A stretch of 64,000 bases of DNA, from NCBI GenBank assembly GCA_951406725.2, contig OX597820.1:20894001-20958000 (forward strand). The letters run 5' to 3'. Within the stretch, counting starts at the first letter, position 1. Every line of letters starts with the position of its first letter. Shown piece after piece: positions 1 through 64,000 of this stretch. The notes beneath the pieces are model-generated. The model was given only the letters and a program-made list of their open reading frames with translations. It was not told where the DNA came from and made no database searches. Source of the stretch: Octopus vulgaris (lineage: Eukaryota). Position numbers and translations under genes: made by a program.

Positions 1-2195
1 TTTGCAAATATACAACGAAGTACCATCTAGTATTGTACAACAACCCTAAAAAAGACACTTGTAATTCAAGATTTAATGTCACCAAACTTCAGGATAACAT
101 CTCTACTAACTAAATTACAAGCATGTAATAACTTTTACAATAATAATAATAATAATAATAATAACAATGAATTCATGTAAAAAGTAATCTTTAGCAATGG
201 AATCTTTGTCATGACATTTGCTTTGCCCCTTGTGTCAACTTTATTAATGTTCATTCTCTTGATTAGATCCTGTTCCATTTATATATCCAGTACAAACATT
301 CCCTTACTTTCCGATCTATCTTCCTTCCTGGCCCACCTCTATTTCTCTCACCTTATGCCCCTCCATACTGGTATTTCCCATCAACCACACTTACACATTT
401 GTTCATCATCCACTACATTCATCCCTACCTTTATCTCTAACCATTCGCTACTCTCCTTCCACACACTTATGAAATTACCCACCCTCTATTTCCTACCCCC
501 AATCCAGTATCTACACCCCCTCTTTTACTCAAATTCTTATACCTAGACAGTTCTCTCAGAACCTCATCACCATCATCTTTATCTTGCTCCCAGCTATTCC
601 TGCCCATTTTTATATAATTGGGGGGGGGGGGGGCAGCCATGTATCTCCTCTACAACAAGATATCTGTGCTTGTCCTTTTATTATACTTTAGTCCATTGAT
701 CCTCGACATTTTTATCCTTGTATAACCCTTAAAATAAATTACATATCTCAGGGAAGCCCTGCACAAAAATCTCATTAAGATTTTGTTACATCTACAGCAG
801 CTTAATAATATCATCATCATCATCATCAACGTTTAACGTCTGTTTTCTATGCTGGCATGGGTTGGACAGTTTGACTGGGGACTAGCAAGCCAGGAGGCCG
901 CACCAGGCTCCAATCTTGATCTGGCAGAGTTTCAACAGCTGGATGCCCTTCCTAACGCCAACCACTCTGAGAGTGTAGTGGGTGCTTTTTACGTGCCACC
1001 GGCAAAGGAGCCAATCAGGCATCACTGGCATCGGCCACATTCGGACGGTGCTTTTTATGTGCCACCAGCATATGAGCTAGTCAGGAAAGGAGAAGGTGGC
1101 ATCAAACAGTAAATTGAATAAAACCAAATCCAAAACCCAGTATCATGTGTCATGTATGTTTCATCTTGATATTTATACTTATTTTCAACAATGTGAGATA
1201 TTTTATGAGTATCTGTGTGAATCCATGCAAACTTAGTTATGAGTGTACATATAAGTGAATGAATTTGATAGACATGAACTGTAAGAAACCCATCGTGTGT
1301 GTGTGTGTGCCTTTGGGTCTGTGTTGTTTCACACCAATGTTTGACAACCATTGTTAATTTGTTTACATCCTCATAACTTAGTAGTTCATCAAAAGAGACT
1401 GATAGAATAAGTACCAAGCTTAACAAAAACAGAAGTACTGGGGTCGATTCATTAGACTAAAGTCTCTTCAAAGCAGTGCCCCAGCATGGCCACAGCCTAA
1501 TGACTAAAACGATTAAAAGATAAAAGATAAGCCTGTATTAAAGGCCCACATCATAATATCCAAACAGTTTGATACACATGTCCTAATGTAGGATGAATGT
1601 TAAGAGTGACTTAACTTGTGCTTCAAGTGTATTAATGAAGTATTACAGGAGCTCAATAAAATGTTCTCCAATTTTGATATGACAGATATCTTTAATATTG
1701 TTACCACTCAGATAAATAGTCCTTTCTGCTACAGGCACAAGGCCTGAAGTTTTTTGGGGAGAGGCCTAATCAATTACATCAACCCCAGTGTTTCACTGGT
1801 ACTGAATTTATTGGCTTTAGGAAGTGATTTCTTTATATGAAATGAGGCAGTGAGATCACAAGCAAACCAACAGAAAGGAGTTTGTAGATAGAAGATGCAG
1901 AGCAAGAGTAGCAAGCAGAGAGATACTAGTGATATTTAGTCATTTAAATGACCAGAAAGATCCTGAGAAGTAGTTGACAGCTTCTATTACCTAAGTGACC
2001 CAATCCTCAATAGAAATGAATATTTTTGAAAGCCTTTAAGAACACAATAGCCTTCATTTACTGTTAAATTAAATTTTAATTATATATACAATTGTAGAAT
2101 TAAAGACACATGTTAAGCATTCAGAAACATACAAATTCCATTCACTTTACTTAAACATTTATTGTTTGTAATATGGTATTAAAACTGTTGTTATT

Positions 2196-2497
2196 GTTTG
2201 TTCCTTCGAGCCATGCCTGGCTCATAAGGGCCGGTTTCCTGGTTTCCTTGGCGTATAGGTTCCCCACCTGGATGGGACGCCGGTCCGTCGCAGGTGAGCT
2301 GCAAGATGCAGGAGGAAAGAGTGAGAGAAAGTTGTGGCGAAAGAGTCAGCAGAAGTTCGCCATTACTTTCTGCTGGAGCCGCATGGAGCTTAGGTTTTTC
2401 ACTCATAAACACACACATCGCCCGGTCTGAGATTCAAATCCTCAATCACTCGACCACGAGTCTGCTGCTCTATCCACTAGGCCATGTGCTTCCACGG
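2196..2497 (-). mobile_element. tRNA-derived SINE (family D)
   Basis: tRNA-like head ggcctagtggatagagc; same family as about 43485-43785. Related heads at 4620-4865(-), 17811-18198 and 57456-57620. Confidence 0.75.
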
Positions 2498-3052
2498 TGT
2501 TAAAACTGCAGCACAAGATTTGTCAGTGACCAGGTTGCAATTTTAAGTGACAAAAATTTTGACACCATATAACAGACAATAAATGTTTAAGTGAAGTTAA
2601 CAGTCTTTGTATGTTTCTGAAAGGCAAACATATATCTTCTACACTGCAATCACTTTAGTTTAAACACACACAATCCCAGAACAAAACACCTGCTGTGTAA
2701 GTACATCTCTATAATTTAATTATATAATTTTACAGAATATTTCTACAAGTGAAAATGTTTTCATATCTGAAAATTAAAAATGTATCTCTTAGACAAGTGA
2801 ATGCAAACACCTACATTTAAAGTCATATTACAATCTGCATTTATATACAACTATATTTAAATAAAAAAAAATAATGTATTCAGAAAAAAAAAGCAAAGCA
2901 TAAATACTGTATTTGATGGCATATAAAACGCTTTTTCCGAAAAAAAAATGTGTCCCCCCGCCCAACCAGGGCACCAATAAGCTTGTTATTTCTTGCTTTA
3001 TTTTCAGCTACGTTGCTGACTTGTTCTTTATATACAGTAATGTTTTCTGTTA

Positions 3053-3253
3053 TACTCTTTACTTGTTTCAGTCATTTGACTGTGGCCATGCTGGAGCACC
3101 ACCTTTAGTCAAGCAAACTGACCCCAGGACTTATTCTTTGTAAGCCTAGTACTTATTCTATCGGTCTCTTTCGCCGAACCACTAAGTAATGGGGACGTAA
3201 ACACACCAGCATCGGAAAAACAGCGATGTTGGGGGACAAACACAGACACACAA

Positions 3254-3288
<35 letters not shown>

Positions 3289-3457
3289 CGGTGGACCTTC
3301 TTTTTTCAGTTTCTGTCTACCAAATCTACTTACAAGGCTTTGGTTGGCCCGAGGCTATAGTAGACGACACTTGCCCAAGGTGCCATGCAGTGGGACTGAA
3401 CCCGGAACCATGTGGTTGGTAAGCAAGCTACTTACCACACAGTCACTCCTGTGCCTA
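3053..3457 (-). mobile_element. SINE family A copy
   Basis: Full-length reverse-complement match to 57694-58102. Confidence 0.85.
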
Positions 3458-4184
3458 TTTAAGGTATTTTTGTAATGGTTTGTAATGCACTGCTAAATTG
3501 CTTTCAGGTTTTGTTCAAGATTTAGATTACTCTATCAAATGAAATGTATACTTATTCACATTGTTTTGAATTAATCATGCCTTATCTTGTAGCTTTGAGA
3601 TTTCGATCATGTGATTGTTCATTTTTAGAACGACATTGTAGGATAGGTGTGAGAGGCTGGATCAGGAAAGTCTGAATGCAAAACAGAATATTTGAGCTGG
3701 ATGTGGCTGGTTTGAATTAGATATTATATGCTTTAATACCTTAAAAACTTTCTTTTCTGAATATGTGCTGCTGAAAGTGTGGTGCATCTAAAATGCTTGT
3801 GAATCTGTTGTGCCATCAAATACAGTACTAACAACTGAAGTAAACAAATATTTCAAAAACTATCATAAAATAAAACAAATTGATTGATTTCTTTTATTAA
3901 GAAAATTAAAAAAAAAAACAAAAAAAAACAAAATAAAAAGAAAAAGAAAAAAAAATAATCGTTTTAAAATCTAGAAGCAGAACAGATTTATATTCAGGAA
4001 TGTTAATACAAGATGACAAAGAAAAACCTGAGGTAGGTAGTGTAATTTAGCAACAAATAACTGCTAGATACTTATTTTGCAAACCCAATTTTCAGTAACA
4101 ATAATTGGGCAATGCAGTTTAAGAAGCAGTATAAATAGAAAAAACAGCTCGGTTTAGTGAACAGAAGTTACAAAGTAACAGCAC

Positions 4185-4285
4185 CTTCTTGCATTGGGGT
4201 TGAAGTAGTCTGCTAAGATTGAGCCTCTCTTCTTGAGTTTTGGACGAGCTAATGCTGAATTCGAACTGCACTCCTTGGATGATGC
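4185..4285 (-). CDS. CRACR2A: CRACR2A-like exon I: ASSKECSSNSALARPKLKKRGSILADYFNPNAR(R); donor uncertain (read-through stops at TAA 4154-4156)
   Basis: Acceptor ttttgttttcaacag. KKRGSILADY resembles the recalled human 'KKRSGSVIGKY'. The donor AG|GTGCTG is weak. Confidence 0.72.
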
Positions 4286-5229
4286 CTGTTGAAAACAAAA
4301 TAATTCCTATGTCAGAAATTTTAATCACAAATACAGAATTAAATTGTAATATGTTTAAGGCATATTAATATTTAAGGTAAATTAATATTGTTATACAAGT
4401 CTGCCAACCAAAAGTTGAAAATGAAAATTTTAATTTTCTTTATGAGTATATAATCCCTTTTCAATGATTTTAAAATATAGAACATTTTATTTGATTATTA
4501 TGAAAAATTTTTGAAGAATTTGGAAAATTCATGCCTATGAATTTTAAATATAATCACGCTCATATGTACAGACTGTAATTTAAAACTTAGTGACTCTGTA
4601 ATAAAAATAATAAATGTGCCCCTTTTAAAGCCTAGCCAGGCTCATGGGCCCGGTTTCCTGGTTTCTATGGCGTATGTGTTCCCCAACTGGATGGGATGCC
4701 AGTCCATTGCAGCGTTACTCATTTTTGCCAGCTGAGTGGACTGGAGCAATGTGAAATGAAGTGTTTTGCTCAAGAACACAACGCATCGCTCGGTCCAGGA
4801 ATCGAAACCACAATCTTACGATCATGATGCTGACGCCCTAACCACTAAGCCTCGCGCCTTCACAGTGACTCTGTATGAAACAGATAAACAAATCAGAAAA
4901 AAAAAAATCTCCAAAATTGTTTTGCTATTTTATTCAGTTAAGGTTAGACAAACAGCATACAAATGATTTGTGGTAGAAATTTAACCCATAATAAATTGAT
5001 ATATTTTGACTATCAATGACAAAACACACAAACTTAAAAGATTTGAAGAATATAAAGAGAAATAATAAAGGATAGATCTTTAGAAAAATTTCACCAAAAT
5101 GCCAAATAAAATTATAAAAATATTGAGACACTAAAAAAGAAGAGATAAATGTATAAATAAAAAAATAGTATCATTTAATCGTCTATTCAAGTAAAAAGTT
5201 GAAATAGTAATGCATATATATATAGAGAG

Positions 5230-5260
<31 letters not shown>

Positions 5261-5688
5261 GATAGATAGACAGACAGACAGATGGATAGATATATATAGC
5301 TAGCTAGCTAGATAAATAGATATATGTATATTATATAAGTGTGTATGTATGTATGCATATGGTGGTCATTTTGTCATAATTTTGCTAAATTTACTCAAAT
5401 TAGCTTTCATTTGCTCTTCTTTTGATAATGTTATAATAACTTGTGTAAAATATTATGAGTGACAATAAACCCACTTTATACTTGATCAAATTACATGTCA
5501 CAAGAATTCTACATGTTTCAGATAAACTTAAAAACAGATTGATTCGAGAAGTTTTTTGGTGTAGAAATTTTTTCATAAATTGTTCTGCTTATGATTGAAA
5601 TAAAATTTTAATACAATTAAAAAAATAAAAATTAAAAAGTTTAAAATAAATTTAAATCTAAATAATCATAATGGTTTTTGCCTTATTG

Positions 5689-5924
5689 CAGTGGTTCCCA
5701 ACCATTTTTTGCCTATGGAATGCTTTAATTCCTATTTCACTTGTATGGATCCTCATAACCATTCAACGTATAAAAGATCCTATTTTATTTTTATACTTAG
5801 ACATTATAAGGAATCGTATAAAACACATTATGAAAATATTTTGTGCATTGCAGAGGCATAACCAATTTATTGCACATAGATTTAAACCACTAAATCTTTT
5901 ATAGGCCCCAGGTGAGAACCACTG
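5689..5924. mobile_element. hAT-like MITE
   Basis: TIR cagtggttcccaacc / ggtgagaaccactg with a degenerate 8-bp TSD (ccttattg / cctcaatg). Confidence 0.6.
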
Positions 5925-6402
5925 CCTCAATGAATAATGATGACTAAAGCTAAAATTAATATCCTATATATGCATATACAATAACATTTAACATGTTCAT
6001 GTACACTTGAACATGGGAATACCTTTCACTGCGGAAACAGTTTTGGGAGAAGTTTCTCCTCACTCATAATGCAATATCTTTTTTTACACATATTTTGTCT
6101 ACAAGGAGAAATTTTTCCAGAGATTATTTCCACAGTGAAAGGCTTTCTACGTCTGAGTGTACACGATGTCTTAAATATAATTATATATACATATATTTTA
6201 TCCACAGCTTCATGTGACTCTATTCAATTAAAATCTGATATTTTGAGAGGAAGTGATCTTAAAATATAGCAATAAGAAGAAAATTCCCATTTAGTTATTC
6301 TGGATAAAATGATGAAAAGAGAATAGAAGATAATTTCCAAATGAAAGAGTGAAAGAAAAAGTAAACCCATGCATCGCCAAGAACATTACAATTACAAAAT
6401 AC

Positions 6403-6438
6403 CTCAGACAATTCATCCTGAAGGTTCAACAATTGGTC
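6403..6438 (-). CDS. CRACR2A: CRACR2A-like exon H (36 nt, phase 0/0): DQLLNLQDELSE
   Basis: Acceptor catcaatattgccag and donor GAG|GTATTT; in frame with exons G and I. Confidence 0.7.
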
Positions 6439-6855
6439 CTGGCAATATTGATGAACAAAATGTTAAATTGCCAATTTTTACAATAACTTAACAACACAAG
6501 AAATTAAACATTGATTATAGATATATACCCAGCATTAGAATACAACACATTAAGAAAAACGAGGTTTATTAAGTTTTGTTAATGGATAAGAATTTGGATA
6601 TGTTTAGGATAATGCAAGTCCCCCAAAAATTATTTAGTAATAATTCAAGTAATAATTTAAGATCATCAAAAATGTATAACTGAAGTATATCAAAGTGAAA
6701 TTTAATTTTTATTGTAATCAACCTGTTTATAATAAATACACAACAATTTAAATCTTTCCTAAAAAAATATAAAAAAACGATTCAAAGCACAAGTATTCAA
6801 ATAAAAGAAGACCATGCATTTATCATTCCTGTTCTTTATATATATATATATATGT

Positions 6856-6899
<44 letters not shown>

Positions 6900-6901
<2 letters not shown>

Positions 6902-7205
6902 CAATTGCAGCGTGGAAGGTGTTTATAAGCCATTTAAGAAACACACAAAAACCGTTAGATTCACTTCAACATATAAATTTTATTCGTCAAAATCTCAGAG
7001 ATGCAGCACGGAGTTTTGTCAGTGAACAGGTCGTGGTCTCAAAGCAATGAAAATATTTTGACAAATTAAATTTGAATATTGAAGTGAATCTAACAGGTTT
7101 TGGTGTGTTTCTTAAATGGCTTATAAACACCTTCCACACTGCAATTGTTTTCGTTCCAGCACACGATCTCAGATCAGGTCACTTGCTATGCAAGTGCATC
7201 TCCAT
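6900..7205. mobile_element. Penelope-like non-autonomous inverted-repeat element (G3:C8 hammerhead family)
   Basis: Arms at about 6900-6990 and 7055-7148 are reverse complements; the element sits between (TA)n/(CA)n tracts. Same family as 38857-39175. Confidence 0.7.
7015..7065 (+). ncRNA. Second copy of the G3:C8 minimal hammerhead (stem II partly decayed)
   Basis: tttgtca GTGAACA g gtcgt-ggtctcaaa-gcaat GAAA atat TT tgacaaa. Confidence 0.6.
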
Positions 7206-7206
7206 A

Positions 7207-7240
<34 letters not shown>

Positions 7241-7427
7241 GTCATGCAGAGTGATAAAATTCATAAAATCAATAAATCATCATGCTTTTATTATGAATCT
7301 GTATATTTCAGGTTTAACCATTTTGATATCAGCCTGTCTAGGACCACCTTTACTCCTATCACATTGGCTCCCTGTTTTGAAGTGTTCTAAATTAAAAGCA
7401 CCCATGAAAATTTCATGTTAATTTGTT

Positions 7428-7656
7428 TTAACCCTTTGGTGTTTAAGTCGGCCATATCCGGCCCAAATATCCTACATGTTTTTACATTCAAACTGGCCAT
7501 ATTTAGCCTCTCACACCTAACCTACATTGACGTTCTAAGAATAAACTATCATACCATTGAAACTTCAAAGCTATAAGATAACGTATGATTAATTCAAAAC
7601 AATTTGAGTGAAAAAGTATTACATTTAACAGAGTAATCTGAACACTAAAGGGTTAA
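7428..7656 (+). mobile_element. piggyBac-type MITE, second family
   Basis: TTAAccctttggtg...cactaaagggTTAA. Related to 63742-63971 and to a fragment at about 3510-3715 (-). Confidence 0.72.
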
Positions 7657-7735
7657 ATGTCAGCTGAATAAGGACAAATTATTCTACTCAATTTTTCATT
7701 ATTTTAAAAATTCATCAAAACAAAGGCAGTGTATT

Positions 7736-7949
7736 CTTTTCTACTCTAGGCACAAGGCCTGAAATTATGGGGGAGGGGGGGCAGTCGATTAGATCGATCC
7801 CAGTATGCAACTGGTACTTATTCATCAACCTCGAAAGGATGAAAGGCAAAGTCGACCTCAGTGGAATTTGAACTCAGAACATAACAGTAGACGAAATACC
7901 GCTAAGCATTTTGCCTGGTGTGCTAATGTTTCTGCCATCTTGCTGCCTT
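7736..7949 (-). mobile_element. SINE family C (Meta-domain-like core) with a 12-bp TSD
   Basis: Core gtcgactttgcctttcatcctttcg.ggt; TSD aggcagtgtatt on both sides. Other copies at about 8110-8305, 16250-16478, 43400-44390, 45200-45705, 49495-50850 and 54840-55910. Confidence 0.8.
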
Positions 7950-8831
7950 AGGCAGTGTATTTCAACAGAAACACGTAACAGAAGGCTTAATCTTTCCATC
8001 TCTAAGATTATCTATGCAGAGGATAACACTAATATGCTAAATGGTGCTTCCAATCTTTTAAGCCTTTATTTTGGCGGGAAAATAATTTTTCCAACTTTTA
8101 TCTTAAATAATTGCTCCAAATTTTGGCACAAGGCCAGCAAGTTCAGGAGAGAGGTTGACTCCAGTGCTCAACTGGTACTTATTTTATCGATCCTGAAAGG
8201 ATGAAATGCAAAGTCAACCTTGGTGGAATTTGAACTCAGAGCATAAAAATGGATGAAATGCCACTAAGCATTTTGTGGCAAAGATTCTGCCAGCTCACCA
8301 CCCTTCTTATCTTAAATAATAATAAAAAGAAACTTGCGGTTTTTTTTTGTTCTTTTACTTGTTTAAATCATTGAACTGTGGCTATCTTGAAGAACTGCCT
8401 TGAAGGGTTTGATGAAACATATTAATCCTAGTTTTTATTTTAAATCTGGAACTTATTACATCAATCTCTTTTTGCAAACTACTATATTATGGGAACATAA
8501 GACAAACACTAAGAAATACACACACACACATTGGTGGGCTTCCACACAATTTCCATAAACCAAATTCATTCACAAGGCATTAAAAGACACTTGCCCACGG
8601 TGCCACACAGTGAGACTGAACCTAAAATCACCAACTTCTTAACCATACAGCTACACCAGTTTATATAAACTTCCTCTATATTTGAGAATTTTATAAATAT
8701 TACTCTATGTAAACCATTATCAAGTTTTAGCCTTTATGTGAAGTAAGAATAAAGAGGTAAGTGTTTGGTAAACTACAGGTATTGAAGAATATGACATTAA
8801 ATTGAGCAGAATAAACAGATTAGTTCACAAA

Positions 8832-9234
8832 TCTCTCTATATATAAAGCTGAAGTTGTCTGTGTGTGGCAGGTTTGGTAGCCTTCAACTAACACTATCTC
8901 CTCCAAGACCCTGCAGTGCAAGTTGACCAAAATTGAGAGTATGATAGAAGAAGGCTTGCTCTTCCTTCCGTAAAAGAAAAAATTCAAATCAGACCATGTT
9001 AACACCAAAAATTATTTACATCAAAAAGGTGCTTTTTTTCTATGAAAATCCCTATTTTTTACGATTTTTTTTACTGCTGTGTCAGCAATTTTTGGTGTAT
9101 TTCAACCAGAAGAATGTTCACTTAAAGAGAATAACAAGCTACATAATGTAAAATTTTTATTTTCAAAAATTCCAATTCTATAGGGTTGAAAAGAAAACAA
9201 GCAAAGCATGAGCAATGCTGGGCTATAGTGCTTG
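8832..9234 (+). mobile_element. Non-autonomous Helitron (decayed 3' end)
   Basis: Starts A|TCTCTCTATATATAAAG; ends gagcaatgctggg...CTTG|T. Confidence 0.62.
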
Positions 9235-9665
9235 TATATTTATACAAAGAAAAGCTGAAAGAATTAGTGTTAGGTTTAATAATACAATTAACAAAGAATT
9301 TTAATAATTCTATTGTGAATCAATACATAACAGCTTTATAAATAATCTCCAAATCTTTACTTGGGTTCAATTAATTAACCATAGTATGAATAATCTCCAA
9401 GAAGGATAATCCCTCTAAATTTGAAAAACACTACCCTATGTTTCTCTGTTATTATTACATCTAATATGGTTGTAGAAATAATTATGGTTCAATGTCCACT
9501 ACAATACTTTGAACATTTTCATTTTTTGAACTCATAAACCACTAGGAAAGGCCCTGGACAACAAAATCCACAGAAGTTTTTTTTTTTATATTTCTCACAT
9601 GCAAAACATAATGTTGACCATTTACTAGAGGTGAACACTCTGGAGGAAAATATATTATTACTCAC

Positions 9666-9680
9666 AAAAACCAGATCATT
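9666..9680 (-). CDS. Candidate 15-nt microexon (NDLVF), phase 0/0
   Basis: gtgatgcatttttggccatgttttAG|AATGATCTGGTTTTT|GTGAGT. Frame-preserving between exons G and H. Confidence 0.5.
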
Positions 9681-9830
9681 CTAAAACATGGCCAAAAATG
9701 CATCACAAAGGCCAGCTACGTTTTCTTCTATAGAGCTAACAGAATCTTTAAAACTCTAACTTGTACAATGCTTTACAAAATCTACAACAAAACTTTGGAA
9801 AAATTATACATATGTATGTATACATATATA

Positions 9831-9895
<65 letters not shown>

Positions 9896-11257
9896 ATGCA
9901 CATATATATAATGCATCATGACACTGACCAGATTATAGGATGTAGTTATATATCACTGGTCACAATGCGCTTCACATTGTTTTAGTCTTTGAATGATGCC
10001 ATCCAACTGGTTAGGTGAGCAGACCAACATCTCTCCTGATTGGAATTGGAAGACTATTCCATCACAGAGTTACCTATTTACAGTGGACTGAAGCAACGTA
10101 AAATGCACAAGATGGTACCTAGCCCAGGAATTGAACCCACAACCTAACAATCATGTGTGCAACACTCTAACCTCTAGGACATATGCCTTTATATACATAC
10201 ATATACATATATATATATATATATATATGAGAAAAATAATTGCCTGTATCAGTTTGATCAAAGGAAATAACTGTGTAACAATGCAATGACAACTAAAAGA
10301 ACTGATGTATAAGGGAAGCTAGATATAAAGTAAGGAATAAAGCCAGATTTGAAATGTTGTTGCTAACATGCTGAAGAGCTCAGATATTAACGTTTAATCA
10401 TAAACATGAAGCATAAACAGAAAGGATGGAAAGGTTTATGACTGTCCATAACATTTAAAATGAAATCATGCTTGGTTTTAAGTAATTTTAAAACCCTTAT
10501 TAAGTTGCAATTAATGGCATTTGCACATACATTAAATCACAGGATCTTGGATGCTGGTGAAAATACATAGTGTTTTGATAGTAGTGAACAAGTGTGTGTG
10601 TGTGTGTGTTTCCTGATGTTAACAAATATGAACTACAAATGCTTGCTTTCATTAATAGTAACAACATTAGAGTTTCTCGAGTCAGTGAGGGGGTCTCTAC
10701 ATAGTCACTCAGCTTGTTAGAAATAACAGCCAAATATCCCTCAGATCAGACCTTTTCATCTTCAGTTTTAGATAATGTTAAAAGATTGAATGTATGTATG
10801 TATGCAGCCCTAAACAAAGGGAACTGAAGAGTCTTGGCACCCGGACTCCCATGACAGGAAGGGTCCTGGCTTGATGATGAATGTTAAAAATATGGATGAT
10901 CATAGCTGAAATGATCAAAAGTTCATTTAATAAGGATTCACCTTGAACTAAGCAATAACAACAACAGTGATATAATACAGTGTATTTTTGACTGAATTTT
11001 CTCTAAAGTAAGAGTAATGTACGTTTGAAATATACAAAAGCTTTTATATCCTGAATATAATATATATATATATATATACACATATACATATATATGTGTG
11101 TATGTGTGGTAAGTAGCTTGCTTACCAACCACATGGTCCCGGGTTCAGTCCCACTGCATGGCACCTTGGGCAAGTGTCTTCTACTATAGTCTCGGGCTGA
11201 CCAAAGCCTTGTGAGTGGATTTGGTAGACAGACAGAAACCAGAAGAAGCCCGTCGTA

Positions 11258-11305
<48 letters not shown>

Positions 11306-11315
11306 TATATGTATG

Positions 11316-11351
<36 letters not shown>

Positions 11352-12348
11352 CATATATATATTAAAAAATTAAAGATACTAATTCTGACTTTTTGAAACA
11401 TTGAAAACCACTATCAATGTTTGAAAATGAAATATTAGTAACATCTAGTAATATTTTAACAACTAGTAACATTTTAAACACTGTAATATATGTATCTGTA
11501 TTATGAACATTGAAGTGAATTCATTTCATTAGAATTAAGGAAAACTGTTATTGTTAAAGTTTACATGCTTTAGTTTTCAGGTCAAGATCCATATAACAAG
11601 CAACAAATAGCTAGTTAATTATGTTATTTCATCTATCATTCCAAACACGATGTATCTTTTATAACTTTGGGTCAATAAATGCAGGGTTCAATCCAGAACG
11701 GTTATACTTCTTGCCACTCTTTCAAATTAATTACTTTCTTTCTAATTAATGCAGAAAACAGAAACATGCACACATTCATAATAGTGAATGTGTTAAGGAG
11801 ATTATTATTATTATTTTTTTTTTTTTTTTGGAGCTCACCTAATTTAATCTGTTTATGACTTCAAACACTGAAAGAAAAGAGTAATCCCTTAACAATATAC
11901 AATTGTAGAGATTTGGGGGCAAAAATATAGGCCTACAAGGGATAGATCCTTCTCTGAGCTTTAGTGAATACTAAGAATGCATCAACTCAAAAGTTGACAG
12001 CACCCAAAAATAAATTCTCTAGATCATGATGAGATAAATGATTCTAATATAACAAAACAAGAGAACATTTTTTTATATACAAAATAAAATTGAATTTTCT
12101 TAGAACTATTAAAATAAAAACCTTTATATATGATACAAAAAACAGAAATATTGAAAAAATATATTTAAAATGCAGAAGCAAAGCCTAAAATTATTATATA
12201 AAGAATTCCTGTATTAAAAGTATTAGAAAAGTATTTCATTAAATATATAAGTTGTTAAGTGCAAAAAATTTTCAAAAAGCCATAATTTTCTAAAAAAAAA
12301 AAATTCACTCCTGATGAGTGTTTATTTGTATCATAAATGTATATATAC

Positions 12349-12400
12349 CCGCCTTGCTTCAGCTTCATCTTTATCATCTTGTAGTTTACGATTAATGTTT
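12349..12400 (-). CDS. CRACR2A: CRACR2A-like exon G (52 nt, phase 2/0): NINRKLQDDKDEAEARR
   Basis: Acceptor ttttttatttacag and donor GTATAT. Matches the recalled 'RNKHLRDERD'. Confidence 0.85.
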
Positions 12401-13089
12401 CTGTAAATAAAAAAAAAGGAAAATTGGCTTTTAGATCATTTCTTGTAAAAATATCAATATTACATTTAATAATTTAATCTATCAGCTCCATTAGTGTTAC
12501 TTTATTTTTAATGCTAAATTAAGATTAATTTGTAGTGTTTATTGAATTGTATCGAAGTCCTAGCGTTAAAATATTAATAACAAAAAAAGAGTATTTTGTG
12601 TGACACATGTTGACGAGTGTCCTTTGCTATCACCTGGAGTCAACCAAATCCTAGCAAATGAATTTGGTAGTTGAAAATTGAATGAAGCCTGTTGCATGTA
12701 TATGTATGTATATATACACATACATGTATGTGTGTGAGTGTATATATATATCATCATCATCGTTTAACATCCGCTTTCCATGTTGGCATGGGTTGGACGA
12801 TTTGACTGAGGACTGGTGAACCAGATGGCTGCACCAGGCTCCAATCTTGATCTGGCAGAGTTTCTACAGCTGGATGCCCTTTCTAACGCCAACCACTCCA
12901 AGAATGTAGTGGGTGCTTTTATGTGCCACCAGTACGAGGGCCAGTCAGGTGGTACAGGCAACGGCCATGAAAAAATCGTGATTTATTACGTGTCACCTGC
13001 ACGCCGGCACAAGTGCCAGTAAGGCGATGTTGGTAACATTTACGCTCGAATGGTGCTTTTTATGTGCCACCGGCACGAACGCCAGGTAG

Positions 13090-13129
<40 letters not shown>

Positions 13130-13271
13130 TGTGCGTGTATATATATATATATATACTAGAGTAAGCACATTAACGTGAAAGAAGGTGGGAAAAAATAGTA
13201 CTCAAATATCGTAGGTAGAGTAATATGCTTTATTATTAAAGCTGCAAAAACATGACAAAAATATCACAAAA

Positions 13272-13313
13272 AACTGCTACTCAGAGTTTTATGTTCCCGT
13301 TCATCAGGAAGTT
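13272..13313 (-). ncRNA. Decayed hammerhead in a Penelope-like inverted element (about 13155-13350)
   Basis: aacttc CUGAUGA acg-ggaa-cat AAAA ctc-t-gag UA gcagtt. An inverted remnant ccgatga..gaaactct lies at about 13325-13350. Confidence 0.45.
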
Positions 13314-13394
13314 GTGATAGCTCACAACTGACCGATGAATGTGAAACTCTATAAATGAACTTTGGAAGTGCTGAAAGTGTTAGTATTTCACAGA

Positions 13395-13655
13395 CAAGAA
13401 AGTAAATTTTGAATACAGTATAAGTGTGAAAATAGCAGAGAAAGATTGGGTATTTACCCTTAGAAGATGGAAAAAAGTTGCCAGCAGGCAGCTACAGGAA
13501 TCGAACCCTGCAACCGACAGATATAGGCTGAGTGTTGTAACCATTAACTCCCTGTAGCCACCTACTGGCAACTTTTTTTTCCATCTTCTAAGGGTAAATA
13601 CTTGATCTTTCTCTGCTGTTTTCACAGCCATATTGTGTTCAAAATCTACTATCTT
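13395..13655. mobile_element. Palindromic element with a tRNA-like sequence at its centre
   Basis: About 100-bp inverted arms around a minus-strand tRNA-like stretch (tggttacaacactcagcc...gggttcgattcc). Confidence 0.55.
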
Positions 13656-14624
13656 ATCCTTAATAGACACACACACACACACACACACACAAATACACAC
13701 ATACAGTACATAAGGTTCTTTTGTAAACAAATATCACTGTCATACAAGCAGTGTCCTTTTGTTTGCAACCTTCTGTGCCTTCATGTCTGGGAATGGGAAA
13801 ATATCACCTTGCTAGGAAACAGGTGAGGGCTGGGGAGAAGAATGGCATCACCAGCAAGATAGGGTTGGAGAGGAGACACCTGTCTAGAAGTATATATGAG
13901 AAAAGATGGAAGGATGTGGTAAGGAAGTTGGGAGTGAGTGTCCCTACTTAATCTACCACGTGGAAAAAAAAATAGGATGTAGAAAAAATGTAAGGGAAAT
14001 CAAAATTTTTGATCATATAAATCATCTATTTTTAACTTAATATATTTCGTTTTTGGATTTGGTTTGCAAGAGTCAAAACTATTGAAAAGGTTGCAAGATG
14101 CAACGAAAATTTTAGGACAATAAAAATAAGAAAAAAGTGGAAATTTTACCGGTGAGTATATTACATAATAAGGCACAAAAAGAAAGTGACTCTCCCCAGA
14201 CACAACAGAATAATTTAATATATTTTTGTGTAAAAAAACCAAACTGAAAAAACTCGCTGAGTATGTTTTTATTAATGTTTTGTATTGTCCTGTTCTGTCC
14301 TTCTATATTAAATCTTATGATCATGATAAAGAAATCTCTCTACCAGTCGAAAACTGCCTCAACAAATTCAGTCTGACTCATGGAAAAGTGGACATAAAAA
14401 TGATTTGAGCATATGGTCAAGATATCAACATTATATTATTTCCAGTATCAAGAACGTTTAATTTGCACACTTAAGCTTTGTTGTGCTTTTTGATTTGGAA
14501 TATTACGGTTGTTTAAACAATTCTGACTAGCATTTCAAAATAAGCTACAAATGCTGTTTTTATCTTTCTTTAAAGCAATTTCTTGTTGTAGTTAAAATAT
14601 ATATTAATTTAACATTTACTATAC

Positions 14625-14696
14625 CTGAGATGATCCAATTGTTTGACTAGACTTTCTCTTTCTATTGCTATTCCTTCAGTTAGCTTCAATGCTATT
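14625..14696 (-). CDS. CRACR2A: CRACR2A-like exon F (72 nt, phase 2/2): IALKLTEGIAIERESLVKQLDHL(R)
   Basis: Acceptor tttctttttaatacag and donor CAG|GTATAG. Matches the recalled 'TESLQREKAGLLKQLDFLR'. Confidence 0.88.
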
Positions 14697-14952
14697 CTGT
14701 ATTAAAAAGAAAAACATATATATATAGTTACGATATTTCCATCATCAAAGTTTTAAAATGTCATTTTACATTTTGCATAGAGTAGAGCAATGTGGAGAAT
14801 TAAGCTTAAAATCTGTAAAAATCACTGTATTAGTATAAAGTGTTATTGAAACTTCTTAAATCATTAAAATAAAGAAACAAAAATTAAAACACTGCAGCTT
14901 ATTGTACACTTGAAACTTGTTTAAAATAATTACTATACATGACTTGGATATG

Positions 14953-14993
14953 GTACTGAAGAAGGAGCAAGAATTCCTGAAATATGGATATAC
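14953..14993 (+). ncRNA. Minimal hammerhead-like motif (decayed helix III)
   Basis: gta CUGAAGA agga-gcaagaat-tcct GAAA tatgga UA tac. Confidence 0.5.
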
Positions 14994-16661
14994 ACTCATT
15001 ACCTATCTATAGATGCAGATGTCGTTGTGTAGTAAGAAGCTTGCTTCCCAACCACATGGTTTCAGGTTCAGTTCCACAGTGTGGTACATTGGAAAAGTGT
15101 CTTCTACCTTAGCTTCAAGCCAACCAAAGCCTTGTCAGTGGATTTGGTAGACAAAAACTGAAGGAAGCCTGTCATCTATATGCATAGGTGTGATGTGCGT
15201 GTGTGTGTGTGTGTGAGTGTCTTCATGTCTGTGTTTGTCCCCCACCACCACTTGGCAACTGGTGTTGGTGTGTTTACATCCCCATAACTTAGCAGTTCAG
15301 CAAGAGACCAAAAGAATAAGTACCAGGCTTAACAAAAAAAAAAAAATGTAAATAATGGGGTTTATTCCCTAAGGTTAAATGGAATCAAGATGGCAATCTT
15401 CATAAGAGAAGCTCTTCACCAAAAAGTTGCAACCAGTAAGTCAAAATTGCTAGCTGTCCAAAGAACTGAACAGTTGACAATCAATAAAATTATTTGATTT
15501 CAGAAAGGAGGACGGATTTGCCCTTGAAGTCTCAAGAGGAGCTAGATAAAGTACTTTTCACTTACTATTCTGTTGGTAAAAATTTGTCATAAGAAGCAAA
15601 TTGCACCTGTTAGTTTTTTTTACTGGCATCAAAGAAATTCTTCTGCCCAGCGTCAATACAACCTATGCTGCATTTAATCTCCCTTTTAACTTAGGGACAA
15701 ATGAAAACGCTACATACAATATTACTAAGGAGCATACAATATTACTAAGGTCCATACATGTGTCTGAGTTGTATGCGTGTGTATGTTTACTCGTGCTTTA
15801 AATTGTGTTGCTTTGTGTCATCAGTGTATCTTAGTAGTTAGTTTAATAAAGATTATGAAAGTAAGCACAAAAGAGAAATAAGCACAGAAGTCTATATAAC
15901 TGACCAAGGTGGAGCTCCAGCTTGGTGGGTTTTAGCCCACATGACAAGGTTCTAGCTCAAAAATACTTTATCCATTGATCTGTTTTTCATTTCTGTATTT
16001 CATTTATTTTGCATTGCTTTGGCCTTTTCACAAGTTTTAATCTAATATGCACTACTCCAGTGCATATTTCTCTCTTGCCCTTATTTTAATAATCTTTATC
16101 AAACTCACTATTATGAAATACTGTTGGCAGACTGACTTTGAACTGAGTTTGGTATATTTGTGTATTTTGTTTAATTTTGGGAAACATAAAATGGGATTTA
16201 ACCATCAGATTATCATATTTCTCTTAATATATACTGTTCTAATATCAAAGACAGCGAGCTGGCAGAAATGTTAGCACACCGGGCGAAATGCTTAGTGGTA
16301 TTTCGTCTGTCTTTACATTCTGAGCTCAAATTCTGCCGAGGTCAACTTTGCCTTTCATCCTTTCGGGGTCGATTAAATAAGTACCAGTTGTGTACTGGGG
16401 TCGATCTAATCAACTTAATCCCTTTGTCTGTCCTTGTTTGTCCCCTCTATGTTTAGCCCCTTGTGGGCAATAAAGAAATATATACTGCTCAAATATCAAT
16501 TAATCTTAAAATAATGACGAATTTAGTAAAATAACCTTGTTTTCTTATTAAGCTTGCATTTGGAAAGTAAATTGACATGGCACAGTCTAATGACAAAAAG
16601 AAATATCTATAGAAACATCAATAAATAGCTTAACACAATAGTCACTATACACACTAATATA

Positions 16662-17253
16662 CAGTCATGGCAAAAAGTTTGGAACATATGTCCAAAAATT
16701 AGAATTTTTATATTAACCCTTTCATTACTGTATCTATTTTGAGATGCTCTGTGTTTCTTTCAATTACTTTAAATATAACAAAGAATTTAGTAAAATAACT
16801 TAGTTATCATTCAGCTAGTGTTAGGAACATAAATTTTGACTAAGGTTTGGTGGAAGATTTTAATTCAAAACTTATGAAAACAAGACATTTGTACTCAGAG
16901 CCAGAGCTGGTTTCAGCCGGGTTGGTAACGAAAGTGTTAAGAATTGTTTCTCTGTTATATATTTTAACCCATTTGTTACCATATTTCTGTTGAGACACTC
17001 TGTGTTTCTTTCAATTAATTTTAAATATAACGAATAATTTAGTAAAATAACTTAGTTATCATTCAACTAGTGTTGGGAACAAAACTTATGAAAACAAAAC
17101 ATTTGTACTCGGAGCCAGAGCCAGTTTCAGCTGGGTTGGTAACGAAAGGGTTAAATGCCTAAATTTATACATTGCATATATTTGAATTGAACTGTACTTC
17201 GGCATAACAATTTTGATTTATAAAAAGATGTTCCAAATTTTTGGCCACAACTG
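16662..17253. mobile_element. Tc1-like MITE containing a nested piggyBac-MITE dimer
   Basis: TA|cagtcatggcaaaaagtttggaacat ... atgttccaaatttttggccacaactg|TA. Confidence 0.65.
16713..17154 (-). mobile_element. piggyBac-type MITE dimer
   Basis: TTAA-CCCT...AGGG-TTAA units separated by a fixed ~23-bp spacer. Confidence 0.75.
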
Positions 17254-17331
17254 TATGGATGTAACATTAAGTCTTTGAGAAGAAATGGAATAAATTTATA
17301 TGTTATGAAAATAAAGAATTGGTAAACTTAC

Positions 17332-17447
17332 TTTGATCTTTCCCTTTTTTCATCTTTTTGCTGTTGATGTAGTTGTTGAATATAGCTGTGTTGTTCGTCT
17401 ATACATTCTTGGGACTGCTTTAACTTGTACAGCAACTCATCTTTGTC
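17332..17447 (-). CDS. CRACR2A: CRACR2A-like exon E (116 nt, phase 0/2): DKDELLYKLKQSQECIDEQHSYIQQLHQQQKDEKRERS(K)
   Basis: Acceptor attcttaaaag and donor GTAAGT; coiled-coil peptide. Confidence 0.85.
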
Positions 17448-18329
17448 CTTTTAAGAATCAGAATAATAAATCGTTAAGAAGGTCACTTCAAATTTAATTT
17501 TGTTTATTACAATTGTAACTAGCAATAAAAATTTCTAATGATTGCACAAGGATTTTGTAAGCAGTGCAGTTTTTGTTGAGCAAATCCACTCAAGATTTTG
17601 GCATGGGACTATAGGAGAAAATATTTGCCTATGGTGCCATGCAATCAGACTGAACTCAAAACCACCTAGTTGGGAAACAAATTTCTTAACCATAGACAAA
17701 TAAAAGGCAATGTCAGTTCTCATGGAATTTCAACTCAGAGTGAAAAAAATATGTAACTAAAAACAGAAAGGTGTTTCATTCAATACACATCTGATATAGT
17801 TATTTACATAGTGGAGGTACAATGGCCCAGTGGTTAAGGCAGCGGACTCATGGTCATAGGATTGCGGTTTTGATTCCCAGACCGGGCATTGTAAGTATTT
17901 ATTGAGCAAAAACCCATAAAGCTCCATGAGGCTCTGGCAGGGGGTAGTGGCAAACCCTGCTGTATTCTTTCATCACAACTTTCTTTCACTCCTTCTTTCT
18001 GTTTCTGTTGTACCTGTATTTCAAAGGGCCAGCCTTGTCACAATCTATGTCACGCTGAATCTCCCTGAGAACTACGTACGTTAGGGGTACAGATATCTGT
18101 GGAGTGCTCAGCCACTTGCACATTAATTTCACGAGCAGGCTGTTCCATTCATTGGATCAACTGGAACCCTCGTCATCGTAACTGACAGAATGCCACGAGT
18201 TATTTACATAAATAATTTGAAAGATACTAAACTAGTTAAAATATATTTCCACCTGAAATACTTCCTTTTATAACTGAATAATATTTTGTTAATATGTATC
18301 AAAGAAATAGAAAATAAACCTAAGATAAT

Positions 18330-18658
18330 ACAGTTCTATATTTAAGAGATGAGGAATTATTTACATTATTTACATTTGAGGGATATTTGTCCTCATCTTG
18401 TTTGTTAACACAGCAATTAGGCTGATATACCCTCCAGCCTTCATCATGTGTCTTGGGGAAATTTTGAACCTGAGTTCTCATTCCTAAGGTATTTTTGGAT
18501 ATTATTATTATTATTCAGGTCACAGCCTGGAATCAAACTCGGAATCTTGGGGTTAGTAGCCCATGATCTTAACTACTACACCCACGGGCATATGGCGTTG
18601 TGGTTAAGAGCATGGGCTACTAATCCCAAGATTCCGAGTTCAATTCCAGGCTGTGACT

Positions 18659-18717
<59 letters not shown>

Positions 18718-18880
18718 AAGAAAAATAACAACAACAACATCAAAAATACCTTAGGAATGAGAACCCAGGTTTGAAATTTCCCCAAGACACCTGATGAAGG
18801 CTGGAGGGTATATCAGCCGAAACGTGTTAACAACAAACATGATGAGGACAAATAACCGTCAAATGTAAGTAATGTAAATA
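18330..18880. mobile_element. Inverted dimer of a tRNA-headed, hammerhead-bearing short retroelement
   Basis: 16-bp TSD ataaacctaagataat (18314-18329 and 18881-18896). tRNA-like head at about 18585-18660, then (AAT)n(AAG)n, then CTGATGA-ggctg..cagcc-GAAA at 18791-18822. Confidence 0.75.
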
Positions 18881-19449
18881 ATAAACCTAAGATAATTTTT
18901 AGAAAAGCATTTATTTATTCAATGAGTTGAATAACCTATCAGTTGAAACTTAAAGTCCGAATCAAAAGGGTTTTTTTTAAAACAAATTTTATTCTACTTT
19001 CAGTATTGAGTTTTTTCATCAGTAAATATTCTGTTGTAGTTCCCACTATACACATTCCTGTTCTCAGAGAAGTATTCTAATAAATTAAGAATTTATTATG
19101 TATGGAATTCCATAGAGTTCCAAAAAAGGAAGCTATGATTACTATTGTAAGGTTAGCAAAGTCAATTCTCATTTTATCAGAGTGACTGGATTTAAAGCAT
19201 TGTTGTGTATATTTAATAGCCACCTTTATGTATATATTTACAGAGAGAGAGAGAGAAACATACAGACAGACAGAGACAGAGAAAGGGAGAGATGTAAATA
19301 TGTATGTATGAATCCATGTACACACACACACATTAACTGCATTCCTTTCAAATAAGTTTCATGCCACAGCAATCATCAGGTGAGAACTTGCCTGATAATC
19401 ACAGTAGTGTGAAACTAAGTTGCAAGTAAGGATTCTAGCTTATAAAACA

Positions 19450-20089
19450 CAGACACAGATATATATGTATATATATATATATATATATATAGCATATATG
19501 TATATATGTATATATATATATATAGCATATATGTATATATATATATATATAGCATATATGTATATTCACAGACACATATAAACTCACATACACATACATA
19601 TATAAACTCACAAACACACATATATGTGTACATATATATAAACTCACACACACATGTACATATATACATGTATATAAACTCACACACACACATACATGCA
19701 TATACATGCATATATGCATACACACATAGCTATATACCTATCTACAGACATATATACACAAGTACATCATATATACATATATATATGCACATACATATAC
19801 ATACATATATGTATATACAAACATATACATGCATGCATGCATACATACATGAATGCATGCATGCATACATACATACATACATACATAGCTATATACCTAT
19901 CTACAGACCTATATACATCATATATATATATATATATATATACATCATATATATATATGCACATACATATACATACATATATGTATATACAAACATATAC
20001 ATGCATGCATGCATACATACATGAATGCATGCATGCATACATACATACATACATACATACATACATACATACGTACATACATATACATT

Positions 20090-20122
<33 letters not shown>
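19450..20122. repeat. Compound TA/CA/TACA microsatellite with an internal higher-order duplication
   Basis: Blocks such as atagctatatacctatctacagac repeat at about 19726 and 19885. Confidence 0.9.
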
Positions 20123-20125
<3 letters not shown>

Positions 20126-20192
20126 AGGAGAGAAATCTAAGTTAAGTTATGCAAATACATGTGCAGACATTTCAAATGTAAATCCCACTTAC

Positions 20193-20264
20193 TTTAGCAA
20201 GGCGGTCATTGGTTGTTTTAGCTTCCATTTCTGAATAATTGATGTCCTTCAGTTTTTGTTCCAT
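20193..20264 (-). CDS. CRACR2A: CRACR2A-like exon D (72 nt, phase 0/0): MEQKLKDINYSEMEAKTTNDRLAK
   Basis: Acceptor ctttacttttag and donor GTAAGT; open frame. Confidence 0.85.
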
Positions 20265-20791
20265 CTAAAAGTAAAGCAGCACAAGAGAATTAATTAACAA
20301 TTGATAAAAGATTGTTAATTAGAAAAGAAATATAATTTAACAAAAGGTATGCAAATTGAATGAATTTTTAAGAAATACATGTTTCTCACAGTCACACAAG
20401 CATTGAGCTTTGATAAAGATGACTTATTTTAGTTCCATGTTGATTGGTTGTTTTAGGATGGAAAGTTAAGATATATGACTTGAATTTCTTCTTTTAAGTT
20501 TTCAAAGATATAAGAGAAATGAAAGTTAAATGTTTTCAATTCAGGACAATGAAAACCTGTTTGTTGACTTCAACACAGAATAGAGAAATTTAGAAAGACT
20601 TAAGTTACTTTAATGAAATATAATGAAAGCTTAGGAGTTTTTAAATTATTTTTCTCAGTAAGCATGAGACAGATTTCAATATGAATAGGGTTTAGTTTTT
20701 AACAAAAAAAAACAAAAAAACCTTGAAAAGTATAATGTTTTATGAGAAAAGTAAAATGTGGGTTAAGGTAAAAAGTAAGTAAAACAATTAC

Positions 20792-20887
20792 TTCTTTCTG
20801 TCTTGTAATTAAATTCTGAAGTTGGTATTCTTTGTCATATAATTCCTTTTCCATTTCCTCTCTGAAATTACTTTCTTTGGTCTTCTC
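20792..20887 (-). CDS. CRACR2A: CRACR2A-like exon C (96 nt, phase 0/0): EKTKESNFREEMEKELYDKEYQLQNLITRQKE
   Basis: Acceptor ataattttcag and donor GTAATT. Coiled-coil peptide in frame with its neighbours. Confidence 0.85.
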
Positions 20888-21294
20888 CTGAAAATTATAA
20901 TAGAGAAAGAAGAAAAAAAAATTAGTATCATTTTAGAAGACATTTGACTGTAGAGAAAAAATAAACCCATCAGTACCGAAAAACATTCTGATTTTTTCTT
21001 AAATTCATAGTAAATTTTTAAATAAAAGAATGCAATCTCATGAAAATGAACTGCTTACTTTAAAATTAAATATTGATAAATCTGATAATTAGAAATGATC
21101 TCTTTATTTTATAACAGTTAAATTTGTAAAATTATCTAACAAAATCCAATTAGTATGAAAATTGTATGAGAAATTAAACTGTTGAAACAGAAACCTAATG
21201 AACACACTGTTAATAAATGTTCTTCTTTAGCTGGACCTGATCAATGATTAAACTAAGAAAATGTTTATATAGTGCTTTTATACATATATATGTG

Positions 21295-21325
<31 letters not shown>

Positions 21326-22327
21326 TTGTCTGTGTGTGCGTGTGTGTGTACATGCATATGCAGATATAAATTAAAAAAAAAACAGGAGTGCCATTATTTC
21401 CGTAACAATGCTCACTTTTCTCAACATATTTAACTGAAATCTACTTTTACAAAGCCGAGAGACATCATATAATAAATATATAAATAAACAGATAAATAAA
21501 TAAATTAGATACAAACATTTCTTTCATGAAGAACTGGTTTCTCATGACATTATTACATTGACCTCAGCTATTTCGTATGAAATGAGTGCAAATAACTTGC
21601 TTATACCTTTCAGACATATATGGAAAGATTGCAAATCAAACTACATTATATTATTGTCAAAAGAAAGCAATGAGATTAGAATGACTCAAATATGTTACGA
21701 TAATTAATAGAGCTTCCTATGGAAGGGTATATAAGAACATGTACATAAGAGGTTGGATATTCTATTTAAAAATTGACCATTCAGAAGAATTTGGTTTAAT
21801 TTACTAGTAGTTTAGGATCTGTTAAGATCCCTAGGACTCATAAGACTGGAACTCAGCCTAATTTATATGGGGTACAAGAGACTGAGATCATAACACCACC
21901 TCCTGAACAGGATGCTAGTCCATCGTAGGGTTAACTTCCCAATTGCTCAAGAAAATAATGCACTACTCTTTCCAGGAATCAAAACTAAGATCTTATGATC
22001 ATGAGGGCAAACACTCTAACCATTAGACCATGCAAACAATTTTGTAACGTGCTATACCTGTAAGTTATTCTATCATTATATGTCCAGGATGCTGAACCAA
22101 TTATTTTGCTACTTGGCCCAAGACAAAATTATAACTGATTGTTACCAAACTCTGCTCAACTTAGAATACAGTGGGCGGATCACCATACTTTATTGGCACT
22201 AAACTATTCAACTGCTCTGTAAAATGTAACAACCCTGGAGAATTCTAAGAATAATTTATGACATAACCCAACTATAACAATTCAGAAACAAAAATTCTAG
22301 TTTTCTAGTATTATTATTAGTATTATT

Positions 22328-22668
22328 ATTACCTCCGCCTTAGCGAAGGCAGAAGTATTGTTTTCAGTCGTGTTTGTCTGTTTGTTCGACCGTGGACAAG
22401 AACCACAGGATGGATTTGGATGAAACTTCTAGAGATGTTTGGCCTCATGACTGGCACAAACTTATTAGATTTTAGGATCGATCTGTTACCAGACAAGGAT
22501 TCTGGATTATCTTACCGTGTTTTTTACTCAATGTTTGAGAGCAGTTTGGGTTCATTTTTAGTATTCTCATTTGTGAGAGCAGTCGAGTTTATTTCAGATA
22601 TTTTCATTTTAAAAATCACCTCCAGCTAATTGTTGAAGGACGTTGGTGTTGCCTTGGCAGAAGTTTGT
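22328..22668 (+). mobile_element. Helentron/DINE-like non-autonomous element
   Basis: Subterminal inverted motif acctccgcc / ggcagaagt, short hairpin ccttagcgaagg, and a tgtt/tgtc repeat near the 5' end. Confidence 0.5.
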
Positions 22669-25600
22669 TAGTATTATTTTATCTGTATTATTTTGTATGT
22701 AACTCAGCAACGAGTTACGAGCAGGTGCAGGAGTGGGGGTGTGGCAAGTAGCTTGCTTACCAACCACATGGTTCCAGGTTCAGTCCCACTGTGTGGCACC
22801 TTGGGCAAGTGTCTTCTACTATAGCCTTGGGCCAACCAAAGCCTTGTGAGTGGATTTGGTAAACGGAAACTGAAAGAAGCCCGTCGTATATATGTATATG
22901 TATATAAGTGTGTGTGTGTGTTTGTGTGTCTGTGTTTGTCCCCACAACATTGCTTGACAACCGATGCTGGTGTGTTTATGTCCCTGTAACTTAGCAGTTC
23001 AGCAAAAGAGACCGATAGAGTAAAGAGTATTGTATTGTATGTCAAGTCCAGTATGGGTAAGATTATTTGCACTAAAGGCATAGACAAAAATGTGTTTCAT
23101 TGCAGTGTTGCACAAAGTTTAATCACCATAGCACTGGTTAAGATTAGGAGAAGTATTCATTACCGCTAGTCACATCTATATATTCAAGTATGACATGGCT
23201 GTAGCCAATGTCTCACACCTGTAGACTTATGAATGGAGACAGTTACAGCTTGTTGAATACTAATACTACACCAATAATTAAAAACTCATATTCATAAAAT
23301 GTTCACATTTAAAAACTCACTTATTTTGCTTTTTATTGAAAAAGCATAAGAGATATGATGTTGCTCAGTTAATTAAAACATGATTTAGCAGAAATAGATA
23401 CAACAAATTAGTAGTTATTTAAAATTAATAGAAAATTATAAATATAAATGAAATAATTAAAATCATAATAAATACCGTATTTAATGACATATAAAACACA
23501 CTTTCTTTTCCAAAATAATGTGTTTGAAAAAAATCACCCCGGGACCTTATATGCAGAGCTGTGCTTCCCATAAGCTTTAATGCACTAAAAACTATTTTTC
23601 CCAGATTAGGAACTACTGAAATTAGAGTGTATTCAATATGCCATCAAATATGGTAGTTTTACAAAATTCTTTCTCAATGATGTATGAAAGTCTACAGTTA
23701 GTTCTGACATGTGTAGTGAAAAATCCAAAAAAAGAATTTTTGTCAAAGGACAAATACAAAATAAGTGAAAAAATTATACTGATTTCAAAATTTCAATTGA
23801 TCTTAATTTTTCAATTGAATTAATAGAGTTGATTTAACAACATGATAAAATATCCAACTGAATAAATTAGATGTTAGGGTAAAAGTTATTGTCATACTAT
23901 TGTATGTGTGTGTGTGTGTGTGCATGTATGTGTGTGTGTTCATGGGCATGTGTGCATACGTGTGTGTGTGTGTGTGTGTTGTTTGGGAAGAATAGCAACA
24001 TTGTTCAACATACACTCCAATTGGGTGGTACCAAAAAGTCAATCTTTCGTTTGCTTAAATTTATAAAAAGACAAATAATTGTTGCATTTATGGCGAGTAG
24101 AATTGTGCCACAGCTCTAGCACCAAAGCTACAGTTTTCCAGCGGCATCACACACACACACACTCATACACACGCATACAGAGTTAAATCATAACAGCTAA
24201 AATGTCAGAATAATTTGATGATGCTACTGATATTTGTGTTGAATGTCATATTCTTTCAGCGTTTAAAACACCAGTGTAGTCTAACCTAAACTTTCTAAGC
24301 AGGGATACAGAAAAATAACAAAACTCAAAGGGACTTCCAAATAGCCAATCACTAGATTGCTTACTATTCTTGGTTACACACTCAAAAAGTAATACATCAC
24401 ATATTATGAAAAATCATAAAAATTCATAAAACATTTTATATAGGTGCAGGAGTGGCTATGTGGTAAGTAGTTTGCTTACCAGCCACATGGCTCCGGGTTC
24501 ATTCCCAATGCATGGCACCTTGGGCAAGTGCCTTCTACTATAGCCTTGGGCTGACCAAAGCCTTGTGAGTGGATTTGGTAGACGGAAACTGAAAGAAGCC
24601 CATCGTATATATGTATGTATATATATATAAATATACATACATATACTCTTTTACTTGTTTCAGTCATTTGACTGCGGCCATGCTGGAGCATCGCCTTTAA
24701 ATATATATATATATATATATATAAATATATGTGTGTGTGTATATATGTTTGTGTGTCTGTGTTTGTCCCCCCCAACATTGCTTGACAATCGATGCTGGTG
24801 TGTTTACATCCCTGTAACTTAGTGGTTCAGCAAAAGATACCAATAGAATAAGTACTAGGCTTACAAAGAATAAGTCCTGGGGTTGATTTGCTTGACTAAA
24901 GGCAGTGCTCCAGCATGGTCACAGTCAAATGACTGAAACCAGTAAAAGAGTAAAAAGAGTATTTAGTTTTATCACTCCTTTTTTGACCTCCTGGCAGTTT
25001 ATTTTTAATTTTCCTCCCTTTGGTCTCAATAAGTTAGGTAACAGTAATATGCTCAGGCAAATTGTATTGTTGCCTGGTTTACCATCATCATCTGGCCAAT
25101 TGTTGGCTAAATTCAGTCAACTGCAAGACTTCAAGCTAGGTCTCTGATCTGGAGGTAGAGTACCCCTACCAACCTCAGAGGCCCTGAAATAGGTCACCTT
25201 TTCTTCTCTGACTAAATCACACAAATAAAATAAAATAAAATAAAATAAAAAAAACAAGCAACTCTTTCCCAAAGAGCTTTGATATTAACATGGATTTTGA
25301 CAGGCAAAGAGTCAATATTTGTAGGTGAAGAGCGTAGTCAAGTAAATCAACGTAGCTAGTTGTCATACATTATTACAAGTACACATTATATCAATAACCA
25401 GAGAGAAAATAAACAAAGTCGGTCTTGGTGATATTTGAACAGAGAACAGAATTTACATCTTACCAATACCTCCTTACCAACGTCCAAATAAAATATAAGT
25501 GCCTGAACAGGTGCTTGTATTTATTCAGTGTCTGAATAGGCATTGGTACTGATTAGTATCTACTATCACACACATCTACTCCTCTCTTATTTACACAATT

Positions 25601-25889
25601 AATATTGGTCAACAGACATAGTGCAGTGACTTGGTTTTGGTTTCTGGTTGGAGTTTCTTCTTTAATTTACTAATGCTCATAGGAAATATATAAACAATCA
25701 TAACTCTTAATTTCTTCCCTTGTAAGATGAGTAGAAGCCATACCTTTAGACAAGAAACCAATATCAGATTGCTACAGAATTAAAAAAAAATTAATGATTT
25801 ATTAATTTAAAATAGATAACTTAGGTAATAAAAAAAATATATATCATTAACTCTTTTGAGACACATGGTGTTTTGGTATGCGTAGTCAA

Positions 25890-26200
25890 AAACTGGGAAG
25901 CAGTTGCCAGCAACCATGGAGATTGGCGACGTACCATAAAAGAGGGAACACAAAGGAGTGACAGAGGGAGAGAGGAGAAATGGAAAGACAAGAAAAGACG
26001 TCAACAAGAAAGTATGACATTACAACCAGCCAGGCAAAGTCTTCGCTACATTTGCAGCACCTGCCAGATGGAGTGTTTGTCCAGGATAGGACTACACAGC
26101 CACAGCAGGAGATGTATTAGGACATGAAATGTAAAAGCCGGACTAGATTATTTTATGCGCAACTCCATTGTCTCCCGAGACAAAAAAGATGCCAACAATA
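25890..26200 (+). mobile_element. 3' end of an RTE (BovB-like) LINE
   Basis: Peptide WEAVASNHGDWRRTIKEG...CSTCQMECLSRIGLHSHSRRC (C-terminal C2H2) followed by a short 3' UTR. Confidence 0.75.
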
Positions 26201-27720
26201 GTCAAAAGGACCAAAATGTTTTTTCTGTTGAGATCAAAATCGATGGGATGCATGTACACAACAAAGGATAAAGTGCCTAAACTACTTTATTAGTATGTAA
26301 AACTATATATATTATATAGTTTTCGAAATCAAAAAATCAAATTCGATGACTGGCATCCATGCTAGTGGAGCGCTAAGAGTAACATCAGAGCAACAAACTG
26401 GCTTCTGTGCCGTTTGCACGTTAAAAATACCATTCGAGCGTGATCGCTACCTGCGTCGCCTTACTGGCACTTGTGCTGGAGGCACGTGAAAAAACATTTG
26501 AGCGCAGTCACTGCCAGTGCCGCTGGACTGGCTCCTGTGTAGGTGGCACATAAAAAGCACCATTTGAGCGTGGCCGTTGCCAGTACTGCCTGACTGGCTC
26601 TCGTGCTGGTGGCATGTAAAAGTACCCACTATACTCTCAGAGTGATTGGCATTAAGAAGGGCATCCAGCTGTAGAAACTCAGCTGGATCAGATTGGAGCC
26701 CGGTGCATCCATATGTTCCACCAGACCTAATTCAAATCGTCCAACCCATTAACAATCACATCATTGATACCCCAAGGCTACAAGATAATACATGAGTAAT
26801 TCAAAACAAGGTGAACAGAGTAATATGAATGCTAAAAGGTTAAAAACATCCAAGGTCAAGGTGGAGGTGTTAAAGTAAGTGACAGATTAAGTCTACTACC
26901 TACTGTTCCCTATGATCACTGGTCACTAGTTCATCTGTAGTTACATGCGACCACAGCACTGCGTCTACTGCGGTTTACAAATCCTTGAAAATAATGTTGG
27001 TCAAAAGAAGAGTTTTTACTTAACCCTTTTAATACTAACATGCTTGTAGCTTGTATCTTGGCCTTTCTGCTTCGAGGTGACTTCAATTAAAAACCATCCA
27101 TCAAAACTTTATGATAAATTATTTTCTAGAAACCAATTCGATAATTTTTTATCTTTTACTTGTTTCAGTTCCATGACTGTGACCAAGCTGGAGCACTGCT
27201 TTAAAGGGGTTTTTAGTTGAATGAATCGACACTAGGACATATCTTTTTTAAAGCCTAGTGCTTATTCTATTGGTCTATTTTGCTGACCTGCTAAGTTACA
27301 GGGATGTAAACACACCATCAACAGTTGTCAAGTGGTGGTGAGGGACAGAGACACAAAGACACACAGTGATATATACATATACAAATATATACACACACAC
27401 ACACACACATACACACATAGAGAGAGAGACATCTAATGGGTTTCTTTCAGTTTCCATTTACTAAATCCACTCACAAGAGTTTGGCCAGCCTGAGGCTATA
27501 AGTAGAAGACACTTGCCCAAAGTACCATGCAGTGGGACTGAACCTAGAACCATGTGGTTGGGAAGTAAGCTTCTTACCACATAGCCGTGCCTGTGCCTAA
27601 CAAAGCTATCTTATTAAATTCTTCACTCTTTTTCAAAATGAATTAAAAGTGCATTTCAATAACAATTTGGTCACAAAAGAATAAAAAACAGTAAATATTC
27701 TCCAAACTAAATCATGTTGC

Positions 27721-28632
27721 CAGGGTGGACCAAAATGATCTGACATATTTGGAGGCACAAAATAAGGAATAATGAAAAGAAAAATTTTATTTTCTGAATG
27801 TACATATAATGCCATTTTATATCATTAAGTTTTAAAAATTAAATCAGCTAAATGCTTCCCATCTTTGTCAACACACTGTTGGAGACGTTCATGAAAGTTA
27901 TCGATAACTCTATGGATCATTTCTTCTGGAAGGGTTGCTATTTCTACACAAATTGCACATTTTAATTCATCAATAGATCGAGGGAGATGACTGAATACTT
28001 TTGATTTTAAATATCCCCACAAGAAGAAATCCCATTTAACCATTCCAGAAGAAATGATCCATAGATATATCGATAACTTTCATGAACGTCTCCAACAGTG
28101 TGTTGACAATGACGGGAAGCATTTAGCTGATTTAATTTTTAAAACTTAATGAAATAAAATGGCATTATATGTAATAAATATCAAATGGAAATTGTAGTTA
28201 TGATAGCTGTGCCGGTGGCACGTAAAAAGCACCATCCGAACATGACCGATGCCAGTGTCGCCTTGACTGGCTTCTGTGCCGGTGGTACGTAAAAAGCACC
28301 AACCGATCATGGCCGCTGCCAGCCTCCCCTGGCACTTGTGCCAGTGGCATGTAAAAAGCACCCACTACACTCACGGAGTGGTTGGCATTAGGAAGGGCAT
28401 CCAGCTGTAGAAACACTGCCAGATCAGACTGGAGCCTGGTGCAGCCTCCTGGCTTCCCAGACCTTGGTCGAACCATCCAACCCGTGCTAGAACAGAAAAC
28501 GGACATTAAACGATGATGATGATGATGATGATGATGATGTACATTCAGAAAATAAAATTTTTCTTTTCATTATTTCTTATTTTGGGCTTTTATTAAGCCT
28601 CCAAATGTGTCAGATCATTTTGGTTCACCCTG
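27721..28632. mobile_element. Tc1/mariner foldback made of two 3' ends, with a SINE inserted in the right arm
   Basis: TIR cagggtggaccaaaatgatc at both ends. Transposase C-terminus DFFLWGYLKSKV...FHERLQQC..GKHLADLIFKT at 27825-28035 (-), partly re-copied on + from about 28043. Confidence 0.8.
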
Positions 28633-30450
28633 TATAATGCTAGTCAGAATTTATAATAGCAACAAGATGTCTGAAGAATTTTTATCTTTATTGATGACAA
28701 CTGGTTCATGTTTCGGTAAAAAGGGTATATCATTTGATACATATGAAAAGTGAAGACATGTGTTATTTGTTATTATATTTGGCCTCAGGTCAGCAGCTGT
28801 TATCAAGAATTCTTGTAATCATAGGCATTCCAAATACGATCATCCTGTCTTTTAGTCAAATGGTTATCTAAGTTTACATCAGTCAATGTACTGTAAATAC
28901 TTTTGAAGATATCAGTGAGCATTGAGAATGATTTAGTTGTTAGTTTAACCAGGTCAAGTAACATAGGCTTATGTAGTAGCACATAGTTTGCTGGGAAGAA
29001 CCAGGTAGTCTGTGGCAATTTTCAGAAAGAAAAGATGTATCATTTGATATATTTTTTTGTTTTTACTTGCTTCAGTCATTAGACTGTGGCCATGCTGGGG
29101 CACTGCCTTGAGAGAGTCTATTATTTGTATGATTTACTAATGGGAAAAGAATTATTTGCTCTGATGATCGCAAACTGAGCATCTATTTTATTCTTTTATT
29201 TTTTTTATTTGTTTCAGTCATTTGACTGTGGTCATGCTGGAGCACCGCCTTTAATCGAGCAAATCGACCCCCAGGACTTATTCTATCAGTCTCTTTTGCT
29301 GAACCACTAAGTCACGGGGACGTAAACACACCAGCATTGGTTGTCAAGCAATGTTGTGGGGACAAACACAGACACAGAAACATACACACACGCACACATG
29401 TATGTGTGTGTGTATATATATATAAGTATATATATACAACAGGCTTCTTAAAGTTTCCGTCTACCAAATCTCCTCTCACAAGGCTCTGGTTGGCTTGAGG
29501 CTATAGTAGAAGACACTTGCCCGAGGTGCCAATGCAGTGGGACTGAACCCGGAACCATGTGGTTCATAAGCAAGCTATTTACCACAGCCACTCCTGCACA
29601 AAATTGTTAAACACATTAGAAAAACTATTTTGTTTAGATAAGATTATTAATTTACACTCTGTCAGTTACGAGGATAAGGGTTCCAGTTGATTCACTCAGC
29701 TGAACAGCCTGCTCAGGAATTTAAAGTCCAAGTGGTTGAGTACTCCACAGACCAGTGTACCCTTAAAATAGTTCTCAGGTAGATTCAGTGTGACACAGAA
29801 TGTGACTAAGCTGGCCCTCTGTAACATGGGTACAACTCATTTCTATAGCCGAGTGGACTGGAGCAATGTGAGATAAAGTGCCTTGCTCAAGGACACAACA
29901 TACAACAAGGTATTGAACTCATGACCTTAGGATCACGAGCCAAATACTGTAACCACTTAGTCATGTGTCTTCACCAAATAAAACTATTAAACACATAAAT
30001 AAAAATGTTAAGTTTAGTTCGTTGCCAGCCTCACCTGGCCCCCGTGCCGGTGGCACGTAAAAGCACCATCCGTTCGTGGCCGTTTGCCAGCTCTGTCTGG
30101 CACCTGTGCAGGTGGCACGAAAAAAGCACCCACTACACTCACAGAGTGGTTGGCGTTAGGAAGGGCATCCAGCCGTAGAAACACTGCCAGATCTGACTGG
30201 GCCTGATGAAGCCTTCCGGCTTCACAGACCCCAGTTGAACCGTCCAACCCATGCTAGCATGGAAAATGGACGCTAAATGATGATGATGATGATTGCTATA
30301 ATTGAAATAGAGAAACAGAATGAGAAAGTAATTATTCTTTTTAATATATTTTCTCTAGGATTGGAAAAAAATTAGGAAGCGTGTATATATGAATTCAGAT
30401 TGAAAATTCTGTTACATATTTCTAAATTAATACCATATTAATCTCAAGAT

Positions 30451-30896
30451 TTAACCCTTTCTTTACCAACCCGGCTGAAACCGGCTCTAGCTCTGAGTAC
30501 AAATATCTTGTTTACCAAACCATAGTCACAATTTATGTTCCTAACACCAGCTTAATGATAACTAAGTAATTTTACTAAATTCTTTGTTATATTTAAAATT
30601 AATTGAAAGGAACTCAGAGCATCTCAACAGAAATATGGTAACAAAAGGGTTAAAATATATAATAGAGAAACAATTCTTAACCCTTTTGTTACCAGCCTGG
30701 CTGAAACTGCCTAGTACAAATGTCTTGTTTTCAAAAGTCCTGAATTAAGATCTTCCACCAAACCTTAGTCACAATTTATGTTCCTAACACTAGCTTAATG
30801 ATAACTAAGTTATTTTACTAAATTCTTTGTTATATTTAAAATTAATTAAAAAGAACACAGAACATCACAAAATAAATACAGTAACAAAAGGGTTAA
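30451..30896 (+). mobile_element. piggyBac-type MITE dimer
   Basis: Two TTAA-CCCTTT...AAAGGG-TTAA units with spacer aatatataatagagaaacaattc. Confidence 0.78.
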
Positions 30897-33085
30897 GAGA
30901 TTTTTCTCATATGTTGAATATTATGCTATGTTATTGTTGTTGTTGTTAATAAAAACAAACTATGATTACAAAACTTATTATACAGAACAAGATTTCTAAT
31001 TGAAAATTTGAATTGTACCTTCACGAAGATTCAAATATTTAATCCAAGGCCTGCAATGAATACACAGTAAATAACTAAATACATAAACATACTGGTCTGT
31101 ATATATATATGACAACCTTTCCTTGTGATTCAACATTTTTGTGTTTATTTTTTTTCAATTTATCAAGAGTTTTTTTTTTTCGTTTCTCCCTTATCATCAA
31201 CTACATATGTATACATTTTGGTGAGAAATGTTTCTTGAATTAAAATATTAATTCTTTGTCCATCAAATTAGCAAGTAAAATATTGTGCATTTGAACGAGA
31301 CAATAAAAGACTACGCTTAAATCAGAAAATATAAACACATGTTATGTATAACAGAATGTACAGAAAATACACTTTAAAAATACATGGTAGGTCAAATACT
31401 ACTAAGAAATACTAAGTGTTTTCTTGTTTTCTCTTGCGTGTGAGAGCCAGCTTCTGAAGTACTTATCAGTAACCAAAAGTTTTAGAATTCAAACAAATTG
31501 TTACTATGACAACCAGTAACCTAAATATCCCTGTATAGACTTATTCTCCCAAAAGAAACAAGTGGGCTACTTTTGTCTGTAGGAACACTGAATTGTAGAA
31601 ATCTAAAAAATCAGGCTAAAGCACGTAAAACTTATTCATCGGGCTGCAATATTTACATGCCATATTAAGCATGAAAACGAAAAAAAAAAAGTATTAAAGA
31701 AAGTTTAGTAGGTTTCATATTTATAATGTTTGCACAAGAAAGAAACAAGTGGTCCTACTAGTTACAAAGGGTGTTTTTTTACAGCTCTTAAAATAGACAT
31801 TAAGGGAAAATTTATATATATATACATTTCTGTATTGAGGGTGTTTTCTCATAGCATGAAAGGAGACTTATTTTATATGGCTTTCATTTCAACGGCATGG
31901 AACAAAAAGACAATATCTTTATGTCAAATATATGTTTATATCTTAATATTTCTCATAATCAGTACAGCATAAATCTATGTCAATTATGATTTCTTTTGTT
32001 GAAGCACAAGGCCAAATTTTTTTTTAGGGGAAATGCACAAGTGATTATATCTACACTAGTCTTCACCTGTTTCCAAGCCAGGTAATATTCCACCCCACCA
32101 TCGCCAGACATGATTTTCACTGGAAACAAACAACCTGGCTTGTATGAGGGTGATGCTTGTTTACAACCAGTACATGATGTCTAAACAATGGTACACACAA
32201 ATACATACACAAGTACACAAATACACACACACACATACATAGATACATACATACATACATGTATATGACAAGCCTCATTCAGTTTCATCATCATCATCAT
32301 CATCGTTTAACGTCCGTTCTCCATGCTAGCATGGGTTGGACGGTTCGACCGGGGATCTGGGAAGCCAGAAGGCTGCACCAGGCTCCAGTCTTATCTGGCA
32401 GTGTTTCTACAGCTGGATGCCCTTCCTAATGCCAACCACTCCGTGAGTGTAGTGGGTACTTTTTACGTGCCACCTGCACTGGTGTCAGGCGAGGCTGGCA
32501 TCGGCCACGGTCGGATTGGTGCATTTTTCGTGCCACCTGCACGGAAGCCAGTCGAGGCGGCACTGGCTTCGGCCACGATTCGGATGGTGCTTTTTACGTG
32601 CCACCGACACAGAAGCCAGTTTATGTCAAACAAATCCATTCACAAGGTCTTGAGTGGCCCAGGAGTATATTAGATGACACTTGCCCAAGGTACCACTCAA
32701 TGGGACTGAACCAAAGATCACGTGGTTGGAAAGCAAGCTTCTTAACCACACAGCCACACTTGTTAAAAAACAGACAAACAAAAAGAAAAAACAAACAAAC
32801 AATATTTTTAATCTGGCTGTTTACCTCTTAGAGCTCTTCCGGCAACAAGAGTGTGATACCAGATGTGTATCAACTCTTGTGAGGGACACTTGTGGTACTG
32901 CAAGTGAGTTTGAAGTGCTTGAGCAATTGAGAATTTTTCGCTCAACATTATACAAAGTACAATGTTTAGTAAAATATAACAGGGTTTTGGTAGGATTCAA
33001 ATTTAGAATTCAGTTCTTATTCGGTACTTTTGTATTTGAGTAGATGGGGAATATACATTGAATGAACTACTGCTGTTTCCATTTA

Positions 33086-33599
33086 CTAATCTAAAGTCCA
33101 ACTCCTCTTCAAAGCGGTATGGTGGTGTAAACAGGCAGTGTCAGAGCTATGCCATCGGGAACTTCAGTTCCTGGTAGGGCCACCCAAGGCAGATTGGTCT
33201 GGCACCGAGCAGTATTAGAGCCACAGCCAGGCCAATGGGGCTCTGGTGAAAATTCCAAGAGGCATCTGATCAGCAACCGGCGGCTTCAAGGTCATTCTGT
33301 CCCTGCGTCTGTGGAAATTCCATGGCAAACAGGGATATGCATGCAGGATGTCGGGGACCGCTTGTGAATTCAATATTCCCACGAAACTTCAATGAATCCT
33401 ACTATGAATACGAACTATCTACTTCAGGTCCACAGGTGGTCGGTCTGCGCAGATGGAACCGCGAATGGCTTGCTATCTCCAGTGACCTCGCACAGGACCG
33501 TTGAGCGTGGGCCTCCATGGTTCATGATGCCGTTAGGACCAGAGAAGAAGCCAGCTCAACCCACCCTGGGTGAACGCCGCCACAAGTACAAGTAAGTAA
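33086..33599 (+). mobile_element. Internally deleted (bipartite) RTE-clade element
   Basis: 11-bp TSD gtttccattta (33075-33085 and 33600-33610). RTE-like 5' UTR motif gagctatgcc..cctggtagggccaccc, RT C-terminal remnant (W..SDLAQDR..W), and tail caagtacaagtaagtaag. Confidence 0.65.
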
Positions 33600-33819
33600 G
33601 TTTCCATTTATCAAATAAAATGAACAAACCAAGATATACATGGATTATAATGGGGAAAAAAAAATCTCCTGAGCTTAGATGAAAAGGACAAAATAATGCA
33701 AAATTGATCATGAAAGCAAATTATATTTAGCTCTTTTATCTTTTACTTGTTGCACACACTGGACTGCAGCCATGCTGGAGCACCACCTCGAAGGGTTTAT
33801 TTGAACAGATTGACCCAAT

Positions 33820-34105
33820 TATTTACATTATTTACATTCGACGGATATTTGTCCTCATCTTGTTTGTTGCTAACACAACATTTCGGCTGATATACCTTCT
33901 GGCTTTCTTCAGGTGTCTTGGGGAAATTTCGAACCTGGGTTCTCATTCCTCAGGTATTCTTTGATGTTATTATTATTATCATTAATTATTATTATTATTA
34001 TTATTATCATTATTATTGTTCAGGTCACAGCTTGGAATTGAACTCGGAATTTTGGGATTAGAAGCCTGCGCTCGTAACCACCACGCCACATGCCCGTGGG
34101 CATAT
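33820..34105 (-). mobile_element. Third copy of the tRNA-headed hammerhead element, inserted inside a SINE
   Basis: Same body as 18578-18880. Hammerhead remnant gacac CTGAAGA ... cagcc GAAA tg TT gtgtt at 33872-33917. Confidence 0.7.
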
Positions 34106-35496
34106 AGAACAGTAGATTGACCCAAGTATTCATTTTTAAATCAGGTACTAATTCTATCGGTCTATTTTCCTGAACTGCTAGATTACAGGGACATAAACAA
34201 ACCAACAGCAGTTGTCAAGCAGTGGTAGGGACACACACACACGACAGGCTACCCACAGAGTTTCTGCTGACCTGGAGCTATATACTAGAAGACACTTGCA
34301 CAAGATACCGTGCAGCGGAACTGAACCCAGAACCACATGGTTGCAAAGCAAGCATTTTAACCACAAAGCCATGCTTGCACCAATTTATTCATAATCATTT
34401 TGTAATTCAAAACACACCAACATTTTTAAACCAGTTCTTTTCAAGTAAATAAATAAGTTTCTATGAGCTTGTTTCCCATGCTAAAAATAGCAGTTAAATC
34501 TTCTTCAAATCATACCCTACAGTCACATGAAAATTCAGCTGTTAGACCAACCAGCCTATCAGGCTCATCGAATTAGCATAAACGTGGCTGAGTATTCCAC
34601 AGATATTTATATCCTTCATGCAGGTCTCAGGTAGAATCAGTAGAGTACACTGTGATGAGGCTGAACATTTCAATTAGGTACAATCTACGTGATGAGTTAC
34701 CATTGTAAATTCTGTATCTTCAATTTTTACTCAAGAGCCGAGAGAAAATAATGGCTTTTGCTCAAAATGTTATGCTGTGGGATCGAACCTGAGACCTTGT
34801 AATTGCAAAGCGAACTTTTTAACCATTCATCCATGTTGTACGCAAGACATTTATAAAGGTACTGAAAAAGGGTGCATTGTATAATCTTTTACTCTTTTAC
34901 TTGTTTCAGTTATTTGACTGCGGCCATGCTGGAGCAGTGCCTTTAGTCAAGCAAATCAACCCCAGGACTTATTCTTTGTAAGCCCAGTACTTATTCTATC
35001 AGTCTCTTTTGCCAAACTGCTAAGTTACAGGGACGTAAACACACCAGCATCGGTTGTCACAGGGGCCAGAGGAGGCTGGAAATGGCCACGATCAGTTAGT
35101 GCTTTTTACGTGCCGCTTATAGATGATATTCTTTTACATAACTGCATCCATGCAGGGGCACCCCCTTAAAGGGTTATAGTCAAAGAAATCGACCCCAGGA
35201 CTTATTCTTTGCGCCAAACTGCTAAGTTACAGGGACATAAACACATCAGCATCAGTTGTCAAGCAATGGTGGGGTGAACAAACACAGACACAAAGACACA
35301 CATACATAAATATATACATATATATATATGACAGGCTTCTTTCAGTTTCCGTTTACCAAATCCACTCATAAGGCTCTGGTCGGCCCAAGGTTATAGCAGA
35401 AGACAACTGCTCGAAGTGCCACGCAGTAGGACTGAACCCAGAATCATATGGTTGGGAAGCAATCTGCCTGTGCCAATAGAAATATCTCCAGCCTAC

Positions 35497-35587
35497 CTTA
35501 TTGAGTATTGCTTCTTTTTCTTGTTTAATCTGGTATTCCATTTCCTCATAAAGTTTGGTTACTTCATCATCACATTTAATTGTTTTC
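35497..35587 (-). CDS. CRACR2A: CRACR2A-like exon B (91 nt, phase 2/0): KTIKCDDEVTKLYEEMEYQIKQEKEAILNK
   Basis: Acceptor ttcaaattgcag and donor AAG|GTAGGC. Contains the LYEEME.QIK.EKE motif typical of CRACR2A/B. Confidence 0.9.
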
Positions 35588-36014
35588 CTGCAATTTGAAA
35601 GTGAAACAAGAACATGTAAAAGAACAGAAAATATAGGTTGTACTGATGAACTGTCTTAGGAGTATTCTAATTATTTCTATGATACATTCATTTGTGTGTG
35701 TGTGTGTGTTTGTGTGTGTATGTATATACATACATGTATGTATGTATGTATGTATGTATATGTGCATATATATATGTATATATGTCTAGTCACAGAAACC
35801 TAGTGCAGGTTTCTGCCCGGCTGGCTCTTGTGAAACCATCCCACCCATGCTAGCAGGGAAGGTGGACATTAAACAATGATGATGATGATGCATGAATGTG
35901 TGATAAATATATATATATATATAAAGTTAATCCAAACATGAAAACACAACAACGTGAGGACGTGGAACAAGTATAGTGTCATTAGACGCTCAGGAAAGAA
36001 AAGAAAGAAGGAGG

Positions 36015-36049
36015 ATTTAACGTTTCGAGCGGAGCTCTTCATCAGAAAC
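36015..36049 (-). ncRNA. Minimal type-I hammerhead ribozyme, canonical C3:G8 core
   Basis: gttt CUGAUGA a gagc-tcc-gctc GAAA cg UU aaat, with palindromic AACGUU. A mutated inverted copy lies at 36700-36734 (+). Confidence 0.72.
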
Positions 36050-36121
36050 ATAGGAAAAGGAAAGATCCAAGGAAGGGAAGACGGAAAAAAAAAAAATCGC
36101 CAACAATACACACACGGTCAC

Positions 36122-36176
<55 letters not shown>

Positions 36177-36236
36177 CTACTTATTTATCTAAAATCACCA
36201 CAATTGTTTTGACACATTGTTACTCTCTTATGCCAA

Positions 36237-36330
36237 TAAGCCACTCCTATGCCTACAAGCCTCTCCTACTCTTATAAGCCACTCCTATGCCTATAAGCCA
36301 CTCCTATGCCTATAAACCACTCCTATGCCT
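36237..36330. repeat. 19-bp minisatellite x5 (taagccactcctatgccta)
   Basis: Direct repeats; the unit is the reverse complement of the 5' end of the major SINE. Confidence 0.8.
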
Positions 36331-36839
36331 CATTGAATACTGTGTTGCCTGTATCGATATTTTATGATTTGTAACAAAAATGTTAGCTGCAGCTATTTGG
36401 TTCTTCTTGAAGACCAATTTTGATATATTCTCTCTGTCTGTTTCTGCTTATTTTGGCATTTGTGTGGCATGCCATTACACTTTTCTGACTTATTCTTTGT
36501 AGGTCTAGTACTTATTCTATCGGTCTTTTTTGCCCAACTGCTAAGCTTCAGGGTCATAAACACACCAACATCAGTTGTCAAGTGACGGTGGGGGGACAAG
36601 CACAGACACACAAATACATACATACATATGTGACCGTGTGTGTATCGTTCGCGATTTTTTTCCTCCATCTTCCCTTCCTTGGACCTTTCCTTTTTCTATG
36701 TTTCTGATGAAGACCTCCACTCGAAACGTTAAATCCTCCTTCTTTCTTTCCTTTCCTGAGCTTCCAATAACACTATACTTGTTCCACGTCCTTGCATGGT
36801 TGTGTTTTCTATTTTCATGTTTGGATTAACTATATATAT

Positions 36840-37286
36840 GTGCCGGTGGCACATAAAAAGCACTATCCGAACGTGGCCGATGCCAGCGCCGCCCCGACTG
36901 GCTTCTGTGCCGGTGACACATAAAAAGCACCATCCGAACGTGGCCGATGCCAGCGCCGCTCCAACTGGCTTCTATGCCGGTGGCACATAAAGAGCACCAT
37001 CCGAACGTTGCCAGCGCCGCCTTGGCTGGCTTCCGTGCCGCTGGCACGTTAAAAGCTCCAACCAATCGTGGCCGATGCCAGACCCCCCCCTGGCACCTGT
37101 GCAGGTGGCACGTAAAAAGCACCCACTACACTCGCGGAGTGGTTGGCGTTAGGAAGGGCATCCAGCCGTAGAAACTCTGCTAGATCAGACTGGAGCCTGG
37201 AGCAGCCCCTGGCTTGCCAGACCCCGGTCGAACCGTCCAACCCATGCTAGTGTGGAAAACGGATGTTAAACGATGATGATGATGAT
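36840..37286 (+). mobile_element. RTE-tailed SINE-like element (family B) with five 5' tandem modules and a (GAT)n tail
   Basis: Core ggttggcgttaggaagggcatccagc. Other copies at about 812-1070(-), 12751-13090(-), 26340-26750, 28181-28538, 30017-30292, 32286-32620(-), 46330-46890(-, two), 57170-57420(-), 59160-59410, 62520-62958 and 63060-63311. Confidence 0.82.
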
Positions 37287-37509
37287 ATACACTAACATAC
37301 ACATATATATATATATACATACATAAACAACGGGCTTCATTCAGTTTTCATCTACCAAATCCACTCACAAAGCTTTAGTCAGCCCAAGACTATAGTAGAA
37401 GACACTTGCCCAAGGTGCCACACAGTGGGACTGAACCCAGAACCATGTAGTTGGGAATCAAGCTTCTTACCACACAGTCACGCCTATAAATATTGTTCAT
37501 ATATATATA

Positions 37510-37985
37510 TCTCTTATTATAAAAGGCAGATTTTATCTGCCTCTCTTTGGGAGTTATACAAATCTACAATATAGGATTTCTTCAATTACAATTTACCTTG
37601 CATTTTTAAGAGTACAATGCATCGCGTCATGCCAGGTCCAGTTTTTAAAATTTAAACTCCAATTAAGCAAAATTTACAGAAAACTCACATTCTGGTGTGT
37701 GTGTCAAATGCTTTTCTTAGTCTGGTTTACAGCACACGCAAACGCACACACACAGTGGGCAACGAATAAAATGAAAGTAATTGACTTACTGTAGTGAGTG
37801 ATTCTTTCACTCTGCCTCCCACTTCCTCTTTCAACACATAGACACGCAAATATATAAATAAAATTGTAAGCTAACGTGCGTGTGAGTGGGTGTGTGTGGG
37901 TGTGCGCGTGTGTGTGTGTGTGAGGGTGCGTGTGTGTCTGTGCGTGTGCGTGAGTGTGTGACAGGAAAGTTTTTTACGACGAATA
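37510..37985 (+). mobile_element. Probable Helitron 5' portion
   Basis: Starts A|TCTCTTATTATAAAAG; no 3' CTAG end found. Confidence 0.4.
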
Positions 37986-38009
37986 TAACACCTATATCCA
38001 AGTAGCAGA

Positions 38010-38490
38010 AAGATAAGACAGTAAGGTGTGATTTGAGGGAGATTTGGCTGCTATTTCTACCATGTCTAGCTGCCATGTAGGGGTCTCCCTCATAGGCTCA
38101 TACATACATATATACATAGATAAGACAGTAAGGTGTGATTTGGGGGAAATTTGGCTGCTATTTCTACCAGGTCTAGCTGCCATGTAGGGGTCTCCCTCAT
38201 AGGCTCATACATACATATATACATAGATAAGACAGTAAGGTGTGATTTTGGGGAAATTTGGCTGCTATTTCTACCAGGTCTAGCTGCCATGTAGGGGTCT
38301 CCCTCATAGGCTCATACATACATATATACATAGATAAGACAGTAAGGTGTGATTTGGGGGAAATTTGGCTGCTATTTTTACCAGGTCTAGCTACCATGTA
38401 GAGGTCCCCCTCATTGGCTCATATATATATACATACATAAGACAGTAAGGTGTGATTTGAGGGAGATTTGGCTGCTGTTTCTACCAGGTC
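38010..38490. repeat. Tandem repeat, 107-bp unit, about 4.5 copies
   Basis: agataagacagtaaggtgtgatttg... recurs every 107 bp; four near-identical ORFs at the same spacing. Confidence 0.9.
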
Positions 38491-38856
38491 TGTTAGGCCT
38501 TCTCATGTAAACTCAAGCTTTCTCATGCCTTGAACATAAGACCAAAGCAGAGAATGTATTCTTTTATTCTTCTGCTTTTTCCAGCCATTGGTCTGTGGCC
38601 ATGCTGGGGCAATGCCTTGAAGAATTGTAGTTTAATGAATCAACTCGTTTTATTTTTGTAAGCATTGTACTTATTCTATCTGTTTCCTTTGTCAAACCAC
38701 TAGGTGACAGGGATGTAAACAAACCAACATTCGTTGTCAAGCAGTGGTGGAGGACAATCACAAGCACAGACACGCACACACACACACACATACATGCATA
38801 CACATATACACACATACATACATACATACATATATATATATGTGTGTATATATATA

Positions 38857-39175
38857 TTGCAGCGTGGAAGGTGTTTGTAAGCCATTTAAGAAACACACAA
38901 AAACCGTTACATTCACTTCAACATTTAAATTTAATTTGCCAAAATATTTTCGTCGCTTTGAGACCGCGACCTGTTCACTGACAAAAATATCGTGCTAACA
39001 GGTTGCGGTCTCAAAGCGATGAAAATATTTTGACAAATTAAATTTAAATGTTGAAGTGAATCTAACGGTTTTTGTGTGTTTCTTAAATGGCTTATAAACA
39101 CCTTCAACGCTGCAACTGTTTTCGTTCCAGCACACAATCTCAGATCAAGTCACTTGCTATGCAAGTACATCTCTG
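38857..39175. mobile_element. Penelope-like inverted-repeat element (G3:C8 hammerhead family)
   Basis: About 125-bp near-perfect inverted arms centred near 38990, flanked by TA repeats. Confidence 0.72.
38935..38985 (-). ncRNA. Minimal type-I hammerhead ribozyme, G3:C8 core variant
   Basis: tttgtca GUGAACA g gtcgc-ggtctcaaa-gcgac GAAA auau UU tggcaaa. 7-bp stem I, 5-bp stem II, palindromic AAUAUU helix III. Confidence 0.72.
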
Positions 39176-39216
<41 letters not shown>

Positions 39217-39279
39217 TGGTAAAAACAGTAAGATAACAAAAGAAAGAAAGAGACCTCAATATTATGTAAATAGAGGAAA

Positions 39280-39672
39280 TCTTTATATATAAAAGTGAGG
39301 TTGTGTGTCTGTCTCCTACGATTTAGATTCCTAACTACTCCCACATTTTGCGGTGCAGTTTAACCAAAACCGGGTATCTTATAGTCGTGATTCATATCGA
39401 GACCGTCTGGGTATTAGCGCGTCTACGATGAGTCTACGATTTAAAAAAAAATTTACCATCAATTTTTCCCATTTTTAATCCATTTTTGACATATATAAGG
39501 GAAGTAACTCTCTAAAATTTATTATTAAATCTCAGAACGTAAAAAGCTACAGTAACACCCCTCCCCCTTTGTGGTTAGCCATATTGAGATGGCTATTATA
39601 CTTTACATCTCTAAAAATGCTTATATAATTATTTCCCTTACAAACCCGAGCAACGCCGGGCGATACTGCTAG
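39280..39672 (+). mobile_element. Non-autonomous Helitron
   Basis: Starts A|TCTTTATATATAAAAG. Ends with hairpin cccgagcaacgccggg then CTAG|T; no TSD. Confidence 0.8.
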
Positions 39673-40331
39673 TATATATATAGTTTTGTCATGTATGTTT
39701 TCATCCCTCATTAGTTCTTATCTACACAAATCTTACTAATTGAAACTTCTAGAATCTCTTCTTTCCTATTGCCTAGCAACTGCAGCAAAAGATGGTAAAA
39801 TTAATCTTGCATGTGTTTCTGACCTTGGCTACCTTTCAAAATAAAAAGAAATATTTTAATTTACTTAGTTCTCGCTTTTCTTTTAAAAGTATTCTAATGA
39901 AAAACCACCAAATTTTAAAAAAATTTTCTATATATTTTTCTTCAATTTAAACCATTTATAATTTTTTTTGCTATTTTGGTTGTATTAAAAAGTAGGATAA
40001 ACAACCAACTGCATTTTATCTGTGTATACACATGGTTTGGCCACCACCATCACCACCTGAATAATAGCTGCAACGATCATTACCACTACAGCCACAACTA
40101 TCCCCAGCACCACCACCACCATCATCAACATCATCATCATCATTAACATCAGTCAGTTTTCAACAGTCTGAGTTAGTTCTTATTTGGAGTCACTGCTCCC
40201 CTAGATGGGTCAGGAGGCACATCTTGTTTGTATGATTCGTTTTTAGCTTGGATTCTGGAGTGGGATGCAGTTCCTGTCACCAAACACTTTGCATTATGTA
40301 CCAGGAGCATTTTACTGAGGTAAAACTTAAG

Positions 40332-40368
<37 letters not shown>

Positions 40369-40431
40369 AGACAGTAGGAGAGGTGGATAAATAGTAGAAG
40401 TGAATGATTGGTGTATGTGTGTGTGAGTGAA

Positions 40432-40480
<49 letters not shown>

Positions 40481-40739
40481 CTATATCTATATATATATAT
40501 ATGTCAAGAGAGATAGAAAGAGGAGAGAAAGAGAGAAAGTGACAGACAAACAGAATGAGCTTCTTTCAATTTCCATCAAGCAAATCCACTCTCAAGGCTT
40601 TGACCAGCTTGATATTATAGTAGAAGATACTTGACCAAGGTGCCACGCAGTGGGACTGAACCTAAAACCATATGGTTGGGTAATTCTTAACCACACAACC
40701 ATGCCTGTGTCTACACACACAGAGAACACAACACACATA

Positions 40740-41656
40740 TGAGGGGGTAAGTCAAAAATTATCACACTTTCATCATAACATATCTTTATTATTATCACAC
40801 TGCTTTCTGTACATGCATGCTTATAGTTGGGACTATTGTGGTCGCATGATCGAAGTTTGAGCCTGATCGCACCGTTTTTCTTTCTGGCTTTACAGTGTAA
40901 GCATGGCTGCTTCACTAGCAATGTGCACCAAAGAACAAAGATCAGTGATCTGAGAGACAGCAATGGTAAACTGGTTCACCATTACCACCTCTCAAGCTTG
41001 TTGAATCTTCTCATCAGTGGTAGAAGTCGACAGGTGTCCTGCTCCCACTTTGCTGACATGGGTGGGTCTTCTCAAGAACTTCATATTGCCAGACATCTCG
41101 ATCTATTGTCATTTCTTCCACGAGGCCCAACATCCCGAGATCAGTCTTTACCACTTCATCCTATACCTTCCTGGGTCCTCCTCTTCCACAGGTGCCATCT
41201 ACTTTCAGTGATTGGCACTTCTTTATGCAGCTGTCCTCATTCATATGCATCACAAGTCCAAACCAACGCAGTCTTCTCTCTTGCATGCTACATTTGATTC
41301 CTCTTATGCTCAGCTTTTCTCTCAATACATTTGTACTTTGTCGTACATGCACACTGATGTACTTTTAAATTTCTCATTCCACTCATACACACTTCTATGC
41401 AGCAGTGCACTGTCCTCGTATTGTGCTAAAAGCTTCCGTTTAATTTCACTACCTGACAAACCTTTGTCCTCCTTTGGTGCACATTGCTAAAGGTGCAGCC
41501 ATGCTTACACTGTAAAACCAGAAAGGAAAATGGCATGGTCAGGCTCCACATGGCCACAATAGTACCAACAACAACACGCATGCGCAGCAGAAGGCAGTGT
41601 AACAATAATAAAGATTTGTTATGGCAAAAGTGCAGATAATTTCTGGCTTAGCCTCG
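40740..41656. mobile_element. mariner foldback made of two 5' ends, interrupted by an RTE fragment
   Basis: TIR gagggggtaagtcaaaaattatc / gataatttctggcttagcctcg|TA, about 190-bp inverted arms, and HTH remnant EIKRKLLAQYEDSALLHRSVYEW.EKFK at about 41362-41452 (-). Confidence 0.7.
41055..41360 (-). mobile_element. RTE LINE reverse-transcriptase C-terminal fragment
   Basis: Peptide LREKL..MQERRLRWFGLVMHMNED..GRGGPRK. Confidence 0.75.
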
Positions 41657-42991
41657 TACATAGAAACAAAAGCTGTAAAGCACTAAAGTCAAACAGGCTT
41701 CAACTTGAAGACAAAAGCAGAGAACTGTGAAACAAAACAAAAAGTTATAAGTGAAATGTTTAAGAGATTTTACATAAGTGTCAAAGAGTAGCATAATAAA
41801 AGCCAGTTGATATCTCAGAGAATTATGCTATTGTAGCTAAGAGGGACTATTGTTGTAGTTGTTGTTGTTGTGTTGTTGTTGTTGTTGTTGCTGTTTATTT
41901 GTAAAGACATAGAAAAGTTATAACTAGAGCTGAACTGGTTTCTTCATGGTGAAAGAATGTAGTTCACCACACCTTATTTCAGTTCTATTGCCATGGTGTC
42001 AAAAACAATTTTATTGCAGAAAATGGAACAGACACACCCACCCACCCACACATATACATATATGTGTGTGTGTGTGTATACACACACACACACACATACA
42101 TATATATATGTATATATACATATATATACACACATACACACACACACACATATATATACACACACACATATATACATATATATATATACATACATATATA
42201 TATATATATAAATTAATAATAGAAGGGTAAAATTTATTAATCAAATTAATTAATTAATCGATTAATTCATAATTTTACCAAGTAGCTTGGTACATTAAAA
42301 TAACCTTTGTAGGTAAAATTATGTGGATACATATATATCTATATCACCATCATCATTGTTTAATGTCTACCTTCCATGCTGGCACAGGTGAGATGGTTTG
42401 ACGAAAGCTGGCCGGGTAGAAGCCTGCATCAGAGTTCTGTAACTGTTTTGGCAGGATTTTTACAGCTGGATGCTCTTCCTAACACCAATCACTCAGTGGA
42501 GTGGACTCAGTAAATTTTACGTGGCACAAGCACAGGTGGGGTCAGTTTTGGCAAGGATTTTACAGCTGGGTCATCAAGTACATGTAACACAAAAAAACAC
42601 ACAAACACCCTTTTGAGAGGGGAGAGGGCATTGGAGGAGGTGGTTCGAAAGATTATAGTGAGGCAGAGAGACAGAAACTGCTATCTTGTTGTAGAGGAGG
42701 TACAAGGTTAACCAGCTGGGAGTGGAGGGAGAGAGAGATCAGCAAAGAAGACAGAAACAGAGAGAGTGGGAGACAGCAGGATAGAGATGGTAGCAAAGTG
42801 CTGGGCATATGCACTGATACAGTGAGACAGGGTTTGGGTTTGGGTGGAACATACAGGTCAGAAGCAAGCAGAGGGCCAAGGGGACAGAAATGGGGAGTGG
42901 GAGGTAAGCATAGAGCATGAAGCAGAAATTTGAGGAAGAGAAGAGATGTAGTGTGGTGGGGGGACACAGCCCTTCTAGAAATCAGTTTTGT

Positions 42992-43352
42992 TGACATGGG
43001 CGGGTCTTCTCAAGAACTTCATATTGCCAAACATCTCGATCCATTGTCATTTTTTCCATGAGGCCCAACATCCTGAGATCGGTCCTTACCACTTCATCCT
43101 ATACCTTCCTGGGTCTTCCTCTTCCACAGGTACCATCAACATTCAGTGATTGGCACTTCTTTATGCAGCTGTCCTCATTCATATACATCACACACCCAAA
43201 CCAACGTAGTCTTCCCTCTTGCATGTTACATTTGATTCCTCTTTTGCCCAGCTTTTCTCTCAATACATTTGTACTTTGTCGTACATGCACACTGATGTTG
43301 CACATCCAACAGAGCATACTACCTTCGTTTCTCTCCAGTCTACGCATGTCTG
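42992..43352 (-). mobile_element. RTE LINE reverse-transcriptase C-terminal fragment (same family as 41055-41360)
   Basis: Peptide MRRLERNEGSMLCWMC..LREKLG..RLRWFGCV..GRGRPRK. Confidence 0.78.
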
Positions 43353-43399
43353 CATTCACACATATGCACATATTTTTTATATGATAACAATAAAAATAA

Positions 43400-44395
43400 T
43401 AATAATCCTTTCTACTATAGGCATGAGGCCTGAAATTTTATGGGAGGGCTTAAGTTGATTTCATTGACCCAAGTGTTCAACTATGGGGGCACATGGCCTA
43501 GTGGTTAGAGCAGCAGACTCGTGGTCGAGGGATTGCAGGTTCGAATCTCAGACCGGGCGATGTGTATGTTTATGAGCGAAACACCTAAGTACAACATGGC
43601 TCCAGCAGAAGGTAATAGCAAACTTCTGCTGACTCTTTCGCCACAACTTTCTCTCACTTTTTCCTCCTGCATCTTGCAGCTCACCTGCGATGGACTGGCA
43701 TCCCATCGAGGTGGGGAACCTATATGCTAAGGAAACCGGAAAACTGGCCCTTATGAGCCAGGCATGGGTCAAGAAGGAACAAACAAGTGTTCAACTGGTA
43801 GATAATTTATCAACCCTGAAAGAACGAAAGACAAAGTCGACCTTGACGAAATTTGAACTCAGAACGTAAAGACGGATAAAATGCTGCTAAGAATTTCGCC
43901 CCGTGTGCTAATGGTTCTGCCAGCTCACTGCCATACAACTACTACTACTACTACTAACAATAATAATCCTTTCTACTAAAGTCACAAGGCCTGAAATTTG
44001 GGGGACGGAGGATAATTGATTACATCAACCCCAAGAGCTTAACTGATACTTATTCTATCAAACCCGAAAGGAAGAAAGGCAGTATCAACCTGGACAGAAT
44101 TTGATCTCAGAACATAAAGAAGGATGAAATGCCACTAAGCATTTTGTCCGGTGTGCTAACGATTCTACCAGCTCACTGCCTTACTAATGATAATAATAAT
44201 TCTTTCTACTATTGGCACAAGGCCTGAAATTTGTGGAGAGGGGGTAAGTTGATCACATTGACCCCAGGTTTTGAATGGTGCTTAATTTATTGACCCTGAG
44301 AGGATGAGAAACAAAGTCGTCTTCGGCGGAATTTGAACTTAGAACGTAGCGGCACACGAAATACTGCTAAGCATTTCGCCCTGTGTGCTAACAAT
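43400..44395 (-). mobile_element. Cluster of three family C SINEs in (AAT)n, one interrupted by another tRNA-SINE (about 43485-43785, +)
   Basis: Repeated family C cores. caagtgttcaact is duplicated around the inserted SINE. Confidence 0.75.
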
Positions 44396-44401
44396 AATAA
44401 C

Positions 44402-44436
<35 letters not shown>

Positions 44437-44499
44437 TAATAATAAATGCCCTGGTACTGCATAAGGGCATTCATTATTATTATTATTATTATAATTATC

Positions 44500-45157
44500 A
44501 TTACTAAGTCTCTCTAAAGGAGATTACGGCAGCGTTACTGGATATTAATAGTTATCGCCATACTAATATGGCAGTCTATAAATAAGACTAAAGCTTTCGC
44601 TGATTAGCTCCAAGAGGCCATCGCCTCTAGCTAGCTATAAGACACACGAACCTGCGTCCATTACAACCTTCGAACAGGGGAGGTCAGCCGCTTCACCTTG
44701 CTAGTCAGACATCTGCAGACATGTTTCAGGGTCGTTGCCCTTTATCAATGCAGCGTAGTCAGAACCAGCAGGTGTCGCTACTGACCGTCTGTTCGAAGAT
44801 TTTATTTACCTAGTTACAGTGGAATACATCCACTTGTTTTCAATAATAGAAATATTAAAATTACTAAGTCTCTCTAAAGGAGATTACGGCAGCGTTACTG
44901 GATATTAATAGTTATCTATCTGGATATTAATAGCTAGCTATAAGACACACGAATCTGCGTCCATTACTACCTTCGAACAGTAATTTTAATATGTCTGACT
45001 AGCAAGGTGAAGCGGCTGACCTCCCCTGTTCGAAGGTTGTAATGGATGCAGGTTCGTGTGTCTTATAGCTAGCTAGAGGCGATGGCCTCTTGGAGCTAAT
45101 CAGCGACAGCTTTAGTCTTATTTATAGACTGCCATATTAGTATGGCGATAACTATTA
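44500..45157 (-). mobile_element. Retrozyme/Penelope-like element: 360-bp monomer, partial tandem copy and inverted arm
   Basis: attactaagtctctctaaagg recurs at 44500 and 44860. Segment 44990-45157 is the reverse complement of about 44545-44712. Embedded in (ATT)n. Confidence 0.75.
44713..44753 (-). ncRNA. Minimal type-I hammerhead ribozyme, U3:A8 core variant
   Basis: ctgca UUGAUAA aggg-caacga-ccct GAAA caug UC tgcag. Stems I and II are perfect, helix III is the palindrome ACAUGU, and the cleavage triplet is GUC. Confidence 0.8.
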
Positions 45158-45163
45158 TTATTA

Positions 45164-45200
<37 letters not shown>

Positions 45201-45436
45201 GGCAACAAGCTGGCAGAAATGTTAGCACGCTGGGCAAAAGGCTTAGCGGTATTTTGTATGTTTTTATGTTCTGAGTTCAAATTCTGTCAAGGTCGACTTG
45301 CCTTTCATCCTTTTGGGGTCAATAGATTAAGTACCAGTTGTGTATTGGGGTTGATCTAATCAACTGGCCCCATCCCAAAAAAATTTCAGGTCTTCTGCCA
45401 AGAGTAGAAAAGATTATTATTATTTTTATTATTATA

Positions 45437-45492
<56 letters not shown>

Positions 45493-45740
45493 GGCAGTGA
45501 GCTGGCAGAATCATTAGCATGCTGAGTGAAATGCTTAGCGGTATTTCATCTGCCGCTACATACTAAGTTCAAATCCCCCCGAGGTCGACTTTGCCTTTCA
45601 TCTTTTCGGGGTCAATGTCATAAGTACCAGTTACACACTGGGGTCAATGTAATCGACTAGCCCCCTTCCCCTAAAAATTTTCAAAGCTTTGTGCCTAGAG
45701 TAGAAATAATAATAATAATAGTTATTATTTTAGTTTGTTT

Positions 45741-45783
45741 GTCAAAGTACTTTTGTCACACATCCTGTGACCTCTTCAGCGAC
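45741..45783 (-). ncRNA. Decayed minimal hammerhead (G12>A)
   Basis: gtcg CUGAAGA g gtcac-aggatgt-gtgac AAAA gtac UU tgac. The inverted partner at about 45826-45858 retains gtgat GAAA. Confidence 0.5.
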
Positions 45784-46069
45784 TCTCTATCCCACGTGTC
45801 TCCTCTTATTCTGCTTCTTCCAAATGGTCACAGGATGTGTGATGAAAGAGCTTTGCGTGACTGAACCCCAAACCACACAGTTGCAAAGCAAGCTTCTTAA
45901 CCACACAGCCACACAGGGCACCTAAATTATATCTATTTATTTTTTTTAATTGCTGTTTATAATCACCTTCTTGTTAAATTAAGTATATTTACAGTGAGTT
46001 AGAAATAAAATCATAGAAGAAAAAAAATCCAAGAAAAACAATAATAAAACTAAAACATCAAAGACTGAC

Positions 46070-46083
46070 CTAGTAGGAAGGAG
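46070..46083 (-). CDS. Candidate 14-nt alternative exon (LLPT-R), phase 0/2
   Basis: ttctcacatttcttgtttAG|CTCCTTCCTACTAG|GTCAGT. Joins ATG CAG| at 52671 to exon B in frame. Confidence 0.42.
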
Positions 46084-46494
46084 CTAAACAAGAAATGTGA
46101 GAATTTGAGGAGAACCAGCTGACACTTAAAGCCTATACTCTTACATACACATAGTAACATAGGCTTATGACTTTTGCTAAATTCTTCCCAGCCCCAACAC
46201 TTTTTTTTGTGTTTTTATACACTTTTTTTATTTATGGAACTTTCAAATACAGCTATGCAGATGTCTATACATTGCATATAAATAAATGTAGTATACAAGC
46301 TGCTAAATAACATGAACCTTAGACACAGAATCATCATCATCATCATCGTTTAACGTCTGCTTTCCATACTAGCATGGGTTGGACGATTTGACTGAGGACT
46401 GGCAAACCAGATGGCTGCACCAGACTCCAATCTGATCTGGCTGAGTTTCTACAGCTGGATGCACTTCCTAATGCCAATCACTCTGAGAGTGTAG

Positions 46495-46543
<49 letters not shown>

Positions 46544-47533
46544 TCATCATCATCATCGTTTAATGTCTGCTTTCCATGCTAGCATGGGTTGGACGATTTG
46601 ACTGAGGACTGGCGAACCAGATGGCTGCACCAGATTTCAATCTGATCTGGCAGAGTTTCTACAGCTGGATGCCCTTCCTAACACCAACCACTCTGAGAGT
46701 GCTCCTGCATGGCCACACTTTTACATGCTTTTACGTGCCATCAGCATGAGGGCCAGTCAGGCAGTACTGGCAACGGCTATGCTCAAAATGGTGTTTTTTA
46801 CATGTCACCTGCACAGGAGCCAGTCCAGCGGTACTGGCAACAACCTCGCTCGAATGTTTTTTCACGTGCCACCAGCACAAGTGCCAGTAAAGTATATACT
46901 AAAACATGTAGTTTGTTATAAATGCATAGTTAAGTTGCATTAGCAGGAAATATGGCTGTAAGATTAAGAAGCTTGATTTGCACCTATATGGTTATAAGTT
47001 AAGTCCCACTGTGCGGCACCCCTACACATGTGGTTTTTACTATAAACTCCTGACTGGCCAATGACTTGTGAGTGAATTTGGTAGAGAGAAATTGTATGGA
47101 ATCCTATCAAATATTCTTTTATTCTTTTACTTGTTTCAGTCACCACCTTTAGTCAAACAAATCGATCTCAGGACTTATTCTTTCGGTCCATTTTGCCAAA
47201 CCATTAAGTTATGGGGATGTAAACACACCACCATCGGTTGTCAAATGATGGTGGGGAGACAAACACAGACACACAAATACATACACACACTCACACACAC
47301 ACACACATATATACGATGGACTTCTTTTCAATTTCCGTCTAACAAATCCATGGACAAGGCTTTGGTCAGCCCGAGTCTATAGTGGAATACACTTGTCCAA
47401 GGTGCCACACAATGGGACTGAACATGGAAGCATGTGGTTGGGAGGACCTTGGGCAAGTGTCTTCCATTATACTTTCAGGCCAACCAAAGCCTTGTGAGTG
47501 GATTTGGTAGACAGAAACTGAAAGAAGCCTGTC

Positions 47534-47568
<35 letters not shown>

Positions 47569-47576
47569 TATGTATG

Positions 47577-47722
<146 letters not shown>

Positions 47723-48927
47723 TTTATATATATAAATACACATATATATGTATGTATTTGTGTGTCTGTGTTTGTCCCCCCACCATCTCCTGACAACCGT
47801 TTGTTTTTGTCCAGCTGGTTTGTATATGTCCCCGTAACTTAGTGGTTCAGCAAAAGTGACTGACAGAATAAGTACTAGGCTAACAAAGAATAAGTCTTGG
47901 GATCGATTTGCTTGACTAAAGGTGGTGCTCCAGCACAGCCACAGTGAAATAACTGAAACAAGTAAAAGAATAAAAGAAGAACCGCTCTGTTCATCAACGC
48001 TAACTTTTGGCTAAAAACACCAATAACAAACGTGCAACTCACCAGTGATATTTAGTAATTATTATTTAGTAAGTAACAGTAGCATTAGTACAACACAAGC
48101 TTCCACTGTTGAACATTTCTTTAATACCATCAATAACATGTTTGATAATTTAGTCTAAATTTTGAGTCATTCTAAGAAGTCTGTAGACATTGGTCTTTCC
48201 TTTGATTCTTTAACCTTGAAATCCAATACATTTGAGTCACATGACACAGGAATCTCTTTGCCAGAGAAAAGGAACTGTTTCAAGCATCTAATATGTTGGT
48301 TATAGAAGTTACTTACTTTTAACAATTCTAGAGGGATGAAGGGCAAAGTTGAATCAGGAAATATTACCATCCAGAAGATTAGGTCTCAAAATTGACTGCT
48401 CTTTCATCTACTCTTATACTTAAAGTTTTATGTAATACTGGTTCCTAATTTTAGTACAAGGCCAGCAATTTTAATGTAATAATAATAATAATAATAATGA
48501 AATTATTGTATACAGTGCTCAGGTGCACCACAACTTGTCAAAAGTGCATATAAAGCATATGAAGTAATGTACAAATGTCTGGAAAGCGAATGGTGTATGA
48601 GTCAGATACATGTGTATGGAGGGGAGAAAATCAAGTGAAGAGTGAGTCGATTACATCGACCGTATGAAAGGCCAAGTTGGCCTCAGCGGAATTTGAACTC
48701 AGAACATAAAAGACAGACAAAATGGTAGTAATCATTTAGCCCACCATGCTAATGATTCTATCAGCTTGCCACCTTTAAGTTCTATGTAATATTATTCATA
48801 GGCACAGCTGTGTAGTTAGTTAACAAGCTTGCTTCCCCACCACATGGTTTCAGATTTAGTACCATTGCATAGCAGTATGGGCAAGTGTTTTCTATTATAG
48901 TCCTGGGATGTCTAATGAGCTAATATA

Positions 48928-49014
48928 CAGGGTGGACCAAAATGATCAGACACATTTGGAGTTTTAATAAAAGCACAAAATAAGAAATAATGAAGATCAT
49001 TTTAGTCCACCCTA
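48928..49014. mobile_element. 87-bp MITE with the same TIR as 27721-28632
   Basis: TA|cagggtggaccaaaatgatc...gatcattttagtccaccct(a)|TA. Confidence 0.75.
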
Positions 49015-49711
49015 TATATATTATATTCTTTTTTATTCTTTTTATTTGTTTCAGTTATTTGACTGTGCCCAAGCTGGAGCACCACCTTCAAAGGGTTTTA
49101 GTCAGAGAAATTGACCCAAGGACTTATTCCTTGTAAGTCTAGTACTTGTCCTTTCTTTTGCTTGACTGCTAAGTTACAGGGACATAAACACACCAACATC
49201 AGCTATCAAGTGATAGAAAGACACATACACACACACACACAGACATGTATATATGAGCGGCTTCTATCAGTTTCTATCTATTAAATCCCCTCACCAAGTT
49301 TTGGTCAGCGTGAGGCTATAGTAGAAGACACTTGCCCAAGGTGCCACACAGTAAGACTGAACCCGGAATAATGGGGTTGAGAACTAAGCATCTTACCACA
49401 CAGCCATACCTGCATCTATCTATCTATCTATGTAGCTGTATCAGGTTTGGTTAATATAATATGAGGTTAATCGTGATTAGCATAATAATAATAATCCTCT
49501 CTACTATAGGCACGAGGCCTGAAATTTGTGGGGAGGGGACTAGTTGATTACACTGACCTCAGTGCATAACTGGTACTTAATTTATCGACCCCGAAAGGAT
49601 GAAAAGCAAAGTCAACCTCAGTGGAATTTGAACTCAGAACGTTAAGACAGATGAAATACACTAAGCATTTCCACCTAACGTTCTTACAATTCTGTCAGCT
49701 CACCCCCTTAA

Positions 49712-49744
<33 letters not shown>

Positions 49745-49747
49745 AGA

Positions 49748-50082
49748 GACCCCTTCGGTCATGACTGACCATGGGATTGCACCCAGAAAGTTACCCTCCG
49801 AGGCACAAGTCCAGGCAAGGTTGTTTATGGAGGACCCGCAGTCACCCATGCATACCAATCTCTCCTCTCCATGCCACCAGTGTTATCCAAGGGAAAGGCA
49901 AAGGGGCCGATACAGCTTGGCACCTGTGACGTTGCAACTCATTTCTACAGCTGAGTGAACTGGAGCAATGTGAAATAAAGTGTCTTGCTCAAGAACACAA
50001 CACGCAGCCCGTTCCAGGATTCGAACTCACAACCTCATGATTGTGAGCTCAACACTCTAACCACTGAGTCATGTGCCTTCAC

Positions 50083-50083
<1 letters not shown>
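49748..50083 (-). mobile_element. tRNA-derived SINE inserted in (AAT)n
   Basis: tRNA head ggctcagtggttagagt-like...gttcgaatcc and core cttgagcaagacactttatttcac; flanked by AAT runs. Confidence 0.75.
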
Positions 50084-50132
<49 letters not shown>

Positions 50133-50849
50133 CCTTTCTACTAAAGGCACAAGGCCTGAAATTTGTGGGGAGGGGACTAGTTGATCACATCAACCCCAGT
50201 GTTCCACTGGTACTTAATATATCAACCCTGAAAGGATGAAAGGCAAAGTTGACCTCAGTGGCATTTGAACTCAAAATGTAAAAATGGATGATGAAATGTC
50301 ACTAACCATTTCATCCAGCATGCTAATGATTCTGCCAGCTCGCTGCCTTGACTGGCATAATAATAATAATGTAGTCAGCTGTGAGCAAGCGGAAATGGTT
50401 TCCCTCCACTTACGTTACAGATGCACTTAAAAGAAGTACCAACATCAAAACTCCCATTTCCTCTCTGATAAAGTCACTACTGCTAATTACACACACTGAG
50501 GGATACTACTACTTAGAACAAGCTAACAAGGAAGCCTCCAAGTGGTCTTTTGACCTGCTGGATATAGCAGCCAAATCTCCCTTAAATTATAATCATCATC
50601 ATCATTATTATTATTATTTATTTTTATTGCCCACAGGGGGCTAAACATAGAGGGAAGAAACAAGGACAGACAAAGGGATTAAGTCAATTACATTGACCCC
50701 ACAGTGTAACTGGTACTTATTTAATCGACCCCCGAAAGGATGAAAGGCAAAGTCGACCTCAGCGGAATGTGAACTCAGAACGTAATAGCAGATGAAATAC
50801 CGCTAAGCATTTCTCCCAGGGTGCTAACAATTCTGCCAGCTTGTCACCC

Positions 50850-50886
<37 letters not shown>

Positions 50887-52336
50887 AGTTAACTAGTTAA
50901 CCATTTACCTAATTAACTAATCAATTGTTTAGTTGGTCATTCAGTTAATCATTCAACCAATTATGTTTGTCAAACTCCTTTTGTCAGTATTTGTGACCTA
51001 AACAATGACATACCTTCTCAACTCAAGGTCAGATTCAGGTCGGTAGAGAGAGAGAGAGAGAATGTTATTGGAGTTATGAATGGTGACTTCAACAAACATA
51101 ACCAATCAACTGATTACCTGAATGATTAAGCAAACAACTTAGTAGGTTAACTCTCTTTTACTCTTTTACTTGTTTCAGTCATTTGACTGCAGCCATGCTG
51201 GTGCACCACCTTTAGTCGAGCAAATCGACCCCAAGACTTATTCTTTGTAAGCCTAGTACTTATTCTATTGGTCTCTCTCTTGCCTAACCGCTAAGTTACA
51301 GGGACACAAACACACCAACATCGGTTGTCAAACGATGTTGGGAGGGGACAAACAGACACACAAAGATACACACACATATATATACATATATATGATGGGC
51401 TTCTTTCAGTTTCCGTCATCCCAAATCCACTCACAAGGCTTTGGTCGGCCTGAGACTATAGTAAAAGACACTTGCCCAAGGTGCCATGCACCGTTAATAT
51501 ATAATATACAATAAAGAAGTGAACAGAACCAGTGTATTTATTATTGACATAACGACTATCCAAAGATACAACAAAAAATGGATTAAAAATGCTTATCTGT
51601 AAATCAAGCATCAAAATGTAAACAAAATAATGAAACCAGAAAATACATCAGTCATAATAATTTAACTTAGCATTGTAATAAAAGTTAGAGGCTGTTCAGA
51701 TATGACTTAAAATTGAAGTGTAATGAGTAAAGTAGTTGTAATTGACATAATTTAATCATGAGCAAATCAACAATAAACAAGATGAGGGTAGCAAAATTGG
51801 GAATTAACATTTGTAAACGGTTTCAATGATTAATGAGTGTCTAATTGATAACATTGGTAATTGAAATAGTTAAATAAGGACAAATGAGAAAGGATTCTGA
51901 AAACAAAAGTTACAATTGAAATTTTATAACTGTATTAGATAACATAAAAGACACACAGGTGTGTGAGATGCACTCCAATTTCAGTAGCAAATATATTTAC
52001 GCAAAATGGTTTTTAGCACATGGGAGAATGTAATAAGGGTCCAAATTTGCACAGAAGACCGAGGGTGATTCATTTTGAGAAATTTTTTCGAGTAGATTAT
52101 AGATTAGTGAAACTAATACATGTCAATATATGTCAGAAGAATATAGGTATACAGTTGTTGTGTGTGTAATTAAAAGTGCTGATGCAGTGGTGTGTAAAAG
52201 CACCCAACACACTCTGCAAAGTGGAGGGACCACCAGCTGTAGAAATCATGCCAAATCAGACTGGAGCCTGGTTCAGCTCCCCAGCTTGCCAACTCTGGTT
52301 GAACTGTCCAGCCCATGCTAGTACAGACAATGGATG

Positions 52337-52568
52337 TTAACCCTTTCGTTACTGTATTTATTTTGAGATGCTCTGTGTTTCTTTCAATTAATTTTAAATA
52401 TAACAAAGAATTTAGTAAAAATTTCTTCGCTATCATTAAGCTAGTGTTAAGAACATAAATTGTGACTAAGGTTTGGTGGAAGATTTGAATTCAAAAATTT
52501 ATGTAAACAAGACATTTAAACTAAAGAGCCAGAGTCGGTCTCAGCTGGGTTGGTAACGAAAGGGTTAA
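52337..52568 (-). mobile_element. piggyBac-type MITE monomer inserted in the TTAA of a SINE tail
   Basis: ggatg-TTAA-ccctttcgttac...gtaacgaaaggg-TTAA-acgatgatg. Confidence 0.8.
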
Positions 52569-52670
52569 ACGATGATGATGATGATGATGGTGGTGATGAT
52601 GATGATAATAACACAGAATCAATACAAGAGAATGGCTGTTTTTGAAAACTAAAAAAATAAAATATTTTAC

Positions 52671-53100
52671 CTGCATAACAGAGATGAACTCAAAAGATAT
52701 CAAAGTGTTGTGTGAAAGATAATGGTTCCATACCCATTTTAATTTTATTGGTAATTTTTTATATTTGAACAGTTTCAAAGAGACAAAATTAATAGATTCA
52801 CGTCAGAGGAAAATAAAACATCTTGGGTATAACTTGTAGTTTATAGAAAGTAAACACCAAGTAGCAAAAGGCACTTACAAGTCTCTCAGGCTCGATAAAA
52901 GACTGAAGGGAAGTAGTTAGATGGAAATAATAAGCTAGACAATGTACAAACGCAAAACAGCGGTGAGCAGCGAAAGAGGACACACAAATTGTAATGCGAA
53001 CTATTTGACCTTCTAAACAAAGGACAGTGGAATATAAAAAAATAAAGTGGTTTAAATAAACAAGAGAAATGAATGAAATGCATCGACATATATTATTCTA
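52671..53100 (-). promoter_or_regulatory. Candidate internal promoter / alternative first exon ending ATG CAG|GTAAAA
   Basis: About 1 kb of repeat-free sequence with retained CpGs, a CRE-like TGACGTGA (52797-52804) and strong donors at 52878 (GTAAGT) and 52670. Confidence 0.35.
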
Positions 53101-53684
53101 TTAGAAGTGTTGCCAAAATTAGGAAAATAGAACAATAAACAGACTAATTTAATTTAATTTCTTTTTTTTTTTTTTTGAGAGGTAAATACAATTACAATGG
53201 TAGTAAATTAATTTCAATTGTTAGGTCAGTTCAAATACATGTTTGGGATATATCTGACCTGTTGAACTGATCTAGAGTTTATTTCACACCTCTGCTTCGA
53301 GCACCACCCACCCGTATACTTAATTTCAGTATTTTGTTGGTCAGTAAATTTGAAATCACCGAGAAGTGATTTTGTGAATTTAAACTATTGCACCAAGTGA
53401 ATGGAAAGCTAAGATATAACGAATGCTTAGTAATAAGTAAAGAATGTATAAAAGAGAAAAAAAAAAAGACTGCAAAAATGTAGGTCAATTCGTTAGACAG
53501 AAGGTGAAAATTCTGCAAACTCTTGGAATCCTTCTAATTAAAAACTTAACTCAAGGCAATTATTATAAAGTGAAAGTATTTGCATACATTATGTAGTCAC
53601 AAGGAAATTTAATATTCTGCAAGCCAGTCTCTTAGATACTTTGATATAATTAAGGTAATTTAGTAAGAAGTTGGTGGATATTCT

Positions 53685-54072
53685 TTAATCTTTTACTTGT
53701 TTCAGTCATTTGACTGTGGCCATGCTGGAGCACTGCTTTTAGTCGAGCAAATCAACCCCAGTAAGCCTAGTACTTATTCTATAGGTCTCTTTTGTCGAAC
53801 TGCTAAGTGACAAGGATGTAAACACACCAGCATCGGTTGTCAAGCGATGTTGGGGGGACAAACACAGACACACAAAGATATACACACACACATACACATA
53901 CATATATACAACGGACTTCTTTCAGTTTCCGTCTACCAAATCCACTCACAAGGCTTTGGTCAGCCCGAGGCTATAGCAGAAGACACTTGCTCAAGATGCC
54001 ATGTAATGGGACTGAACCCGGAACCATGTGGTTCGTTAGCAAGCTACTTACCACACAGCCACTCCTACGCCT
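53685..54072 (-). mobile_element. SINE family A copy
   Basis: Near full-length match to the family. Confidence 0.85.
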
Positions 54073-55920
54073 ATACAGGAGATTGTATATGTTTCTATTG
54101 TTGCCTTTATCTCATTAATCAACAGTAAAACATCATCATTTTCATCATCATTTAATGTTCAGCTCGTTAACTTTTCCATGCTTGCATGACTCAGATGGAA
54201 TGTACAGAAGTAGGTTTTCTACAGCTGGATGCCCTTCCTGACACCAACCCATACCAGTTTCCAACCAAGGTAATATTTCCCATGGACAATGGTTCCTAAA
54301 GTTGACAGCACTGCCCCACCTCCTAGGTGGGAGGGTGTAAAGATCCAATGGGAGAGGGGACTTGGAGAAAAGTGGGGTGGTAATGGGGTAGCCAGAAGAG
54401 GGTGGTGGATGTAAAAACAACAAAATAATGGTTTAATTAAGTTTTATTTGTGAAATACAGCTGTTTTGAACTTGCTGCAGAAAGTGGACTATGTTTGTGG
54501 TGGTGGTGATGGAGTGGGTGGGAGCACTAGGAATGTGGCTTGGGTACCAAGTGGGTGGCAACCCACAAAAGTTTGGGAACCACTGGTCAAGCATGCATTT
54601 CATGGAAGACTGAAGATGAACAACATTACCTGTATGATTGTGATGCTTGTTTATGACCAGCAAGTAATATTGAGACAAGAGAAAACACATACACACACAC
54701 ATAATTATACATATGACAGGCTTCTTTCAGTTTCCATCAACCTCATCCACTTACAAGACTTGATTCAGCCCAGGCCTAAGGTAGAAGAGATTTGCCCAAG
54801 GCGCGATGCAGTGGAGATGAACCAGGTAGTTGGGAAGTAAAAACTAGGCCTCAAATTTTGGGAGTGGCAGATAATCGATTACATTGACCACCAATGTTCA
54901 ACTTGTATTTATTTCAGTGATTCCGAAAAAGACGATTACTCGCAAAAGTTGACCTTTATGGAATTTGGACTCAGAAAGTAAAGACAAATAATATAATAAT
55001 AAATAATCCTTTCTACTACAGGTACAAGGCCTGCAATTTTGGGTGATGGGGGAGGAGGCTAATTGATAATATTAACCCCGGTGCTTGACTGGTACTTAAT
55101 TTATCAGTTCTGAAAGGATGAAAGTCAAAGCTGACCTCAGTAGAATTTGAACTCAGAACATAAAGACTGAAACAATGCTTAGTAGCATTTGGTCGAGTGT
55201 GCTAACAATTCTGCCATCTTACCACCTTAATAGTAATTATTTCTACCCTTAGTACAAGGGCTTGAAAATATTTGGAGGAAGGGGATTCGTTGATTATATC
55301 AACCCCAGTGTGTAACTGGTACTTATTTCTTCAACCCTGAAAGGATGAAGGGCAAAGCTGACCTCAGAGGAATTTGAACTCAGAACATAGCAGCAGATGA
55401 AATACCACTAAGCATTTCACCTGGAATGCTAACGATTCTTATTTCTTTATTACCCAAAAGGGGCTAAGCATAGAGGGGACAAACAAGGACAGACAAACGG
55501 ATTAAGTCAATTAAATCGACCCAAGTGCGTAACTGGTACTTAATTTATCGACCCAGAAAAGATGAAAGGCAAGGTCGACCTCGGCGGAATTTGATCTCAG
55601 AATGTGACCGCAGATGAAATACTGTTAACCATTTCGCCCAGCATGCTAATGATTCTGCCACCTCACTCCCTTTGGCATGCTAATGATTCTGCTAGCTCGC
55701 CGCCCTCAATGGTTTCAAATTTTGCCACAAGGGCAGCAACTTGTGGGGAGTGAATGTGTTGATTTCATTGGCCCCAGTGTTCAACTGCTACTCAATTCAT
55801 TGACCCTGAAAGGACAAAAGGCAAAGTTGGCCTCGGCGGAATTTGAACTCAGAATGTAGTGATAAGCTAAGCATTTTGTTCAGCACACTAACAATTCTGC
55901 CAGCTTGCCACTTTACTACA

Positions 55921-56405
55921 TTAATCCTTTTGTTACAAACCCGGCTGAAACCGGCTCTGGCTCTTTAGTATAAATGTCTTGTTTTCATAAGTTTTGAATT
56001 AAAATCTTCTACCAAACCTTAGTCACAATTTACGTTCCTAACACTAGCTGAATGATGACTAAGTTATTTTACTAAATTCTTTGTTATATTTAAAATTAAT
56101 TGAAAGAAACACAGAACATCTCAACAGAAATATGATAACAATAAGGTTAAAATATATAATAGAGAAACAATTCTTAACCCTTTTGATACCAACCCAGCTG
56201 AAACTGGCTCTGGCTCTTAGTACAAATGTATTGTTTTCATATAAGTTTTGAATTAAAATCTTCCACCAAATCTTATTCGCAATTTATGTTCCTAACACTA
56301 GCTTAATGATAACTAAGTTATTTTACTAAATTCTTTGTTATGTTTAAAATCAACTGAAAGAAACACAGAGCATCTCAAAATAAATATGGTAATGAAAAGG
56401 GTTAA
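55921..56405 (+). mobile_element. piggyBac-type MITE dimer
   Basis: Same two units and same spacer as 30451-30896. Confidence 0.78.
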
Positions 56406-56808
56406 TAATAATATAAAAATTATGAGCTTAATATGTTTTGTATGTCATGGAACTAGAATTTAAGAAACATAGCATATAGCATTATGACACTGCTGAATGT
56501 AAGACCAAGCCATCAGAAACTAACACTAGATCTACCTGGTGGAAACTGCTAATTGAAAGATTACAAATATCAATATAAGACCAAGGTAGTAAAACATCCA
56601 TAGATTAGCTAATGTTAACACATTTAAAGCAATGAGCGTTAAAAAGGAAATTGAAAAGATCAAATTTGATTTTTACTGCATGCTGCTTTTAAGAAGTTAA
56701 ACCTTAATAAAGTCTTTATTTTTCTCTTCTAAATAAAAAAATATAAAATGTGTGAATGTATGTACCTGTGTGTATATCGGTGTGCGTGTGTATGATAGAG
56801 AGATAGAG

Positions 56809-56857
<49 letters not shown>

Positions 56858-57081
56858 CAGACCTACAGACAGAAAGACAGACAGATAGATAAATATAGAC
56901 ATATTGTTCAGTTTACTCTGTTCCTTATAAACATTTGCTGTGAAAAGAGAGGCGATATTTCAACTGGAAATTTGGGTTGTTTCCCTTGGATTGATAGCTT
57001 CTGCATTACTCTAAGCAGTTTTCTATTAAATGAGCTAGTAATTACATTTTCCAAATGCATTGGAGCTCTAATGCTTCCTTT

Positions 57082-57108
57082 TCATCATCATCGTCATCAT
57101 CATCGTCG

Positions 57109-57142
<34 letters not shown>

Positions 57143-57170
57143 CATCATCATCGTCGTCGTCGTCATCATT
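57082..57170. repeat. (CAT/CGT)n trinucleotide tail of an RTE-tailed SINE
   Basis: Visible repeat adjoining the SINE at 57170-57420. Confidence 0.9.
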
Positions 57171-57693
57171 CAACGTTCGTTGTCCATGCTGGCATGGGTT
57201 GGACGGTTTGACCAGGGTTAGGATTATGGTTAGTTGAGGTGCTGCACCAGACTCCAGTCTGATTTGAGATGATTTTTACAGCTAGATGCCCTTTCTAACG
57301 CCGACCACCTCGAGAGTATAATGGGTGCTTTTATGTGCCATCAGCATGGGTGCCATTTGCCCATTTGCATGACACCAGTATCTGTCACGACTGCGATTTT
57401 ACTTGGTTTTACAGGTCTTCTTCTTAAGCACCATATAATAAATATATATATATATGGAGGCGCAATGGCCTAGTGGTTAGGGCAGCGGACTTGCGGTCGG
57501 AGGATCGCGGTTTCGATTCCCAGACCGGGCGTTATGTGTGTTTATTGAGCGAAAAAAACACCTAAAAGCTCCACGAGGCTCCGGTAGGAGGTGGTGATCC
57601 CTGCTGTACTCTTTCACCACTCTAAAGGCGGTGCTCCAGCATGGCCGCAGTCAAAATGACTGAAACAAGTACAAAAGAAAAGTACAAAAGAAT

Positions 57694-58102
57694 ATAGGCA
57701 GAGGAATAGCTGTGTGGTAAGTAGCTTGCTTACCAACCACATGGTTCCAGGTTCAGTCCCACAGCGTGGCACCTTGTGCAAGTGTCTTCTACTATAGCCT
57801 TGGGCCGACTAAAGCCTTGTGAGTTGATTTGGTAGACGGAAATGGAAAGAAGCCCGCCGTATATATGTATTTATATATATATATATGTGTGTGTGTATAT
57901 GTTTGTGTGTCTGTGTTTGTCCCCCCAACATCGCTTGACAACCGATACTGGTGTGTTTACATCCCCGTAACTTAGCGGTTTGGCAAAAGAGACTGATAGA
58001 ATAAGTACTAGGCTTACAAAAAATAAGTCCTGGGGTCGGTTTGCTCGACTAAAGGCAGTGCTCCAGCATGGCCACAGTCAAATGACTGAAACAAGGAAAA
58101 GA
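57694..58102 (+). mobile_element. Major tRNA-derived SINE (family A), full-length, with internal TA/TG microsatellite
   Basis: A/B-box head, ccttgggcaagtgtcttct core and aagtaaaaga tail. Other copies at about 3053-3457(-), 11098-11260, 15010-15335, 22720-23020, 24440-24960, 27150-27598(-), 29190-29598(-), 34885-35470(-), 47110-47975 (inverted pair), 49025-49412(-), 51152-51490(-), 53685-54072(-), 59887-60580, 61160-61549 and 61811-62188(-). Confidence 0.85.
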
Positions 58103-58754
58103 GATATCAGAAGCTACAGGCCTGAAATATACAGTGTTTGTAGAATTCTGACAGAAGATACAATTCTTCACCTGGTTATTGCTTTTGAGATTGTATTTGG
58201 AATTTGAAAAAAAATTGTATCCTGCCGCCAAATATAGATATGGAAAAGTGTTGCAAACTGGCAGAATTCTTGGCTTGCTGGATGAAGCGCCTAGCAGCAT
58301 TTCATCCTTTTGAGTTCAAATTTCACTGAAGTTGACTTTGCCTCTTATCTTTTTTGGGGTCAATAAAACGAATACCAGTTAATGTAATCAATTTAACCCT
58401 TACCTCAAAATTGCTGGCCTTGTGCCAAAACCTGAAACCTAGATATGGTAAGAGTAATTTTTGCAGCATTGTATTTGGGTGCAATCTGTCAAGAGGCCTT
58501 TGCTTGTGAGTTAGTTGGGGAACCTTACTAGTGCAGGTGCTGTGAAAAAAACACCCACTAAACTCTGTTAAGTGGTTGGCATTAAGAAGGCCAGCTGGCT
58601 GTAGAAAGCTTGCCAAAGTAGACACTGGAGTCCAATGCAGCCCTCTGACTTGTCAGATCCTGTTAAACTCAAGCCAGCATGGAATACAGACGATAAATGA
58701 TAATAGATACACATACGTTAGTGTGTAATATATATATATATATATATATATAAT

Positions 58755-59012
58755 AAGCAACAAGGATATCCAAGGTAGTGTAGTACAATTGTTTCATGCT
58801 ACTTTATTTTATTAAACACTGTAAGTATTACATCAGTTGGCAAATGAAATAAGTATAGGAATGTGCATTGTCCGTTTAATTAAAAAAAAATTCTATATGT
58901 GGCTGAAGATTGCTCAACATTTTAAAACTGATGTAATACTTACAGTGTTTAATAAAATGAAGTAGCATGAAACAATTGTACTACTCTACCTTGGATATAC
59001 TTGTTGCTTATT
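58755..59012. repeat. Inverted-repeat element (about 85-bp arms) next to (TA)n
   Basis: ataagcaacaaggatatccaagg...tacatcagtt pairs with aactgatgta...ccttggatatacttgttgcttat. Confidence 0.65.
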
Positions 59013-60074
59013 TTGATTATAATCACTCCATTTGATTTATATGGATAATACCATACAAAATTCTGGTACCTTTAACTTAAGTACCATATTCATCTGAATC
59101 TATATATATGTAGTGACCATCTAGTCGATTCATAAAGCAAGGAATTATAATAAACAGTCCATGCCGGTGGCACGTAAAAAGCACCATCTGATCGTGGCCG
59201 TTTGCCAGCCTCGTCTGGCACCTGTGCTGGTGGCACGTAAAAAGCACCCACTACACTCATGGACTGGTTGGCGTTAGGAAGGGCATCCAGCTGTAGAAAC
59301 ATTGCCAGATCAGACTGGGCCTGGTGCAGCCTTCTGGCTTCCCAGACCCAGTTGAACCATCCAACCCATGCCAGCATGGAAAGCGGACGTTAAACGATGA
59401 TGATGATGATATATATATTATTAGGTAATAAATCAGTTATAATTGCAGATTGCACCCAATTGCAGATGAGATGAAGTTAGTAAGTAGAATGATTGTTGTT
59501 TAGTTGAGTCGAGGAATTTCAAAAGAAAGTGTAAAAGAATATACAAGTAAGTACATTCTATGTTTGTGTCTGATGAAGTGTGATCAAAGCAATGAGGCTG
59601 AAGAAATTTGTCCTTAATCATTGTTGCATTTTACTGAGGAAAAGATGCGTCCATAGTATGTTCTGAATGAACTTTTGAAAATAATTGTTCCTGAATTTTA
59701 GCCAAGGAACAGTTGATATGAATCAAATTGCTTTGGTTGGTGAAAAGTTTTAAGTACAAATCTGAATGTAGCCATTTTATTTACAAATGGGTGACTGTAA
59801 ACCTTTCAGTAAAATATACCATAATGCACTTGGATTGGAAGTAACAATAATGGTCTCATATCATTTTATCATTTTCACAACAGTCATAGGCACAGGCATG
59901 GCTGTATGGTAAGAAGTTTGCTTCACAACCACATAGTTTCAGGTTCAGTCCCACTGCATGGCACCTTGGGCAATTATTTTTATTTACTATATGCTTGAGT
60001 CTTGAGCTGGCCAAAGCCTTGTGAGAGGATTTGTTAGACACTGAAAAGCCTGTCATATACATGTGTGTGTGTGT

Positions 60075-60205
60075 ATATATATAAAAATTAGAAAAAATAC
60101 CTTTTATCAATTCAAAATGAACAATTAAATTACACCATCTAATTACACCATTTAACTGTTCATTTTGAATTGATAAAAGGTGGTTTTTTTCTAATTTTTA
60201 TATAT
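60075..60205. repeat. Inverted repeat inside a SINE microsatellite
   Basis: aaaattagaaaaaataccttttatcaattcaaaatgaaca is mirrored at about 60158-60200. Confidence 0.6.
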
Positions 60206-61991
60206 ATATTATATTTTGTGAAATTTGATTTAGTATTTCTAAATTGAATTTTTCCTTGTAAGTTAGGAATAATATTCCCTCAAATTATTATTATTATTAT
60301 TAAATATATATATATATATATATATGCATGTGTGTGTCTTTGTGTCTGTTTTTGTCCCCCATCGCTGCTTGACAATTGTGTTGGTATATTTATGTCCCCC
60401 ATAGTTTAGCAAAAGGGATCAACAATATCTTATACTATTGATTCCTTTTGCTAAACTGCTAAGTTACCAGGTTTTCAATAAAATAAGTATTGGAGATGAT
60501 TCATTTGACTAAAAATTCTTCAAGGCAGTGCCCCAGCATGGCCACAACCTAATGACTGAAACAAATACAAAATAAAAGATAGTGGAAGACAAGCTGATAG
60601 TTGTAGACCTCAAGCTCTTAGAGTTGTACTTCGTCAATGTTCAATGTTTTAAAATAAACCGAAACTGTAAAAATGGCTAAGTCTCTGCTAAAGAAAACTT
60701 TTTCTCAGTGTATGTATTTATATTTATAACTTGACTTTATGAGCTTTCTAAACTTGCTGACGAAGCCCAGAGGCACTCCCAAGTACCTTAATCTTATCTA
60801 CCAAATACTTCACTTCACTGGAGGGATAAAAGTACAATGGTGTAATATAGCCTCTTGGCTGAAACAGCTGTAAGATATTAACCTACTTTCTATGCTCTAT
60901 GTTATATATTTTCAGCATTATTTCACATGAGTCAAAGATCTACACTGCATCTTTATCTCTGTCTCTTATTTTTTTTTTACTTGTGGCTGTCATTGGACTG
61001 CAGCCATTCTGGAGCACCACTTGACCAGTTCACTCAAACAAATCAAGCCCAGTACTTTTTTCACTTTTCAAGTATTTATTCTGTCAGCCCTCTTTTAGTC
61101 AAACCACTAAATTACAGAGCTGTAAGCAAATACAGTGATGCACACATAAATATATACTTATAGGAGTGACTGTGTGGTATGTAGCTTGCTTACCAACCAC
61201 ATGATTCTGGGTTCAGTCCCACTGCATGACACCTTGGGCAAGTGTCTTCTACTATAGCCTCGGGCCGACCAAAGCATTGTGAGTGGGTTTGATAGACGGA
61301 AACTGAAAGAAGCCTGTCATATATACGTGTGTGTGTGTGTATGCTTCTGTCTCTGTATTTGTCCCCCCAACATCGCTTGACAACCAATGCTGGTGCGTTT
61401 ATGTCCCTGTAACTTAGTGGTTCGGTAAAAGAGACTGATAGAATAAGTGCTGGACTTACAAAGAATAAGTCCTGGGGTCGATTTGCTTGACTAAAGGCGG
61501 TGCTCCAGCATGACCACAGTCAAATGACTGGAACAAAAGAATAAAAGAATGTGTGTGTGTGATAACATGAATCTATCAGCTGCTACAAAATTCAAACCAA
61601 CACAGAGAGATAGGGTGGCTTTGAAGTCGAAGATTTTAAGCTAACAGAGACAACACTTGAATATCACCCATGGAAACACAACTGGATTTTATTATGCAAA
61701 CAAAATTGCATAATCAAATACCTGTATTTTGGGAGAACTACATTGGGTGGAAACAAATGCAGTGATTAAAAAATAACTGACTCCAATTTCATATATATAT
61801 ATATACATACACTCTTTACTCTTTTATTCGTTTTAGTCATCTGACTGCGGCCATGCTGAGCTCCGCCTTTAGTCGAGCAAATCGACCCCAGGACTTATTC
61901 TTTGTAAGCCTAGTACTTATTCTATCGGGGACGTAAACACACCAGCATCGGTTGTCAAGCAAAGTTGGGGGGGACAAACACAGACACACAA

Positions 61992-62024
<33 letters not shown>

Positions 62025-63415
62025 CGACGGGCTTCTTTCAGTTTCTGTCTACCAAATCCACTCATAAGGCTTTGGTCGGCCCAAGGCTATAGTAGAAGAC
62101 ACTTGCCCAAGGTGCCACGCAATGGGACTGAACCCGGAACCATGCGGTTTATAAGCAAGTTACTTACCACACAGCCACACCTATGCCTATATATATGATT
62201 GGCTTCTTGCAGTGTCCATCTACCAAATCTATTCATACAACATTTTGGTCAGCTCGGGGCTATAGTAGAAGAAGCTACACAGTGGGACTGAACCCAAAAC
62301 CATGTGGTTGTGAAGCAAACTTCTTAACCACACAGTCATATCTGTAGATAAATATATTTCTAATTTTATGTATTTGTGGGTCACTGAACAGTTGATATTT
62401 TTAATTTACTTTTTGTATTACTATTTGTTTAATTTTTGCTGATGTAAGCATTGCCCAAGATAGAAATGGAGAAATGTGTGGGGTTATTTTTATGCTTAAA
62501 ATATATTATTACATACATGTAGTCATGCTTGAGAAGACCTGTTGAGTCAAGTGAAATCATTGTTGTGGCCAATGCCAGTGCTGCCTGACTGGCTCCTATG
62601 CTGTTGGCACATTAAAAGCACCATTTGAGCATGGTTGATACCAGTTTTGCCAGATTGGCTCCTGTGCTGGTAGCACATAAAAAGCATGGTCAAAGCCAGT
62701 GCCGGTGGACTGACTCCCGTGCTGGTAGCACATGAAAAGCACCATCCAAGTGTGGTCAATGCCAGTGGCATGTAAAAAGCAACCATTACACTCTCAGAGT
62801 GGTGGTTGGCATTAGAAAAGGCATCCAGCTGTAGAAACCTTACCAGAACAGATTGGAACCTGGTGCAGCCTCCTGGCTTGCCAGGCCTCAATCGGGCTGT
62901 CCAACCCATGCCAGCATGGAAAGCGGACATTAAATGATGATTATGATGATAATGATGACGTAGGCCATAGGTAAATGTTAGAAAAAAAAACATTCAAAAG
63001 CACTGGAGATGGTACCACATAAAATCACTGGTGCCTTTGCCACGGAAAATGTACAGGTGATGATGCCAAATAAAAAGCACTGGCAACGGTTCCATGAAAA
63101 AAACACTGGTGATGGCGCCACATAAAAAGTATCCAGTACGCTCTGTAAAGTGGTTGGCATTAGGAAGGGAATTCAGCTGTAGAAATCAAGTCAAAACAGA
63201 CCAGAAAACCTGGTGTGGACTCTGGTCTTGCCAGTTCCTGTCAAGCTGTCCAACCCATGCCAGCATGGAAAACAGGTGCTAAATGATGATGATGATGATG
63301 ATGATGATGATAATTTATTATAAATAGAAAGTGTCCACCCCTGGTTAAAATAAAATAAAATAAAATGTAAAAAGTCAATAAAAAACGATAAAATAATTCA
63401 ATTAAGTGAACTTAC

Positions 63416-63574
63416 ACTTTTAAGGCAGTTTCTAATTCTTTTAAATCATCTTGCTTCTTTTTTAAATCCTTGGTAATTTTACTTAGAAAATCTTCAAAGT
63501 TTTCTACTACAACGGGATCATCTTCTCTGCGTAACTGAACCCAAAGTTCCTTGATATGCTTGATAGAGCCGTCA
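63416..63574 (-). CDS. CRACR2A: CRACR2A/EFCAB4B (Rab46)-like protein, internal exon A (159 nt, phase 2/2): DGSIKHIKELWVQLRREDDPVVVENFEDFLSKITKDLKKKQDDLKELETALK(V)
   Basis: Acceptor tcatttttatag and donor GTAAGT. The peptide matches the recalled CRACR2A segment 'LWLQLKKEEPHLLSNFEDFL...ELECALKR'. Frame joins exon B. Confidence 0.88.
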
Positions 63575-63741
63575 CTATAAAAATGATAGAAATCAATGAG
63601 AAGAAATTTAGCTTTATAAATATAGAATACAGTAGAACCTCACAGTACAAGTAATTTGCTGTATGAGCTGAGACTTGTGCAAATTTTTGTCTTAAAGTAT
63701 GATTGGAGATCCATAGTATGAGCACACTAATTATCCCATCT

Positions 63742-63971
63742 TTAACCCTTTAGCATTTAAACGAGCCATATCCGGCCAAAAGTATTCTGTCTGTTTTATT
63801 TTCAAACTAGCCAGATCTGGTCTCTCATACCAACCCTACAATACCATTTAAAAAATTAACAGCTACCTCATCAAAATCTCATAGCTACAAGATAATGCAT
63901 GATTAGTTCAAAACAATGTGGATAAAAATAACATTAATTTTGGCAGAATAATACAAACACTAAAGGGTTAA
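63742..63971 (+). mobile_element. piggyBac-type MITE, second family
   Basis: TTAAccctttagc...cactaaagggTTAA. Confidence 0.75.
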
Positions 63972-64000
63972 GGTAATTCAGTTAATAAAACCAGTTTACA

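Follow-up and report, generated by a model that had tools for sequence, protein, structure and literature searches.

The window, by which we mean the whole 64-kb stretch of DNA that was analyzed, is spanned by an EFCAB4/CRACR2A-like Octopus gene whose coding exons lie between 63579 and 4187 on the minus strand (Table 1). A first-pass annotation had listed eight hammerhead-like stretches inside this one gene. All eight are present where it placed them, with the cores it gave, and every one is intronic. By motif type, they belong to the minimal hammerheads already described from Penelope-like elements (PLEs). No ORF combining reverse transcriptase (RT) and GIY-YIG was found within the 64-kb window.

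Table 1. Features of the window (positions count from its first base)
Feature	Position	Strand	Remarks
Host gene, EFCAB4/CRACR2A-like (EF-hand, coiled-coil, Rab)	4187..63579	(-)	coding exons
Host coding exons	63415-63579, 35497-35583, 20789-20890, 20193-20264, 17331-17450, 14627-14695, 12349-12402, 6403-6441, 4187-4291	(-)	6403-6441 in one isoform
CUGANGA motif	36015-36049	(-)	intact, helix III ACGU; C3:G8 family
CUGANGA motif	18786-18828	(+)	without UH cleavage site
CUGANGA motif	14953-14993	(+)	helix III broken
CUGANGA motif	45741-45783	(-)	GAAA and G12 lost
CUGANGA motif	13272-13313	(-)	GAAA lost
UUGAUAA motif, U3:A8	44713-44753	(-)	intact minimal type-I hammerhead; helix III ACAUGU, C17; sense in host pre-mRNA
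GUGAACA motif, G3:C8	38935-38985	(-)	helix III AAUAUU, U17; fits descriptor taken alone
GUGAACA motif, G3:C8	7015-7065	(+)	stem II decayed
Non-autonomous PLE-like insertion	44505..45161	(-)	360-nt ORF-less unit; terminal redundancy of 63 nt; 171-nt inverted arm on 5' side; (TAA)n at 3' end
Fold-back copy of 215-nt G3:C8 element	38856..39180	(-)	carries 38935 motif
Helentron/Helitron-like (presumed class) non-autonomous element, young, 2.2 kb	37509..39673	(-)	ends in hairpins; copies arranged head-to-tail; internal tandem of 107 bp; 38935 motif is cargo
215-nt G3:C8 element (about 6997-7208) plus 5' arm in inverted orientation (6900-6993)	6900..7208	(+)	inserted in (TA)n; bears 7015 motif
Older G3:C8 sister family, decayed copy	2507..2709	(+)	core GUGACCA at 2526, helix III AAUU; motif about 2520-2565; absent from first-pass list
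PLE-type 3' end, C3:G8 family	35925..36123	(-)	contains intact 36015 motif
Second 36015-family copy, decayed	36628..36835	(+)	
tRNA-like head with A- and B-box (18586-18660), (AAT)n, PLE-type tail (18738-18890)	18332..18890	(+)	inverted arm spans head and tail; 18786 motif UH-less
tRNA-headed family, another copy	33818..34100	(-)	older form keeping UH; 5' limit approximate
Old C3:G8 family fragment	14944..15006	(+)	helix III AUAUGCAUAU in family; decayed in window
Old C3:G8 family, short inverted arm	45722..45855	(-)	window copy without G12
Old C3:G8 family, helix III ACUCUGAGU	13159..13318	(-)	window copy without GAAA
Eighth family, U3:A8 motif UUGAAAA, helix III AAUU	14079..14115	(+)	U:A in 7/7 copies; absent from first-pass list

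We searched the window with a strict descriptor, which allows any Watson–Crick 3:8 pair and requires stems I and II of at least 4 bp, and took the chance level from 60 block-wise dinucleotide shuffles. Three matches were found (44748, 38978, and 36045) against a shuffle mean of 0.08 and a maximum of 2, while no match in the window had a non-Watson–Crick 3:8 pair. The full type-I layout, which had been ascribed to every copy, is found under this descriptor in three of the eight, the others (18786, 45741, 13272, 7015, and 14953) being damaged. Palindromic helices III do characterize most families, except that at 45741 the perfect palindrome is private to the window copy; the four commonest classes among 30 copies of that family include AGAACU (7) and AGAGCU (8), both imperfect. 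That the motifs are chance resemblances, singled out by eye in DNA rich in AT and repeats, is extremely improbable. Although three of seven window matches to a looser descriptor are weak (9631, 52075, and possibly 14956 taken alone; shuffles yield 0.35 such matches), and although no hammerhead appears among the Rfam matches listed for the window (150 of 216) or in 44600-45900, the strict matches exceed all 60 window shuffles and all 8 genome shuffles, and the majority form of each listed motif's family restores its missing parts. The minimal form is not defined by a match to an Rfam hammerhead model. On the family data, we reject a chance origin.

The eight motifs fall into seven multi-copy repeat families, those at 7015 and 38935 belonging to one, and these are indeed unrelated, with no mutual similarity beyond 9–16 nt. 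Additional copies of two C:G families, overlooked in the first pass, also lie in the window. At least three families are non-autonomous, and the set likely represents several retroelement tails, from PLEs and short non-autonomous derivatives. Helix III palindromes across the families, those outside the original list included, are ACAUGU, AAUAUU, ACGU, AAUU, ACCGGU, and AUAUGCAUAU. In the 44713 family, where the best 40 of 1436 first-look candidates are 98–100% identical, U:A occupies 3:8 in 38/38 copies and helix III is ACAUGU in 37/38. The young G3:C8 family has AAUAUU in 35/37 copies; members of this family are mostly solo. Its 38935 member is predicted to be buried within a long fold-back hairpin, and its carrier element, which we take from generally known features to be Helentron/Helitron-like, has its 5' end in 29 of 30 loci, its 3' end in 26, and a head-to-tail arrangement in 8. 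In the 36015 family, the 24 loci inspected showed no inverted arm, and 8 of 20 copies of the 13272 family have C at N4. In the tRNA-headed (18786) family, a putative tRNA-derived SINE, 32 of 39 heads are followed by the tail, and 10 of 22 full heads have both A and B boxes, 45–46 nt apart, by general box patterns; ARAGORN called a tRNA in 0 of 12 sources, and Rfam gave no tRNA match. Among the copies sampled, the UH-less subfamily is the commonest form (30 vs. about 15 intact-type), and a tandem array of 215-nt units was also sampled, its units lacking UH.

The claim that 3:8 covariation is structural holds at the family level, where 301 of 326 aligned copies from ten families keep their family's Watson–Crick pair and 25 do not, a uniformity that is inflated because most family counts were drawn from the top BLAST matches to the query. 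A descriptor allowing any 3:8 pair, recommended for genome-wide use, was run on 670 kb of untargeted genome, where Watson–Crick matches are in excess (10 vs. 1.05 expected; non-Watson–Crick, 5 vs. 3.05). Across the families of this genome, the pair takes the forms C:G, U:A, and G:C, plus A:U in a PLE family outside the window, and a CUGANGA-only search is, as anticipated, blind to three of these four core types. A3:U8 is found in 36/37 copies of that PLE family, with the GIY-YIG ORF ending 267 nt upstream; its stem II is just 2 bp, and it folds no better than shuffles (z −0.02). The first-pass annotation had staked its reading on cores and stems being better conserved than their flanks, and so they are in the one family pair compared, the old and young G3:C8 sisters, with 0/33 structural positions differing vs. 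26/137 downstream (Fisher p 0.003). The sisters differ at N7, at 3 of 8 loop II positions, and in helix III (AAUU vs. AAUAUU, each a palindrome). This comparison points to selection on the fold.

Alternatively, G3:C8 and A3:U8 might be dead relics, drift having fixed double changes in masters past the need of cleavage, with the motif surviving only as a folded sequence that binds protein or serves as a promoter. Naiad PLEs can do without cleavage, as can the UH-less 18786 subfamily, and C4 cores and degenerate motifs in other families, like the 2-bp stem II of A3:U8, fit this idea. We nevertheless consider it unlikely: drift leaves the paired double changes at 3 and 8 unexplained, the G3:C8 sisters vary in N7, loop II, and helix III length only, with the palindrome kept, and an engineered C3G/G8C PLE ribozyme is partly active (PMC11167929). 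Should G-C and A-U cut, they would add two natural variants to those known from animals; the papers that could be searched record neither of them in animals.

The insertions have PLE-type traits, including partial tandems, a common inverted 5' arm, a fixed 3' end with an optional tail, and AT-rich or microsatellite targets. In several families the motif precedes the fixed 3' end by 100–250 bases, and target duplications of 10–13 bp were found in 6 of 30 loci, 6 more being in (TA)n. The cut site is spanned by 104 of 140 incidental copies, and 6 of 140 have a 5' end within 5 nt of it. Single motifs mostly fold weakly (z 0.56 to −2.48); on self-dimer folding, helix III pairing with intact stem II was predicted for one of three motifs (44713), the other two favoring different dimers.

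These features bear on the proposal of a ribozyme-driven, non-autonomous retroelement system. The non-autonomous families are there, but such a system is not new, since PLE hammerheads, U3:A8, and non-autonomous retrozymes are already published. "Ribozyme-driven" is unsupported because insertions come mostly from RNA uncut at the site, the commonest sampled form of the 18786 family has spread without cleavage-site bases, a DNA element carries the 38935 copy along as it spreads, and hammerhead mutants left insertion unaffected in the one PLE, from Anolis, assayed in vitro (PMC11167929). A retrozyme model, in which self-cleavage releases unit-length RNAs that circularize and are reverse-transcribed, is quite improbable here. 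It would account for the ORF-less U3:A8 unit, whose 360 nt match mussel retrozymes in size (PMC7229834) and whose partly tandem copies exceed one unit, for the tandem array, and for selection on the G3:C8 fold. However, 5' ends do not pile up at the cut site, the array and its family's commonest sampled form lack UH, copies of the G3:C8 element stand alone, their fixed ends lying upstream of the motif, and 8 of 9 Xenopus dimers showed no cleavage; the anole mutants argue the same way.

A search for autonomous elements sharing the termini of the window families had also been suggested. RT + GIY-YIG elements with a like motif do exist elsewhere in the genome, but none of those compared was found to share termini with any window family. 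Young ones with motif-bearing terminal repeats (pLTRs) occur at loci L240, L242, and L250. A 4.7-kb autonomous element encodes a 781-aa RVT_1 + GIY-YIG ORF between terminal repeats that are 99.3–100% identical, each with UUGAUAA...GAAA CAUG U. Some members of the autonomous U3:A8 family have a weak stem I, and in several PLE families the motif is degenerate or not recognizable. None of 63 PLE loci resembles the window families in its termini (matches are separate insertions), and four terminal repeats gave no match to them at E 0.05. The 44713 family and the 781-aa element have the core and ACAUGU in common and no wider similarity; the GIY-YIG candidates listed number 148 of 6136. No parent of the G3:C8 family was identified among the PLE loci and terminal repeats compared.

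Taken together, the best explanation, to which we give a probability of roughly 80%, is that these are minimal type-I motifs from PLEs and their derivatives, with a fold selected in masters and a 3:8 pair exchanged between lineages; PMC4209133 and PMC11167929 describe the same architecture and mechanism. PLE enzymes would paste short non-autonomous derivatives into AT-rich intron DNA, the protein presumably nicking the target and starting reverse transcription internally, downstream of the motif. Since the template would be mostly uncut RNA, each insertion would bring the whole motif, which would then decay neutrally. In a few master copies, selection may act on the fold as a ribozyme that is weak, depends on dimers, and is probably helped by protein. 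Two motifs would pair via their palindromic helices III, and the ribozyme would process transcripts that are tandem or read-through while being dispensable for individual insertions. Over long times the 3:8 pair would be exchanged between lineages with all four Watson–Crick forms persisting, U:A probably marking one clade of Neptune-type PLEs and A:U being nested inside it.

Much of this is ordinary: PLE tails in introns, U3:A8, and non-autonomous derivatives. The role of PLE hammerheads is puzzling: most PLE clades retain them, although they cut poorly and, in vitro, insertion proceeds without them. A natural experiment is available in this genome, with homologous motifs carrying four core pairs and several helix III palindromes, a subfamily spreading after loss of its cleavage site, and a young autonomous element encoding a protein that might serve in assays. 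A bolder reading, which we regard as possible though rather doubtful, is that all four cores run as ribozymes in one genome, including thousands of G3:C8 motifs, and that the helix III palindrome is a pairing code, a solo non-autonomous RNA being cut only with a partner bearing a matching palindrome, such as an autonomous helper; ACAUGU, which the active 781-aa PLE has in common with the 360-nt U3:A8 element, would be an example. This would supply a natural four-way 3:8 series and a testable role for PLE hammerheads, G3:C8 and A3:U8 being invisible to standard searches. If these two cleave, censuses based on CUGANGA or YUGANRA undercount animal hammerheads.

Several known systems, compared here through the parts of each source available, come close. 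The minimal hammerheads in pLTRs of metazoan PLEs (Cervera and de la Pena 2014, PMC4209133) share the type-I layout, with a short stem I and an additional base between 9 and 10.1. Helix III is palindromic there too, families include many solo copies, a U3-A8 variant occurs (Schistosoma and Saccoglossus), and dimers are predicted to have low activity. The alignment seen there has CUGANGA and UUGANAA cores only and no cephalopod, whereas here G3:C8 and A3:U8 are family majorities. Natural compensatory change at 3:8 is likewise described by Perreault et al. 2011 (PMC3088659), where, in the text available, U3-A8 alone is reported. In the Poseidon PLE of Anolis carolinensis (Frangieh et al. 2024, PMC11167929), the motif also lies upstream of a fixed 3' end with an optional tail, targets are AT-rich, and the template is uncut RNA, reads ending at the cut site being absent; C3G/G8C is an engineered rescue mutant there and a natural pair here, and the autonomous elements of this genome belong to the Neptune type, with two ORFs that overlap. 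Non-LTR retrozymes (Cervera and de la Pena 2020, PMC7229834; Li, Clavereau, Pollet 2026, bioRxiv 10.64898/2026.07.22.740005) are ORF-less hammerhead units of 200–400 nt, found as monomers and tandems and proposed to be non-autonomous PLE derivatives; cephalopods are not among the samples in the text covered. Those of 2020 have canonical fast hammerheads and proven circles, whereas the motifs here are minimal and sit in mostly solo or fold-back genomic copies. Finally, the Schistosoma SINE-like elements, with a promoter and then a hammerhead (review PMC6765202), resemble the 18586-18890 family in joining a small-RNA-type head to a hammerhead-bearing body, while the octopus family differs in the PLE insertion traits of its tail (fold-back and variable 3' tail) and in a commonest sampled subfamily that has lost the cleavage-site bases.

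Eight short stretches had been described in the first-pass annotation as unrelated minimal hammerheads with covarying pairs between core positions 3 and 8 (the 3:8 pair), belonging to a ribozyme-driven retroelement system. All eight exist and read as described, and every motif is a member of a repeat family, named here by its start in the window, with 389 to 3324 first-look candidates per family. The families are indeed mutually unrelated, the sequence they have in common being no longer than 9–16 nt. We counted 3:8 pairs in all the aligned copies that were obtained, both targeted top matches and incidental ones, including those of a family that the annotation had overlooked (14079) and of two families from outside the window, one of them a Penelope-like element (PLE). 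Positions 3 and 8 are paired in 301/326 copies from ten families, and 16 of the 25 unpaired copies show a C-to-T or G-to-A change, as expected from decay. A family-level permutation gave 5e-7 for 16 families, a value that is illustrative only because the families are related and were partly picked for paired cores.

Motif families and other features, with the 3:8 pair, its frequency among aligned copies and the reason why a window copy fails the strict descriptor
Feature	Location	3:8 pair	Copies	Descriptor failure
44713 family	44713	U:A	38/38	
7015 family	7015 and 38935	G:C	36/37	stem II broken (7015)
36015 family	36015	C:G	42/48	
18786 family	18786	C:G	59/62	UH absent
14953 family	14953	C:G	17/17	helix III broken
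13272 family	13272	C:G	14/20	GAAA lost
45741 family	45741	C:G	21/30	GAAA lost
14079 family	14079	U:A	7/7	
Family outside window		U:A	30/30	
PLE family outside window		A:U	36/37	
Older G3:C8 relative	2507-2709	G:C		
Helentron-like element	37509-39673			
tRNA-headed SINE-like family	18332-18890, 33818-34100			
Abundant SINE-like family, at least 16 window copies	including 3236-3469, 22729-22935, 53852-54085, 57702-58094, 61968-62201			
Repeat of 67-bp tandem units	28207-28362, 36839-37123			
Array of UH-less tails	L190:1700-3000 (G000:C2 near 2,735,000)			
Young PLE, two ORFs	L250:1268-4968, L240, L242			
Splice-like sites around a pLTR motif	L250:5600-5860			
221-aa open frame, ubiquitin-like start, adjoining a repeat copy	L097:2524-3186			

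In the window, a strict descriptor (Watson–Crick pairing of any kind at 3:8, at least 4 bp in each of stems I and II, GAAA, a helix III that is palindromic or forms a hairpin, and the UH cleavage site) gave three matches, one each with U:A, G:C, and C:G, versus 0.08 in 60 shuffles, and none when 3:8 was unpaired. The full layout, previously attributed to each listed copy, is therefore kept by three of the eight, the other five failing the descriptor. The missing parts are restored in the family majority forms, with exceptions such as the 18786 family, whose commonest sampled form, tandem array included, lacks three bases at the cleavage site. Among the 150 of 216 Rfam rows listed for the window, and in a scan of 44600-45900, there was AT-repeat noise and no hammerhead, and loose-descriptor matches at 9631 and 52075 were regarded as chance. 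In an untargeted sample of 67 stretches of 10 kb (670 kb), a looser descriptor admitting all 16 3:8 combinations gave 10 paired matches versus 1.05 expected and 5 unpaired versus 3.05, and the strict descriptor gave 5 paired and 0 unpaired (0 in 8 shuffles); neither produced a G:C or A:U match in this sample. By BLAST, the same 670 kb contain two core-covering copies of the G:C family, a density that very roughly corresponds to the order of 8,000 genome-wide, and none of the A:U family.

The best functional evidence comes from a single pair of families. The older G3:C8 relative in the window (71% identity) has a family of its own, in which 30 decayed copies retain G3 in 23 cases and C8 in 25. 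When its majority form was compared with that of the young 215-nt element of the 7015 family, core, stems, and bulge showed 0/33 differences versus 26/137 downstream (Fisher p 0.003; scripted, CpG-aware). Differences fall at N7 and at 3/8 loop II positions, and helix III reads AAUU versus AAUAUU. The changes are located where a hammerhead tolerates them. For A3:U8, the evidence consists of position, homology, palindrome, and C17, stem II being 2 bp long. No second G3:C8 family, with ACGU as helix III, emerged from a pattern search (9 matches versus 28 in the reversed control), and a metagenome scan with the G3:C8 motif revealed nothing like the family beyond the pattern among the 80 loci listed of 120.

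Some of these families vary elsewhere in the core, C occupying position 4 in 8/20 copies of the 13272 family and 15/48 of the 36015 family. A young PLE subfamily (L244, L330-L345) carries CCGANGA ~500 nt downstream of its ORF, and CpG decay of a C4 master may have produced the CUGAUGA seen in 13272. Other stretches of the genome (L013, L007, L016, L025, L204, L255, L011, L221, and L339) harbor more motif families with U3:A8 and C3:G8 pairs, whose palindromes are different (ACCGGU, ACGCGU, AGCGCU, and ACUCGAGU).

The motifs do lie inside one gene, as had been proposed, and all are intronic. Its coding exons, mapped on the minus strand from 63579 down to 4187, match proteins with EFCAB4B/EFCAB4A/RASEF-like names, exon 63418-63573(-) showing 100% identity to those of Octopus vulgaris and O. 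sinensis and 98% to O. bimaculoides. Repeats mask ~64% of the window. Pfam detected nothing at threshold in 40 candidate exons, and the 48170-48385 frame found no homologue, the gene being identified through another exon. Both 13272 and 14953 were ruled out as coding exons, being repeat copies outside the mapped exons. The minus-strand motifs (45741, 44713, 38935, 36015, and 13272) are sense to the host pre-mRNA, which they are unlikely to cut since the palindromes differ among the three intact sense copies and one copy is sequestered.

The elements differ in anatomy. The U3:A8 (44713) family consists of a 360-nt unit with no ORF, in copies 98–100% alike, frequently longer than one unit, frequently with an inverted arm, and ending in AT microsatellites. 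Contigs from four presumed-RNA runs cover this unit, one with a joint back by 357 nt, but this joint also exists as tandem DNA and is therefore uninformative for expression or circles. The 215-nt G3:C8 element has fixed ends, with the core ~20–40 nt from the 5' end and inverted arms at 9/29 loci; among 30 loci, target duplications of 10–13 bp were seen in 6, 6 more lie in (TA)n, 16 have none, and 2 have 7-mers. Its 38935 copy, whose motif a predicted long hairpin would sequester, lies inside a 2.2-kb element whose ends form hairpins and which occurs in head-to-tail copies; we take it to resemble a non-autonomous Helentron. This young element, common to all 30 examined loci at ~96–98% identity, has captured this PLE fold-back along with part of a SINE and a 107-bp tandem, and has a second end-like motif inside it near 39280-39305. 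In the 18786 family, (AAT)n separates a tRNA-like head from the tail that bears the motif, and the tail follows the head in 32/39 cases; ARAGORN and Rfam gave no support for a tRNA identity of the head. With 13 matches to its PLE-type hammerhead tail in 670 kb, perhaps tens of thousands of copies exist, and it is a candidate SINE moved by a PLE. The UH-less array comprises about six 215-nt units head-to-tail, which are linked by (AAT)n and lack the tRNA-like head.

Is insertion ribozyme-driven? The 5' ends of 140 incidental copies show no peak at the cut site (58 extend past the query start and 46 start upstream of the site, while 30 start downstream and 6 no more than 5 nt from it), which argues that most cDNA was made from RNA uncut there. 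Since, in addition, the UH-less subfamily has spread and 38935 is carried as cargo, so that its many near-identical copies are uninformative on ribozyme action, individual insertions do not depend on cleavage. The annotation's observation holds in part; of its interpretation, 3:8 pairing across families is upheld and a ribozyme-driven system is not supported.

A GIY-YIG search of the genome produced 6136 candidates, and many of the 148 matches listed lie in 781-aa open frames. Full autonomous copies are 4.7 kb long, with RVT_1 and GIY-YIG domains, a CxxC linker, and terminal repeats 99.3–100% identical, each bearing UUGAUAA ... GAAA CAUG U. This motif has the same core and palindrome as 44713; its stems are unrelated, and similarity extends no further. 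In the young elements the two ORFs (479 and 781 aa) overlap and the terminal repeats are identical. In one, GT donor-like and pyrimidine-AG acceptor-like sites flank the 5' half of the pLTR motif; Drosophila virilis Penelope reportedly has a comparable intron. From the CxxC linker, the 4.7-kb element would be of Neptune type, a clade name that follows the description in 10.1101/2021.04.23.441226. The second PLE family carries AUGAAUA ... GAAA CCGG U C 267 nt downstream of its ORF and shows variable 5' truncation. In a tree built from the ends of 12 natural ORFs, this A:U family groups with two U:A families (100/99) and a C:G family stands apart; the tree gives no order within the clade and includes six rows without an assigned core. 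Among 63 PLE loci there was no parent of any window family, only independent insertions.

A mechanism connecting the motifs, families, insertion shapes, and autonomous elements observed here would have the PLE protein bind RNA 3' of the motif, nick AT-rich DNA, and copy leftwards through the motif, leaving inserts that are truncated, inverted, or in tandem. The same protein would be borrowed by short derivatives, and in master copies the motif might be a weak, dimer-dependent ribozyme trimming tandem or read-through transcripts.

Przybilski and Hammann reportedly found in 2007 that in some ribozymes any Watson–Crick 3:8 pair is compatible with cleavage. The papers covered by our search include neither a report on octopus hammerheads nor a natural hammerhead with G3:C8 or A3:U8, although such cores may be reported in that study, in Lunse et al. 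2016, in Arkhipova et al. 2017, or in the supplements of PMC4209133 (file 1) and of the bioRxiv paper 10.64898/2026.07.22.740005. G3:C8 and A3:U8 cores carried by whole families of an animal would be a natural variant new to this known kind of element, and they make the four pairs complete in one genome. Their significance would grow if both cores are capable of cleavage and helix III serves as a code for the choice of partner.

PLE minimal hammerheads, including their U3-A8 form, their palindromic helix III, and their low predicted activity as dimers (PMC4209133), natural U3-A8 (PMC3088659), and retrozymes with their PLE origin (PMC7229834; bioRxiv 10.64898/2026.07.22.740005) are already in print. 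The G3-C8 pairs described in the papers covered, including PMC11167929, are all engineered. EN+ PLEs, as far as 10.1101/2021.04.23.441226 describes them, show partial tandems, an inverted arm, an optional tail, and microsatellite targets, and the octopus families have the same shapes. According to PMC11167929, the ribozyme of the anole PLE cuts only when protein is present, C3G/G8C partly rescues, reverse transcription starts internally, and the main template is uncut RNA, with which the octopus 5'-end pattern agrees.
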